Positions 1 to 61,704 of a DNA stretch of 61,704 nt are shown in pieces. The notes beneath the pieces were generated by a model that was given only the letters and a program-made list of their open reading frames with translations, was not told where the DNA came from and ran no database searches. Origin of the DNA: a virus (lineage: Duplodnaviria > Caudoviricetes); the IMG/VR virus record IMGVR_UViG_3300028840_000575, positions 1 through 61,704 of that record. One strand, written 5' to 3'. Position numbers and translations under genes: made by a program. Each line of letters opens with the position of its first letter. Positions within the stretch are counted from its first letter, which is position 1.

Positions 1-144
1 AACTGACGATGATATTCGTTCTGCTAGATTAGGGTATTCTGAAAAGGATGGAAGGATTTCCATACCTGTTTATGACAAAGATTGGAATGTCATAAACATC
101 AGAAAATATCTGCCAGGAGCTCCTGGACCGGAGAAGATGAAGAA
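1..144. repeat. Terminal direct repeat, copy 1 (circular-assembly overlap)
   Basis: 1..144 is identical to 61561..61704 and lies mid-ORF, so the unit genome is 61,560 bp. Confidence 0.95.
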
Positions 145-2509
145 TACTCCGGGCTATGGTGGAAGCCATATTTATCAAATAGACCAGTTACAAAAGTATG
201 ATAAGATATGGTTATGTGGAGGAGAACTGAAAGCACTTGCAGTATCCAAATTCTTAAATAAGAATAAAGTTGGTGCTGTTGCGATCACTGCTGGAGAAGG
301 TAATTGGGAGACAAAATTAACAGATCAATTTGAGGGGAAAGAAGTTTACATATGCTATGATGTAGACGAAGCTGGTGTTAGAGGTGCTAAGACTGTCGCT
401 GGTTATCTATGTTATAAAGCATCTAATGTGAAACTTATACATATCCCTTTAGATAAAAAGAAATATCCTAAAGGAGATATCAACGATTATATTGGACAGG
501 AGAAAGCAACAGAAAAACAAATTCTAAAGTTAATGGAAGAATCTGAGAAATGGGTTCTACCTTCTTTGGAACAAGAAGAGGATGAAGAAAATGTTAAGAT
601 TAAACAGGTATCTTTATTAAATTCAACAAGATCTGAAAATATAGGTAAAAGAATAGAGGTCCATGCTCTTATATCTGCAATGGATACTCAGCCTTATATT
701 ATACCTAAAGAAATTATATGTGATTGTCCTCTTAATCAGAAGAATTGTGCGATGTGTCCTGTTATGAGATGCGAACCGGATGACAACAATTGCAGGAAGC
801 TGTATATTAATTCTACTTCGCCATGTCTCTTAGATATGATCAATACTTCTAAGAGGACACAACACCAGTCAATACAAGAAGCACTAAGAATTCCACCATG
901 TAAAGCAATTAACTTTAGGATAACAGATAACTATACTATCCTGGATGTCAGGCTTATACCAAAGCTAACTATAAGTCAAGAACATAATGAAAACCTTGTT
1001 CAACCTGCCTTAATAATTGGGCATGGTATAGAGATGAATACTCCTTATATATTAAAAGGAAAACCATATCCACATCCAAGGAATCAACAAGCTGTTCTAC
1101 TTATAAATAAAATAGAAATAGATAAAGATAGCTTGACATCTTTTAAATTATCTAAGAAAGATTTGAATGTATTGAAGATATTCCAGCCTGAAGAATGGAA
1201 TATAAAATCCTTAGAAGAAAAGCTAAATCATATATACGCAGATTTAGAAGCCAATGTTACAAGGATATTCCAAAGAAGAGATTTGCACATTCTTGTAGAT
1301 CTTTGCTATTTTTCAAGTCTACTAATGAATTTCGATGGACAGACTGTAAAAGCCTGGACCAATGTTATAGTCGTTGGAGATTCTTCACAAGGTAAATCTG
1401 AAACAACTATAAAATTGATGGAGCATTATCAACTCGGTGAGAGGGTTGAATGTAAAAACGCAACAGTCGCTGGGCTATTAGGCGGTTTGAATCAAATTGG
1501 AAATAGATGGTTCGTTTCTTGGGGAATGATCCCAACACATGATCGTAGATTAATAATCCTTGAAGAAGTAAAAGGCACTTCACCAGAAGTTTTAGGTAAG
1601 CTGACAGACATGAGATCTTCTGGGATTGCAGAAATACCTAAGATTGAGAAACGAAGAACATGGGCAAGGACAAGACTAATCTTCATCTCTAATCCTAGAT
1701 CTAGTAGAGCTATGAGTACTTACAATTTTGGAATAGAAACTATTTCAGAGTTAATGGGGAATCCAGAAGACGTAAGAAGATTTGATACAGCATTGATAGT
1801 TTCATCTAATCAAATTGATCCTAGTGTTATCAATATGTTATCAAGTCATAGACCAAAGGTTGAGCATATCTACACTTCTGATCTTTGCCATAAACTTATT
1901 CTTTGGGCATGGACAAGAAAGCCAGAGCAGATTATATTTGAAGATGAAGCAAATAATTATATATTTGAATCTTCTAATTATTTCTGTGATAAATATACTG
2001 AAATATTTCCTTTAGTTGATCGCGGTACTATGCGACACAAGATGGCTAGACTTGCAGTATCTATAGCGACAAGGACATTCAGTTCTGATGATGAAGGACG
2101 TATCTTAATTAAGAAATGCCATGTTGAATTTGTAAAACAATTCCTTGATAGAATTTATGAGTCCAAAGTATTTGGATATTCTGACTTCAGTGCTGCACAA
2201 ACTTATTCTCAAAATGTTTTAGATCCTGATTTAATACGTAGAAGAATACAAAGCACTAGATATCCAAAAGATTTGGTTGAAAATTTATTATTCGCTAATG
2301 AAATCACAATGGAAGATCTTTGTGACTGGTGTGAAGTAGATAGAGATGCTGCTCGTGGTTTATTATCTTTCTTTGTAAGAAAACATGCGTTGAAAAGAAT
2401 TAAAAGAGAATACTATAAAACTTCTGGATTCATAGAATTATTAAGATCTATGAAGGATAAAGGTGTTAGCGATAACCAGGAAATAGAATCTGATAGAGAG
2501 GAATTTTAA
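1..2509 (+). CDS. Primase-helicase fusion, main part (TOPRIM primase + MCM-like AAA+ helicase); true start at 61190 across the junction, about 959 aa
   Basis: TOPRIM-like WLCGGELKAL and CYDVDEAG, KGDINDY; Zn motif CDCPLNQKNCAMC; Walker A VGDSSQGKSE, Walker B LIILEEV, FISNP, arginine finger RRFD; in frame with ATG 61190. Confidence 0.85.
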   Translation, partial: TDDDIRSARLGYSEKDGRISIPVYDKDWNVINIRKYLPGAPGPEKMKNTPGYGGSHIYQIDQLQKYDKIWLCGGELKALAVSKFLNKNKVGAVAITAGEGNWETKLTDQFEGKEVYICYDVDEAGVRGAKTVAGYLCYKASNVKLIHIPLDKKKYPKGDINDYIGQEKATEKQILKLMEESEKWVLPSLEQEEDEENVKIKQVSLLNSTRSENIGKRIEVHALISAMDTQPYIIPKEIICDCPLNQKNCAMCPVMRCEPDDNNCRKLYINSTSPCLLDMINTSKRTQHQSIQEALRIPPCKAINFRITDNYTILDVRLIPKLTISQEHNENLVQPALIIGHGIEMNTPYILKGKPYPHPRNQQAVLLINKIEIDKDSLTSFKLSKKDLNVLKIFQPEEWNIKSLEEKLNHIYADLEANVTRIFQRRDLHILVDLCYFSSLLMNFDGQTVKAWTNVIVVGDSSQGKSETTIKLMEHYQLGERVECKNATVAGLLGGLNQIGNRWFVSWGMIPTHDRRLIILEEVKGTSPEVLGKLTDMRSSGIAEIPKIEKRRTWARTRLIFISNPRSSRAMSTYNFGIETISELMGNPEDVRRFDTALIVSSNQIDPSVINMLSSHRPKVEHIYTSDLCHKLILWAWTRKPEQIIFEDEANNYIFESSNYFCDKYTEIFPLVDRGTMRHKMARLAVSIATRTFSSDDEGRILIKKCHVEFVKQFLDRIYESKVFGYSDFSAAQTYSQNVLDPDLIRRRIQSTRYPKDLVENLLFANEITMEDLCDWCEVDRDAARGLLSFFVRKHALKRIKREYYKTSGFIELLRSMKDKGVSDNQEIESDREEF

Positions 2510-2511
2510 AA

Positions 2512-2991
2512 ATGAAAACAGCTTTTGAAATGGTGCAAGAGTTCCATGAAAAATATGGGTATCCTGTGAATGTTTGTCCTAATCCCACGGATGAATTAAA
2601 ATTCACTTACAAAATACTTGGAGATATGTTGATAGGTATAGCCAAAACGATTGAGGAAAATGCTATACATTATCAAAACCAAGGCGATCCTACTCTGTAC
2701 AGACTGCATTTAAATATGGAAGAACTTGGTGAATTATGTATTGCTTTCAGTGAAGGCGATGATGTTAAGATCTTTGATGCAGAAGTAGATCTAGCTTATG
2801 TTGTTACTGGTTTAGCAGTTACTTTTGGATTACCTCTTCCAGAAGGATTCGCAGAAGTTCATCGTAGTAATATGACGAAAGCTCATCCATCAGAAGGTGG
2901 CGGAGCAAGAATGAGAAGGAAAGGATCTGATTATAGTCCTCCAGAATTAGAACAGTTGCTATTTAGGAGTAGAAACAATGAGACCGTATGA
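2512..2991 (+). CDS. MazG-like / PRA-PH family nucleotide pyrophosphohydrolase
   Basis: VQEFHEKY, EELGEL, DAEVDLAYV, FAEVHRSNMTK motifs. Confidence 0.8.
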   Translation: MKTAFEMVQEFHEKYGYPVNVCPNPTDELKFTYKILGDMLIGIAKTIEENAIHYQNQGDPTLYRLHLNMEELGELCIAFSEGDDVKIFDAEVDLAYVVTGLAVTFGLPLPEGFAEVHRSNMTKAHPSEGGGARMRRKGSDYSPPELEQLLFRSRNNETV

Positions 2992-4018
2992 TAACATTGA
3001 CACTATGTTCTTAGATGCTTGCACTTGTATAAATATTGCAGGTAGAGAAACTCCATCACGAGATGGATTCAGCAAAGAAATACTTGGATATTGTGGTAGA
3101 TTACTAAATCCACGTGCTAATTTTCTTGTGAATCCTACAAGAAAATTAAGTCCTCCATATGCTGCTGCTGAATTCTTATGGTATCTTAGTGGAACAGATC
3201 AAATTGAGATGATCCAAAAATATGCTCCTCAGTATAAAAGATTTACTGAAGATGGTAAAACTGCATGGGGATCCTATGGTCATAGATGGCTTCGTGATCC
3301 TTCGTTTACAAAAGAATGTTTAAAATGTTCTGAGGATTTTAATTTTGATGTAGATGAATTTATAAAAGAGGATAGACTCAAAGCTCCTATCAGTCAATTA
3401 CAGGCTATTGCATGGTTATTGAAAAGAAAACCAGAAAGTCGTCAAGCGGTTATGACGATGTGGAATGCTGGTGATCTTGTTCATGCTATACTTGGAGATA
3501 AAAATGATCTACCCTGTACTACCAGTTTGAATTTTATTATTCGAGAAAATAGATTATATTTAACTGCGACTATGAGATCCAATGATATATGGCTTGGATT
3601 TCCTTATGATGTTTGGTGCTTTACTAATCTGCAAATGTTACTTGCTTCAGTTTTAGATTTAGAATTAGGCTGGTATCAGCATCAAGCAATGTCACTGCAT
3701 GTTTATGATCGTAATATTGAGAGGATGAAGAAGGTGTGTTTTGAAGAAGCACCTAAAGATTATCCTGTATTCTCGTATCATACAGGATTAAATCGTAGTG
3801 CAAGATTATCTGATACAATACGTAATCTAATCCTCAAAGAAAATGAAATGTCTTCTAATGAGAGATATGATTCGCATCGTGTTTCTGAGGATACTGTTAT
3901 ATCCACATTGTTAGGACAATGCTATACGATGTGTGGACTTAAATGGGATTATGAAAATGCCATAAACCATATTATGAATTCAGATTTGAAACACTATTGT
4001 GAAAATCTAAGGAGTTAG
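2978..4018 (+). CDS. Thymidylate synthase-fold enzyme, probable dCMP hydroxymethylase (or methylase)
   Basis: AEFLWYLSG, WGSYGHR, SRQAV, catalytic LPCT, MRSNDIWLGFPYD with Asp at the base-specificity position, SLHVY. Confidence 0.8.
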   Translation: MRPYDNIDTMFLDACTCINIAGRETPSRDGFSKEILGYCGRLLNPRANFLVNPTRKLSPPYAAAEFLWYLSGTDQIEMIQKYAPQYKRFTEDGKTAWGSYGHRWLRDPSFTKECLKCSEDFNFDVDEFIKEDRLKAPISQLQAIAWLLKRKPESRQAVMTMWNAGDLVHAILGDKNDLPCTTSLNFIIRENRLYLTATMRSNDIWLGFPYDVWCFTNLQMLLASVLDLELGWYQHQAMSLHVYDRNIERMKKVCFEEAPKDYPVFSYHTGLNRSARLSDTIRNLILKENEMSSNERYDSHRVSEDTVISTLLGQCYTMCGLKWDYENAINHIMNSDLKHYCENLRS

Positions 4019-4019
4019 T

Positions 4020-4595
4020 ATGTTTATTATAGAAGGTCCAGATTGTGTCGGGAAGACAACTGTCGCTGATAAAGTAGTTGAAATGGCAAATAGCTATGGA
4101 TCTTTCCCTATCTATTATCAGCATATGACTCGACCACCACGACATTTTGATTTCTGTTTTCATTACTTAGATATGATGTCTAAGTATGCGGTCATGGATC
4201 GTTTTCATCTTGGTGCTTTGGCTTATCATCCAGCAGATACTTTACCTGCATATCAAAGAAAATTTGTAGAGAGTCAGCTATATCAAAAAGGCTCTATCAT
4301 TGTGATCATGTATGCAAGTAATCCACTACGATACAGAGAGAAATTAGAAGCTCATGCATCACAACGTAAAGAGATGTTTGACTTTGATGTTCTTGTTAAT
4401 GCTAATGCGATCTTTACGGAATTAGCATTATCTGGTAATTATGATTATACATGGGATATCACACAGTCTAACTATCCGGATTCATCAATTGAATTCAGAT
4501 ATCCAGATAAGGAAGTTTTAAAAACTTGGATAGAAACGTGGTTTAAGAGTTTACATATATTGGAGATGTGGAAACATGGCGGACGGATTGACTAG
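4020..4595 (+). CDS. dNMP / thymidylate kinase-like protein
   Basis: IIEGPDCVGKTT P-loop, MDRFHL motif; adjacent to the TS-fold gene. Confidence 0.8.
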   Translation: MFIIEGPDCVGKTTVADKVVEMANSYGSFPIYYQHMTRPPRHFDFCFHYLDMMSKYAVMDRFHLGALAYHPADTLPAYQRKFVESQLYQKGSIIVIMYASNPLRYREKLEAHASQRKEMFDFDVLVNANAIFTELALSGNYDYTWDITQSNYPDSSIEFRYPDKEVLKTWIETWFKSLHILEMWKHGGRID

Positions 4596-5064
4596 AATAA
4601 AAGAAACGTTGTTACAAGAATGTGAAATAGTAACTTCACTTGCAGAATCAAAGACACGATGCAAAAGAAAAGGTGTAGGATGTCAGCTTACAAGATTCCA
4701 TGAAAGAGGAATGTTAGCACTCCCAGCAGTTTATAATGGTCCTGCACATGAAGATTTAAAATGTACAGGAGAGATTGGAAATTGTGGTTGTATGCACAGC
4801 GAACCTCAGGCAATTATAGATTGTCTTAAGAGGCCGTACAATAATTACAAATTCATTCTTCTGTGTACTTATTCACCATGCACGAATTGTGCTAATATTA
4901 TAATTAATTCCGGGATTGTTGAAGGTGTTGTTTATGATATTCTTACGGAGCATGACAAACGTGGTGATGAGATTCTAAGAAAATTTATGCCTGTGGTAAC
5001 TATAGAAGATATTAGAAATGGACATGTAGATGCGATACTTAGCTCCTGGATCAATTCTTATTGA
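4576..5064 (+). CDS. dCMP deaminase family protein
   Basis: CKRKGVG, YNG, HSE...SPCTNC zinc deaminase motif. Confidence 0.85.
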   Translation: MADGLTRIKETLLQECEIVTSLAESKTRCKRKGVGCQLTRFHERGMLALPAVYNGPAHEDLKCTGEIGNCGCMHSEPQAIIDCLKRPYNNYKFILLCTYSPCTNCANIIINSGIVEGVVYDILTEHDKRGDEILRKFMPVVTIEDIRNGHVDAILSSWINSY

Positions 5065-6982
5065 AGAGATTAGTGAACTTCCAAATATAGCAAGATCTAA
5101 AGAATTATTTTTAGATGTTGAAACTAATTGGAATGATCTACCTTGTAAACATAAGGGCGATAAAAGTAAAAAGATCACAGATTCTATGCCTTTCCATGGA
5201 GATAGAATCTGCGGTTTTTCATGCACAATTGACGATGATCCTACAGCATGGTATATTCCAATAAGACACAGAGATACTAAATGGAATTTACCATTAGAGA
5301 ATGTTCAACGCTGGATGAAAGATGTAATCGGGACTTGTGAAGATTGGGTGAATCACAATATAAACTTTGATGCTCATTTCGTTAAAAGAGAGGGTGTGGA
5401 TTTTGGTGGCAGACTGGTAGATACTCTTACACTTGCTAAATTAATTGATAGTGATCGCTTCAGCCATGATCTAAAATCTTTATGTAAAGAATGGTGTGGA
5501 TTAGAAATGGATGAAACGAATAGAGTAAAAGCATATTTAAAGGGCGAAAAAAGTTGCGATTATTCTATTGTCCCTGCTGATATACTTGGGGAATATGCAA
5601 ATCAAGATGTCTTCGGATGCAGAACATTATATAGGTATCTACAGAAAAAGAAAACAAAAGATTTAAATAACGTATGGGAAACTGAAATTCTATTTACTCC
5701 AGTCCTATTCGATATTGAAGAATTTGGGATGCCTGTAAATGAACAGCAACTTAAGATAGAATTAGTAAAGTCTATCGATAAATCTATACGATTAGAATCT
5801 GAATTAACGAAACTAATAGATTCTGAAATAAACCCTAATAGTAATCAACAGGTTTATGATTTATTGATTAATAGATTTGGTCTTCCTATACTGGCAACAA
5901 CTGATAAAGGTGGTGCATCGTTTGATAAAGATGCTCTACTCATGTATAAGAATCATCCACAAGTTTTATTAGATCCAAATCTAGGGCATATTATTTCATT
6001 GTTATCAGAGACTTCTGAAGAAAGCCACTTTAGAAGTCTTTATCTTGAAAATTTCTTAAGGCTGCAAGTTGATGGAATTCTTCACCCTTCATATAATCAA
6101 TGTGTACGGACAGGAAGACTTTCTTGCAGATCTCCAAATGCTCAACAATTAAATTCAAGAGCTAAAGGTTTAATTGTACCTTTGCCAGGATATGGCATTA
6201 ATTCTCGTGATTATTCACAAATTGAGTTTAGATTAATTGTTCACTATATCAATGATCTTGCTGCAATAGAAGCATATAACATAGATCCAAATACTGACTT
6301 CCATCAATGGGTTGCGGACATGGGACATATCACACGTAAGATTGCGAAGAATGTTAATTTCGCAGTTGCATTCGGTGGTGGAAAAGGTAAAGTGACTTCT
6401 ATGCTCAAAGGCACAGAGGATATTGTGAATGAGATGTTGGAGAAGTCAAATAGATGGGAAGAAGATCCATCTCAATTTATAAATGAATTTCCAAGTGATG
6501 CTCAATTCAACGATAAAGTATCTGTGTTTAAATATTTCTTAGACCAGAGAGCAAATGAAGTCTATAGTGGTTATCATGAAAGATTGCCAGGAATAAAATC
6601 TTGTTCACGAAGAGCAGGTAATAAAATTGCCGAACGCGGATTTGTTTTCAATGCTTATGGGAGAAGAAGACATCTTCCAACTAAGCTGCAATATCGTGCG
6701 TTCAATGCAATCATACAATCTTGTGCAAGTGATATCATGAAAGATTGTATGATTCGCATCGCTCCAAGATATAATAAATTTATAAGAGATCTTGGAATGA
6801 ATTTCTTTGCACTGGTCCATGATGAAGCTGCGGACATTGCACCTAAAGAAATTTGTGAAGACAAAATAGTGCAAGCCAAAATAACCAAGATGTTCCAGGA
6901 AACTAGCGTGCCATTTAAAGTACCTATAGTAATGGATCACAATTACAGCTCTATAAATTGGGCTGAGGCATCCGAAAAATAA
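5030..6982 (+). CDS. polA: DNA polymerase family A with 3'-5' exonuclease
   Basis: Exo LDVET, HNINFD, YANQD; RTGRLSCRSPNAQQ; motif A DYSQIEFR, motif B RKIAKNVNFAVAFG, motif C VHDE. Confidence 0.95.
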   Translation: MRYLAPGSILIEEISELPNIARSKELFLDVETNWNDLPCKHKGDKSKKITDSMPFHGDRICGFSCTIDDDPTAWYIPIRHRDTKWNLPLENVQRWMKDVIGTCEDWVNHNINFDAHFVKREGVDFGGRLVDTLTLAKLIDSDRFSHDLKSLCKEWCGLEMDETNRVKAYLKGEKSCDYSIVPADILGEYANQDVFGCRTLYRYLQKKKTKDLNNVWETEILFTPVLFDIEEFGMPVNEQQLKIELVKSIDKSIRLESELTKLIDSEINPNSNQQVYDLLINRFGLPILATTDKGGASFDKDALLMYKNHPQVLLDPNLGHIISLLSETSEESHFRSLYLENFLRLQVDGILHPSYNQCVRTGRLSCRSPNAQQLNSRAKGLIVPLPGYGINSRDYSQIEFRLIVHYINDLAAIEAYNIDPNTDFHQWVADMGHITRKIAKNVNFAVAFGGGKGKVTSMLKGTEDIVNEMLEKSNRWEEDPSQFINEFPSDAQFNDKVSVFKYFLDQRANEVYSGYHERLPGIKSCSRRAGNKIAERGFVFNAYGRRRHLPTKLQYRAFNAIIQSCASDIMKDCMIRIAPRYNKFIRDLGMNFFALVHDEAADIAPKEICEDKIVQAKITKMFQETSVPFKVPIVMDHNYSSINWAEASEK

Positions 6983-7080
6983 TTAAATATTATCGGGCCT
7001 AAAATGGGGAGTTTACGTAAGTACCTGGAAAATAAGGTACTTATAGGTGATCATTTTTCGAAATATTTTACAAATTTTCT

Positions 7081-7109
7081 TTGCATTTAGTGGGATTAAA
7101 TTTTATAAT
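7081..7109 (+). promoter_or_regulatory. Sigma70-type promoter
   Basis: TTGCAT(7081)-17 bp-TATAAT(7104), followed by TAATATAG. Confidence 0.75.
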
Positions 7110-7133
7110 TAATATAGAAAGGTTAACTAAAGC

Positions 7134-7292
7134 ATGACTATTAAGGTAACAATCAAAAAAGCAACTGGCAACAAAGCCAAACAATTCACCAACAGTGGTG
7201 ACGCCCATGATTGGATCCGCCGTCAGCTTAGTTACTGCAAAGAAATTGGACAAAAGGTTTTTGGTTATGATTGGGAGAAAACTAATGGCTAA
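7134..7292 (+). CDS. Small early protein, 52 aa (not in ORF track)
   Basis: GAAAGG RBS, MTIKVTIKKATGNK..., directly behind a promoter; stop overlaps the next start. Confidence 0.55.
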   Translation: MTIKVTIKKATGNKAKQFTNSGDAHDWIRRQLSYCKEIGQKVFGYDWEKTNG

Positions 7293-7548
7293 AACTAAAA
7301 AAGCAAAATGCCCGAATTGTGGTGCTGGTATTAAATGGGACTGGGATATGGACTGCTACGCTTATGATCATGGTGAATACCTTAATGATGACACTGGAAG
7401 AATTGGAAATAATGACATCACAATCCATACTTGTAAATGTGGCCAACTGTTAGGTATGATGGTCGTCAATGATGAAGGTGCAACACCTTACAACCATCCG
7501 GAATTAGAAGATGTAGATTGGCAAGAAGAAATTAATTCTAATAATTAA
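7285..7548 (+). CDS. Zinc-ribbon protein, unknown function
   Basis: GGGAG RBS before ATG 7285; CPNC...CKC. Confidence 0.6.
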   Translation: MAKTKKAKCPNCGAGIKWDWDMDCYAYDHGEYLNDDTGRIGNNDITIHTCKCGQLLGMMVVNDEGATPYNHPELEDVDWQEEINSNN

Positions 7549-7549
7549 T

Positions 7550-7578
7550 TTGCATTCTTCAGATTTATATCTTATAAT
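7550..7578 (+). promoter_or_regulatory. Sigma70-type promoter
   Basis: TTGCAT(7550)-17 bp-TATAAT(7573), followed by TAATATAG as at 7081. Confidence 0.75.
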
Positions 7579-7605
7579 TAATATAGTTAAATTAAAGGAG
7601 AAACA

Positions 7606-7704
7606 ATGATTTCAACATTAATTATCACAGTTCCAATGATCCTGATCGGTTATATAAGTTTACGTATTGCCTACAACAATTATAAATCAACTGGTGGATT
7701 TTAA
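7606..7704 (+). CDS. 32-aa single-transmembrane peptide (not in ORF track)
   Basis: AAGGAG RBS; MISTLIITVPMILIGYISLRIAYNNYKSTGGF. Confidence 0.55.
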   Translation: MISTLIITVPMILIGYISLRIAYNNYKSTGGF

Positions 7705-7705
7705 T

Positions 7706-7781
7706 AGGCGATTAACAAAAAGCGATTTCCAAAGCTGCGAGAAATCCCAGCATTAGCCAGTTCGCTCACTGGCAATCGCCT
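7706..7781 (+). ncRNA. Candidate structured RNA (three-way junction) in a 5' leader
   Basis: Stems AGGCGATT/AATCGCCT, GATTTC/GAAATC and GCCAGT/ACTGGC. Confidence 0.4.
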
Positions 7782-7843
7782 TGTGAATAAATCACATTGT
7801 AGTGATTAACAGTTTTAACGCCCTATTCAATAAGGAGCAAGTA

Positions 7844-8287
7844 ATGAGTAAAGTGACACCGAAAAATGGTAATGTCAAAGCACCGAAAACCGATGCAACC
7901 AAAGAAGTCAAAAAGGCAAAGAAAATTGATTATCCTGTAAAGGATGGTCAAAAATTGGCTGAACTGCCGAAGGACTTTGATCCTGAAAAGCACAACCCAA
8001 TTAAGAAAGTGCATTTTGAAAAGTCCTCTGATCATCTGCGACATCGTGCGAGTATCTGCAAACATCGTGCAGATCAGTACCAAAAGCAAGCGGATGATTT
8101 CGCACAGAAAGCCGAACGTATGGAAAAATTCGGCGACGAAAAAACTGCGAAGAAACTCAAGAAGGTCGAAAAGCTTCGCAGCACTTTGGACGATCTCCGT
8201 GCTCAGCTTACCGCGGAAGGCATCAACGTGGACGAAATTCTGTCCGGCGTTGCCGAAGCAAAAGCCGAAGCACCTGTATCCAAGTAA
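7844..8287 (+). CDS. Lys-rich coiled-coil protein, unknown function
   Basis: TAAGGAG RBS at 7831; GC-richer codons than its neighbours; own terminator. Confidence 0.75.
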   Translation: MSKVTPKNGNVKAPKTDATKEVKKAKKIDYPVKDGQKLAELPKDFDPEKHNPIKKVHFEKSSDHLRHRASICKHRADQYQKQADDFAQKAERMEKFGDEKTAKKLKKVEKLRSTLDDLRAQLTAEGINVDEILSGVAEAKAEAPVSK

Positions 8288-8298
8288 TTTTGACGGCT

Positions 8299-8336
8299 AT
8301 GGGCTCGTGGGACATAAAACTCCCACGAGTCTATTT
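8299..8336 (+). terminator. Intrinsic terminator-like hairpin
   Basis: GGCTCGTGGGA-loop-TCCCACGAGTC followed by TATTT. Confidence 0.65.
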
Positions 8337-8565
8337 AGCCTAACTTTATTGGTTGCAATGGTTTATATCAACCCTTAAAATTAGGCTAAAAACGACGATT
8401 GTAAGTGCTTTATTTACAATGGTTTATATTAAAAGTTCCGTATCCGGTCTGTGTTGGTTTTAGGGGTATAATAGTACCTAAAATAAATTTTAACGAATCT
8501 GGGGCCAATCTGGGGCTCTAAAAAACAGGCATTTGGAGCTTAAAACGGGTATTTGGGAGAAAACA

Positions 8566-8943
8566 ATGAGTAAAACGACAAAAGCCAAAAAAGCTGATAT
8601 TTTGGAGAGCATTGGGCATTGTAAAGCATTAATCCGCTATTATAATGAAATGCTTGACGGGGGATTTGAACAAAAAGAACAGCAGATCCAAAATCAAATC
8701 TCAACTTTGCAAAAAGAATTGGATGCACTTCGGGAAAAAAGAGCAAAGGCTCCTGAATCTATAAAAATGTATAGAGCCAGAATAATCGAATTTGAGAAAC
8801 AAATTGATATTGAGCAGGTGCAACCACTGATTCGGAAAGCTGAAAAAACTTTTGCAAAACTTCTTGAGCTTAAAGAACAACTGAAGGATGTCAATATTAG
8901 CTCCGATGATTTAAATCTTCTTAGAGACCTTCTCGGAGAATAA
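8566..8943 (+). CDS. Coiled-coil hypothetical protein
   Basis: GGGAG RBS before ATG 8566; heptad pattern. Confidence 0.7.
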   Translation: MSKTTKAKKADILESIGHCKALIRYYNEMLDGGFEQKEQQIQNQISTLQKELDALREKRAKAPESIKMYRARIIEFEKQIDIEQVQPLIRKAEKTFAKLLELKEQLKDVNISSDDLNLLRDLLGE

Positions 8944-8944
8944 A

Positions 8945-11146
8945 ATGAATAATGAAATAACACCAATAAAGACAAGCCAATTAACTGCTAAAGATATGGT
9001 TGGATATGATGTTATTCAAACCGAGCAAAAAGAAGTTGTTGAGGTGACAACAAAAGAAGTAGAAACTGGAATTGAGAAAGTCCGTCCCGAAAATCCTGAA
9101 ATAAATATTAGATCGCTTCCAATTCTTGAGGCTCTTAGTAAAGCAACTTCTAGATTAATCAAACCATTAAGACTAAGATCTAATGATCGTCTAGAATTAA
9201 GACTGAATGATGATGGTGAGAGATTTGTTGCTAGAGTATTTGCAGTTAGAGCATCCGCACCTGTAAGTGACGGAAAGATCCAAACTAATGAAGAATATTT
9301 TGGACCGGCAAGTTACCATGCAAGGGAATTCTTTGATCGTATTCCCGAGCATCAATGGTTTGGAAGCGAAAGATGTGTTCTAGCAGGTACAGATATGACA
9401 GCTTTGGTCATCTACAACAGTTGGCCAGAAAATCAAATAATCTTCAAAGATGAAGAATCTAGAATACTGTATGAATTTCTTATTGCTCGTTTCATGGTGC
9501 AAACTAAGAATGCAGTGGATCAGGCGAAATTCAAAATCAATAGAGAAGTTCCTCCACTTCCTGAAGATTTTGTTGAGCATCCTGATCCCAACCTTAAACT
9601 TGCAGATTATCAGTTAGCTGCTCTGGCAATCACTTTATCCACTGATGAATATTGTCTATGGTTTAAACAAGGTCTGGGAAAAACTCCAGTCGCTATTCAT
9701 AAGATGGTAACAGAAGCAAAACGCGTCCGTAGAAAAGAAAATCGTATGATGCGTTGCTTAATTGTTTGTCCAAAGCAATTAAGAAAGAATTGGGAATTAG
9801 AAATTGGCCGTTTCACAACTGTTCCTGGAAAAGTGGTACAGTTACGAGGTGGTGAAATTAAAAGAACACAGAAGCTCATTGATGTTGTAAGAGATGAAGA
9901 CGATTGTGTTTTCTCTGCTGCAATCAGTAGTTATGAATCAGTAGTGCTGACCTGGAAAGGATTGTCTCAAATTCCGTGGGATCTTGTGATTATTGATGAA
10001 GCACAATTTATAAAGAATCCAAATTCCAGACGTTCAAAAGCCTGTGTCAAGAAATTAAAGCACAACGCAAGGCAGAAACTTGAGCTTACAGGTACGCCTT
10101 ATGGAAATCATCAATTGGACCTGTTTCCTCAGTTCGAATTTCTTGGTGATGGGATGAGTGGATTTTTAAGTGCTAAGAAATTTAAATCTTTCCATAGCAA
10201 GAATGTCAAGGATGCACCTTGGGAAGATACGTTAGAACAATCTGACATACCTTTATTAAAAGAAAGAATTGCAAGAGTTGCTTTTACACTTACAAAAGAT
10301 GAAGCTGGTGTTAAACTTCCTGATAAGGTACGTGATATCTATGAAGTGACTTTTACTCCGCAACAGGCAAAACTATATAAGAGAATACAAAATGAGCTTA
10401 AGATTGAAATTAATGACACAATTACAGGTGAGATCAAAGAAATAACTGCTGAGCACATTCTTACTAAACTTCTTCGTCTCGCACAAGTTACTTCTGGTCA
10501 TATAAAATATAATGAAGTATGGGATGAAGAAGGAAATCTTGTCAGTGAAAGTAGTCTTGAGCAAATTGAAGGTGGAAATCCTAAAGTCGATGCAACAGTA
10601 GAATTGATAAAACAAAATATGGAATCTGATCCTAAAGGAAAAACTGTTGTATGGGCAATCTTCGACGAAGATATTCGTGCTGTCTCAGAAAGACTCCATA
10701 AGGAGGGTATCAAGCATACAGGCTATAAAAAGCAAATTGTGAAAGAATATCGTGAAAGTGGTGCGGATGAATCTGAAATTATCTTTAATACTGTTGAAGA
10801 TTGTAAAGTATTCATCGGTCATCCTGCAAGTGGTGGAACTGGTCTTAATTTAGTTGGTTGGAATTATCGTGATCCAGAAAATTCACCTGACACTTATTGC
10901 AATAGAGAAATATTCTTTAGTAAAAACTGGAGCATGCTACAAAGATCACAGGCTGAAGATCGTTGTGCTGAGCGTCGCAGTTCAAAATGTAATGTACGTA
11001 TCACTGACTTGCAGGTTCCAGACACAATCGATGATACCTTGCTGTCTGTTGTATTTGGTAAAATGAAAGCAAGTGATGATCTAAAAGACCTTAAACCTAT
11101 TTTGTCTAAGGTACTGGACACTGAAGCATTAATTGAGGAAGACTAA
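8945..11146 (+). CDS. SNF2-family (SF2) helicase/ATPase
   Basis: QGLGKT, LIVCPK, IIDEAQ, LTGTP, LLRLAQ, SGGTGLNL, QAEDR. Confidence 0.9.
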   Translation: MNNEITPIKTSQLTAKDMVGYDVIQTEQKEVVEVTTKEVETGIEKVRPENPEINIRSLPILEALSKATSRLIKPLRLRSNDRLELRLNDDGERFVARVFAVRASAPVSDGKIQTNEEYFGPASYHAREFFDRIPEHQWFGSERCVLAGTDMTALVIYNSWPENQIIFKDEESRILYEFLIARFMVQTKNAVDQAKFKINREVPPLPEDFVEHPDPNLKLADYQLAALAITLSTDEYCLWFKQGLGKTPVAIHKMVTEAKRVRRKENRMMRCLIVCPKQLRKNWELEIGRFTTVPGKVVQLRGGEIKRTQKLIDVVRDEDDCVFSAAISSYESVVLTWKGLSQIPWDLVIIDEAQFIKNPNSRRSKACVKKLKHNARQKLELTGTPYGNHQLDLFPQFEFLGDGMSGFLSAKKFKSFHSKNVKDAPWEDTLEQSDIPLLKERIARVAFTLTKDEAGVKLPDKVRDIYEVTFTPQQAKLYKRIQNELKIEINDTITGEIKEITAEHILTKLLRLAQVTSGHIKYNEVWDEEGNLVSESSLEQIEGGNPKVDATVELIKQNMESDPKGKTVVWAIFDEDIRAVSERLHKEGIKHTGYKKQIVKEYRESGADESEIIFNTVEDCKVFIGHPASGGTGLNLVGWNYRDPENSPDTYCNREIFFSKNWSMLQRSQAEDRCAERRSSKCNVRITDLQVPDTIDDTLLSVVFGKMKASDDLKDLKPILSKVLDTEALIEED

Positions 11147-11373
11147 TGAGACCAGAAATTAAAGCTGCAATAGACAGATATGCTAAAGAAAGAATTCCTA
11201 CTGGTGATTTTCTAAGAGCAGTATTAGAAAATGATTTATTTGAAGCAATAGGAAGAGCAGATTTGGGAAATCGTATGGATATTCATGAAATTTGTTCTTA
11301 TATTTATAACAATATTCCTTTAAACAGTTGGGGCTCAAAGAAAATTGTCAAGGAATGGTTAGGAGAAAAATAA
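11146..11373 (+). CDS. Small conserved phage hypothetical protein
   Basis: GDFLRAVLENDLFEAIGRAD...SWGS; translationally coupled on both sides. Confidence 0.65.
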   Translation: MRPEIKAAIDRYAKERIPTGDFLRAVLENDLFEAIGRADLGNRMDIHEICSYIYNNIPLNSWGSKKIVKEWLGEK

Positions 11374-12194
11374 TGACTTTGCCTAAAATTAAAGAATGGA
11401 ATTCTGAAAAACATACCAATATCAACTATGTTCAAGAAAAGAAAGATGGATACATGGTTGAAATTATTAAGTTTATTGATGGCGGATATGCTATAAGAGG
11501 GAAGCGTCAAGATTATACAGAAAAGATGTTAGCTATTCCACAATTTGAGCATATAAGAAACATGCCTAATGGGACTTGTGTCTTAGGTGAATTATATGCA
11601 GAGGGTGGTCAGGCAACAGATGTGATAACAGCATTGAATGAAAAATGGGAAAGTCTGAGATATTGTGCCTTTGCAATGCCTGAATGGAAAGGTCTAGACA
11701 TTACTGAACGGAAAAGTTTAGAATTGATTAACGTTCAGTTGGAAGAAATGGGATTTGAAACTCCATGGACTGGTCTATTCGATGATTCCACTGAAGAATA
11801 TTTATTACTGTTAATCGAATATAAGAAGTGGGAAGGTGTTGTTCTTAAAGAATCTCATATGTCTGGATGGTATAAATTCAAACCTGTTAAAACTGTAGAT
11901 GTAGTTGTCACAGGATGGGAGATGAGCTATAATGGAATGTTCTATGGTGAAATGGGAGCTCTAAGAGTTTCTGTCTATACAGAGGATGGTCAGCTTAAAG
12001 AGATTGCTAAAGTTGGAGGTGGATTTACACCTGAACAACGAAAACAATTCACAAGAGAATACACTGTTGGCAGAGTTATTGAAGTTGCTTATCAAGATCT
12101 CCAATCAAAGGGAAGACTTAAATTTCCACGATTTATTCGTTTTCGGGATGACAAAGAAATGAGTGAATGTACAGAGGATCAATTACATGCCTAA
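11373..12194 (+). CDS. ATP-dependent DNA ligase (minimal)
   Basis: QEKKDG, GEL, EGVVLK, WYKFKP, KVGGGF, LKFPRFIRFRDDK; AGGAG RBS. Confidence 0.9.
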   Translation: MTLPKIKEWNSEKHTNINYVQEKKDGYMVEIIKFIDGGYAIRGKRQDYTEKMLAIPQFEHIRNMPNGTCVLGELYAEGGQATDVITALNEKWESLRYCAFAMPEWKGLDITERKSLELINVQLEEMGFETPWTGLFDDSTEEYLLLLIEYKKWEGVVLKESHMSGWYKFKPVKTVDVVVTGWEMSYNGMFYGEMGALRVSVYTEDGQLKEIAKVGGGFTPEQRKQFTREYTVGRVIEVAYQDLQSKGRLKFPRFIRFRDDKEMSECTEDQLHA

Positions 12195-12622
12195 TCAAGA
12201 ACAATTCGTAGATAGTACAGGACAATATTACGTTCGAGTCGGAGATAAGGTTGGATCTTCCAAGACCGGAGAAGTGGCTAAAGTCATACAGATGTCCCAT
12301 GGATATATTGTTTTGCAGCCGATTGGATCAATGGAATCTTATGTATTGACCAAATTTGAATTTGAGGAGATGTCAAATTGGACCCTGATCTTATCTTGAT
12401 AGAGTATATCTGCAATGAATGTAATGTAGAAAGTTGTAAGGAAATACCTATAGATCTATTTAATTCATTTCCTATTGGTGAACTTGATTTATTTTTTCCT
12501 TGCAATAATTGCGGAGAACTGGTATATATAGATAGGCAAATAGTTATTGAAATACAGACGTATACAGATGGTCTACACTATGTCTATAGTAGTCCTTGGT
12601 CTTATATATCATTGAATTAATT

Positions 12623-13054
12623 ATGCAAACATTTTTACCATATGAAGATTTTCAAAAGTCTGCAAGTGTCTTAGATTATCGTAGACTTGGGAAACAAAGA
12701 GTTGAAGTTAAACAAATACTCTTAGCTAATTTCCAAGGACCAATTAAAGGAGATAGAAAGACTCCGTGGTACAATCATCCAGCTTGCAGAATGTGGAGAG
12801 GATATGAAGGAGCTCTAATAGCTTATGGAATTGCGATATGTGAGGAATGGTCTAATCGTGGATATGTTGACAATATTTATTCAGAACTATATGAAATGAC
12901 TAATAGAAAATTAAATTATGACGGTCCTCCATGGCTTGGCAGAAAAGATTTTCATGATTCACATAAAAGTAATTTACTTTATAAACAATATTCACATTAT
13001 AAACAATTTAATTGGAATGTTCCATTGAATTTACCTTATGTCTGGCCAGTGTAA
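12623..13054 (+). CDS. Pyrimidine-dimer DNA glycosylase-like protein (MSMEG_6728 family)
   Basis: MQTFLPY, RLGKQRVE, NHPACRMWRGY, PPWLG, SHKSNLL, YVWPV. Confidence 0.85.
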   Translation: MQTFLPYEDFQKSASVLDYRRLGKQRVEVKQILLANFQGPIKGDRKTPWYNHPACRMWRGYEGALIAYGIAICEEWSNRGYVDNIYSELYEMTNRKLNYDGPPWLGRKDFHDSHKSNLLYKQYSHYKQFNWNVPLNLPYVWPV

Positions 13055-13064
13055 AGGATGAATT

Positions 13065-13940
13065 ATGGCTAAACAACATTTTGAACCAGGATCTTCTACC
13101 GTTGAAGGATTTTTTAATTTTATGCGTGAACGGCATAGAATCTATCTTAAAAGATTCACAATGGATCAACCAAAACCATGGACCGATGATCCCATTTTCC
13201 AACAATGGAAATTTACAAATGTGTTTCGGCAATTGGATCATGGGACTAGAGTCCTTCACATGGCTTTAAGGCATGAAAGAGATTTTACAAAGATAGTTTG
13301 GAACGTTTGGTGGTATCGCCTTTTCAATTGGCATGAGCACATGACCGATTTTGGTGTATTAGAGCATTCTACAAAAGACTACAGCAAGCTGATCAATGGT
13401 TTAAAAGCTAAGGCATATAGAGGTGATAAAGTTTTTACCTCAGCCCATATGACAACTGGTGTTTTTGCGGAAGATAAAGTAGATACATATATAAGAGCAG
13501 TGAAACATGCTGCAGATTATGCACCATATATCGCAGATATAGCTCTGTCTACTCAATCTATGGAACGTGTGTTTGAAGAACTTCTTGAATTCTATATGAT
13601 TGGTAAATTTGTGAGTTATGAAATTGTCTGTGATCTTAGGTTCTTTCATGGATTTGAACCAACAGATGCTATGACATGGGCGAACATTGGTCCAGGTGCT
13701 AAACGAGGTCTAAGAAGATTAGGAAAATCTGTTGATTTAGATAATATGATTGCCCTTATGAATCAGTTCGCTGATGAAGAAGCTGAGAATATTGATGGGC
13801 CATTCTATCCTCACATGTTTTGCAGCATGTATCCACCATTTGAGCTTAGAGAAATTGAACATAGTTTATGTGAATTCGATAAATATGAACGTATTCGTTT
13901 AGGACAAGGTAGACCAAGACAGAAATACAAAGGTATATAA
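13065..13940 (+). CDS. aGPT-Pplase clade 1 / 5-hmdU DNA kinase helical-domain protein (base hypermodification)
   Basis: ERHRIY...PKPWTDDPIFQQWKFTNVFRQLD, YRLFN, YEIVCDL, IGPGAKRGL, REIEHSLCEFDKY. Confidence 0.8.
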   Translation: MAKQHFEPGSSTVEGFFNFMRERHRIYLKRFTMDQPKPWTDDPIFQQWKFTNVFRQLDHGTRVLHMALRHERDFTKIVWNVWWYRLFNWHEHMTDFGVLEHSTKDYSKLINGLKAKAYRGDKVFTSAHMTTGVFAEDKVDTYIRAVKHAADYAPYIADIALSTQSMERVFEELLEFYMIGKFVSYEIVCDLRFFHGFEPTDAMTWANIGPGAKRGLRRLGKSVDLDNMIALMNQFADEEAENIDGPFYPHMFCSMYPPFELREIEHSLCEFDKYERIRLGQGRPRQKYKGI

Positions 13941-13941
13941 T

Positions 13942-14823
13942 ATGCTATTCGTTGATACATCAATGGTGATCCATCGTGCATTGCACAAATTAGATTTCTT
14001 AAAGAATTCTAAAGGAGTGCATACCGGAATGGAATTTGGGACTTTCAAAATTCTTGAGAGTTTAGAAAAGAAATTCCCAAATGAAATAATAATTCTATGC
14101 TTTGATAAGGGTATTTCTAAACGCAAGAAGATTGATCCTAATTACAAAGCTAATAGATCTAAGAGATCTGATGAATTTATAGAGCGTTCAGAAAGACTGC
14201 AAGAAGTTCTCTCTGTCTTGTATAGAACAGCTTATGCTTACGGTGAAGAGGCAGATGAACTCATATATAGCTTAGCAAATCAATATACAGGCCCTCATTA
14301 TATTTATAGCAATGATGATGATTTGTTACAAGCTGTCAATGATGAATATGAGATACAGGTAGTAAAGTCATTCCAATCTAAACTATATTATTGGGATGAA
14401 GCTAAAATAAGGGAAAAGTATTATGTTGGCCCTGCATTGTTACCAATGTTTAGAGCATTCATTGGTGATAGCAGTGATAATATAAAAGGTATCCCAAGAA
14501 TCAACAGAAAACTACTTGCAGAAGCTTTGACTCATGCACTAGATAAGTGGAGCGGTGAAAGCATATTTGATTTCTTAGAAATATTTATGACTGAAAATCT
14601 ATTCAGTGATAATATGAAATTAAAAGTCAGACACTTTGTAGAAGATGGTAATTTTCTGACTAACTATAGACTAATAAAATTGATGTCTATCCCTACAACT
14701 GTGAATAAGCCAGAAGGCGAATTACAAATAGTTGAAAATTTTCTGAAGGAGAAGGAAATTTATAGTCTAGGTATTTGTGAAAAATTAGGTATGAAGAATA
14801 TACAGGATGGAGATGAATTCTAA
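13942..14823 (+). CDS. 5'-3' exonuclease / flap endonuclease
   Basis: FVD, CFD, YKANR, EADE, SNDDDLLQ, GDSSDNIKGIPRI. Confidence 0.9.
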   Translation: MLFVDTSMVIHRALHKLDFLKNSKGVHTGMEFGTFKILESLEKKFPNEIIILCFDKGISKRKKIDPNYKANRSKRSDEFIERSERLQEVLSVLYRTAYAYGEEADELIYSLANQYTGPHYIYSNDDDLLQAVNDEYEIQVVKSFQSKLYYWDEAKIREKYYVGPALLPMFRAFIGDSSDNIKGIPRINRKLLAEALTHALDKWSGESIFDFLEIFMTENLFSDNMKLKVRHFVEDGNFLTNYRLIKLMSIPTTVNKPEGELQIVENFLKEKEIYSLGICEKLGMKNIQDGDEF

Positions 14824-15395
14824 TGGAAGTATCAAAAGATTTTGGACCATTGCAGCAACATGCAAATAGATCTAATCACTGTAGCACATCTTTACAATTT
14901 ATATTAAATAAATTTAAAGTTATCAAATCCTTTATTGATATCGGTTGCGGTCTTGGCGAACAAGTCCGTATTGCTAAGGAACTCGGTCTTATTGCATATG
15001 GTATCGATGGTGATCCTTCATTAAAGATATATGATGATGAAATATTTATCCAGCATGATTTTACAACTGAGCCGTTTTTATCAGGTGACTACATCTATGA
15101 TCTTGGATGGACTGTTGAATTTGTTGAGCATGTCGAAGAAAAATATATAGATAATTATATGCCCCAATTAAGTTATTGCAATAGAGTCCTTATGACTTAT
15201 GCACCTCCAGGACAGAATGGAAGGCATCATGTCAATTGTCAACCACAAAGTTATTGGATCAATATATTTGATAATTGGGGATTCGAACTTGATATCGAAA
15301 CGAGCTATGAAGTTAGAATGGCTTCCATTAATAAATGGATTAGAAATAAAGCACTATTCTTCACAAATCGGAGACTTAAAGCATTATGCGAATAG
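14823..15395 (+). CDS. Class I SAM-dependent methyltransferase
   Basis: IDIGCGLG, GIDG, EFVEHV, PGQNGRHHVNCQ..YW. Confidence 0.85.
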   Translation: MEVSKDFGPLQQHANRSNHCSTSLQFILNKFKVIKSFIDIGCGLGEQVRIAKELGLIAYGIDGDPSLKIYDDEIFIQHDFTTEPFLSGDYIYDLGWTVEFVEHVEEKYIDNYMPQLSYCNRVLMTYAPPGQNGRHHVNCQPQSYWINIFDNWGFELDIETSYEVRMASINKWIRNKALFFTNRRLKALCE

Positions 15396-16675
15396 GACTT
15401 ATCTATCTACCACATCCTTATCTTAATCAACCTGATGCACAAGCACCGATTGGACTCCTCTATATTGCAGCTTATATAAGAGAATCATTACCTAATTATG
15501 ATGTGAAGATATTTAATCTTTCTTCTTTCGGTACATTTTCTGGTGCTATAGATTCTTTACCTGAATGTGACCTATATGGAATCACAGTCACAAGTCTAGA
15601 ATTACTGCAAGCAAATAGATTTGCAAAACAATTGAAGGAAACTTATCCTAAGTGCAAAATAATTCTAGGTGGACCAGGAACACTGACTGAAGGATATGTT
15701 GATTGGTATTATATAGATTCCATTTGTAAAGGTGAAGTAGAAAATGGGCTCGTTAAGATACTTTCTGATTTTGAAAATAATAAATATCAAGATATCTATG
15801 AATTTGAATCTCCTCAAAATTTAGATATTCTGCCTTTTCCTGCAAGGGATATGCTTGGATCTAATCAAGGTGGTAACATATTCGCATTTAATAAGAAGTA
15901 TCACGGAATTAAAAGTACGATTATCCTATCGAGTAGAGGATGTCCATTTAAATGTCCATTCTGTAGCTCTATGTTCGTGTCTGGAAAATTAAGATATCGT
16001 TCACCTGAAAGTGTATACGAAGAGATCAAAGAAGTAAAAGAAAGATATGGGATACATCAGTTTAGATTTTCAGATGATATGTTCACTGCGAATTTAGAAC
16101 GAACATATAAGATCTGTGATTTAATACGTCCATTGAATTTAGCCTGGAGGATATCAACAAGAGTCAAACCATGGAACAAAGAACTGGCAGAGGCTTTATT
16201 CAGTGCAGGCTGCAAGGAAGTATCCTTTGGTGTTGAGAGTTTTGATGACCACGTATTAAAGGTATTAGATAAACGAACAACAGCAAAAGATAACGTGAAT
16301 GCTATTCGTATTGCGAAAGAAGCTGGTATGACCGTACGAATACTGTTTATGATTAAAACTCCTGGACAAACAGAAGATACAGTAGATCTAAATATCTCTT
16401 ATCTTGAGGGTATTAAAGATGATTATGATATCATAGCTTGCACAACTTTTATTCCTATTCCTGGGTGCTCTATTTGGGAGAATCCTAATAGATATGGTGT
16501 TGAAATCATTGATACTAATTTAGATAACTACAATTTCTATTTTTATGGATCAAGTGGTGAAAATAAAATTAAAGATGTTATACGATTGTATAACCGTGAT
16601 CCAGAAAAAGTTAATAAAGAAAGTCAACGTTTCCGTAATTATTTAAAAGAAACTGGAAAACTTAATCGAGGGTGA
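15386..16675 (+). CDS. B12-binding radical SAM enzyme (class B methyltransferase-like)
   Basis: APIGLLYIAA, ILGGP (B12 domain); SSRGCPFKCPFC; DDMF; FGVES. Confidence 0.9.
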   Translation: MRIGLIYLPHPYLNQPDAQAPIGLLYIAAYIRESLPNYDVKIFNLSSFGTFSGAIDSLPECDLYGITVTSLELLQANRFAKQLKETYPKCKIILGGPGTLTEGYVDWYYIDSICKGEVENGLVKILSDFENNKYQDIYEFESPQNLDILPFPARDMLGSNQGGNIFAFNKKYHGIKSTIILSSRGCPFKCPFCSSMFVSGKLRYRSPESVYEEIKEVKERYGIHQFRFSDDMFTANLERTYKICDLIRPLNLAWRISTRVKPWNKELAEALFSAGCKEVSFGVESFDDHVLKVLDKRTTAKDNVNAIRIAKEAGMTVRILFMIKTPGQTEDTVDLNISYLEGIKDDYDIIACTTFIPIPGCSIWENPNRYGVEIIDTNLDNYNFYFYGSSGENKIKDVIRLYNRDPEKVNKESQRFRNYLKETGKLNRG

Positions 16676-16679
16676 AGAA

Positions 16680-16880
16680 ATGTCTATAACTAATTTTCAA
16701 GAACTCTATAATGATATCCTTAATCAGATACGGAAAGAAAAAGGATTTGTTCAACTTGCAAAAGAGACTAATGGAGAAAATGATAGAGGCTATATACAGC
16801 ACAAGGCAAAATTGGATACCTTGAATAATATCGCCTTTAAACTCATTAATGAATGTGGTTGCACTGCGGAGGAAAACTAA
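16680..16880 (+). CDS. Small hypothetical protein
   Basis: 66 aa, coupled within the operon. Confidence 0.5.
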   Translation: MSITNFQELYNDILNQIRKEKGFVQLAKETNGENDRGYIQHKAKLDTLNNIAFKLINECGCTAEEN

Positions 16881-17827
16881 TGAAAAGTTATATTGTCCAT
16901 CTTACGAAATGTGTAAAAGGATCAACAGTTGCGAGCTCAAGGATCGCTTTGTATTTATCAGATCTTCTTAAACTCCCTTTACTCCATGAACCTGAAGATT
17001 TTATAGACTTAGATAAAGAAGTGGATACAATCTATCTAGTGAACAGCATGTCCGCATTCTCCAAAATCCTAAACGAACTTGCAGATTTGGCACGAGGATG
17101 TAGAAGAGTTGTGTTTATTCAGAACGATTATACGATCTATCCGCCAACACAACTAAGAAGAGTGTTTATTGAGCGAGATGATATAATCGTTGAGCGTTGG
17201 AGTACAGTACCTCAGCTTCCAGAAGAATGGGCAAAGAAAAAGATCTGGGTGAAAATCCCAATGAAGGCAACTCATTATGTGAATTGGAATATGCTGACAT
17301 ATGATCCTCTACCGTTGATTCCTAAAAATAAATGTGCAAGTGATACCAGTTGTCTTTTCTACTATGGGGCATATCGAAAAGATCGAGAACACCTTTTCAA
17401 AAAATACTTCGAGGATGCAATTTATCCTATTGAAATAAGTGCTTCATCAAAAGCATTTAGTAAATTCTTAGATCTAAATTATGAGATCGAAGAAGTCCCT
17501 GTACTCAAGAATCTAATAGGGAATATAGCTCATTATGGAACAACGATCTACTTGGAAGATGCTGAATCTAACGATATCTATTGCTCTCCTGCAAATAGAT
17601 TCTATGAATGTCTCAGTGCGGGTATAGCAATTTTATTTGATAAATCTTCTATTCCAACGATGTCTACTGCAGGATACAATATACGCCCATATGTTGTAGA
17701 CAGTCAAGAAGATGTCAAGAAAATGTTACCTAATTGGTTTAATATCTCTAAAGAGCAAAGCGAATGGAGATATGATTTTAGAAAAATTTTAAACTGTCAA
17801 ATAGAGAAGGCTTATCATCATGTCTGA
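16880..17827 (+). CDS. GT-B glycosyltransferase resembling T4 DNA beta-glucosyltransferase
   Basis: FYYGAYRKDRE, SPANRFYECLSAGIAILFD and YVVDSQED parallel the BGT C-terminal motifs (from memory YGGSFRSGQRE, TLRVWETMAS..MLID). Confidence 0.6.
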   Translation: MKSYIVHLTKCVKGSTVASSRIALYLSDLLKLPLLHEPEDFIDLDKEVDTIYLVNSMSAFSKILNELADLARGCRRVVFIQNDYTIYPPTQLRRVFIERDDIIVERWSTVPQLPEEWAKKKIWVKIPMKATHYVNWNMLTYDPLPLIPKNKCASDTSCLFYYGAYRKDREHLFKKYFEDAIYPIEISASSKAFSKFLDLNYEIEEVPVLKNLIGNIAHYGTTIYLEDAESNDIYCSPANRFYECLSAGIAILFDKSSIPTMSTAGYNIRPYVVDSQEDVKKMLPNWFNISKEQSEWRYDFRKILNCQIEKAYHHV

Positions 17828-18776
17828 TACTTATTGGCAAGATCCACCATTTTCACTAGGGTTTAATTTAACTCACGGATGTAATTTTCGTTGTCCTTTT
17901 TGTGGGATCAATGCGATAGATGTTTCTAAGATGGAGTACATGGATCTTAGAATTGTTGAGCATACATGTGAAATGATAAAGGAAGATGGGTGGAATTGTA
18001 GGATTGGTCTTGGAACTCATGGAGAACCATCCCTGCATCCAGACCTTTTAAAAGTGATTGATATAATCCGTACGATACTACCTAAACACCATATATCTAT
18101 GATCTCAAATGGTGCTGGTATAATACGTCGCAGCTTGTCCTATATAGATGAAATTATGACTGCTGGTGTTAACGTGCTTATGCTGGATGATTATGGCCAT
18201 AGCGACCTTGTGCGAAGGATTAAGGGCGGTTATACAGGCCATAACCAACTATATTATTACCCTACAGACCAACAAGCCAATCCCCACAAGCGTAGGAAGG
18301 TAACAGAGCACCATATAGTCATAGTTGAGAGCATAGACATAGCGAAGAAAGGCAATCATTCCAGGATCAATAATAGAGCAGGATGTGCATATGAAGGAAT
18401 TCCTAATATTAAAGAAGGCAGGAGATGTGCGAATCCATTTAGAGATTTCACTGTAAGATATAATGGAAACGTTCCTATTTGTTGTGTTGATTTCAGAGGA
18501 GTTATCAAATGCGGAAACGTGCTTGATGTGAACTCACTTGAAGAAATATGGAACGGTGAAGTATTTTCTGCAATAAGAAGATTTATGTATCATGGTATGC
18601 GATCTAAAGTTCATCCTTGCAGAATCTGTGATGCTGTTGGCTATAGATTAGGATTTCTACCTGATAAAAAGGGTTTAATGTATCTTCCTGAACCGAATGA
18701 ATTAGATGTGAAAGCCATTGCTAAAGGAACAGTCAATGGCCCTTGTGTCAAAATTAAAAAACTTCCATGGGAGTAA
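17820..18776 (+). CDS. Radical SAM enzyme with SPASM/twitch domain
   Basis: CNFRCPFC, GEPSLHP, SNG; CANPF...NGNVPICCVD..GNV...CRICD. Confidence 0.9.
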   Translation: MSDTYWQDPPFSLGFNLTHGCNFRCPFCGINAIDVSKMEYMDLRIVEHTCEMIKEDGWNCRIGLGTHGEPSLHPDLLKVIDIIRTILPKHHISMISNGAGIIRRSLSYIDEIMTAGVNVLMLDDYGHSDLVRRIKGGYTGHNQLYYYPTDQQANPHKRRKVTEHHIVIVESIDIAKKGNHSRINNRAGCAYEGIPNIKEGRRCANPFRDFTVRYNGNVPICCVDFRGVIKCGNVLDVNSLEEIWNGEVFSAIRRFMYHGMRSKVHPCRICDAVGYRLGFLPDKKGLMYLPEPNELDVKAIAKGTVNGPCVKIKKLPWE

Positions 18777-18779
18777 GAA

Positions 18780-19916
18780 ATGATTATTAATATTAGAGGA
18801 ACAAATGGCTCGGGTAAGAGTCATATAATTAAATCTTTACTTAATATGTATAAGTATGAGATTATCAATGATAACATCTTATTTATTAAAGACTTAGATT
18901 TGTATGTTGTTGGGAAATATTTAAACAAAGATGGCGAATTCATCCCTACTGGTGGATGTGATCAATTAGATGCAAGAACAGTTTATACTTTTATCTATGA
19001 ATTAAGAAATGAAAATGTAATTTTTGAAGGTGCTGCTGAAAGCACTGTGTTCAATAAATGGAGTACTCTTGCATCTGAAGTTGGATTCCATAATTTTATA
19101 TTTATTTTCTTAGATACTCCTATTGAGAAATGTATTAAGCAAAGAGAAGAGAGAAGAAAAGGGCGAAAATCTAATTTTGATAATTCAACTCTTATAAAAA
19201 ATCATGCCGTCTGTAAAATAGTGAGGCATAAACTTAGACATGATGGACATGCGGTCTACGAACTGGCTTCTAAAGATGTAATTAAGTTTATTCATCAAGT
19301 ATTCAATGAAAATTCTGATGATTACCGTAATTGGTTAGAATTTTTATCAGGCTCAGGTAAAAGAACTGGAACATATAGGATCTATGGTCTGTATTGCTCA
19401 GTGAATTTACCTTTGTTTAATGATATGCCTGCTGTAAGAGACATAGAGAAGCGATACAAAGAATTTGGCATTGACAAAATTGAAGGATCAGTGATTGATT
19501 ATGGATGTAATTGTGGTTCTTTGATCTTTGAATCGTTTAATCATGGAGCTACAAGTGGAACAGGTTATGAATATTCTCCATCAAGAGTGCTATTCTGCAA
19601 CAAAGTAGCGAGACGATATGGATTGAATTGTAAATTCTACCAATATGATTTAAATATTGACCTACCTCATATCACTGCGGATTATGTATTCTGCTGCTCA
19701 GTCGATGAATACATAAACAATGTAGATTTATTCTATAGTCATCTACGTATGAGTACAAAGAAAAAGTTGTTCTTTGAATGCAATATCCAAAGAAGTGTGA
19801 CTGTTGATCTAACAGTGCGAAGACTTATGACTGCAGGTTTTAAGAAAGTCTCATATCTAGGGAATGGTGATAGTGGTGGGATTTCTCGTAAAAGAAAAAT
19901 TTACATCTGTGAATAA
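18780..19916 (+). CDS. P-loop kinase (5-hmdU DNA kinase-like) fused to a SAM methyltransferase domain
   Basis: IINIRGTNGSGKS, VVGKY, GGCDQL, VIFEG; C-terminal IDYGCNCG. Confidence 0.7.
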   Translation: MIINIRGTNGSGKSHIIKSLLNMYKYEIINDNILFIKDLDLYVVGKYLNKDGEFIPTGGCDQLDARTVYTFIYELRNENVIFEGAAESTVFNKWSTLASEVGFHNFIFIFLDTPIEKCIKQREERRKGRKSNFDNSTLIKNHAVCKIVRHKLRHDGHAVYELASKDVIKFIHQVFNENSDDYRNWLEFLSGSGKRTGTYRIYGLYCSVNLPLFNDMPAVRDIEKRYKEFGIDKIEGSVIDYGCNCGSLIFESFNHGATSGTGYEYSPSRVLFCNKVARRYGLNCKFYQYDLNIDLPHITADYVFCCSVDEYINNVDLFYSHLRMSTKKKLFFECNIQRSVTVDLTVRRLMTAGFKKVSYLGNGDSGGISRKRKIYICE

Positions 19917-19924
19917 TTTTCTTC

Positions 19925-19953
19925 TTGCATTGACGCTATTTATATGTTATAAT
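19925..19953 (+). promoter_or_regulatory. Sigma70-type promoter with extended -10
   Basis: TTGCAT(19925), 17-bp spacer ending TGt, TATAAT(19948). Confidence 0.75.
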
Positions 19954-20018
19954 GATTACATAGTAATTTAAAAGTAGACTCATCACTTGGGATATGCACC
20001 TATTAACTTGGAGAAGAT

Positions 20019-22196
20019 ATGAAGAATATCCGTGTACGTAAACGAGATGGAAATCTGCAATCATTTGATGCGAAGAAAATCAAAAAGGCATTGTTCTTAG
20101 CTTATAATGAGATAAGACCAGATGATCTCCCTTCTTTTGATTCTATAGTGTCTAAAATAATCAAGAAGATTAAAGCACTTAAATTAGAAATTGTTGATAT
20201 AGAATCTATTCAAGATATAGTTGAAGAATATTTAATGACTGCTGATCCTCCTGTTGCACAACACTACATCACATATCGTAGAGAACGTGCAGAGGCAAGG
20301 GAGACGCGTAAGAAACCAGATCCTAATGCTATAGCAGACTATATACATTTGTCTAAATACTCACGTTACGATCCTTCGCTTGGTAGACGTGAGACGTTCG
20401 ATGAAACTATTGGACGCGTTATGAGGATGCACAAAAGAAAGTATCCTAAACATACAAAGCATATTGAAGAAGCATTTAACTTTGTCTATGACAAAAAAGT
20501 GCTCCCATCTATGCGATCAATGCAATTTGCAGGCAATGCAATTGAAGCCCATAATGCAAGATTGTATAATTGTTCTTATACATTGGTAGATAGATTAGAT
20601 GTCTTTGGACAAATACTGTATCTATTGTTATGTGGATGTGGAGTTGGCTATTCTGTTCAATGGTTCCATGTTGATAAGCTTCCTAGACTCAATAAAATAG
20701 GTAGGAAAGTTGAGCATTATTCTATACCTGATTCTATAGAAGGATGGGGGACTGCACTTAATGCCCTTATGTTCAGCTTTATAAGCGGACATCATATTGA
20801 ATTTGATTATAGTCATATACGGGCAGAGGGTGATTTCTTGAAAACAAGTGGAGGACTTGCTCCTGGCCATCTGCCTCTTAAAACAGCTTTAGAAAATATA
20901 AGAACTATCCTGCTAAAAGCACAAGGTAGAAAATTAAGACCAATTGAATGCCATGATATAATATGTCATTCGGCGGAAGCTGTCCTTGCTGGTGGTATAA
21001 GGCGATCAAGTTTAATTAGCTTATTCTCATATGAAGATACTGAAATGTTGTATGCGAAGAGCTCTGGCAACTTTGATCCTAATTTCTTAAATCCTCAACG
21101 AATGATGGCCAACAATTCAGCGGTCTTGCATCGTAGCATGGATGATAGGACTGTATTTGATCGAATCATTCGTATTGCAGAAGAAGGATGGGGCGAACCA
21201 GGATTCTTCTTTAGTAATCATAAAGATTTTGGATGTAATCCTTGTGGTGAAATTGGTATATACCCACGATATAAAGGATATACTGGATTTGGGTTCTGTA
21301 ATCTTTGTGAAATTAATCTGGCAAACATTGAAACAGAAAATGAGTTCATCCAGGCTGCAAAAGCTGCTTCTGTCATTGGTACACTACAGGCAGGATACAC
21401 GGACTTCCCATTCCTTGGTGAAGTAACTGAATCTATTGTTCGTAGAGATGCTTTACTTGGTGTTGGATTAACAGGCATGATGGATAATCCAGAACTGGCA
21501 TTTGATCCAAGGATACAGAAATTAGCTGCGACAAGTGTAACTATGATGAATTCTTTCATGTCTAAAGAAATTGGCATCATGCCTGCTGCTCGTTGCACTA
21601 CTATTAAACCTGGAGGAACAGCACCTCTTGAGCTCGGCGGTGTTTCTTGCGGAATACATCCGCATCATGCAAGAAGGTATTTCCGGAGAGTAACCGCAAA
21701 TCGGTTGGAACCTGCCTTCTTGCATTTTAAGAAAACTAATCCTCATATGGTTGAAGAAAAACCAAATGGGGACTATTGTATAGTATTTCCAATTGAAGTA
21801 TCTTCAGAGGCTAAGACCGTAAAGGAAATGCCCGCTTTAGAATTTATGGAATACATATTCACGACCTATGACAATTGGATAATGTCAGGTAGTAGATCAA
21901 CAGATTTAACTCATAATGTCTCAGCAACCGTAATGCTTGAGGAAGGTGAAAAGTCAGAGGTCATGGATCGTGTATGGGATAACCGTCATCGTATTGCAGC
22001 AATGTCCTTTGCTCCTAAGATGATTGATAAGAAATTCCCATTTGCACCACGTGAAGAAGTAACACAAGCAGATGAATCAAAATGGAATTACCTAATTGAT
22101 AATTATCGTCCAGTGGATTGGGAAACAATGAGTGGTGAAAATATTGAAATCCTCAATGCTGATTGTGAATGCACTGGTATGAAGTGTGAAATCTAA
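20019..22196 (+). CDS. nrdJ: Class II (adenosylcobalamin) ribonucleotide reductase with N-terminal ATP cone
   Basis: VRKRDG ATP cone; LPSMRSMQ, YNCSY, GGIRRS, NPCGEI, CNLCEIN, TTIKPGGT, C-terminal Cys pair; no small-subunit gene. Confidence 0.9.
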   Translation: MKNIRVRKRDGNLQSFDAKKIKKALFLAYNEIRPDDLPSFDSIVSKIIKKIKALKLEIVDIESIQDIVEEYLMTADPPVAQHYITYRRERAEARETRKKPDPNAIADYIHLSKYSRYDPSLGRRETFDETIGRVMRMHKRKYPKHTKHIEEAFNFVYDKKVLPSMRSMQFAGNAIEAHNARLYNCSYTLVDRLDVFGQILYLLLCGCGVGYSVQWFHVDKLPRLNKIGRKVEHYSIPDSIEGWGTALNALMFSFISGHHIEFDYSHIRAEGDFLKTSGGLAPGHLPLKTALENIRTILLKAQGRKLRPIECHDIICHSAEAVLAGGIRRSSLISLFSYEDTEMLYAKSSGNFDPNFLNPQRMMANNSAVLHRSMDDRTVFDRIIRIAEEGWGEPGFFFSNHKDFGCNPCGEIGIYPRYKGYTGFGFCNLCEINLANIETENEFIQAAKAASVIGTLQAGYTDFPFLGEVTESIVRRDALLGVGLTGMMDNPELAFDPRIQKLAATSVTMMNSFMSKEIGIMPAARCTTIKPGGTAPLELGGVSCGIHPHHARRYFRRVTANRLEPAFLHFKKTNPHMVEEKPNGDYCIVFPIEVSSEAKTVKEMPALEFMEYIFTTYDNWIMSGSRSTDLTHNVSATVMLEEGEKSEVMDRVWDNRHRIAAMSFAPKMIDKKFPFAPREEVTQADESKWNYLIDNYRPVDWETMSGENIEILNADCECTGMKCEI

Positions 22197-22206
22197 GGAG
22201 AAAACT

Positions 22207-22332
22207 ATGAGATTCAAAGTAATTGGTAAAGATGTGATTTATAAAATCCATATGACATTTAAAGAAGCATATGAGTTTATATGCGAAGCGAAAACTCAAT
22301 GTGCTGACAGTTATCAATTAATAATGGAGTAA
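22207..22332 (+). CDS. 41-aa hypothetical protein (not in ORF track)
   Basis: AAGGAG RBS, ATG 22207. Confidence 0.45.
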   Translation: MRFKVIGKDVIYKIHMTFKEAYEFICEAKTQCADSYQLIME

Positions 22333-22334
22333 TC

Positions 22335-22796
22335 ATGTTTGTACGCCCAAGAAGAGTTTATTTAGCTGGCCCTTATACCAGTGATAAAAGTGATGAAATG
22401 CAATCAAGGAATTGTGATCTCACAAATGTTACTGCAAATTTGGTTGCTCTTGGTTATCATGTGTTCTCACCTATAACTCACAATCATCAGATCAATGAAA
22501 GATTGCGAGTAGTCGATAAGAAACCTAATGGTTTTGATTTCTATCGTAGATATGATCTAACTATGATTGCAGAATGGGCTGATGAAACATGGGTTCTTCC
22601 TTTACCTCGTTGGAATGAATCAAAGGGAGTACTAAGTGAGATAGACTTCACTGTTCAAATTGGCAAACCTGTTTTAATAATGCCTATGCTGCTATTAGAT
22701 CCTAAACAGTGGAACATTAATCTACTTCCTCATCACATGAAAGAGGAAATGTCTACACCTGCATATGATAAATTGATAACCGCATCGGAGAAGTGA
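22335..22796 (+). CDS. Nucleoside 2-deoxyribosyltransferase-like (DUF1937-type) protein
   Basis: VYLAGPY, VFSPITHNH, WNESKGVLSEI..GKPV. Confidence 0.75.
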   Translation: MFVRPRRVYLAGPYTSDKSDEMQSRNCDLTNVTANLVALGYHVFSPITHNHQINERLRVVDKKPNGFDFYRRYDLTMIAEWADETWVLPLPRWNESKGVLSEIDFTVQIGKPVLIMPMLLLDPKQWNINLLPHHMKEEMSTPAYDKLITASEK

Positions 22797-22980
22797 GCAG
22801 AGACACACTATGTCATTGTATTATTTTGTGTCTCCTAATATTCTGAGGAGCTTGTGTACTCCAGCCTATACCCCTACTGGACCACGACTCCTCAGGATTT
22901 TATTATGGAAAATACATTACTAATATGTATCAGTGTATTAATGTTAATAGCTTGGATCCTAGATTGGAGATGGAAAAAAC

Positions 22981-23235
22981 ATGGACAGTGAAACTGGTAA
23001 ACTCTACACACGCGAAGAAATGGAAAAGCTCCCTGATGACATCAAGATGAGGATGTTTCCTATAAGTGCGGAAAGACTAACAAAGAAACAAATAGAAGAA
23101 CGTTGTGTCTCGTTACATGACAATAGATCATTTGCAGGTAAGGCACGAATAGCAAATAAAATCGGTCGTAATGATCCTTGCCCTTGTGGTAGTGGTAAGA
23201 AATATAAGAAATGTTGTTTACACAGAAAGGAATAG
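22981..23235 (+). CDS. SEC-C motif protein
   Basis: [20 protein letters not shown]. Confidence 0.85.
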
Positions 23236-23237
23236 TT

Positions 23238-23684
23238 ATGGAATCCTACAACAAACAGTTTCTAAGCATTTTTATCCCGCTTATGCTGATCGTCATCGCA
23301 GTGACGTTCGTACAAGCACAAACAGAACCAACTTACAAAGATCTTGGAACGTTTTCAGTCAAGTCAACACAGACATTAGAACTGAAAGCAGTTGCAAGTG
23401 ATTATGATGATGGTGACATCCTACAGTTTTCGCTTATCGATGCCCCTTCATGGGTGACCATTAGTGAATCCATTGTGATCGACGTTGTCCCAGAAGGATT
23501 TGCAGTTGGGTATGAGACTGTCATTACTGCAAGTCCTCCGGATGGTGTCATTGGTGAACATGAAATTAAAATTATGGTCTCAGACGGTAGTGTGGATAAC
23601 TGTTGTGATTATGGTATAGTCACAGTCAATGTTATACAAATAAACCACCCTCCGATCCTGGGGGATGTGGAGCTACAGGGATAG
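23238..23684 (+). CDS. Secreted/membrane protein with Ig/cadherin-like domain
   Basis: Signal-like N-terminus ending VQA; ASDYDDGD.LQFSL..APSW, VSDG, NHPP. Confidence 0.65.
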   Translation: MESYNKQFLSIFIPLMLIVIAVTFVQAQTEPTYKDLGTFSVKSTQTLELKAVASDYDDGDILQFSLIDAPSWVTISESIVIDVVPEGFAVGYETVITASPPDGVIGEHEIKIMVSDGSVDNCCDYGIVTVNVIQINHPPILGDVELQG

Positions 23685-25951
23685 AGGTTATTCTTTTAGT
23701 ATGGTTTCTAATAAGAAGAAATTCAAACTAATGGTAACTTATAGGTGTGATCGATGTAAAGTTGGTCACACCTCTTATTACTATGGCAGTAGGCATAAGC
23801 TGGTGGAACGTGCAAAGAAGATCGTGGAAAGCTATGTTCCTCAATTACACATCTGTCATAGTAGTGTATCCTCTGGAGAACTAGATTGTGGTGTTGAGTA
23901 TATTGATAGTTTATTAATACATAGGAACATATAAAGGATACATGGAATGGGTGAGAAAACTTATTTATTACTAGAATCTTCGTTTGGTGAAGATGAGACC
24001 TACACTCCTGGATTATTCGGAGTTGTAGAGCTGGATTTTCAACCACTGGAGACATTTCCAATCCTCGTGTCAATGGCTCCCTATAGAGGAGGTGTGCAGA
24101 TAGATTGTACTGAATGGATTGGAAGCATAATTAAATCAGTATTCTCAGAAATGGATTATGCACGATTAGAATTGAAAGTGATGAATCTCGCGTCAAGTAA
24201 GAAGTATGATGGGGTAACAACAGTTTGTTTGAAATGTGGTAAGACGTTATCAGATGGTCTGATAAACGCTAAACGGAAATATTGCGATAAATGTGGAGAA
24301 GACTAATGGAGTGGGAACCAAATGAAACAGACAGTAAGCATCTTCAATTAATCATTAGTATGTCAATGGATTGCTTGCGAGGCAATGGGACAGATACAAG
24401 AGATACATACCTTGCCAATTTGCAAATGATCTTAGATGAACTTAATATGATTAAGTTCGAAGAGCTTCGCCGTATGGTGGATGAGATCGATGAAAAGGGT
24501 GAGGACCTAACAAATTGGGAAGTCGGGTTCATATCTGATATCATTGATCGAGATATCAAGAAGTTCAGTCCTAAGCAATGTAAATACATTAAAGAAATTT
24601 ATGAAAAGAGAGTATGATGTCGAATGATCTTATCTATGGCATCGTGATTGGTGTTTGCCTATCTACTATTGTATGGGCAATATATCTTGGGAGACCGAAA
24701 TGAATCCATTAGCAGGTGAAAGAACTGTGACTGCAAGACGCCGGAAGTTGTTGCATGGTCAGACATGTGACAGCTATCCGGTTGCAGTTACTTTTAATAT
24801 TATAGAGAATGGTGGAAATCGTGGTAAACCTATTCTCCACGTTTCTAAAGGAGGTGTAACTGGATATGAAGGATACTATGTCGCGGATCTTAATATCGCG
24901 AAGATCAAAGAGGAAGGGATTTATCTTTGTGCAGGAACTACAGGTAGTTGGGATGAGCTATATTTATCTGGGGATCAATTTGCTTTGGTCTGTGGCCATT
25001 TTTCTATTACTGAAAAGGACGGGAGACAATGATAGATAAAGTAGAAGTCCGAACGTTTAAACATTATGCTCGTTGTAATTGTGGTGGGACTTATAAATGG
25101 CTCTGCTCTCAACAAGGATATGAGTACTTGCATATATGTGATAAATGCCGAGATAAGAAATTATTCTCTAAAATTTATCCATATACATCATATGAGGAGA
25201 TAAAATTATGATTGATATAAAAGATATTACTGATGATGACATTGGGAAATGGGTCTTGTATCAAGATCGTGGATCTTCGGAAAAGGGACGCATCAAAAGC
25301 TATAATCATAAATATGTTTTCGTAGTATTCTCTTGTGCAGAGGACTGGGAAAACTTCACTGATTATACAGCTTGTGCCTGTGTTCCTAAATTCTTGCGTA
25401 TGGTTGATGATCCAATAAAATCTGAAAAGGACGGGAGATAAGAATGTATAAATATAAACTCGAAATTAAATTCCATGCTAATGTAGAAGAAGCTGCTGTA
25501 CATACTCATACTTTTGATTTTGAATCTGAAGATGATTTTACAGCGATGGAAACTGCTGCAAGACATTGTCTCACAAGTGATTTAGCGAAGGATATAGTCC
25601 AGAACAGTATACTTATATCTATTGAAGTGTATCGTCGCATTACGGTCAAGGAGTCTAATCCAAGATGAATGTTAAGAAGTAGAAATCACTGAAGATTTTT
25701 TCAATTACATGTCTTAGAAGATCCGTTTTACTAATTTACAATAGAGGTTCGTATAAGTGAATAAACAAACTAATCTTATAAAATCATTAGTCAATATTCA
25801 AATGGAAACTGTCTTAAATCTTATAGAGGCGGATCCTCATTCGTGGAGTAATCGCCCATGTCAGACATGCACTGCGATCTCTGCAATGATAGGACGTCCG
25901 TTCGGTTGTGTTAGAGTAATGGAGGAGAAGAAGAAACGTGAAACAACCTAA
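23665..25951 (+). other. Array of about 8 small + strand hypothetical ORFs, several Cys-rich
   Basis: Tightly packed ORFs at 23665, 23947, 24291, 24655, 25029, 25208, 25444 and 25757 with overlapping starts/stops. Confidence 0.6.
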
Positions 25952-26174
25952 AAAATGTTGTGAAATTGGATCATACGATCATCAAGTTCCTATGGCGATA
26001 AATGGTCGTCGCCAGGATATTGATTTATGTATTGCAGATATTGTAGCTGCTCTAAATGCTGCGAATATTAAAACTGTATTCAGTTGTTGTGGTCATGGAT
26101 GTGATGGTCAAATATCTTTAGAAGATGGACGTATTCTCAAAGTGTGTTGTATCCATCCAACTCCGAGGAAATAA
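25938..26174 (+). CDS. Small conserved phage protein with SCCGH motif
   Basis: DLCIADIVAALN..IKTVFSCCGHG. Confidence 0.6.
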   Translation: MKQPKKCCEIGSYDHQVPMAINGRRQDIDLCIADIVAALNAANIKTVFSCCGHGCDGQISLEDGRILKVCCIHPTPRK

Positions 26175-26650
26175 TGGCTCCGAAACCTGAAAGTAAATTT
26201 GTCGGTCAATTAAACGAACGGATATTTCGTAAGTTCAATTGTCTAATCTTTAATATTCATGGGCATATGATGCAGTCCACGAGTTGGCCCGATCTTTACA
26301 TTGTTCATAAGAAGCTTGGACAGTTTTGGTTAGAAGCTAAAGTCTATCCAAATACAATCATGAAGAATGTTAAACAAAGGCAAAGGATCAATGAACTGCG
26401 AAGTAGAGGTGCTCCGGTCGTTGTTGCAACGCTATTCGATGACTTTGATAAAATACCTGCAGAATGTTTTCGTGGGCATGACTTCCCGGATACTCCATTC
26501 GTGATGTTGGAATATGGAAATATCTATACAATGAATAGTGATCTTTGGTCATTAAATCATATTTACATGCCATTTGATAAGAGATTTAGTCATAAGGATC
26601 TATGGTCTTGGCTGCAAAAGTCAACTGTACCCGATTTGTGTGCGGGTTGA
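26174..26650 (+). CDS. VRR-NUC / PD-(D/E)xK nuclease (resolvase-like)
   Basis: PESKF, WPDL, WLEAK, QRQRINELRSRG. Confidence 0.7.
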   Translation: MAPKPESKFVGQLNERIFRKFNCLIFNIHGHMMQSTSWPDLYIVHKKLGQFWLEAKVYPNTIMKNVKQRQRINELRSRGAPVVVATLFDDFDKIPAECFRGHDFPDTPFVMLEYGNIYTMNSDLWSLNHIYMPFDKRFSHKDLWSWLQKSTVPDLCAG

Positions 26651-27493
26651 TTTGCAATGACCAAATTTACGGCCATTCGCTATTAGTAAATGAAAACACC
26701 AAATCCGTTCAAACTACAAAATACAACCCTTTATATATACGTACGTGAGTAAGTGACCGGGTGGAAGAAAAAGAATATAATATAGAATATTTTAATATTT
26801 GTCTCTTTGCAGTGGTAGCAGGTGGCCAGAACGATCCACTGCAAATCAACCCTGCCACTTTTAGGGTACAGAGGATAAAACTATGAAACATGGAAAAGAG
26901 TTCAGGGATGCGAGAGATCTACTAGAAGGATTGAGACTTGCAGAAAATTATTATAGTGTCGAACGATTTAAAAAATGTGATTGGGATGATCCTGATGATG
27001 TTTCTTTATATAAGAGTCAGAAAAGAATTGCAAGACGAGATGAAACAATATTAAGACTGTGTCCAGATAAAAGATGTCCGTCTTGTGGTAGAATAGTTTT
27101 ACAGTCAGCAAGATGGGTGATAAGTAAAGATAGAAATAAAGTAATATGCAAATCTTGTCATCAACGATTAATGAATAATAAGGCTCCAGATTCTGTAGAA
27201 GTATTTGAATACAGTATATTCACACCAGAACGTTATTCTATCAATCCTCAACTTCTTGTGCAGGCAAGAGAGATGTCTGGATTAAGTTTAAGAGAGTTTG
27301 CGAGAAGAGCAGGATGGGGACGTTCATATCAACAGAAAATAGAAGACGGAACAATAAAGACAGTTTCAATAGATGTTGTGAATATTCTCATTTGTGTTCT
27401 TAATGATTCTAATGTTACTACTCTAGATAGTCTAAAGTAATCTGTAAATTAATCATCTGTACCCGATTTGTGGCATGCCACTTTTAGGGTACA
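26625..27493. repeat. Three related half-site elements around the XRE-HTH gene
   Basis: CTGTACCCGATTTGTG at 26625 and 27457; TGCCACTTTTAGGGTACA at 26853 and 27476; GGGTTGATTTGCA (26644) inverted to TGCAAATCAACCC (26840). Confidence 0.8.
26883..27440 (+). CDS. Zinc ribbon + XRE-family HTH regulator
   Basis: CPSC...CKSC; AREMSGLSLREFARRAGWGRSYQQKIEDG. Confidence 0.8.
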   Translation: MKHGKEFRDARDLLEGLRLAENYYSVERFKKCDWDDPDDVSLYKSQKRIARRDETILRLCPDKRCPSCGRIVLQSARWVISKDRNKVICKSCHQRLMNNKAPDSVEVFEYSIFTPERYSINPQLLVQAREMSGLSLREFARRAGWGRSYQQKIEDGTIKTVSIDVVNILICVLNDSNVTTLDSLK

Positions 27494-27511
27494 ACTGATT
27501 TTATTTTTCGC

Positions 27512-27540
27512 TTGCTTTTGATGTTAAATTGTGTTATACT
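27512..27540 (+). promoter_or_regulatory. Sigma70-type promoter of the packaging/structural operon
   Basis: TTGCTT(27512), 17-bp spacer ending TGt, TATACT(27535). Confidence 0.65.
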
Positions 27541-27582
27541 ATTAACGTTGGGCAAGCTAAGCCTCCATCTGGAAATTGAGTT

Positions 27583-28278
27583 TTGTCTAAACCTAAACGA
27601 TTTAAGAAAAAAGAATGGTTTAAAGATTATAGTGTGAAGCGAACAGGTGGCGGACCTCCTCCACCGAACCATCCCCGGAGATGCCAAGCCAGGAATTCTC
27701 TTGGTCTCCAATGTGGAAGATGGGCATTGCGAGGACGTGACTATTGTGCAATGCACGGAGGTCGCACACCTTTATCAAGGAAGAAATTGGCTAACTACTA
27801 TTCAAAACATGCTGGACGCTCATTGAAGAGTTTATTAGAGGAAGTTGCCAGTCAACCTGATGATGAGCGTCTCTCACTTGCAGAAGAGATCGACGTTGCA
27901 AGGATTAATACTGCTAGAGCATTACAGTTCTTTGAAAAGATAGTTCTTAATGAAGACTTCCGTGATAAGGATGGTAATCAAGTAGAAATTGGTCCTGAGA
28001 AAATGCTTCAGCTTAAATCAACATGCTCAAATGCTGTAAAGCAGGGATTGGATCAAGTTGCTTCATTAGTCCAGGCAATGGCTAAAGTAGAAGCACTGAA
28101 ACAAGATAAAATATCTGTTCACAATATTAAGTGGATAGTTGCTCGTATCATGCGTTTAATCGAAGAGGAGGTTGAGCCTGTCAATAGTGAATGTGCTAAG
28201 AGGCTTTGTAATAGGATCAGTGATCTTAAACTTCTTGAAGGCGATTCAACGAATGCTAAGGTGGTGTTGAGTATATGA
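27583..28278 (+). CDS. HGGxSTG-motif protein, probable terminase small subunit
   Basis: RCQARN..G.QC......YCAMHGG; helical C-terminus; upstream of TerL; TTG start uncertain. Confidence 0.6.
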   Translation: MSKPKRFKKKEWFKDYSVKRTGGGPPPPNHPRRCQARNSLGLQCGRWALRGRDYCAMHGGRTPLSRKKLANYYSKHAGRSLKSLLEEVASQPDDERLSLAEEIDVARINTARALQFFEKIVLNEDFRDKDGNQVEIGPEKMLQLKSTCSNAVKQGLDQVASLVQAMAKVEALKQDKISVHNIKWIVARIMRLIEEEVEPVNSECAKRLCNRISDLKLLEGDSTNAKVVLSI

Positions 28279-28653
28279 CAAAATGCCTAACATGTGAACA
28301 AGGGGCTAAATTTAAAAAGATCCCTGGATACATAAGCCTGATCACAGATGGTGATTCTTTTGTTTGTAAAATAGAAATCAATGGACAGGTACGACGTCTA
28401 GGAGCTCAAACCTTAGAGCTTTTGTATGAAACCATAATCGAAGAAAAGAAGAAACGAGAACAGGATGCCTGAAAAGACAATTGAAGTTGATTTCATGATT
28501 GGTGATAATGTTATAATCAGAGATACTGATTTTGATGGGAGAGTTATTGGTATTTGGATAGATCAAACGCAGACAATCCAATATCAAGTTCGATATTTTG
28601 CTGGTGGAAAGTTAGATGATAGATGGTTCATCAGTAGCAATTTACACAGATGA
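28275..28653 (+). other. Two small hypothetical ORFs (28275..28472, 28465..28653)
   Basis: Coupled ORFs; the second is SH3-like beta-rich. Confidence 0.5.
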
Positions 28654-28721
28654 AAGTTTTCTCCCCTCCGGAAGCACCAAGTGACTTCGGTTATTTGGTG
28701 CTCCATTAAAGGAATCTTCAC

Positions 28722-28850
28722 ATGAGTGAAGCTAAAAATAAACCAAAGCCGAAGAAACCTAAACCAACACTCCACAGTTCTAATCATAGAGAACGGAAGT
28801 TCGGTGCCACGGACCGTAAAGCTTCCTCGGCGAGAGCTGTGACAAGGTAA
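28722..28850 (+). CDS. 42-aa basic peptide (not in ORF track)
   Basis: AAAGGA RBS; MSEAKNKPKPKKPKP...; flanked by hairpins. Confidence 0.4.
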   Translation: MSEAKNKPKPKKPKPTLHSSNHRERKFGATDRKASSARAVTR

Positions 28851-28942
28851 TCTTTTTCTCCTCAAGTTAAAGATACCACGGAACCAAGAAGTCATCCCTC
28901 TTGGTTCCCATTAACATTTTTAGATGAAACGCGAAAGACTAA

Positions 28943-31144
28943 ATGTTGCAAGGACGCGATACAATTCAGATCCAGGTTCCTCCTCTCTATAAGGAAGTTA
29001 TTGAACTCGGTATAGATAATGGTGCAATAATCCACGCTCCATTAAACTGCCGGATAAAGGAAACTCTCCTTGCAGAAGTATTAGCGAATCTAACCTCTTC
29101 ATTTCAGTTTAATACTGAACCAGAGAATTTTCTCTACATCTGTAGAGACACGAACCGTATACGGACACAATTCATATCTTGGCTTTCTACGATAGGACTT
29201 TCTTCTAAGCCAAGATCAAAGGGCTTCATGTTTCCATCAAGTGCAATTGTTTGGATACTTAATCCAAAGGAAATTGTATTAGATGATCTACCATTTTCCT
29301 ACGTGTCTAAGACTTATATATGCGATGCACACACTATTCCTGAACATACGTTCAAAGTGTTGCAACACATCTCCACCGATATCGTTTGTGCTGGGAACAT
29401 GGTTCCTAGGGATCACTGGTTCTATAGATATTGTAAGTCTGCGGACAATGTATATAGGTATAATGCCAATGATATATGTGAAGCGTTCCCTGATCAATGG
29501 GACGACGCCAAACGGCTCAGCAAGGATTATACCAAGGATGAAAGAAGACGTTATCTTAATTTAGAAGATATTGAAATTAAGAGCAGCAACTTTCGTCGCT
29601 TTGCCAATGCTCGGCTATGGATTAAAACTGACCGTGATATAAGGTCATTGCATCCACGACAACAGGAGTATGCTAAAGACACTGAGGGAACGCCTGTTGT
29701 TCCTTATATGCTTACTCCACTCAATAAACGTTATTTAGCAATGAAGCGTCTTGCTATTAAGCAAGGCAGAAAGAAACGTTTTCTATTACTCAAATATAGA
29801 CGTGGTGGATTTACGACATTAGAGCAAGGGCTCTCCTACCATCAGTGTGTTGACTTTTCTTATTCACAGTGCATAACTCTTGCTCATACGCAGACATCAA
29901 CACAACGTATCTTCAAGATTGCTAAACTGTACCAAGAGCGTGATCCAAGACATCCTTTACTTGCATCAGACTCAAAGACACAGCTTGAGTTTGCAGATAA
30001 TGGATCAACGTTCTTTATTGGAACAGCAGGTGGTCGCGGTGTTTCGCGTGGTGACACTATTCAGCGAGTACATGGATCAGAGGTTTCCAAGTGGTGTCCT
30101 GGGCCTAATCAAAATGAATTGGTTGAGGATATTATCGCTGGTCTACTTGGTGCTGCAAGTCATGGTGAGGTTATCTTAGAAACAACTCCTGATGGATTTG
30201 AATGGTTTGCTAATACTTACACTGATGCAAAGAAAGAGCTTAATGATTGGGTTCCTTTGTTTTTACCTTGGTTCGTGGATCCAGTCAATACTGTTTATGT
30301 TATTGATGAAGAGGAGATTTTAGATACTCTAACAGAGGAAGAAAAGAAGTTCTGCGAAAAGGTTAAGCGTGACTGGAATATAACCATCACGCTTAATCAG
30401 ATCGCATTCCGTAGGGACAAGAAAAAAGAATATGGTCGTTTGTTTAGGCAGGAATATCCTGAAGATGATATTACTTGTTTCATTATATCTGGTGATCCAT
30501 TCTTCAACACTGATCTTATAATGGATCTATTAGATGAAATGCCTGAATATAAAAGGGAGCATGTTCCTGGGGGTTATATTGAACGATATAAGGAGCCTGA
30601 AGCTGGAAAGAAGTATGTAGCTGGTGTTGACACTAGTGAAGGTCTTCCGTTCAGCGATCCTAATGGGATGGGCATACTGGACAAGGAAACAGGAGAACAG
30701 GTATTAAGTCTGCATGGACGTTTTCCTTTCAACCAACTTGCAGAACTCTGCATTAAAGAATGTGAGAAATACAATCGTGCATTACTCGGAGTAGAAAGGA
30801 ATAATCACGGACATGCGGTTCTTCAACGTATCAAAGAGTTGGGTTACAAAAAACCAAATTATCGTGGCGGTCCTTTGTATCATTTTTCTAAAGATCGTCC
30901 GGGCTGGGATACTAATTCTCAGACCCGTCCTATTATGCTTGATGAGCTTAGTGAAGCTATTGAAGAAAAGTTTATGACCATCCACGATAAAGAGTTTTTG
31001 CGTGAATGCCTTACATTTAAGAAACAACATAATGGTAAATTTGAAGCTGATCCAAATTGCCACGATGATTCAGTTTTGAAATGGAGTATAGCTTGGCAAA
31101 TGCGGAAACAACGCAGACCAAGAATATCTTATAATGAAGTGTAA
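28943..31144 (+). CDS. terL: Terminase large subunit with about 210-aa N-terminal extension
   Basis: LLKYRRGGFTT, VHGSEVSKW, ETTPDG, RQEYP; nuclease GVDTSEG, VERNNHG, HDDSV. Confidence 0.9.
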   Translation: MLQGRDTIQIQVPPLYKEVIELGIDNGAIIHAPLNCRIKETLLAEVLANLTSSFQFNTEPENFLYICRDTNRIRTQFISWLSTIGLSSKPRSKGFMFPSSAIVWILNPKEIVLDDLPFSYVSKTYICDAHTIPEHTFKVLQHISTDIVCAGNMVPRDHWFYRYCKSADNVYRYNANDICEAFPDQWDDAKRLSKDYTKDERRRYLNLEDIEIKSSNFRRFANARLWIKTDRDIRSLHPRQQEYAKDTEGTPVVPYMLTPLNKRYLAMKRLAIKQGRKKRFLLLKYRRGGFTTLEQGLSYHQCVDFSYSQCITLAHTQTSTQRIFKIAKLYQERDPRHPLLASDSKTQLEFADNGSTFFIGTAGGRGVSRGDTIQRVHGSEVSKWCPGPNQNELVEDIIAGLLGAASHGEVILETTPDGFEWFANTYTDAKKELNDWVPLFLPWFVDPVNTVYVIDEEEILDTLTEEEKKFCEKVKRDWNITITLNQIAFRRDKKKEYGRLFRQEYPEDDITCFIISGDPFFNTDLIMDLLDEMPEYKREHVPGGYIERYKEPEAGKKYVAGVDTSEGLPFSDPNGMGILDKETGEQVLSLHGRFPFNQLAELCIKECEKYNRALLGVERNNHGHAVLQRIKELGYKKPNYRGGPLYHFSKDRPGWDTNSQTRPIMLDELSEAIEEKFMTIHDKEFLRECLTFKKQHNGKFEADPNCHDDSVLKWSIAWQMRKQRRPRISYNEV

Positions 31145-31168
31145 CTTAATTCTTTTAAGGAGAACATT

Positions 31169-31687
31169 ATGTTTAGGAAGCTGAGAGTAGTTATTGTACT
31201 TGCAGTCATTTTCTCAGTGATGATTGCATCGGCTGGTTGCTTGTCTAAGACCGGCTATTGGAAACCTGGGACTGACTTTGATACTATTATATCAGAAGAT
31301 GATTATGCTGCATTGCCAGCGGATCAGCAAGCTGAAATGGTTCAGGTCACGTATCGGGAGCTTGATCAAAAGTATGTAGAGGGTACTGAAACTATCTTGG
31401 ATACTGGATCGGGGGTCTATAAAGTAATAAAGCCAGTGATTCCAGAGCCCTTTGCTACAGGCGGATCAATATTATTAGGTTTGGCAACAACACTGACCGC
31501 ACTGTTAGCGAGGAAGAAGGTAGTTACTCAACTTGTTGAGACGGCTCAAGGTATTCAAAATGTAATAGACGGCAAGGAAGAAAGCCTTGGGACGTCATTG
31601 TCAAAAGCACAGAGCACAAGTACGAAGGTCGCTATTACGAATCTAAAAACTTCGGGAATTGTAAAGTCTACGTCTGGTGAGGCGTAA
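31169..31687 (+). CDS. Predicted lipoprotein with a C-terminal hydrophobic segment (possible lysis/spanin-like)
   Basis: Signal peptide with lipobox SAGC; second hydrophobic helix ILLGLATTLTALL. Confidence 0.55.
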   Translation: MFRKLRVVIVLAVIFSVMIASAGCLSKTGYWKPGTDFDTIISEDDYAALPADQQAEMVQVTYRELDQKYVEGTETILDTGSGVYKVIKPVIPEPFATGGSILLGLATTLTALLARKKVVTQLVETAQGIQNVIDGKEESLGTSLSKAQSTSTKVAITNLKTSGIVKSTSGEA

Positions 31688-31713
31688 AGCTTCCTAGGCC
31701 ATGTTACCCTGGA

Positions 31714-31748
31714 TGGAGCCTCGGGGAAACTCGGGGCTCCAATATTTC
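31714..31748 (+). terminator. Hairpin with GAAA loop, terminator-like
   Basis: GGAGCCTCGGG-GAAA-CTCGGGGCTCC. Confidence 0.6.
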
Positions 31749-31766
31749 TAACAGGAAAGAATTAAA

Positions 31767-32231
31767 ATGAAATTATCAGCACAAGTAGAAACGCTCGAAA
31801 AACAAGCTGAAGCTTTGAGCAAAGAGAATAGTTCTTTGAAAAGCTCTAATGGCACTTTTACATCAACTAATAGAGCTCTTCAAAGAGAGATTACATTTCT
31901 AAAAGCGAAGGTTAAGAACTTAGAGGAACGACCTCTTCAGAAAGAGGTTGAATCTCTTAAAGAACGATTAGCTGTTGAGAATGCCAATGCTGTAGTTAAG
32001 AAATTGACTAAGAGGGTTGAGGAATTACAAAAACAATTATATGAAGAATTACAACGTACTAAACCAATTAAAGAGTTGGAAGATACTATAGTCCAATTAA
32101 AGGAGGAACTTGCTAAGGTCAGGACCGAATCCCAAGAAAAGGGTGAAAAGATTACAATATTGGAGACCGAAATTGATAATTTATTGAATAACGGAGAAAC
32201 GAATGAACCCACTACTACAGATAATAGTTAA
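31767..32231 (+). CDS. Coiled-coil protein ending EPTTTDNS
   Basis: Continuous heptads. Confidence 0.7.
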   Translation: MKLSAQVETLEKQAEALSKENSSLKSSNGTFTSTNRALQREITFLKAKVKNLEERPLQKEVESLKERLAVENANAVVKKLTKRVEELQKQLYEELQRTKPIKELEDTIVQLKEELAKVRTESQEKGEKITILETEIDNLLNNGETNEPTTTDNS

Positions 32232-32535
32232 TGTTATTTCAACTGTCGTAGGTCTTGGTCTTATAGCTATTGCTAGTAATGTTCTTAAAAATGTACTCGA
32301 TTATAAAAAGCAAATACTTAAAATACAAAATGATTTTATTGAAAGCCAACAGGATTTCATAAAATTCAAAACACAAACGGAAGAACGTTTGACATCTATG
32401 CAGAACAATTGTGCTGATAGACTTGAATGGATGAGAAAGCTTGAAACTGGACTAAATAAAATGAATTTAAATATCGTCTCTATTGGTACACGTATGCAGA
32501 TGGAAGAAAAAGATTTCCATAAATTGGATAACTAA
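32203..32535 (+). CDS. N-terminal transmembrane + coiled-coil protein (holin/spanin-like)
   Basis: One TM helix followed by coiled coil. Confidence 0.5.
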   Translation: MNPLLQIIVNVISTVVGLGLIAIASNVLKNVLDYKKQILKIQNDFIESQQDFIKFKTQTEERLTSMQNNCADRLEWMRKLETGLNKMNLNIVSIGTRMQMEEKDFHKLDN

Positions 32536-35093
32536 TGTTAATACCTGGAAGTTCAATACAGTATGATCCTAATCAGTTCAGCTTGCAAAGTGGCAAGTTG
32601 CACTTGGATCATTTTGCAATAGATGCAACGGACGGAGTTCGTCGTATTGCTATTGGACTGGATTGTGAAGATAGCACTGGTGTCTATGATACTCTTCTTG
32701 GTCATAGAGCAGGTAGAACGAGCACTACAGGATTCAATACATTAATCGGTTCTAATTGTGGTGAAACAGTCGCTGATGGATTTGCGAATACTGGTGGTGG
32801 TGCTTTAACGATGAGCAACACCTCCGGCCCTATCACAAGGAACACAGCTTGGGGATATTATAATCAAACAACTCTTCAAGCAGGGAAAGCATATTATTCA
32901 GCAGTAGGGAATACTTCTGTTGGCTCATTCTGTATGAGTACAATAACAACAGGGAATGAGAATGTTGCTTTTGGCTATTATACTTTATACTTTATATCTG
33001 AAGGATATAGGAATTTAGGTATAGGGAGTGGAGCTGGTAGAATGCTCAAACCTAATGCCAGAACAATATCTTCATTTGCAGATGCTGGTGGAGGAAAAGT
33101 AGAAGCAACATATTCCGGTGATGCATTATCTGAGAATGATGATATAAGGATCTCTGGATCTGTTGATTACGATGGATTATATGAAATCACAAATGTGACC
33201 GCTACAACATTTGAATTTACTAAGGCTTTTGTCGCAGATGGAACTGGTCTAGTTCACTTACAATCTGATGCAAATGAAAATGTCTTAGTTGGAGTACTGG
33301 CTGCAAGAGCTTCAGTGCATCTTGGTCAGTCTGTTGTGATGGGGACAGAAGCTGGCTATAATGCTGAGGGGAATGGCCATGTACTAATCGGTCATAAAGC
33401 AGGCTATAACGAGACAGGTGATAATAAACTCTATATTGCTAATAGTGACACAAGTGATCCGTTAATTTATGGTGAATTCGATAATAGCTTTGTCACAATT
33501 AATGGATACTTAAATGCTAATTACTTTGTCTCAGATGTTGCTGTCGGTACTCAGCCTTTCCAATGCACTTCAACGACAAAAAATACTAATTTAAACGCTG
33601 ATCTATGGGATGGACAGGATTTGCCGACACTAGATAGTGGTAAATATCTATCCAACAATGGTGTTAATTTATCTTGGGAAGAAATTGATCTTTCGGGATA
33701 CGTCCCTTATACAGGAGCAACAGGATCCGTTGATTTAGGTTCTTATAATTTATCCACGACAGGAGATGTATCAGCTCAATCTGTCACATTCACATATCCT
33801 GGGTATGGTGATTATGTATTTGAGAGAGTATCAGGCTATCCTGATTACTTTGATCTTAGGTCTGCATCTGGAAAGCTGAGTTGGTTGCGTATATCTACGA
33901 CAGATGCTGATGGGACAGACACTGTAGGATGGTCTCTTAAGTCTTCTGGCTCTATTCAAGCATGGTTTCAGTTAATCGCTGGTGGAGTTGGTGGACAATT
34001 CGCAACACAAGGAACACCCCTTTCTATCTGGGCTGGAAAGAACTCAATATACTTATCAAGTTCATCTTGGGTTACTGGATACGGTCCAGGTGCTTCGTCT
34101 GTTTCTGGGTCATACTATCACGAGTTTATTGGATCGGTATGTTTAACAGATTGGTTATATCTATCTTATCCTACTGGTGATTACAGGATATATGTCACCA
34201 TTTCTAGGCAATTTGAAACTTATATCAATGGTAATAAGAAATGTGAATATGATGATAGCAGCGGATGGTGGATGTTCTATGATGATATGCGAATAAATGG
34301 GTATTGTGTTGTTTCTTCAACATTAGATGTCGGATCTTATGTTGCTATAGGGTCACAAGCAGGTACTCCTGGAAATGGAAGAACTCTTGCTGTTGGTCAT
34401 GCTCAGTATTCAACATCTAATCCTATAAGTATTTGGTCTTATCTATTAACAGGTTCTGGATCGTATACTGATAAAACAGGTGTTATAAGTATTATAGCTA
34501 CATTGGGTGATGGAAATACTTCACCATTAGAAATTAATTTCGATGCTGAAACTATCTTAACTGTTGATGATGGTAATGATCCGGCGACAATTACAAAAGT
34601 TATTCATTATCGTGCTGGAGAAATGACATTATTTAGTGATGGAAATGATAATGCTACAGTAGATACTTTACATTGTTTCGAAGCTCAAGCTGTAAGCTAC
34701 GATGATGGTGAAGGAGATATAAATAATATTATTGCTTTCTATGATGAAGGACAAACTACTGGAAAGACTATTAACTGGGGTCTTGGAATAAATACTCAAA
34801 GTTATATTAATGCGAGTTTATCATTAGGAAAAGCCACTGCTCCAAATTCAGTATTAGATGTTGAAGGTGCTTCTCGTTTAGGTGGGTCTTCTAACTATAT
34901 TTCTATATCTAGCTCTGGAGATATAAGTTTTGTTGGAACTGCTGGTTTTTATCCTGTTCGATCAAATCAATCTGCTCAGCCAACTCCTGATACAGGTGAG
35001 TTAATAATTTGGCGTGATTCAGATGATGGTAAAATATATTTAATCTACAATGACACAGATACTGGAGCTAAGAAAGTTGAGCTTGCAGCTTAA
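32535..35093 (+). CDS. Fibre/spike-like structural protein
   Basis: Gly-rich N-x-x-x-G repeats, GNKLYIANS..PLIYGEFD, NLNADLWDG, VPYTGATGSVDLG segments typical of phage fibres. Confidence 0.65.
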   Translation: MLIPGSSIQYDPNQFSLQSGKLHLDHFAIDATDGVRRIAIGLDCEDSTGVYDTLLGHRAGRTSTTGFNTLIGSNCGETVADGFANTGGGALTMSNTSGPITRNTAWGYYNQTTLQAGKAYYSAVGNTSVGSFCMSTITTGNENVAFGYYTLYFISEGYRNLGIGSGAGRMLKPNARTISSFADAGGGKVEATYSGDALSENDDIRISGSVDYDGLYEITNVTATTFEFTKAFVADGTGLVHLQSDANENVLVGVLAARASVHLGQSVVMGTEAGYNAEGNGHVLIGHKAGYNETGDNKLYIANSDTSDPLIYGEFDNSFVTINGYLNANYFVSDVAVGTQPFQCTSTTKNTNLNADLWDGQDLPTLDSGKYLSNNGVNLSWEEIDLSGYVPYTGATGSVDLGSYNLSTTGDVSAQSVTFTYPGYGDYVFERVSGYPDYFDLRSASGKLSWLRISTTDADGTDTVGWSLKSSGSIQAWFQLIAGGVGGQFATQGTPLSIWAGKNSIYLSSSSWVTGYGPGASSVSGSYYHEFIGSVCLTDWLYLSYPTGDYRIYVTISRQFETYINGNKKCEYDDSSGWWMFYDDMRINGYCVVSSTLDVGSYVAIGSQAGTPGNGRTLAVGHAQYSTSNPISIWSYLLTGSGSYTDKTGVISIIATLGDGNTSPLEINFDAETILTVDDGNDPATITKVIHYRAGEMTLFSDGNDNATVDTLHCFEAQAVSYDDGEGDINNIIAFYDEGQTTGKTINWGLGINTQSYINASLSLGKATAPNSVLDVEGASRLGGSSNYISISSSGDISFVGTAGFYPVRSNQSAQPTPDTGELIIWRDSDDGKIYLIYNDTDTGAKKVELAA

Positions 35094-35102
35094 GGAGTCA
35101 TT

Positions 35103-36091
35103 ATGCAAAGTGAAATAACAAATTCAGAGATAGAAAAAATTGAAGTATTAGATGAGAATACCATTGCTGAAATTTTCAGTGCCACAAGAAAGTATACTCG
35201 CCAAGATTTATTGAATCTTAGGACTGTGTATATAACTAAACTACAGTATATTGAAGATCTATTATCAATGTTAGATAATGAATCAACGACAACTCAAGAA
35301 GGCTCTTCGACTGTTACGGGAGAACCTCATATTCCTCCAATTTAATAGGTGAAAAGATGAAAGTTAGTTTAAATGTATCTGATCGTATTATGATGCCTCA
35401 GTTATTTCCTGAGAAATCAAGTATCATTAACCTAAGATTGACTCGTGATATTGGAGAGAAGATAAAATTAACAGATGGTGAAAAAGAAAAGTTCAATGTT
35501 CGATTTACTTCTTCCCAAGTTGCTTGGGATGTTCCTAATCTTAAAGATTCAGAAATTGAAATTGAATTTTCTAATTCTGAAATAGAATTTCTTCAAGATC
35601 GTATACGTGATCTTAATAAAAAAGAATCTTTGACAATGTCAATATTAGATCTTTGTGAAAAGATTAATAAACTTGATACAAAAGAAAAGTAAATGGCTCG
35701 AATTGGCTTCAGATATTCTGAGACTAGTGTGAATATTTATGGTGTTCTCACTAACTTGTCTAATCAACATAGGAATGCAGATATAGCATCCTTTGAAAAT
35801 TATGATGCAACAAATTGGACAAGCTACGATCATGAATTATCTGAAACAGATGATTATTTTTATGAATTAATATTGCCGACTTTAAGTGATGGTTCTTATT
35901 ATATAGAGCTATTCCTAAGAGCAGGTGGTAGTCCAGCTTTGACAGATGCTAAGGTAGGTGAAAAGGCATTTGAACTAAAGGATAATGAATTTTACACTTT
36001 ATCAAATTTAGAATTTTCTTCTGATGATATTGATGATCTTAGCCAAAGGATCGCTGAATTAACTCGTGCTTTAATTAGGTTTAATCTATGA
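35103..36091 (+). other. Three hypothetical late genes (35103..35345, 35357..35692, 35693..36091)
   Basis: Each has an RBS; the first ends ESTTTQEGSSTVTGEP. Confidence 0.6.
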
Positions 36092-38451
36092 ATGATTTAG
36101 TAACAACTTCAATCGCTGCTCCAACGGATTACTTAGATATCCCGAAGAATGCTTATGCAAAAGAAGCAGTCGCGTATAAGACCTTAAGAAGTGCTCTATA
36201 TGGCCTACAATCCTCTTCGACTTATCGTGCAGGTGAGCCATTTGAAAATCATCCGTGGGTCTATGCTGCTGCAATGGCTGTCGCTTTGAATATAAGCCAA
36301 GTACCATTTAACATCTATCGTGAGACAGATGACGAATTACAGAAGCGAATGAAGTTTAGTCTGAAGAATTACGGTAAATGGAATGGACCGCTAAGAGGGC
36401 ATAGGCGAACAGCGATACAACGACATGCACGTAAACGTCAAAGAAATTCAGGTTTTAGATCTAAGGCAATTGAAGAAGATTATCAGCATCCTTTGTCACA
36501 GTTGTTCATAAAGGTTAATCCTCATATGGTGGATTCACAACTTTGGCAAATAACTACAATAGATCTTATGACAAAAGGAGAGCACTTTTGGCGTCTATTG
36601 AATGAAGCTGGTGAGCCTATTGGTATTGGTGAAACTCCATCATACATTTGGCCAACAAATCCAAATCAAATGGATACGATAATCCATGGTGGTGAATTTA
36701 TTGGATGGAAATTTACACAAAAGAAATCAGATGGTCAAGGCGGTTTCTCAGGTCGTGTCCAGAATTTACAAATTTGGCAAGTGATCCAATTTAAATTTAT
36801 CGATCCAGAAAATCCCCTTAGAGGTATGGCTCCTCTAATTCCTGTTATTGGTAATGTGAAATTAGATGTTTCGACCATAGATCATAATCAGTCAACAATG
36901 TCTAATGGTGCTGATCCAGGTGGTCTTCTGATTAACGAAGAAGGCTTTGATGATGAAATTGAAGAAAGAAAATTCTTAGAGAAATACAATCAAAGGCATC
37001 GTGGAGAAAAGAATACTGGTCGTACAGGTATCTTATCCGGCGGTTGGAAATATTTTCAAACAGGTATGTCCGTAAGAGATATGGACTATCCTAATCTTAA
37101 GATCTGGAACCGAGATGAAATCCTTGCAGCTATGAGGACACCGAAATCTGTTCTTGGTGTAACAGATGCTTTAAATTATGCTACTCAATTAGGACAGGAT
37201 AATAATTTCTGGAATAAAACAGTTATTCCTTTATTGAAATATTATGAAACAATTATTGATGGTACTTTATTATTTGAAGAGCCTGATAATATTGTTGGAT
37301 TGTTTGATTTATCTGGTGTTGAAGCATTAAGAGCTGGATTAAAAGATCAAGTTGACATAGCGAAAAATATGTCAGGTGCTGATTTGCATGTTCCTCCATC
37401 ATTGGCATTTGAAAAAGTTGGTCTCGATATGGAGGAATATGAAGGATCGGATGTTGCATTAATGAGTCCGTTGTTATCCACAATAGATACTATTCTTAAT
37501 CCTGAAGAACCGGAAATAGTTGAGCCAGAACCAACAGCTACAGAAGAGCCAGAGGAAGATCCTGTTCCAGATTCTGAAGAAAAACCTGTAGAGGAAACAG
37601 GGAAATCTAATATACTCATCGTAAGTAAAGCTAATAAATTATCCTTATGGAAGAAATATATTTACAAAGTACATTCGCCAATGATGCTTAGAACATCTGC
37701 TCAATGGCGTAAATATATTAAAGCAGAAAAGAAATTACAATTAGCAAAGTTCGATGAAATAGCTGGTGATAAATCTTGGGATAACGGAACTATAGGTTTA
37801 AGAGTATTTGAATCCGATGATGGATATAAACCATATAATAGAGCGATAAGTGCTGAATCTGTTATCTTAGATTTGAATGAAGCTGCAAAAAGATTAGGTA
37901 TTAAGATTCGTCCAGTGTATGATAAATCACTTGAAGAGGTTTATGACTATACTGTAGAAGAAATTGGTGGCGTCGCAGTATTTGAATTAGATGATCCAGA
38001 CATTATAGAATTTTATAATACTGCGGAGAAAACTTTAGTTGGTACAGCTCCTAAAACACTGTATAAGAATGTTCTTGGATCAATTAGAGCAGGTATTGAA
38101 GCTGGAGAAACAATCTCAGAACTGAGGTCCAGGATTGGGAAGGTTTTTGATATTTCTTCTTCGAGTCCTAAAACCTTGCAGATTGCAAGAACAGAATCTA
38201 CATTCTTCACAAATGGTGCTAAGGATGTAATGTATAAGAAAGCCAGTATACAGGAATCTGAATGGGTAACTGCTGGCGATGAAGATGTTCGTGATAATCA
38301 TACGACATATGGATCTTCTGGTCCTCATCCAATAGATTTTAATTATCTAAGTTTGGTAGGACTGGCTGGAACATTAAGATATCCTGGAGAGAAAGGTGCT
38401 CCAACTTCAGAAGTTATTAATTGCCGATGTACTAAAATTCCTGTTATATAG
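36088..38451 (+). CDS. HK97-type portal protein fused to a Mu gpF/SPP1 gp7-like minor head domain
   Basis: PWVYAA, HPL, GEHFW, RGMAPL, NGADPGGL, EILAAMRTP; C-terminal IARTE, WVTAGDEDVRDNH, LRYPG, INCRC. Confidence 0.85.
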   Translation: MNDLVTTSIAAPTDYLDIPKNAYAKEAVAYKTLRSALYGLQSSSTYRAGEPFENHPWVYAAAMAVALNISQVPFNIYRETDDELQKRMKFSLKNYGKWNGPLRGHRRTAIQRHARKRQRNSGFRSKAIEEDYQHPLSQLFIKVNPHMVDSQLWQITTIDLMTKGEHFWRLLNEAGEPIGIGETPSYIWPTNPNQMDTIIHGGEFIGWKFTQKKSDGQGGFSGRVQNLQIWQVIQFKFIDPENPLRGMAPLIPVIGNVKLDVSTIDHNQSTMSNGADPGGLLINEEGFDDEIEERKFLEKYNQRHRGEKNTGRTGILSGGWKYFQTGMSVRDMDYPNLKIWNRDEILAAMRTPKSVLGVTDALNYATQLGQDNNFWNKTVIPLLKYYETIIDGTLLFEEPDNIVGLFDLSGVEALRAGLKDQVDIAKNMSGADLHVPPSLAFEKVGLDMEEYEGSDVALMSPLLSTIDTILNPEEPEIVEPEPTATEEPEEDPVPDSEEKPVEETGKSNILIVSKANKLSLWKKYIYKVHSPMMLRTSAQWRKYIKAEKKLQLAKFDEIAGDKSWDNGTIGLRVFESDDGYKPYNRAISAESVILDLNEAAKRLGIKIRPVYDKSLEEVYDYTVEEIGGVAVFELDDPDIIEFYNTAEKTLVGTAPKTLYKNVLGSIRAGIEAGETISELRSRIGKVFDISSSSPKTLQIARTESTFFTNGAKDVMYKKASIQESEWVTAGDEDVRDNHTTYGSSGPHPIDFNYLSLVGLAGTLRYPGEKGAPTSEVINCRCTKIPVI

Positions 38452-38463
38452 GAGAATTGAAAA

Positions 38464-38649
38464 ATGGCGTCTACAACGACTAGTGAACCAACGACAACTA
38501 CGAGTGAGCCTACAACTACGGCTGCTCCTACAACTACGACACCGGAACCAGTAGGGCATTTCTCAGGTTATAATCGTATGATCCCAGCAATAATCACGGA
38601 GGAACTTGTCGATGAGATGGTTGATTCTGGTATTATACCTGTTCTGTAA
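38464..38649 (+). CDS. 61-aa mucin-like Thr/Pro-rich protein
   Basis: AGGAG RBS; MASTTTSEPTTTTSEPTTTAAPTTTTPEP. Confidence 0.75.
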   Translation: MASTTTSEPTTTTSEPTTTAAPTTTTPEPVGHFSGYNRMIPAIITEELVDEMVDSGIIPVL

Positions 38650-39424
38650 TGGATGTGATAAATTGGATTGTTTGGCTCAGTACAAATTGAATGATAATTT
38701 AGGAAATACTCTTGTCGTAGATAGTCAAGGATTTTCTAATGGGACTGCAACAGATAACACATCTGATTTGCATGTAGATGGAGTATTGAATGGAGCATTC
38801 CATTTCGATGGATCACAAGGTATAAATTGTAACAGCTATTTCCATGAAGCATTTAATGATTCATGCTCTATAAGTCTATGGATTAAACCGGATGATGGAT
38901 TACCTGCTTCATCAAATGGAATATTTGGTGGAGGGGCATTGACAGAATATATTGCTCTAACTTTGTATAATAATGGTGGTACAAGTAGATTAGCTTTTGG
39001 ATATAGATCACAAGGAAATTCTGTTGCATTCAATGCTGATGGACTATTTACAGATGGCCAACAAGATTGGAAACATATAATAATTACATTGGAACAAGTG
39101 ACAGATACACAGGTCACGGCTAAATTATATGCTGATAATGTTCTTCATACGTCTGTTGGTCCTGTGACCTGTGTTATGTCAGACTATAATCAGACCTCTA
39201 GAAAGTTTGCTATTGGAGCCAATCAAATATTCCTTGCTACTTATTTCAAAGGATCTATTGATAACTTTATGATTTTCAATGGTATACTTACAGAATATGA
39301 AAGAGAATGGTTATACAATGATGGATTGGGGACAGAAGTTATATTAACTCCTGGCCACAATACTCTTGTTCTTAATCCTTATTTTGATGAAGAAGATGAA
39401 AATTTTAAATTGATTGGATTTTAA
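38606..39424 (+). CDS. LamG / concanavalin A-like domain protein (start may be TTG 38663)
   Basis: YKLND..G....DSQG, GAFHFDG, SISLWIK, WKHI, FKGSIDNFMIFN. Confidence 0.8.
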   Translation: MSMRWLILVLYLFCNGCDKLDCLAQYKLNDNLGNTLVVDSQGFSNGTATDNTSDLHVDGVLNGAFHFDGSQGINCNSYFHEAFNDSCSISLWIKPDDGLPASSNGIFGGGALTEYIALTLYNNGGTSRLAFGYRSQGNSVAFNADGLFTDGQQDWKHIIITLEQVTDTQVTAKLYADNVLHTSVGPVTCVMSDYNQTSRKFAIGANQIFLATYFKGSIDNFMIFNGILTEYEREWLYNDGLGTEVILTPGHNTLVLNPYFDEEDENFKLIGF

Positions 39425-40197
39425 TGCTAGTCTTAATTGCAAGATATTGGAATGAAATTGAATGGATCAATACTTCCCTGGAATATATATTCCAATGGAA
39501 TCCAGACAAGGTTATTATATCTGAAGGTAATTGGTCTTCGCATCCTGCGTTTAAAGGCAGAGAACATTCCACAGATGGTACAAGAGAAATTCTACAACAA
39601 TTTGCGAAAGCTAATAAAGATAGAGTACAACTTATAAATGGCGAAAGGGTATCAAAAGATTATAGAACTAATCAGGCTGCAACCTGCAGGAAAGCTCTAG
39701 AATTATCTGGTGCTAAGCCTGGAGATTGGTTTATAACGATTGATTGTGATAGTTTTATAAGTCAAGAATCAATAGACACCATAAAGATACTTATGAAAAT
39801 ATCCGGTGCATATTATTTTCCATATTTAATAAACCATTTTATGTGGGATTTAGAAACATGCGTAACATTAAGAGATATTCATGGCAACTTGCTTCCTCGT
39901 AAAATACATTCGGATGGCGATTTTAAAAATGCTAATCATTATGGTATAGGAAAAAATTACTACACTGGAAATCCAGAAATACACAGTTTAACCTTGGATG
40001 ATTATAATATTCAAGGATATCATTATTCCGGAATTAAAAATAAAGATCGCATTGAAGAACGTTATCTTCTAGGTGATAAACTGAAATCTAGACCAGAAAA
40101 AAGAGGCTACGATAAGAAGCGAAAGCCATTCACAGGTCAACATCCTGCGATTGTTCAGGATAAATTATTTGGAGACAAATCCCATGTTGCATCTTAA
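39424..40197 (+). CDS. GT-A (GT2-like) glycosyltransferase in the head module
   Basis: WNE..WI, ISEG, STDGT, WFITIDCD (DxD), HYS, HP. Confidence 0.75.
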   Translation: MLVLIARYWNEIEWINTSLEYIFQWNPDKVIISEGNWSSHPAFKGREHSTDGTREILQQFAKANKDRVQLINGERVSKDYRTNQAATCRKALELSGAKPGDWFITIDCDSFISQESIDTIKILMKISGAYYFPYLINHFMWDLETCVTLRDIHGNLLPRKIHSDGDFKNANHYGIGKNYYTGNPEIHSLTLDDYNIQGYHYSGIKNKDRIEERYLLGDKLKSRPEKRGYDKKRKPFTGQHPAIVQDKLFGDKSHVAS

Positions 40198-41488
40198 TGA
40201 AATTAAATCTGCTGAAACTATTACTGATCCAGAACAGATTGCTGCTTTATTAGAATCTGCTGATCTTAATAAGAAAAATTCAGATCCTCTAAAGGATCAG
40301 ATGCCAGATACAACATATGAAAGAACTGATAAAGGTCTTAAAGTAACTAAGCATCTTTCGGGACAATCTATTCTTCAAGTAAGAGGAGTACCTTCATCAG
40401 ATGAAGTAAGAAAACTTGCAGAGTCTAAAGGTATTCCTTGGAAAGATGAGTATATGTCTCGTCTAATACCTTATTGGGCCAGTGATGAACGCGTAGATCG
40501 ACATGGCGATATTGTTAAACAAAATTGGTCTTTTGAGGATTTCGAAAAGAACAATATCATGTTGTATTCTCACAGTTGGGACTTGCCTCCAATTGGTGCT
40601 GTTTTAGATTGGTCTGTCAGTTCAAGAAATGATAAAGATTATTCTGGGAAAGCTCTATATCTGTTAACTTTATTCGCAACTAAAGAACAATGGGATTGGG
40701 CAGATACCATCTTCCGTTTGGTATCTGGAGGATTTTTAAAGAGTGGATCAGTAGGATTTTACCCGGGGACTATTATAGATGTCAAGGATGAAGAAGAAAG
40801 AGAGCAACTTGGACTTGGGAGATGGGGATATATTCTGGACAATAATTCTCTTATTGAATGGTCTCCTACAAGTGTACCTGCGAATACTGGAGCTCATGTT
40901 GTTCTTAATTCAATGAAAGAAAATAATCTATTGAAATTTGAGGATGCCCCAGTTATCCGTGAATTGGAACGTCAGCAATTGCAAAGAGGTGAAGGTGATA
41001 TTGAGGCATGGAAGCAGATTGATGCAACAATTTGTAGAATGTGGAAAGATTTATTTGATAAGGATCTTCCTGAACATAATGAGTTAGATGAGCCGTTCAT
41101 TGAAGCTGAAAAAACAGCTACTGAAGAACAAGAAGAATCTGAAACAATTTCTGATGTTGATCCTGATCCTGAGGAAGAAAATGAAAAAACATTAGAGGAT
41201 GTAAGTATCAGTGTTGAAGAGTGCAAAGAAATGTTATTATCTATAAAGAAGTCTACTGAAGCATTTTCAAATGCTTTAGATGAACTGAAAAATGAATTTT
41301 CCACTTTCTCAGAGGACATGACAAATAATATTGAAATTATTTTAGAAAGTGGTACAAATAGCGGAAAGGAAACAAATGTACCAAATGAAGAACAAAATTT
41401 AGACGAAGATAAGAAAGAAGCTCTGTTAAATATTTTAAATGTTATTAACAATTTCAACGATTCTTTTAAGGAGAATAAAAATGGCTGA
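40184..41488 (+). CDS. HK97-type prohead protease with acidic C-terminal extension
   Basis: ASDERVDRHGD, LYSH..PIG, SVGF, EWSPTSVPAN. Confidence 0.85.
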   Translation: MLHLNEIKSAETITDPEQIAALLESADLNKKNSDPLKDQMPDTTYERTDKGLKVTKHLSGQSILQVRGVPSSDEVRKLAESKGIPWKDEYMSRLIPYWASDERVDRHGDIVKQNWSFEDFEKNNIMLYSHSWDLPPIGAVLDWSVSSRNDKDYSGKALYLLTLFATKEQWDWADTIFRLVSGGFLKSGSVGFYPGTIIDVKDEEEREQLGLGRWGYILDNNSLIEWSPTSVPANTGAHVVLNSMKENNLLKFEDAPVIRELERQQLQRGEGDIEAWKQIDATICRMWKDLFDKDLPEHNELDEPFIEAEKTATEEQEESETISDVDPDPEEENEKTLEDVSISVEECKEMLLSIKKSTEAFSNALDELKNEFSTFSEDMTNNIEIILESGTNSGKETNVPNEEQNLDEDKKEALLNILNVINNFNDSFKENKNG

Positions 41489-42884
41489 AAATGCCCCTAC
41501 AGAAAAAGATGTCGCACAACAGATTTTGAATAGTGTTGGTGGCATGGAAAAAAGCGTCACTCAGGTGGTAGAGGATTTAAAAGCTCTACAGACCAAAGTT
41601 GATGGACTTGAAGGTCTCGATCTTGATACTTTCAAAAGTGAATTTGAGAAACTTCGTGCATCCCACGAAACTGTTATCAAATGCATCAGCAGCAACAAGA
41701 ATGGATTCCATATTCCTGGTCTTGAAGATGAGAAAGAGAAATTCTCATTACTTCGTGCAATGATCGCTGTTAAAACTGGCAACTGGGATAAAGCTGGTTT
41801 TGAAAAGGAAGTATTTGAACAGGCAAGAGCGAAGGCTTCGCATGTGATCGGTATCGATTCACAAGGTGGCTATTTTGTACCTGATCAAGTTATTCCTGAA
41901 GTAATTGCAGCAATCTATGCAAGATCTGTACTTGTTGCTTTGGATGGCGATGGTCAAACTCGTGTTTCTGTACTTGACGGTTTATTTGGTATTCCTGTCA
42001 AGATTCCGAAATTCAAATCTGGTATGATTGCATATTGGATCGGTGAAGAGGATGACTATGTTGAGTCCGCTGTCAAAGTTGGTAATGTGACAATGACTCC
42101 GAAGAAACTCGGTGTTCTTGCACGTATCACCAATGAAATGCAGCGATTCTCAGGTTTCGGATTTGAAACTTTGCTCCGCAATGATTTTATCAAAGCTGCT
42201 GCAAAGAAGATTGACTGGTCTATTCTCTACGGTACTGGGACCGACAATATGCCGAAGGGCTTGTTCAATATGATCAATGCTACTAATCTGGCTCAGTCTG
42301 ATCGCAATGCCTATCCTTCAGTACAGGTTTATAAAGCTGAAAATAGCTCATTGTGGAATGGTTCTGCTATCACTGATAGTGATGGTGGTGAGCTCGATTT
42401 TGATGATCTTATGGAAATGCAGGGTGCTCTGGAAGATATCAGTATCGATCCAGATAACACGTTTGCAACGATTGCTCCGGCACGTTATTTCCGTCGTTTG
42501 AAACAGTTGAAGATTTTGAACTTCACTGGTCAAACTGAAGGTCAGCCATATCTGGTCGGTGTGCCAATGTTAACGGATGCAAAACTCCGTGATCTTATTG
42601 GCGAGTATGCTAAGCATACACAGATGCCAAGCGGTCAGCTTCCTGGTGCATCTCTTAACTGGGCTTCGGACAATGGCAACCTCAAATATGGCGATGTCGC
42701 TATGGGTAATTGGGGTGAAATGCTGTTTGGTCGTTGGTCTGGTGTTGAGATCGAAGATGATGCTGGTAAAGGCAAACATTTTGTAAGTGACGAAACACTT
42801 ATCAAACTTCGCATGTTCTGTGATATTGGTATTCGTCATGAGCAATCTCTTGTCGTATGTCCTGATGCACAAATGAAAGACTAA
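41481..42884 (+). CDS. Major capsid protein, HK97 fold
   Basis: GGYFVP, AYWIGE, KKLG, LYGTG...PKG; N-terminal coiled-coil delta domain; follows the protease. Confidence 0.9.
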   Translation: MAENAPTEKDVAQQILNSVGGMEKSVTQVVEDLKALQTKVDGLEGLDLDTFKSEFEKLRASHETVIKCISSNKNGFHIPGLEDEKEKFSLLRAMIAVKTGNWDKAGFEKEVFEQARAKASHVIGIDSQGGYFVPDQVIPEVIAAIYARSVLVALDGDGQTRVSVLDGLFGIPVKIPKFKSGMIAYWIGEEDDYVESAVKVGNVTMTPKKLGVLARITNEMQRFSGFGFETLLRNDFIKAAAKKIDWSILYGTGTDNMPKGLFNMINATNLAQSDRNAYPSVQVYKAENSSLWNGSAITDSDGGELDFDDLMEMQGALEDISIDPDNTFATIAPARYFRRLKQLKILNFTGQTEGQPYLVGVPMLTDAKLRDLIGEYAKHTQMPSGQLPGASLNWASDNGNLKYGDVAMGNWGEMLFGRWSGVEIEDDAGKGKHFVSDETLIKLRMFCDIGIRHEQSLVVCPDAQMKD

Positions 42885-42971
42885 TGACTTAGTCCCACCT
42901 TAGGATCGAAGTGGGAGAAAACTACTTTATTGTTTCTGAATTAAATGTTACTTTAGTATAGGAGAATTCAA

Positions 42972-43511
42972 ATGAAGAATCTGCCTAATGAACAAAGAGA
43001 AGCAGGTCTTGCATTAAAACCTCAAAATGTTAATACGACCAAAATTCTTGGTGAGACTATTGCTGCACCATGGAAGAAAGGTCGTTTCCTTTTGTTAGAT
43101 ATCATCGCTGCTGCATTTGCTGCATCAGATAGTATCACGATTACTATTCAAGGTCGTATTGCAGGATCCTACCTCACTGCAACTTCTACCACGACCTTAG
43201 AGCCTTACATCTGGGAAGACATCCTAGATAAGGATAGTAATTCTTTAGCATTCACTGCTGAAGCAGATGGTGGTGATCTTGAAAATGGTCACATTACTGG
43301 TACACTTGATCTATGTCGTTTGAGCATCATTGCTCAGGATGGATCAAGCCAGTATGATGCTATTCGTGTCACTGCTATTAATAGCAATGCAGCGAATGTC
43401 GTCGTTGGTGCTGTTTACAGTATCACAGATCTGTATGAAGTTCCAGGCAGCATTACCGATGGTCTGTTGACAAAACAGTCTGATCTCGGTGGTGATGTCT
43501 ATACTTCTTAA
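42972..43511 (+). CDS. Probable capsid decoration/structural protein with TSTTTLEP insert
   Basis: Immediately after the MCP, strong RBS, followed by a terminator. Confidence 0.6.
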   Translation: MKNLPNEQREAGLALKPQNVNTTKILGETIAAPWKKGRFLLLDIIAAAFAASDSITITIQGRIAGSYLTATSTTTLEPYIWEDILDKDSNSLAFTAEADGGDLENGHITGTLDLCRLSIIAQDGSSQYDAIRVTAINSNAANVVVGAVYSITDLYEVPGSITDGLLTKQSDLGGDVYTS

Positions 43512-43537
43512 GGAGTCTTTTCACCTCCTGTTGGATT

Positions 43538-43570
43538 GGGGCTCGCGGACCTTCGGGTCCGCGGGTTTCC
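43538..43570 (+). terminator. Terminator hairpin with cUUCGg loop
   Basis: GGGCTCGCGGACC-TTCG-GGTCCGCGGGTTT. Confidence 0.75.
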
Positions 43571-43720
43571 ATTAAAATAATATGGATAATCATAGAAGAG
43601 ATAATATTGGCGATGAACCTGTTTTTGTTGAGAGTACAACAGAAACTTTCACAGAGGATGTATATGTTCATTTATATGAACCTAAGAATGTATATGTCCA
43701 TCTAAGAAATAGAGAAGTCG

Positions 43721-44077
43721 ATGCAAACTAAACTTAATTTAACTCAAGGATCAGATTCAACTGTAAGGATCCATATATTAGATGAAGCTGATAGTGCTTT
43801 TTCTCTTTCTGATTTTGAATCTGCTAAATTCACAATACGCGATTCAATAGATGGTGATGCGTTGATAGAAAAAACATTTTCTGCTTCAACTACAACGACA
43901 TCTGTTCCAGAGTTACATATAAGAAGCACTTATGTTGAAATCATTATAAATGCTTCTGATACAGAGGATCTTGATTTAGGATCTTATGTATCAGATATAA
44001 CTTTTACAAATGCTAATGGTAAAGAATTTACTACAGACTTATTCTATACACAGATTTGTCCAAAGGTGTCACAATGA
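43721..44077 (+). CDS. Beta-rich (BppU-N/Ig-like) structural protein
   Basis: QGSD, DT..L..GSYV.DI; ASTTTTSVPE insert. Confidence 0.55.
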   Translation: MQTKLNLTQGSDSTVRIHILDEADSAFSLSDFESAKFTIRDSIDGDALIEKTFSASTTTTSVPELHIRSTYVEIIINASDTEDLDLGSYVSDITFTNANGKEFTTDLFYTQICPKVSQ

Positions 44078-44640
44078 TAGATATGGCAAAAGCTCGAGAT
44101 CTTGTTGAATATGGGAATCGTTCGCCCATTGAACTTGAATTGGCTATTAAAGCTTCAATCAATGATTTCAAAAAAGGGACAAGAAAACTTTGGACAAGAC
44201 AAGAAGGTTATACAGAAATTCAATCTTTAGATATTAAAGGTGGGATCAAGTATAATAAACTTTGGTTCAAATTGTTTCCAATTGAAACAATAAGTTTAAT
44301 TGAATGGAATTATGATGAGACGGAATCAGATGCCGAAACAGTGGACTCTGATTATTACAATGTTCTTGCAGAAGAAGGATCTGTAGAACGCAATAGTGGA
44401 TTCTATTATCCATTTGTCAAAGCAACTATAACAGGTGGGTATACCAATGATCAAATCTGGGATGAATTCCCAGATATCGTAGAAGCAATAATATTAGAAA
44501 CAAAATATAAATTAATAAGAGATAGTGATAAGAATATTGCCATCAACAGTGAAGGATTTGAAAAGGGTCAAACAAATTTAAGAAGTTCTGTCCACCATAA
44601 AAGATTTGATGCGGTTGTTAAAAGGTACAGGAGGATCTAA
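44074..44640 (+). CDS. Head-tail adaptor
   Basis: Position; FPIETI, TITGGY..PDIVEAI, C-terminal YRRI. Confidence 0.65.
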   Translation: MIDMAKARDLVEYGNRSPIELELAIKASINDFKKGTRKLWTRQEGYTEIQSLDIKGGIKYNKLWFKLFPIETISLIEWNYDETESDAETVDSDYYNVLAEEGSVERNSGFYYPFVKATITGGYTNDQIWDEFPDIVEAIILETKYKLIRDSDKNIAINSEGFEKGQTNLRSSVHHKRFDAVVKRYRRI

Positions 44641-45320
44641 TGCCTGTTCTAAAAATTCCTCCAAGTACATATAAGGCATTTGATAGTCTTTTCAAAAGAT
44701 TCAGTACAGTTAAAATATATTCTGCACTAGATCGTTTCTTTGATAGGACAGCTTTATGGATGGCTGGACAGATAGTTAAAACTTCTTTAAGTGGAAAGCT
44801 ATTAAATAGAAGGACAGGTCAATTAGCTAATGCACTGACCGGCAGGTCTATTAGAGAAAAAGGAGTACCCGGATTTAAAGTTGGAGTATTTCGTGGTCCT
44901 GCTCTTAGATATGCAGGTGTTATGGAATATGGTACAAGAGGATATAATCCTAAATCCCCTTATTCAACAATTAAGCCTAGAAAAGCAAAAGCACTTGCAA
45001 TGCCTGTTAATGATGCAGTGACAAACGTTGGAGTATCAAGATTTGGTGGTCCTAGAGATTTTGAAAAACAAAAAGGTGAATTGTTTTTTGTACCATTTGA
45101 TAGAGGGTCCGGAGCTATAGGTGGCCTATACACAGAAAAAGAATTACTCCGCGGTGTAGATGATTTCTCATTGGCAAAAGCTTCTTATCTTCTACTATCA
45201 AAAGTGGACATAGAGCCAAGATGGTATTTAAAGAATGGAGTTAGAAGGAGACTTCCAACTGTTGTTAAAAGACTTTCTAAATATCTTGCAGATATACTTT
45301 CCGGGAAGGTGAAAATATGA
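44640..45320 (+). CDS. Neck/tail-completion protein (HK97 gp10-like)
   Basis: RTGQL, YAGVMEYGT, IKPRKAKAL, IEPRWYL. Confidence 0.65.
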   Translation: MPVLKIPPSTYKAFDSLFKRFSTVKIYSALDRFFDRTALWMAGQIVKTSLSGKLLNRRTGQLANALTGRSIREKGVPGFKVGVFRGPALRYAGVMEYGTRGYNPKSPYSTIKPRKAKALAMPVNDAVTNVGVSRFGGPRDFEKQKGELFFVPFDRGSGAIGGLYTEKELLRGVDDFSLAKASYLLLSKVDIEPRWYLKNGVRRRLPTVVKRLSKYLADILSGKVKI

Positions 45321-45739
45321 ACATAGGTAGAAAAGAAGTTATGGACAAGTTCTTAGAACTTTGGGGAGAAGTCCGTAATCAAAAATACGAAGTTCATAGA
45401 GGTGCTGTCAATTGGCCAAATTATGATTTTGATAAACATCCTCTTGCTGTTGCAGTTATGATGGATGAATGTAGTTTTTTAGGCCAAATAAATGAAGGAA
45501 TAGTTTCCTTTGAAATATTTGCAAAGATTACAGATGATAAGAAATTAAATGATGTAGAATTAGAAACTCAATTAAATAATGTAATGAACGTTATACATTT
45601 ATTTAATAAATCAATAAGTAGTATTGATCCAAGAAGAAGTATTGGTGCTGTTTTACCAAAAAGCGAAAAATGTATAGAACATTATGACATATCATTAAAT
45701 GTTCAAGGATTAGTAATTCTGTTCAGTGTTAAATTTTAA
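45317..45739 (+). CDS. Probable tail terminator
   Basis: Size and position before the tail tube gene. Confidence 0.5.
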   Translation: MNIGRKEVMDKFLELWGEVRNQKYEVHRGAVNWPNYDFDKHPLAVAVMMDECSFLGQINEGIVSFEIFAKITDDKKLNDVELETQLNNVMNVIHLFNKSISSIDPRRSIGAVLPKSEKCIEHYDISLNVQGLVILFSVKF

Positions 45740-45750
45740 GGAGAATAAAC

Positions 45751-46569
45751 ATGTCAGTATCCGGATTTCAAGAATTCTGGGTCGTTGGTAGTCGTTTCTA
45801 TTTTGTAAATGATGACGATACCAATAGTGCTCTATTGGATCTGGGCGTTATTCAAGTTGCTTCCCCGTCAATGGAAGTTGAAAAAATTGAACTTGAAGAC
45901 TCAGATGGTGGTATTCGAAGAACTGTTGATGAAGCTGTTACTAAAGTTAGTGAAACTTATGATCTCGTTTGTCACAATTTCAATTTGGACAATCTTGCAT
46001 TACTGTTTCTTGCTGATTCAAATAGTCCAGCGTCATTTACACAGACAACTGATGAGATACAGAATGTAGCTCATACTGCTGTTGTTGGCCCTGGAAAATT
46101 TGTTAAACTTAAAGATGCTAGTGGAAATTGGCTTTACAGTATTGATAGTATTGTAGTCAAGACACAGAATCCTGCAACAACCACTACTCCATCACCTGCT
46201 GTTGAAAATACAGATTGGGAATGGATCAGTGAAGATCGTGGTATTATTAGCATCTTGAGCGGTGGAAGTATTTCGGATGGAGATACAATTTATATTGATA
46301 TCACACCGAATGCCATTACTGGAAATCGTCTGGTCTATCCGCAGACTGGTTCTATTATTAAGGGTAAAGCTATGCTCGTCTGGGGTCGCGATAACAATGC
46401 TGAACAGACTGTTCGTGAAGCAAATGTTACAATCTCTCCAAATGCTGCTAACTTCCAAGTTGAAGACTATAGTGACTTTACTCTTCAAGCTAAAGTCACC
46501 AGCGATGTTACTCAAACCACTGCTCCGGCTGGAAAGCTCTTACAATATAAAGGAACTTTGCCTGCTTAA
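45751..46569 (+). CDS. Major tail (tube) protein
   Basis: Strong RBS, position before chaperones and tape measure, NLALLFL motif; ATTTTPSP insert; no sheath gene. Confidence 0.75.
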   Translation: MSVSGFQEFWVVGSRFYFVNDDDTNSALLDLGVIQVASPSMEVEKIELEDSDGGIRRTVDEAVTKVSETYDLVCHNFNLDNLALLFLADSNSPASFTQTTDEIQNVAHTAVVGPGKFVKLKDASGNWLYSIDSIVVKTQNPATTTTPSPAVENTDWEWISEDRGIISILSGGSISDGDTIYIDITPNAITGNRLVYPQTGSIIKGKAMLVWGRDNNAEQTVREANVTISPNAANFQVEDYSDFTLQAKVTSDVTQTTAPAGKLLQYKGTLPA

Positions 46570-46581
46570 TCTGCATTTCTT

Positions 46582-46625
46582 GTGTATGAGTACAGAGTTG
46601 TTCTCTGTACTCATACACTTTAATT
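46582..46625 (+). terminator. Terminator, perfect 16-bp stem
   Basis: GTGTATGAGTACAGAG-TTGTT-CTCTGTACTCATACAC followed by TTTAATT. Confidence 0.75.
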
Positions 46626-46646
46626 TAATCTTACAAAGGTGAAAAG

Positions 46647-47111
46647 ATGAATACAGATGAATTGAAAATTTTAATCCCAGGTAATAGAATTGAATTTGAC
46701 AATTTTGATGCTGTGGTCTACCCAATAGGCTTCAATCAAATGCGTGAATTCTCAGAAACATTGATCACAGCTTTAAGAATTGCGTTCGATAAAATAGATC
46801 TTGCTGAATTGGATTTAGAAAATGAAGAGGATATGAAAAAAGTTGGAGTCAACCTTATATCTCTTCTGTCTCCTATTGCAGCTAAAGATCTATTAGTCAT
46901 ATTTAAAAATTGTATTGTTATTCGAACAAAACATGGAAAAGTTGTTCCAGATGGTATAGATCAAATTCCTCATTGGAATGTTGCTCCTCTTATTACTGAA
47001 TGGCTTAAATCAAGTTTTTCAGGGGAAGAAAAACTCCGCCCTTGGATAGAGGCAATGAAGGAAGTGTCGGAACAAATAAAGAAAATGGATTTCAATTCCT
47101 TGTTGGGTTGA
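46647..47111 (+). CDS. Tail assembly chaperone (gpG-like)
   Basis: Between tail tube and tape measure genes. Confidence 0.65.
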   Translation: MNTDELKILIPGNRIEFDNFDAVVYPIGFNQMREFSETLITALRIAFDKIDLAELDLENEEDMKKVGVNLISLLSPIAAKDLLVIFKNCIVIRTKHGKVVPDGIDQIPHWNVAPLITEWLKSSFSGEEKLRPWIEAMKEVSEQIKKMDFNSLLG

Positions 47112-47356
47112 ATATCCAATACCTCATTGCCTCAGGACATACATTAGAAAGTATATTTTCTATACAACAAAATAATGTACCTTATTGTGGATGGACACTA
47201 CCACAATATAGATATTGGACTTCTATAGTAATCAAACGTTTAAAGCAAAAACGTAGAGATTTTATAAGTGGTTTAAGCAATGCGATAGATGGAGCCCTTT
47301 CTAAAAAGAATAGAAAAAAGCTTCAACAAGAATTGGATAAATTAGATGCCGAATGA
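47042..47356 (+). CDS. Tail assembly chaperone extension (gpT-like, -1 frame)
   Basis: Overlaps the upstream ORF in the -1 frame, no good start, WTLPQY motif. Confidence 0.6.
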   Translation: MDRGNEGSVGTNKENGFQFLVGLNIQYLIASGHTLESIFSIQQNNVPYCGWTLPQYRYWTSIVIKRLKQKRRDFISGLSNAIDGALSKKNRKKLQQELDKLDAE

Positions 47357-50309
47357 AACTGTTTCTATAACTACTTTATTGACTGATAGGATGTCAAAAC
47401 CTCTGACGTCTATTGGTAAAGGTCTAGTTTTCCTTAAAAAGAAAGCTGAAGAAGCTAAGAAAAAATTAGATCCTATAGGAAATACTGTTTCTAAAGTTGG
47501 TAAGAATTTACAGAAACATTCTGGAAGTGTAAAAACTTTTGGAAGAAATATGACTCTTATGGGTCTAGCTATTACTGGAGCACTGGCATTGACTACAAAA
47601 GCTTCTGCTGAATTTGAGCAGCAGATGGCAAATGTCAATACCATGTTGTCAGAACAAACAGAACATTTTATGCCTCAATACACTGAGCAAATAAAAGCTC
47701 TGTCTATAGGTATAGGTGAATCCACTTCTACACTATCAAAAGGTTTATATGATATACTATCTGCATCCATAGATGCCAGTAAAGCAATGGATGTTTTGGA
47801 AGTTGCTGCAAAAGCTGCAAGAGCAGGCTTGACTTCTACGGCTGTCTCTGCTGATGCTATAACAACAGTTTTAAATGCCTATGGCTGGGAAGCTGAAAGA
47901 GCTGGAGAAGTATCTGACAAATTGTTCGCTATTGTCAAACGTGGTAAAACTACTTTTGGAAGTTTAGCACCTAACATTGGAAAAGTTGCAACTCTTGCAG
48001 CATCTGCAGGATTAAGTTTTGAAGAGCTTGGTGCTGCGATATCAACTCTGACAAGAGCAGGTCTTTCAACAGAGGAAGCCATAACAGCTATTCGTGGAGT
48101 ATTAACTAATTTCTTAAGTCCAGCAGATGAGGCGAAAAAAGCTGCTGCTGAATTAGGGATTGAGCTCAACACTTCTACATTAAAGGGTGAAGGTCTTATA
48201 TCTGTATTTAGGAAATTATCAAATGCCTCTGCGGAACAAGTTGCTGCTATTGCACCGAATGTTCGTGCTCTTGTTGGTTTCCAGGGTATTTTACAACAGA
48301 CTGCTGGATTTGAAGAAGATTTGAGGATACAGTTAAATGCTGCTGGGACAACTGCTGAAGCATTTGCAAAGAACACAGATACTGCTGCATTTTCAATAGA
48401 TCAAATGAAAGCTGCTTTACAAGTGGCACGTATTGAAATAGGATCAGCATTAGCTCCTTTAATTGTTGAATTATCAGAAGACATTGTTGAATTGGTTAAA
48501 ACTATTAGAGACTGGATAAAAGAGAATCCTGAACTTTTATCAACTCTAACAGGTGTCTTGACAAAGTTAGCTGCTTTGTCATTAATCTTTGGTCCAATGA
48601 TTGGATTGGTTGGAAAGATTGCAGGAAGTTGGAAAATTCTTGGAACTGTTGGAAAAGCATTATTCAGCAGTATTTCAACTGTCAATGCTGGTGCTCTATC
48701 TTTAGTCAGTACTCTCGGTCTTGCTGCAACTGCGATTGTTCTAACAATCTATGCAATGGAGAAATATAAAGCTGGTCTTAAATCAATTGAAAGATCTCAG
48801 AAAGAAACTAATTCTGTACTTTCCAAGACCGTGGATCTTCTGAAGGATAGTGAAGATGCCTGGAAAGAATATGCGGATATAGTTGAAAATTCTAATGAGC
48901 GTGCAACATTCGCAAGACAAAAGGCTTTACTCCAGGAAAATATTTTAAGACAACAGAAAGTTTTAGCAGATCTTCAAATTCAAATAAATGAAAATAGAAG
49001 TAAATCTGATAGGGAACTTTTACTTAAGAGTAGAAAGTATGCACAAGAATCTTTAGTAGCAAATCAAAATGAGCTTCAAAATTTAACCAATCAATGGAAG
49101 AAATATGTAGAGGATAGAAAGAAACAGCAAGAAGAATTAAATAAGCAAAAGACTCCAGAAGTAGCTTCAATATCTGAAGATATGTTACAAGAATATGAGC
49201 AATATCAAAATGAAATTATATCATTAAGAGAAGGACAACGAGCAGCAGATATTGATAGTTTAGAGAATTGGTTCTTAAGACAAAAATATTTGTGGAGAGG
49301 TAACACAGAAGAGCTCGCAACTATTGAAGAGCTTTACCAATTAAAAAGAACTGATTTAGAAAAACAAGCTGCTGAGGATATTATAAAAGAATTGAATAAA
49401 GAGATCAATGAGCGTAAAAAAGCTGTTGAAACTCAAAATGAATTAGCTCAGTCTGGTGTAATATCCTTTGGTCAAGCACAAGCAAAGAATAGAGAAGAAT
49501 TAGAATTACTAAAACAAAAAACTGAAGAAGCTAAACAAAAGATAGAAGAGCTATTTGTAGACTCTCCTGAACTTGCAGAAGAGTTCATAACTAAGATAAA
49601 TGAGACAACTGCTTCTTTGAGTCAAACAAAAGATTCAGTAGATCAATTGTTTACAGGCTTCCAAGCCGGTGTTCAAAATGCAACTGATGGGATGACTCGT
49701 TGGTCAGATATAGGGATCCAGGCTGGCGAAATGATGACTGATACAATTTCAACAGGTTTGTCTGGTGCTTTTGTAGAAGCGATAAGAGGAACTAAAGATT
49801 TTGGAGATGCTGTCAAAGATATGGCTGCTTCTGTATTAGCAGATCTTGCTAAAATGATTATGAAAGCTATTATTCTAAGATCTATTATGGCAGCATTTGG
49901 ATTCAATGGTGGTGGTGAAGTGCCTGCGATGGGATTTGATTCTGGTGGCTCTGTTCCTGGTCCAGATGTTAATAGAGACATTGTACCTGCTAAATTAACT
50001 CCTGGAGAATTTGTTCATAAGAAGAAAGCTGTAGATTATTATGGTTCTGGTATTATGAATGCTCTAAATAATATGCTGATCCCTAAAGGATTACTAAGTG
50101 CATTTTCAGGAGGTAGACTTGCAGATATTAATCATTCTGGATTATTCCAAACTGGTGGAGAAGTTGGATCAACAAATTCACAACAGATAAATCCTGCTTA
50201 TATAGTGGCTGATGAACAATCAATGGATAGACTTCTCGCTGGTGGCGGATCAGCTATGAAGAATTGGTTAGAAAATAATCGTTCCGCGGTAAGAAGTATC
50301 TTAGGATAA
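47346..50309 (+). CDS. Tape measure protein (TP901-like core)
   Basis: FEQQMANV, GLYDILSA, GKTTF; C-terminal GGSVPG..DIVPAKLTPGEFV. Confidence 0.9.
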   Translation: MPNETVSITTLLTDRMSKPLTSIGKGLVFLKKKAEEAKKKLDPIGNTVSKVGKNLQKHSGSVKTFGRNMTLMGLAITGALALTTKASAEFEQQMANVNTMLSEQTEHFMPQYTEQIKALSIGIGESTSTLSKGLYDILSASIDASKAMDVLEVAAKAARAGLTSTAVSADAITTVLNAYGWEAERAGEVSDKLFAIVKRGKTTFGSLAPNIGKVATLAASAGLSFEELGAAISTLTRAGLSTEEAITAIRGVLTNFLSPADEAKKAAAELGIELNTSTLKGEGLISVFRKLSNASAEQVAAIAPNVRALVGFQGILQQTAGFEEDLRIQLNAAGTTAEAFAKNTDTAAFSIDQMKAALQVARIEIGSALAPLIVELSEDIVELVKTIRDWIKENPELLSTLTGVLTKLAALSLIFGPMIGLVGKIAGSWKILGTVGKALFSSISTVNAGALSLVSTLGLAATAIVLTIYAMEKYKAGLKSIERSQKETNSVLSKTVDLLKDSEDAWKEYADIVENSNERATFARQKALLQENILRQQKVLADLQIQINENRSKSDRELLLKSRKYAQESLVANQNELQNLTNQWKKYVEDRKKQQEELNKQKTPEVASISEDMLQEYEQYQNEIISLREGQRAADIDSLENWFLRQKYLWRGNTEELATIEELYQLKRTDLEKQAAEDIIKELNKEINERKKAVETQNELAQSGVISFGQAQAKNREELELLKQKTEEAKQKIEELFVDSPELAEEFITKINETTASLSQTKDSVDQLFTGFQAGVQNATDGMTRWSDIGIQAGEMMTDTISTGLSGAFVEAIRGTKDFGDAVKDMAASVLADLAKMIMKAIILRSIMAAFGFNGGGEVPAMGFDSGGSVPGPDVNRDIVPAKLTPGEFVHKKKAVDYYGSGIMNALNNMLIPKGLLSAFSGGRLADINHSGLFQTGGEVGSTNSQQINPAYIVADEQSMDRLLAGGGSAMKNWLENNRSAVRSILG

Positions 50310-51998
50310 ATGACATTTCAAACTACTCCAGCTACGAATTGGCCAAGTGACGAAAATAAAATATGGTTAAATCCATATATGTTTCTTCATAACTGGTCCA
50401 CGAGTATAGAAGTAAGATCAAGATGGCTTACAGATGTTTCTGCAAATAGAAATTCTGGAGAGGTCAGAGTAGGATTAGTAGATAGGCCATTTAGGGTATT
50501 AACTGCAAGATATACGGGGATGACCAAAGAACAAGTATTGGGTCATCAAATGATGTTAGGTAGAATGGGTAAAGCTCGTTTTTGGTTCCCATTATATTCG
50601 GATGTCACTTATCTAACAAGTAATGTATCGCAACCATCACAAACAACTACGACCACACTTGAGCCGTTTGTTCTTCCTTGTGATACAACGAATCGTAGAT
50701 TTTATTCTAGTAAATATGTTGCAATAGTTACTGTAGATACTGAAAGTAAATCTAAAACTCCATATGTTGATATAGTACGTATTGTTTCTGTCAATGATGA
50801 CTATCTATCTGTTTCAGGAACTCTGAGTAGAAATTATAATTTGGGATCTAAGGTATTCCCTATAACTGTTTGCAAAATACTGGCACAAGAATCTAAGGAT
50901 TCTATTACAGATAGAGTATCAGATGGCAATATAACAGTTAATGAAATAATAGGGAAATATTCTTTACCTGCTTCTGCCATTAATAAAGAGATAACAACGG
51001 ATTATTCTGAGGCTGTTGCCCCAATTGGTGAAGAATATCCAATATTGAGTATTCGTCCTGATTGGAGAGAAGGATCTATCGGTTGGGAAAGAGATCTACA
51101 GATCAATTCATCTGGCAGAGGTGAGATAATAGAGACTTATGGTAATAGACCTTTAGTTAATAAATCCACATCTTTTACTTTCCTTAATAGATCTTCAGCA
51201 TTTAATTTTCTTAAATTATTTGATTCACGTAGAGGTAGATTGCATCCTCTATTTGTAATTTCAGATTTTAATGAATACAGTGAGATATATGATATAAGCT
51301 CTGATAGAAAACAAATTTCAATAGAGTACACAGGCCCAAAAATAAATTGGGCATTCAGGCCATATCTAGCAATAAGATTGAAAGATGGAACTCACATTAT
51401 AAGAAAAGTTTGTGATGTTCTTTCTACATCGACTACCACTTATGAACCTCTTACAACTACTGCTGATCCAGGAGCAACATTAGAAAGCGTTTGTTTAGAA
51501 ACGGCATTACCTGCATTTTCATTATCTAATGTTCATAGGTTGCATACAGGCTATTTAGTAAGATTCAATAAGGATGAATTAGTTGAATCTTGGATAACAG
51601 ATTCAATTATGCAATGTAGTATAGATTTTAAAGAACTCGATGAAAAAGATATAGATTATGAGGTAGGGTATTTTGGAACAACGACTACAACACTAGAGCC
51701 GACTACTACAGCAGGGCCAACGACAACTCTTGCAGGTGATCCAGGATCTGTGACTGCTTTCTTTCCAGCAGAAGGGGAAGCATATCTGCAAGATTTGTAT
51801 TTGACAGATGCAGAAGGAACTTGGGATGGACATGTTTTAAATATGACGACAGGCAATGCAGCGGGATACTATGCAACTATTGTATATTGGGGAGGACCTG
51901 GATATCCTTGGTTCCAATTAGTTCAATATTCTTTCCCTTATCCACCAGCACCAGAAACATGGGACGTACAAGTTGGAGATCATTATGTACTATTCTAA
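50310..51998 (+). CDS. Tail tip / distal tail protein with three Thr-run inserts
   Basis: Follows the TMP; HNW...WLTDV..SGEVR.LVDRP.R repeated architecture, RRGRL. Confidence 0.65.
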   Translation: MTFQTTPATNWPSDENKIWLNPYMFLHNWSTSIEVRSRWLTDVSANRNSGEVRVGLVDRPFRVLTARYTGMTKEQVLGHQMMLGRMGKARFWFPLYSDVTYLTSNVSQPSQTTTTTLEPFVLPCDTTNRRFYSSKYVAIVTVDTESKSKTPYVDIVRIVSVNDDYLSVSGTLSRNYNLGSKVFPITVCKILAQESKDSITDRVSDGNITVNEIIGKYSLPASAINKEITTDYSEAVAPIGEEYPILSIRPDWREGSIGWERDLQINSSGRGEIIETYGNRPLVNKSTSFTFLNRSSAFNFLKLFDSRRGRLHPLFVISDFNEYSEIYDISSDRKQISIEYTGPKINWAFRPYLAIRLKDGTHIIRKVCDVLSTSTTTYEPLTTTADPGATLESVCLETALPAFSLSNVHRLHTGYLVRFNKDELVESWITDSIMQCSIDFKELDEKDIDYEVGYFGTTTTTLEPTTTAGPTTTLAGDPGSVTAFFPAEGEAYLQDLYLTDAEGTWDGHVLNMTTGNAAGYYATIVYWGGPGYPWFQLVQYSFPYPPAPETWDVQVGDHYVLF

Positions 51999-52010
51999 CA
52001 GGAGAAAAGC

Positions 52011-53105
52011 ATGACTTGCAGATTTAGAAAGAATGAAGAATGTGATTTAATTAAAAGAATTAAACCGCAGGATTGTAAAGTGAATGATTTATTTTGTCAG
52101 CATCATTGTTCTGAACATGATGATGTATTAAAAAATCAAATGTTGAAAACTCATTTTGGAGCATCTATTGATCTAGAATCGATGAAGCAAGTGAAAAGAA
52201 TTACTGTTAATGATGGGCAACTTATTGTTCTTGATACGAATGACCAATTAATCAAAAATAAAGAAATCGATAATTCTTGTATATCAGTATTATTACCTTC
52301 ATGCAATGAAGAAGATGATAATCTTAAGAATACAATAAATTCACTTTTAGAAAATGCTGTTCAAGAAGTTCAAATACTGGTAGGAATAGATGGAAGTGAC
52401 GAAGAATCATTAGATCATCCTTCAGTAGTGACAAGAAGATTTAAACAGAGAATAGGTAAAAGAAAAGTATTAAATGAATTAGCTAGTATTTCTTCAGGTG
52501 ATAAATTCTTTATACTTGATTCTCATTGTGCAATAACAAAAGGATGGGATAAAGAGTTAAAGAAATATCATTTAAGGAATTCAATTCTACAAACAACTTT
52601 AGATAGTCTAAGCCCAAGAAAATCAGATGGCACTTTATATTGGAAAGGAAAAGGAAACCGATACGATTTTGTATATCTGAATACAGAATTAAAAGATAAA
52701 TGGTGGCTCGCATATTCAAAACGTCTTCCTAAAAATTGGAAAGTAACTGAGACAATGGGGTTAACGGGATGTGGATTCTTAATTGATAAAGAGTTATTCT
52801 ACCATTTAGGTGGATACAATGAATCCTTTGGAGAACTTCGTGGTGCTGAAGGCCCCGAATGGGCTTGTAAAGTATGGCTCTCTGGTGGACAAGTTTTAAT
52901 GCACAGAAATGTCATCACTGCTCATTTGTTTAAAAAGAAGGAGCCATATACTTACAGTATTAAGAAATTAAGAGATTCGTATTCTAAAGTAAAAGAATGT
53001 TTTTGGAATAGACAAGGACCGCATCAAATCTTCTCTCCAGACTGGCTTGCAGAAAGATTTAATCCAGTCCCTAAATGGGAGGAATACTTTGAAAACAGAA
53101 AATAG
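52011..53105 (+). CDS. Polypeptide GalNAc-transferase-like (GT27-like) glycosyltransferase
   Basis: ISVLLPSCNE, IDGS, ILDSHC..KGW (DxH), GCGFLI...LGGYNE..GAEGPEWACKVWLSGG....AHLFKKKEPY. Confidence 0.75.
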   Translation: MTCRFRKNEECDLIKRIKPQDCKVNDLFCQHHCSEHDDVLKNQMLKTHFGASIDLESMKQVKRITVNDGQLIVLDTNDQLIKNKEIDNSCISVLLPSCNEEDDNLKNTINSLLENAVQEVQILVGIDGSDEESLDHPSVVTRRFKQRIGKRKVLNELASISSGDKFFILDSHCAITKGWDKELKKYHLRNSILQTTLDSLSPRKSDGTLYWKGKGNRYDFVYLNTELKDKWWLAYSKRLPKNWKVTETMGLTGCGFLIDKELFYHLGGYNESFGELRGAEGPEWACKVWLSGGQVLMHRNVITAHLFKKKEPYTYSIKKLRDSYSKVKECFWNRQGPHQIFSPDWLAERFNPVPKWEEYFENRK

Positions 53106-53802
53106 AAAAATTGGCTCCTTAGTGACAACTAAAGTAAGAGAAAAATTTCTTCCTTCACAATTACAAGATCTTTCTCCCCAATTGGATACTCTGTATGTGA
53201 CGCTAAATGGATATTCTAAGATCCCTGATTTTGTAAATGGCTTTTCAAATGTGGAATGTATTTGTGATCCTAAGAATAGAACAAGAGATATTGCTAAATT
53301 GCTAATCTCTAAAGAAGTTGGTTCTTGTTATTTCTTTACTTTTGATGATGATCTTTTATATCCTGAAGATTATGTATCTAAGTATATGGAAAAATTTGAG
53401 CAGTATGGTAAGAGGACTATTCTATGTTTACATGGAACAATATTAAAACCTAATTGGATAGTGTATTATCAGCATAGAAAAGTTTTACACTATTTTGAAC
53501 CAATGGAAAAGGATCGAATATTCGATCTTGCAGGCACAGCAACAACTGCTTTCCATACAGATTCATTAAAAATTAATTTCAATGAAATATGGGATTATGA
53601 AATAGGATCTGATCTTTGGCTTGCGTATTTTGCATATAAGAATGATATTCCTTTACAAGCAATTGCACGAAAAAAGAATTGGGTTGTTTGCAAACCTGGA
53701 ACACAAAGTTGTGGGACTCCTTTATATGTGAAAGTTGCAAAAGATAAACTATGGCAATGGAGAAGAAATAGATTCTTTAGAGGATGGAAAGTAAATGTCT
53801 AA
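53089..53802 (+). CDS. GT-A glycosyltransferase
   Basis: GGAGG RBS + TTG; VTLNGY, FTFDDDLLYP.DY (DxD), LHG, GTATTAF, SDLWLA. Confidence 0.75.
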   Translation: MKTENRKIGSLVTTKVREKFLPSQLQDLSPQLDTLYVTLNGYSKIPDFVNGFSNVECICDPKNRTRDIAKLLISKEVGSCYFFTFDDDLLYPEDYVSKYMEKFEQYGKRTILCLHGTILKPNWIVYYQHRKVLHYFEPMEKDRIFDLAGTATTAFHTDSLKINFNEIWDYEIGSDLWLAYFAYKNDIPLQAIARKKNWVVCKPGTQSCGTPLYVKVAKDKLWQWRRNRFFRGWKVNV

Positions 53803-54415
53803 TACTATCAATGTGAAAACTTTAGATGACCAAATCTCAAAGAACTTTGCAACATTGGTGTCCTTTTACTGGGATGAAGATTATTCACAACAGAGTAATT
53901 ATATTGCTTGGACAGAGGATCTTACGATCACTACTATAGAATATGAATCAATTCCAGAGTTAGAAGTTAAAATGGGGACACAACATGGTGGAGCAAAAGA
54001 TGCCCCTATAAAAATCTCTATTCCTGGATCGTTCTCGCCAATAAATAAATTAGCAAGACCATTTCCTCACTCTGATGTGAAAGTCTTGGTTGCAGAATGC
54101 GATCCTTATGATGCAGTCAATACTTATAATATTCTCTTTCTAGGGTATATAACTAAGATCAACTTAGGACGGTACTCATCAAACTCACTTGCAGAATTAA
54201 CAGTCTCAGGATTAAAATCACAATCAGAGTTTCCTGTTGGTTTTCCTGCAAATTCTGATTGTATTCTCGATTTGTTTAATAGTATTTGTAAAGTCCCAGA
54301 AGAAGAATATTCTTCAACGATCCAAAGTATATCTAGTGATGGAATGACTATACTCGTTTCAACACCTGTAGAAGTCACAACCACAACTGAAGAACCAACC
54401 ACAACTGGAGTATAG
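53795..54415 (+). CDS. Baseplate hub (DUF2163/BR0599, lambda gpL-like), N-terminal half
   Basis: LFLGYI, DCILDLFNSICK; ends VTTTTEEPTTTGV. Confidence 0.6.
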   Translation: MSNTINVKTLDDQISKNFATLVSFYWDEDYSQQSNYIAWTEDLTITTIEYESIPELEVKMGTQHGGAKDAPIKISIPGSFSPINKLARPFPHSDVKVLVAECDPYDAVNTYNILFLGYITKINLGRYSSNSLAELTVSGLKSQSEFPVGFPANSDCILDLFNSICKVPEEEYSSTIQSISSDGMTILVSTPVEVTTTTEEPTTTGV

Positions 54416-54416
54416 T

Positions 54417-55994
54417 GTGTCTGATTTAAATAAAATATTCTTAGATGCGAATAATAAATTAGATGTCTATGAAATATTTCCTGGATGGAAAGAATATAAT
54501 TCTTATACAGGGTATGACATAGGTGGTGGATCTATTTCTGTAGACGGTAATTTCACAAAGAAGATTCAAAATGGGGCTTATTATGGAATAGGCATGTATA
54601 CAATTTCTGGAGGAGTAGAGGTTTGGAAAAAGAATCTTTCTACTTCCTCTGGATTTTATTTATCTAAGCCTGTATATGATTCTACAACAGATAGACTATA
54701 TTTTGTTGTGTCTAATGGATTGAGTGGAAATAATATATACGGAGTAGATAAAGATACTGGTGGTGGCGGAGTAGCAACATTAATAGATCATAACGATTTA
54801 GGTGGTGGATTGACATCTACAGAATTTCATGATATTTCTGTAGATTCTTCTGGATATTTATATTTATCTGGGAACGGTGTTATCGCTTCAACAACTCATT
54901 GTCTTGTATTAGTTAAATTAAGTTCTGGTCTATCCGTAATAGATTACATTATAGTTGAAGAAAATTTGTCTGGAGCTGGAACTGAAATAACAAGAGACAC
55001 ATCTATTGATGTTGGGTTTATAGGCGGTGTTGAAAGAATAGTTGTTGGATTTGATGGGGAACTCGGTGATGACAAATCCAATATTCGATTATATACTTTG
55101 AGTCTAAATAAAATTTGGTCACAAAGATTAACTCCTTTTATTGACGGAATTATAAATGTTAATCCAGAATATTATGGATCAAGAAAAGTAAAAATATTTG
55201 GTGACTCACAAGATATCCTTGTGTTAATGTCAACACCTTCTAGATCATCAGGCAGATGGCAATATTACGTTGGAGGACAATGGCCAGATCCTCCTTATCA
55301 ATATTACTATATACGAGATCATACTGAGCATTTAACTTTTGATATTCTATACAGAATAAATGGAGGAAATGGTTCGACAATATGGTCTTCTCCTTTGATG
55401 GAAGTTGCAGATCAAGAGAATGTAAATCCTGCAACAGGGATTGGAAATGGAACATATGATAATTCAGCAATGGAGTATTTTGATGATCTAGATTATGATG
55501 ACTTAGGAAATATATGGGTGAGCTATTATCAAGACTACAATGATAATAGTTCTTCGATGAAGAAAATAAGTGGATCTACTGGAAGCAGTTCAAGCAATAT
55601 TTTTACAGATCCAGATTATTTTGAAGATGGTGGGAATGTCATTATACAAGGCTTTGAAGAACCAATATCTGAAACAGTTACTTCCGAGCCGACGACTACA
55701 ACAACACAAGAACCATTACCATGTGAAGTATCTAATTTATTTGAATATGGTTATATTGAAAAAGATGGTATAAGAATTCTTATACGAAAGACAAGTGGTA
55801 ATGAATTAAAATTAATAAGACCGATTCCACCAGAATGGATTGTTGGGACAGAATTAAAACTGGTCCCAGGATGTAATAAAACTCCTTGTGATTGTTTATA
55901 CAAATGGAATAACATAAATAATTTCTTAGGTCTTGGAATCAAGATGCCAAATGCTGATCCATTGACTGCTGATACTGGAGCTAATCCTGGATGA
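54417..55994 (+). CDS. Beta-propeller-like domain + C-terminal half of the baseplate hub
   Basis: GGAG + GTG start; DISVDSSGYLYLSG repeats; after TTTTTQEP: FEYGYI...LVPGCNKTPCDCLYKWNNINNFLG..MPNADP. Confidence 0.65.
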   Translation: MSDLNKIFLDANNKLDVYEIFPGWKEYNSYTGYDIGGGSISVDGNFTKKIQNGAYYGIGMYTISGGVEVWKKNLSTSSGFYLSKPVYDSTTDRLYFVVSNGLSGNNIYGVDKDTGGGGVATLIDHNDLGGGLTSTEFHDISVDSSGYLYLSGNGVIASTTHCLVLVKLSSGLSVIDYIIVEENLSGAGTEITRDTSIDVGFIGGVERIVVGFDGELGDDKSNIRLYTLSLNKIWSQRLTPFIDGIINVNPEYYGSRKVKIFGDSQDILVLMSTPSRSSGRWQYYVGGQWPDPPYQYYYIRDHTEHLTFDILYRINGGNGSTIWSSPLMEVADQENVNPATGIGNGTYDNSAMEYFDDLDYDDLGNIWVSYYQDYNDNSSSMKKISGSTGSSSSNIFTDPDYFEDGGNVIIQGFEEPISETVTSEPTTTTTQEPLPCEVSNLFEYGYIEKDGIRILIRKTSGNELKLIRPIPPEWIVGTELKLVPGCNKTPCDCLYKWNNINNFLGLGIKMPNADPLTADTGANPG

Positions 55995-56479
55995 TTCCGA
56001 TATATTGGGACAATCATAGTTGCGAACCTTTGGCAAGAAGGTTAACACAGGTCTACACAGAATGGAGAGGAACACCATATATGAGAGACCAATTATGTAA
56101 AGGTGTTGCGTGTGATTGCGTGACTTTTGCATATGGATTCTATTGTGACCTCTTCAAAATAAATTATAAAGGTGTTCATTTACCTTCTTTGCCAAAATTT
56201 TCTCCAAAGAGAAGTGGAAATTCAAAAATAACTTTTGAGTTAATAAAGATATTCAAAGAAAAATTTTCTATGGTGGAATGGGATAAGCCAATTGTTAATC
56301 CTGGAGATCTAATTGCAGCAAGGACTGGAAAAGGATTTGGCCATGTTTTTATAGTCGCTTCTGAAAAGAATTTCTTATATCATTGTAATTATGATGTAGG
56401 AGTAGTAAGATCTGGATTCAGTGCTATTGCATCAAAACCTCTTATACTAAGATCAACTGAGAGAATGTCATGGGTTTAG
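55991..56479 (+). CDS. Tail-associated NlpC/P60 protein
   Basis: WRGTPY...GVACDC, PGDL, GHVFI, LYH. Confidence 0.85.
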   Translation: MIPIYWDNHSCEPLARRLTQVYTEWRGTPYMRDQLCKGVACDCVTFAYGFYCDLFKINYKGVHLPSLPKFSPKRSGNSKITFELIKIFKEKFSMVEWDKPIVNPGDLIAARTGKGFGHVFIVASEKNFLYHCNYDVGVVRSGFSAIASKPLILRSTERMSWV

Positions 56480-58818
56480 AAACTCTAATATTTATAGGTA
56501 TATCTGCTGGATTAAGTTATCTATCTGCAAAACTGATGCAGAAGACGCAGTCCTCAAAAGTGAAAGCTGAACAGGCTACACTTACAACTAGAGGTTCGTA
56601 TACAAATTTCTTAAGAGGCAGAAGAAGAGTTGGTCCTTTATTCGCGTGGGCTGGTAAAAGAACTTCCTCTAAACATGATGATGTTCGTTACTATTATGAA
56701 AAGGGATGGCATGTCTTAGCTGTTGGTCCTTGTACAAGGCTCACTAAAATTTGGAAAGATGGGAAAGTATTATGGGACGAGGGAATAGACAGTACAACAA
56801 CTCCATCAGGTTCATATGTCACTATAGGCAAAAGGAAGATAAGGGGTTTTTGGATCTATTGGGGAGAAAATGATCAACCTGTAGACTCCAATCTTGCAGA
56901 ATGGCTGGGGATAGAATCCGCATGGCCTAAAACTACTTATGTAATTCTTAATGGTGTTGAATTGACGACTGGTCGTTGGCCTGATTTTCAATATGAAATA
57001 GAATGTTTTGGCATAACACCAGAAGGAACTGATGGACTTCAAAATTCTACAAGGATTAATACAGATTATACAATGAATCCTGCTCATGTTATTTGGGAGT
57101 ATTCTTATCAAGATTATCCAGATGGGTGTGGAATAAGTTTTGATAATCTGGATAAAGATCTGTTTGAAGAAGTTGGTACAATCCTTGAAAATGAAGGAAC
57201 TTGGTGTAGTGTTTTATCTAATGATGGTAGAGATCTAACTGAATTAATAGCAGATCTATTAGAAGATTTTGGATTAATGTTATGCCAAAGAGGGAATAAG
57301 ATAGGATTAATAGCTGTAAGAAGCACAGAGTATGCTTTAGTTCTTGATGCTAATCAATTAATGCCTCCTCTACCAGAATTGGAATTTAATCTGATAGAAC
57401 GTGGCAAGAATAAAATTATCTATAAGTATTCTGACTATGAAAATAATTATACTGAGACAGATGTAAAAGTTGATAATGATGGTACAAGTACAAAGATCCG
57501 TCCTAATATAGATACAGTGGAACTTGCAACTATTATATCTAGAGATACTGCTAATAGAGTTTCTGAAAGGAAATCCCAAGAGCAATTAGTTGGTCCAATA
57601 AAATATAAATTAAGTGTTAATAGAGCAGGAAGAAGCCTTAGAGCAGGAGATTCAATATACATAAGTGATATCGGTAAAATGAGGGTGACTTCATACTCAT
57701 TAGATACAATGTCTGCAAGAACTGAGATAGAAGTTGTTGTTGATCTATATGGTCTTGAATTATCCGGATATCTTAATGGGATAATAACTGGTGGAATAGA
57801 TGGCGATGGTGCTTATTTAAGAGATGACATAGCTTTCACAGCTTTAGAAATGTACAGAGAAGCAGATGATTACCATTACAAAGAGATAATAGTTCTCAGA
57901 ATAAGAAGAGAATTGAGTTCCGGTTTTGCTAATGTTCTTGTTTCCTTTGATGATGGAACATCTTATGAGACAATAGCAGAGACTAATGATCTATGTTCTG
58001 GCGGTAGACTATTACAAGGAATTGAAGAAACTGATAATTTCATAATAGAGGAAGGTCCAATTATATATGTCGCTAATACGGATATTGAAAATGTAGAAGA
58101 TCTTTCTACTGATCCAATTTCTTGGCATTCTGGAAAACAACTATGCTTCATAAATAATGAAGTATTTTATTTGCAGAAAGTGACCGCCATTTCTTCAACA
58201 CAGTATAGATTAGATGGTTTAATACGTGCCAGATTTGATACAATTAGAGAAGAACATTCTATTGGTGACTACGCTTTTATAATTCTAAAGGAAGATTTAA
58301 CTCCTATACAAGATAATAGATTTAATTCTGGTCAAGAAATTTTAGTGAAAGCACAGCCAAAAACTGATGAAGCTGTATTAGAAGAAGATGGTATAGTGCC
58401 TAAACAATTAACAACTGTTGTACGAGGATGGAATCCATTATCTCCAAAAAATGTACGGGTGAATTCAAGTATCTTGTATGAGCCTAGTCAAGATTTTACA
58501 ATCACTTGGTCTATACGGAAAATGGTTGGAAGTGAGTATCATACTGCAATGTCTGGAAGACAAATTTCTGGGACAATTGTAGAAGATACAAGTGCTCCTA
58601 GAGATGGATATTTCCGTGTTGAAGTGAGGGAAACTTGGGGATATACAAGATTATCATATGACGTAGATAGTGATACATATCAGAAGATTGTCACTTGGTC
58701 AGATGTTGAAGACGCATTTGGTCAAGTCCCCGATGAACTTGATATCGCTGTTATAAATATTTCTGGTAAGAATGAGAGTTTAGCAGGCATTCAAAGAATT
58801 CGTAAGGAGAAATCATAA
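56470..58818 (+). CDS. Central tail fibre / host-specificity protein (GTA-like phage tail protein)
   Basis: GRRRVG...W, IWKDGK, MNPAHVI, LRAGD, YRLDGLIRARFDT..EHSIG. Confidence 0.8.
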   Translation: MGLETLIFIGISAGLSYLSAKLMQKTQSSKVKAEQATLTTRGSYTNFLRGRRRVGPLFAWAGKRTSSKHDDVRYYYEKGWHVLAVGPCTRLTKIWKDGKVLWDEGIDSTTTPSGSYVTIGKRKIRGFWIYWGENDQPVDSNLAEWLGIESAWPKTTYVILNGVELTTGRWPDFQYEIECFGITPEGTDGLQNSTRINTDYTMNPAHVIWEYSYQDYPDGCGISFDNLDKDLFEEVGTILENEGTWCSVLSNDGRDLTELIADLLEDFGLMLCQRGNKIGLIAVRSTEYALVLDANQLMPPLPELEFNLIERGKNKIIYKYSDYENNYTETDVKVDNDGTSTKIRPNIDTVELATIISRDTANRVSERKSQEQLVGPIKYKLSVNRAGRSLRAGDSIYISDIGKMRVTSYSLDTMSARTEIEVVVDLYGLELSGYLNGIITGGIDGDGAYLRDDIAFTALEMYREADDYHYKEIIVLRIRRELSSGFANVLVSFDDGTSYETIAETNDLCSGGRLLQGIEETDNFIIEEGPIIYVANTDIENVEDLSTDPISWHSGKQLCFINNEVFYLQKVTAISSTQYRLDGLIRARFDTIREEHSIGDYAFIILKEDLTPIQDNRFNSGQEILVKAQPKTDEAVLEEDGIVPKQLTTVVRGWNPLSPKNVRVNSSILYEPSQDFTITWSIRKMVGSEYHTAMSGRQISGTIVEDTSAPRDGYFRVEVRETWGYTRLSYDVDSDTYQKIVTWSDVEDAFGQVPDELDIAVINISGKNESLAGIQRIRKEKS

Positions 58819-59327
58819 TGTCTAGAATCCAACAGTTGCTGAACATTTTTGAACTTGCAGTTGATGCACCTGAATGGGATGCAACAGCAGATTCAAATTT
58901 TCAAAGCATTCAAGAATTTATATATACTTGGGAAATGACCGAAAGTGAAAATCAAATAACTATCCAATTACAAGATTCAAAAGGAGATGATGTAGAAGAG
59001 ACTTGCTACTTGAGGGTTCGTCTATGTAGTGGCACTGGATATTCTGCACATGGAGATGCTTCCTTTTCAGTTTCTACTGGAACAATTGTTGAAACAATAT
59101 CTTCAGGCGTTGATGAGATAATACAGAGTGATTCAACTGGTACTATAGTTTTAGACATGGAGACAGCTACGACAACAGCAGTACCTGAAACAACTACAAC
59201 AGGTACAGCAACTCCAGCACCGACAACAACAGTCACCCCCGAGCCTGTATCAGGCATTATACGTATTGGTCAACCCCCAATTAGTTCCCGTTTAGCTGAT
59301 TATTCAAATACATTGACTGTCAGTTAA
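58818..59327 (+). CDS. Tail-associated protein with a long Thr/Pro tract
   Basis: ETATTTAVPETTTTGTATPAPTTTVTPEP. Confidence 0.65.
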   Translation: MSRIQQLLNIFELAVDAPEWDATADSNFQSIQEFIYTWEMTESENQITIQLQDSKGDDVEETCYLRVRLCSGTGYSAHGDASFSVSTGTIVETISSGVDEIIQSDSTGTIVLDMETATTTAVPETTTTGTATPAPTTTVTPEPVSGIIRIGQPPISSRLADYSNTLTVS

Positions 59328-59377
59328 TTGCAAATTTGCACTGACCTTTTTAAGGTACAATCAATTTTATTTTGATC

Positions 59378-59406
59378 TTGCTAATTTATTGTGAATAGCT
59401 TATAAT
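59378..59406 (+). promoter_or_regulatory. Sigma70-type promoter of the replication operon
   Basis: TTGCTA(59378)-17 bp-TATAAT(59401). Confidence 0.7.
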
Positions 59407-59455
59407 ATTCACACTTAAAGTATTTTTAAAGAATTTCAAAGTAAAGAAAAGCAGC

Positions 59456-60356
59456 ATGTCCAATCAAAAACGATCTAGGGTTTTTATCCCTATAGATACA
59501 GATAAATATGATGTATCTAATGCAAAGAAGTTTGGGGAAATTGTCTATATCTTAGACGATACTGTCTCACCTTTCAATATAACTGAAACAACATATAAGA
59601 TCATAAATTCACTTAAACGAAATGAATTTGATCCACGAAAAGATTTTATATGTATGACGGGCAATTCAATAATCCTATGCTGGGCTTCAATCTCGATAAT
59701 GACTTTATTTGATAAAGTAAATATATTATTATTTGATAGCAGAACGGATGACTATCAAGTGAAAACTTTAGAAAAGCCTTGGATAGAAGGAGATTAGAAT
59801 GGATGAGAAGGTTAGAAATCTTGTAGATTTAAGATCTAGTGTAGACGATCTTCATGATCAAATTTATAATTATATGTCTGGCACTTATGGAGATGTTATA
59901 AATAATAATTTAGAAATTGAAGATATTTGTGATATGGCATTTCTATGTCGTAAATTAGAACTCTTGTTTGATGAATTAAGAAAAACTGCAAAGGCTCGAA
60001 AAGAGCTCAGTATAAAGATTATGGGCTTTTGGCTTGCAACTCAAAGCATTGAGAGTCCTGAAACTTATAAAGATAGAATTGACGGTGAACTCGCTTATGC
60101 AAGGATATCCGCAAAATCTATACCTAAGATCCCAAGTTCTTCTGATCCTGTCTATGAAGAATTCATGTTATCTTTAGGCATCCCTGAAGAATTTTTGAAA
60201 GGAGGTTTATTGAAGCCTGATTTTAAAGGTGTGACTGCGTTGGTCACAGACATGGTATCAAAGGGACAAGATCTTCCACCTGGAGTTGAGAAAACTTGGA
60301 CAGAGTACAATGCACATTTTTATGAAAGAAAACACAAAGAAAATAAGGATGGATAA
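59456..60356 (+). other. Two hypothetical replication-region genes (59456..59797, 59799..60356)
   Basis: Clean coupled ORFs downstream of the promoter. Confidence 0.65.
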
Positions 60357-60358
60357 TT

Positions 60359-61183
60359 ATGGCTACGAAAGATCGAGGAAATAAATCTGATATCCAAAAG
60401 TTTAAAGCACCCGAAGGGCTTCCAGATTATCTTGCAGAAGTTTCGAAGAATGATGAATCTTTGGATACGCTAAAACAAGAGCGTACTCTATCGAGGCTTA
60501 AAATAATTTCTGGTAATTCTGGAGCTGATCTAAAGAAATTATTCGACGAAGGTGATGTGATTGCAAATCCTGGACAAACTCTTATAGCTAAAGCTGTGAA
60601 AGCTGATCAAGCATCAGAACCGTTTTTCATGGTCCCGTTATTTTTCTTCATTGAGTTTTGTCATTGGTCGGATGTCAATGATAATGCTTCTCCAACCATC
60701 TTTGCAAGATCCTTTGATAAAGGAAGTGACCTTGCTGCAAAGGCAAGAAATGCTGATGCACGTGAAGAAAATTATGGTGATGGCTATGTATCTCGCTATG
60801 TTGAGCATCTCAACTTTGCTTCAGTTATCGTTGGTGATCATCCACTTGCAGGCCAGATGGAACCATTTGTTATTGGATTCCAAAGAAGTAGTTGGGCCAC
60901 TGGTAAAAATTTAATCACAACTCTGGCCAGATTAGAAGCTCCTCTTTGGAGTACAGTCTGGGGATTCCAATCAAAATACATTACGAAGAAATTCAATTAT
61001 TGGAATTTTGATTACTTCGTACCAGATGAAGAAAAACACGGAATTGGAAGATTTATAACTAAAGATCAAGTTGACTTATTCAAAGCAACACATCTTGAAT
61101 TAAAAGAACTCTTTGAAGAAAGAATGCTTGTTGTTGATCGTTCTGATTCTGAAGACATTGATGAAGGTGACAGCGAATTTTAA
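60359..61183 (+). CDS. Probable single-stranded DNA-binding protein
   Basis: Directly upstream of the primase-helicase; aromatic-rich core; acidic tail ending in Phe (DSEDIDEGDSEF). Confidence 0.55.
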   Translation: MATKDRGNKSDIQKFKAPEGLPDYLAEVSKNDESLDTLKQERTLSRLKIISGNSGADLKKLFDEGDVIANPGQTLIAKAVKADQASEPFFMVPLFFFIEFCHWSDVNDNASPTIFARSFDKGSDLAAKARNADAREENYGDGYVSRYVEHLNFASVIVGDHPLAGQMEPFVIGFQRSSWATGKNLITTLARLEAPLWSTVWGFQSKYITKKFNYWNFDYFVPDEEKHGIGRFITKDQVDLFKATHLELKELFEERMLVVDRSDSEDIDEGDSEF

Positions 61184-61189
61184 TATACT

Positions 61190-61704
61190 ATGTCAACAGG
61201 CAAAATACCAATAGAGAAAATTGAATCTCTAGCGGAATTGAATCGAGTTGGTTGGAAGTATACTCCTGCAGGAAATAATGAGGTAAAAATAAAATGTCCG
61301 TGTCATGATGATAAATCTCCAAGTGTTTCTTTAAATATTAAAAAGAATTTGTGGATTTGTCATGTATGTAATGCATCAGGTGATATCATTTCTCTTCTTG
61401 CTCATATTCTTAAGCAAGAAAGAAAAGTTGTAGCCTTAGAATTATGTAATCGGTACGATTTACAATATCTCAAAACTCTTAGTCCTTCTGCTGTAGAAAG
61501 ATTTCACACAGCCATCTGGGAATCTGGAGTTTTCCTGCAGGAGCTATACAAACGCGGAATAACTGACGATGATATTCGTTCTGCTAGATTAGGGTATTCT
61601 GAAAAGGATGGAAGGATTTCCATACCTGTTTATGACAAAGATTGGAATGTCATAAACATCAGAAAATATCTGCCAGGAGCTCCTGGACCGGAGAAGATGA
61701 AGAA
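61190..61704 (+). CDS. N-terminus of the primase-helicase (CHC2 zinc finger); continues at window start
   Basis: MSTGK...KCPCHDDKSPS...WICHVCNASGDII...RGITDDDIR; in frame with 137..2509. Confidence 0.9.
   Translation, partial: MSTGKIPIEKIESLAELNRVGWKYTPAGNNEVKIKCPCHDDKSPSVSLNIKKNLWICHVCNASGDIISLLAHILKQERKVVALELCNRYDLQYLKTLSPSAVERFHTAIWESGVFLQELYKRGITDDDIRSARLGYSEKDGRISIPVYDKDWNVINIRKYLPGAPGPEKMK
61561..61704. repeat. Terminal direct repeat, copy 2
   Basis: Identical to 1..144. Confidence 0.95.

What the first reader, a model, noticed from the sequence alone, without database searches (positions are those of the whole stretch)
31767..59327. Candidate phage-encoded mucin-type O-glycosylation system for the virion (writer enzymes plus distributed Thr tags)
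Seen: three GT-A glycosyltransferases sit inside the morphogenesis operon (39424 between the LamG gene and the prohead protease; 52011 and 53089 between tail-tip genes). In the same operon about a dozen unrelated late proteins carry short Thr-run/Pro inserts. Known: the 52011 protein has the motif pattern of polypeptide GalNAc-transferases, which start mucin O-glycans on Thr in Pro-rich context, and virion glycosylation by phage GTs is described in some mycobacteriophages. Inference: one enzyme primes the Thr tags and the other two extend them, coating head, neck, tail tube and tail tip with a glycan shield or adhesin. I know of no description of a portable acceptor tag spread across a whole virion gene set.
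Basis: partly seen in the sequence, partly recalled or inferred. Interest (0 to 1): 0.92.

Follow-up and report, generated by a model that had tools for sequence, protein, structure and literature searches.

The report
Phage sugar-tagging kit for virion proteins
An uncultured tailed phage has inserted short threonine-run tags into about ten of its particle-region proteins and carries three sugar-transferring enzymes among the same genes, one shaped like the animal enzymes that start mucin sugar chains, so it probably sugar-coats its own particle, although no sugar has been measured.

Summary
Confirmed. The late genes of this complete 61.7-kb siphovirus hold 22 Thr runs in 11 of 30 proteins (4.8 expected; 0 in 42 early proteins), written in mixed codons. 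16 of 22 runs have Pro at +3, the position eukaryotic ppGalNAc-Ts favour. 52011 matches the ppGalNAc-T catalytic domain (family profile E 5e-28; DxH and distal His invariant) but lacks membrane anchor and lectin domain. 53089 resembles heparosan-synthase/KfiA GlcNAc-transferases (E 7e-23); 39424 is a weakly placed GT-A. Tags are discrete insertions absent from orthologues in relatives where no GT was found. Across the 52011 family the tag type follows the enzyme tree: all 28 Ser-Pro-tag loci lie in one clade, all 10 Thr-tag loci outside. Against: 38 of 48 loci outside that clade showed no Thr tag nearby; a tag-first scan found no full 52011-type domain in 48 records; the major capsid protein is untagged; nothing is shown biochemically. 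Best reading (0.72): phage-encoded O-glycosylation of virion Thr tags, donor sugar unknown. Virion glycosylation is known from mycobacteriophages. This scan noted similar kits on other DNA before.

The parts
52011..53105 (+). Soluble ppGalNAc-T-like (GT27-like) GT-A enzyme, 364 aa; short Cys-rich N-terminus; D170-S-H172, H305, F307; no membrane anchor, no lectin domain. Proposed priming enzyme.
   Evidence: phmmer vs PDB: top 15 rows all ppGalNAc-Ts, best E 1.6e-10; family profile A4 E 5e-28, next non-GT27 hit 4e-11; Foldseek top 30 listed rows all GalNAc-Ts, on a model of mean pLDDT 60; D170, H172, H305 in 39 of 39 family rows; max 17-residue hydropathy 0.87
53089..53802 (+). GT-A enzyme like the GlcNAc-transferase domain of heparosan synthase and KfiA (GT45 label recalled); DDD motif. 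Proposed extender. Start codon uncertain (ORF open from 53047).
   Evidence: phmmer vs PDB 8vh7 E 6.7e-23, 5z8b E 3.1e-15; relatives sit directly upstream of 52011-like genes in L063/L108, L064 and near them in L109/L110
39424..40197 (+). GT-A (GT2-like) enzyme with DxD motif, between the LamG gene and the prohead protease; role open (extender or second primer).
   Evidence: Pfam PF13704 E 7.6e-5, PF00535 E 8e-4, both under cut-off; Atlas score 0.97 to viral clusters with PF00535 on 45% and 53% of members; D107/D109 invariant in 12 of 12 homologues; profile vs PDB only GmaR at E 0.042
38464..38649 (+). 61-aa protein that is mostly tag: four Thr runs, each followed by x-x-P
38606..39424 (+). 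LamG/ConA-like domain protein, untagged; start uncertain; possible lectin partner (inference)
   Evidence: PF13385 E 6.2e-14
43188..43205 (+). Tag TTT-LEP in 42972-43511 (gene right after the major capsid gene; decoration protein by position only)
   Evidence: about 8-residue insertion, present in L045, absent in 10 of 10 other orthologues
43889..43909 (+). Tag TTTT-SVP in 43721-44077 (phrog_1084, unknown function)
   Evidence: L045 has a TTST-AEP variant at the same place, L144 none
46177..46197 (+). Tag TTTT-PSP in the tail tube protein 45751-46569, in the inserted domain that faces outward in the YSD1 tube
   Evidence: phrog_807 E 2.4e-19; kept in L045 and L046; profile match to YSD1 gp22 6xgr E 0.002; domain 2 is external (PMC7385642 passages)
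50310..51998 (+). Tail assembly protein (phrog_1082) with six Thr runs in three clusters: 50643-50666, 51432-51470, 51678-51728; directly upstream of 52011
   Evidence: tags kept with variable length in P0158-P0161, none in P0162; first tag absent in 6 of 6 distant orthologues
53795..54415 (+). N-terminal part of the tail hub protein, ending in a tag (54377-54406)
   Evidence: matches residues 3-195 of the single 277-aa hub gene of L052
54417..55994 (+). About 420 unassigned residues, a tag (55692-55715), then the C-terminal BR0599 part of the hub
   Evidence: PF09356 E 3.4e-9; matches residues 197-272 of the L052 hub; no PDB match for the N-terminal part
58818..59327 (+). Last late gene, three Thr runs (59169-59240), two with Pro at +3
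   Evidence: no Pfam or PHROG match
32211..32219 (+). Weaker tag: EP-TTT at the C-terminus of coiled-coil protein 31767-32231
   Evidence: Pro at -1, none at +3; virion role not shown
35286..35294 (+). Weaker tag in the C-terminal tail of 35103-35345
   Evidence: no Pro at +3 of the run
37522..37551 (+). Doubtful tag (P-T-A-T-E-E-P) in the acidic linker of the portal/MuF fusion 36088-38451
   Evidence: orthologues have Pro-rich linkers of all kinds here, so may be ordinary
56794..56802 (+). Doubtful TTT in tail-tip protein 56470-58818
   Evidence: Pro at +1 only; within chance expectation

Best explanation
The phage O-glycosylates its own particle proteins in the host cytoplasm. Step 1 (inferred): late in infection the soluble GT27-like enzyme 52011 uses a metal ion (DxH plus distal His) and a host UDP-HexNAc to put a first sugar on Thr in extended T(n)-x-x-P tags. 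Step 2 (inferred): 53089, and possibly 39424, add further sugars onto that residue. Step 3 (partly shown by homology): the tags sit in loops, linkers and termini, on the tail tube in an outward-facing domain, so tail tube, tail tip and probably a capsid accessory protein carry glycans. The tag works as a portable acceptor that was inserted separately into unrelated genes. Most likely purpose: a hydrated shield against proteases and sticking to particles or biofilm matrix in sediment, or a modifier of adsorption; purpose is not tested. Shown: the genes, the tags, their grammar, their insertion into orthologues, the enzyme families and the co-variation. Not shown: transfer, donor, chain structure, function.
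For: Tag excess and confinement to late genes; protein-level coding; Pro at +3 in 16 of 22 runs and at -1 in 9 of 22, 19 of 23 at +3 in close relatives, matching ppGalNAc-T preference (PMC6994419 and PMC4432651 passages); 52011 assignment; 53089 assignment; family contrast: TTT-x-EP pattern 9 times here, 0 in 13 relatives, PF00535 0 of 8 relatives, and in L052, L069, L070 the 50310 orthologue abuts the hub gene with no GT between; enzyme tree: a 36-row clade (SH-aLRT 99) holds all 28 Ser-Pro-tag loci and no Thr-tag locus, all 10 Thr-tag loci and this window lie outside; L100, fetched with the Thr-side query, falls in the Ser clade and has a Ser tag; all 5 complete Thr-side records examined have a Thr-rich tract (G013, G015, G023; G018, G020); tagged proteins and GTs have no membrane segment; precedent in mycobacteriophages (passages).
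Against: No biochemical data. 38 of 48 loci outside the Ser clade had no Thr tag in the fetched flank (9 of 15 first-query-A loci of 9 kb or more), nor did the 41%-complete G014 or the prophage-like L315. Tag-first: 0 of 48 records with TTTT-x-EP-TTT hold a full 52011-type domain (4 hit only the Cys-rich N-terminal part); 14 of 48 hold any PF00535. The family contrast is one phylogenetic contrast, confounded with GC content (34-40% against 43-67%), and only 2 of the GT-less records are at least 90% complete. L051 (36% complete, no GT match) has an N-terminal Thr run in its 50310 orthologue and L152 (14% complete) a frame with TTTT-AVP. Two of the three Pro-pocket residues and the catalytic-loop Trp of GalNAc-T2 are not kept. 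Tag patterns were set after seeing the data. The major capsid protein has no tag.
Confidence: 0.72

Rival explanations
1. The tags are unmodified flexible or extended linkers; the GTs act on something else, such as host surface glycans (receptor masking, serotype change).
For: Thr/Pro runs occur as linkers in exported proteins of complete small phage records with no PF00535 hit (L189, L193, L195, L234, L247). Several tags do lie between domains.
Against: Tags also sit in a tight turn (42972) and at free termini (53795, 31767, 38464), where a linker has no job. A fixed Pro at +3 is not expected of a mere linker. The GTs have no membrane segment and lie in the late gene block. Tag type follows the enzyme tree.
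Confidence: 0.11
2. The tags are glycosylated, but the primer is 39424 or a host cytoplasmic enzyme, and 52011 extends or works on already glycosylated sites.
For: The same tag text travels with other GT families (GT2-like in 7 loci, GT17-like in 4, an unnamed family in 16 of 70). The only PDB lead for 39424 is the flagellin-modifying GmaR (role recalled), at a weak E 0.042. Some GalNAc-Ts need a prior GalNAc (bioRxiv 2023.10.26.564164 passages), and 52011 lacks the Trp282 equivalent.
Against: 52011 relatives pair with Thr or Ser tags in loci where no 39424 relative was found (0 tblastn hits for 39424 in any fetched locus). The GmaR match covers only the generic GT-A core.
Confidence: 0.1
3. 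The GTs belong to DNA hypermodification: the phage makes 5-hydroxymethyluracil DNA and GT-A enzymes glycosylate it.
For: The genome has ThyS, dCMP deaminase, 5-hmdU kinase domains and radical SAM genes. Phage GT-A enzymes do glycosylate DNA (bioRxiv 2023.12.21.572611 passages). GT-less G006 and G008 also lack the hmdU kinase.
Against: The GTs lie 19-40 kb from that cluster, inside the structural genes. PF18723 rings in 0 of 33 other records bearing a 52011-family GT; 0 of 121 GT loci have a ThyS or hmdU-kinase relative in the flank. It does not explain the tags.
Confidence: 0.05
4. The runs are chance or DNA slippage products.
For: Run length varies among close relatives.
Against: 22 against 4.8 expected; mixed codons less repetitive than expected; same positions kept at 50-75% protein identity.
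Confidence: 0.01

Closest known systems
Eukaryotic polypeptide GalNAc-transferases (CAZy GT27; mouse GalNAc-T1 1xhb, human GalNAc-T2 2ffu/4d0t)
   Same: GT-A catalytic domain matched over its length; DxH and distal His; Phe361 equivalent; acceptors are Thr runs with Pro at +3 and -1.
   Different: Soluble, no transmembrane anchor, no ricin lectin domain, cytoplasmic, viral; WGGE reads RGAE; Phe280/Trp282 equivalents are Leu/Thr; donor untested.
Mycobacteriophage virion glycosylation (Che8, Corndog, Myrna; Freeman et al. 2023, seen only through citing passages)
   Same: Three phage GTs; capsid and tail tube proteins modified (passages in PMC12363180, PMC12619734, PMC11600133).
   Different: There the glycans are at the C-termini of capsid and tail tube subunits (PMC12619734 passage); here internal and terminal Thr tags in 8-11 unrelated proteins and an untagged capsid protein. 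Che8 gp108, gp109, gp110 match the 52011 profile at probability 42%, 1.0% and 0.2% only.
Heparosan synthase GlcNAc-T domain and KfiA
   Same: 53089 matches at E 6.7e-23 and 3.1e-15 with the DDD motif.
   Different: Capsule polymer enzymes; no partner glucuronyl-transferase was identified here, and the acceptor is unknown.
Phage DNA glycosyltransferases (Pyle et al., bioRxiv 2023.12.21.572611)
   Same: GT-A fold; genome with a base-modification pathway.
   Different: Those cluster with 5mYOX/ThyS genes; these lie in the structural block and their family does not travel with hmdU kinase.

Membership tests
GT27 ppGalNAc-T (52011) | GT-A catalytic domain of the GT27 type | tested here: met
   (model pLDDT 60, TM-scores only about 0.4)
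GT27 ppGalNAc-T (52011) | DxH motif plus distal His for Mn | tested here: met
   D170, H172, H305 in 39 of 39 rows; feature from passages
GT27 ppGalNAc-T (52011) | Gal/GalNAc-T motif with catalytic-loop Trp (WGGE) | tested here: inconclusive
   RGAEGPE in 52011: Gly and Glu kept, Trp replaced; the Ser clade keeps W-G-x-Q
GT27 ppGalNAc-T (52011) | Pro pocket Phe280/Trp282/Phe361 | tested here: not met
   L223, T225, F307 by profile alignment; only the last is kept
GT27 ppGalNAc-T (52011) | Type II membrane anchor | tested here: not met
   max 17-residue hydropathy 0.87
GT27 ppGalNAc-T (52011) | C-terminal ricin-type lectin domain | tested here: not met
   protein ends 59 residues after H305; no such Pfam match
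GT27 ppGalNAc-T (52011) | UDP-GalNAc to Thr/Ser transfer | not testable with these tools
   needs assay
Mycobacteriophage-type virion glycosylation | Phage-encoded GT set | tested here: met
   three GT-A genes
Mycobacteriophage-type virion glycosylation | Enzymes homologous to Che8 gp108-110 | tested here: not met
   52011 profile only; nothing beyond the GT-A core. 39424 and 53089 were not compared
Mycobacteriophage-type virion glycosylation | Glycan on virion proteins | not testable with these tools
   no cultured phage; nearest cultured capsid about 27% identical
KfiA/heparosan GlcNAc-T type (53089) | Sequence match across the domain with DDD | tested here: met
Phage DNA hypermodification GT | Clustering with base-modification genes | tested here: not met

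The most novel reading that the evidence does not exclude
A phage-borne, cytoplasmic counterpart of mucin-type O-glycosylation: a minimal lectin-free, membrane-free GT27-like enzyme reads a portable (T/S)-x-x-P sequon that phages insert into unrelated virion genes, and the enzyme family has split into a Thr-reading and a Ser-reading branch whose acceptor text co-evolved with it.
Probability: 0.5. Interest if true: 0.87.

Novelty: new variant of a known kind. Interest (0 to 1): 0.72.

Why it matters
If true, virion glycosylation is not a mycobacteriophage oddity on two proteins but a modular writer-and-tag system that can be read from sequence. It would give small, soluble GT27-like enzymes that work in a bacterial cytoplasm, with natural Thr- and Ser-preferring versions: a tool for making O-glycoproteins in bacteria and a handle on where mucin-type initiation came from. 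The 61-aa all-tag protein and the short tags make the test cheap.

Tried and rejected
Single-protein scan of viral contigs with 52011 found no relative; tblastn of 52011 against 50,697 cultured-phage records found none. The broad alignment A4 was too divergent for the locus finder; the narrower A5 worked. A single-sequence fold of 39424 failed (pLDDT 39) and was not searched. 42972 has no PDB match; the Atlas gave unnamed viral clusters, one with Bbp16 on 14% of members. BFVD search gave only generic viral GT-A hits. The hits of A4 in G003 and in four tag-first records are to a Cys-rich N-terminal domain, not the GT. A six-Thr DNA pattern rang in 5 of 13 Thr-side, 1 of 20 Ser-clade and 0 of 7 GT-less records, but this window has no six-Thr run, so it is too strict as a test. 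Promoter-like sites were at chance level; no tRNA. No RNA holder listed. A frameshift fusion of 38464 with the LamG gene has no support: no indel in the three contigs. The unnamed family beside tags in 16 loci matched nothing in Pfam or PDB, so the plant-type label in earlier notes was not confirmed. No complex prediction was run: enzyme-substrate pairs are a poor use of it. Freeman et al. 2023 is not held.
Full report
Setting. The window is a whole virus record of 61,704 bases with direct terminal repeats, 100% complete. Nearly all genes lie on the + strand. The left part holds replication and base-modification genes, including ThyS, dCMP deaminase and 5-hmdU kinase domains. From 28943 to 59327 lies a siphovirus morphogenesis block: terminase, portal/MuF, protease, capsid, neck, tail tube, tape measure, tail tip. 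The nearest cultured capsid proteins are about 27% identical. The three runs that hold the DNA are labelled sediment or seawater metagenome and may be its source; each has one contig identical over 36000-55999.

The tags are real. Runs of three or more Thr number 22 in 11 of 30 late proteins, against 4.77 in within-protein shuffles (maximum 13 of 200). No other residue exceeds its shuffle maximum, and 42 early proteins have none. Codons are mixed: 12 of 56 adjacent pairs are identical against 37% expected, so selection acts on the protein. By protein, 8 of the 11 have at least one such run. In close relatives it is 19 of 23. Passages of PMC6994419 state that Pro at -3, -1, +1 and +3 promotes mucin-type glycosylation and that Pro(+3) to Lys cut incorporation to 10% for a snail enzyme; passages of PMC4432651 name Phe280, Trp282 and Phe361 as the pocket.

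The tags are insertions. In 42972 the tag replaces a short turn and is absent from 10 of 10 distant orthologues, present in L045. The first tag of 50310 is absent from 6 of 6 distant orthologues, present in L046 and in P0158-P0160 with varying length. The tail tube tag is kept in L045 and L046 and maps, by a weak profile match to YSD1 gp22 (E 0.002), to the inserted domain 2 that forms the outer surface of that tube (PMC7385642 passages). The hub gene, single in L052 and L069, is split here exactly at a tag into 53795 and 54417. The major capsid protein, protease, tape measure and neck protein 44640 are untagged, so 'head' and 'neck' rest on 42972 and 43721, whose roles are inferred from position. 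No tagged protein or GT tested has a membrane segment, so an acceptor role needs a cytoplasmic enzyme.

The enzymes. 52011: the top 15 of 18 PDB sequence matches are ppGalNAc-Ts; a 39-row family profile reaches E 5e-28 over the whole catalytic domain, the next other GT 4e-11 over the N-terminal half; Foldseek agrees on a modest model. D170, H172 and H305 are invariant and F307 nearly so. It has no anchor or lectin domain, the WGGE Trp is replaced and two of three pocket residues differ. It works like a GT27 enzyme by inference but is not a canonical member. 53089 matches the GlcNAc-transferase domain of heparosan synthase (E 6.7e-23) and KfiA, enzymes that add to a sugar, which fits an extender; its relatives sit next to 52011 relatives in L063/L108, L064 and L109/L110. 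39424 is a GT-A by weak Pfam matches, Atlas neighbours and an invariant DxD; its role is open. The genome has no PF01370 epimerase, so donors come from the host. Equal longest-contig lengths (59,374 for P0004, P0158, P0165; 6,445 for P0002, P0159) suggest that close relatives keep GTs and tagged genes together; this is an inference.

Test 1, same phage family. Relatives found by tail tube, tail assembly and capsid proteins gave no 52011-type catalytic domain in 8 and 21 records (overlapping none, mostly fragments), no PF00535 in 8 larger ones against 3 hits here, and no TTT-x-EP pattern in 13 against 9 here. In L052, L069 and L070 the gene order closes up where 52011 and 53089 sit here. Limits: this is one contrast, GC content differs, only G003 and G006 are at least 90% complete (G008 89%), and L051 and L152 have Thr runs without a detected GT in partial records.

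Test 2, enzyme first. 121 loci with a 52011 relative were fetched; 10 with under 180 aligned residues were dropped and the other 111 merged at 90% identity into 84. On the tree, a clade of 36 (SH-aLRT 99, quick search) contains all 28 loci with Ser-Pro repeat tags of the S-P-S-[ILV]-S-P kind and none with Thr tags; all 10 Thr-tag loci and this window lie among the other 48. Both texts place Pro three residues after a hydroxyl residue. L100 came in with the Thr-side query yet falls in the Ser clade and has a Ser tag. This is one branch on the tree, so the small Fisher values overstate it. 38 of the 48 showed no Thr tag, many on short contigs; the five complete Thr-side records examined all have a Thr-rich tract, in two cases beyond the 10-kb flank or of another text. 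G014 (41% complete) and L315, a prophage-like stretch in a Phycisphaerae MAG, show none.

Test 3, tag first. A DNA pattern for TTTT-x-EP-TTT gave 132 or more stretches; flanks were fetched for 80 and I kept 70 after removing repeats of one contig. Only 3 of 70 hit the 52011 profile in the flank. Of the 50 sent as whole records, 48 were searched: none has the full catalytic domain, 14 have PF00535 (5 of 11 complete ones). Other GT-like neighbours recur, and in five complete records without PF00535 the matching protein begins with what reads as a signal peptide. So the enzyme tends to come with a tag, but the tag does not imply this enzyme.

DNA rival. Phage GT-A enzymes can glycosylate bases (bioRxiv 2023.12.21.572611 passages) and this phage has an hmdU pathway that G006 and G008 lack. 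But PF18723 rings in 0 of 33 other records with a 52011-family GT and none of 121 GT loci has ThyS or hmdU kinase in the flank. This speaks for 52011; 39424 is less covered.

What is in print. Virion glycosylation by phage GTs is described for Che8, Corndog and Myrna. I saw this only in passages of PMC12363180, PMC12619734 and PMC11600133; the primary paper and its supplements were not available and may name an acceptor motif. Che8 gp108-110 are not detectably related to the 52011 family beyond the GT-A core. Eight full-text searches listed no paper on GT27-like phage enzymes with distributed Thr tags; I judged most listed papers by title and abstract start, and the library lacks most subscription papers. 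PMC12801897 passages and the short held text of PMC13419713 added nothing. Passages of bioRxiv 2023.10.26.564164 gave the GT27 definition. Earlier notes of this scan describe similar kits on other genomes; none matches this sequence. They are unchecked and were not counted as evidence.

Verdict. The donor, the order of the enzymes, the coverage of head and neck, and the purpose are inferred. It is a new variant of a known kind; interest 0.72.

Noticed in passing
window 13065-19916: Base-modification cluster: 5-hmdU kinase helical domain, B12 radical SAM, SPASM radical SAM, kinase-methyltransferase fusion, with ThyS and dCMP deaminase at 2978-5064. Suggests an unusual thymidine hypermodification; absent from family members G006 and G008.
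   Followed up: partly
window 53795-55994: The tail hub gene, single in relatives, is split in two at a tag, with about 420 unassigned residues inserted; stop and next start are one base apart. L049 has a 513-aa version with an insertion too.
   Followed up: partly
L002-L044 and L100: A clade of the 52011 family pairs with Ser-Pro repeat tags in one to five neighbouring proteins; its sister L127 has a poly-Ser tract.
   Followed up: yes
L055 about 1540-1680; N-termini of P0006, P0009, P0034: A Cys-rich domain (DUF6171 in L182) is fused to many GTs of this family and stands alone in GT-less G003; role unknown.
   Followed up: partly
L214:8719-9669 (-) and 15 other loci: An unnamed protein family is the commonest neighbour of Thr-tagged genes in the tag-first scan; no Pfam or PDB match.
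   Followed up: partly
L047:9968-13726: Four tandem tail tube paralogues in G003; two in L152.
   Followed up: no
window 46582-46618 and 31714-31741: Strong terminator-like hairpins after the tail tube gene (perfect 16-pair stem) and before 31767.
   Followed up: no
window 28943-31144: Terminase large subunit carries about 220 extra N-terminal residues with no family match.
   Followed up: no
L189, L193, L195, L234, L247: Small complete phage records carry Thr-rich proteins with apparent signal peptides (PA14 domain in L184), possibly substrates of host membrane glycosylation.
   Followed up: partly
L068:641-1726: Ser/Thr/Cys repeat protein near a 52011 relative: another acceptor-like text.
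   Followed up: no
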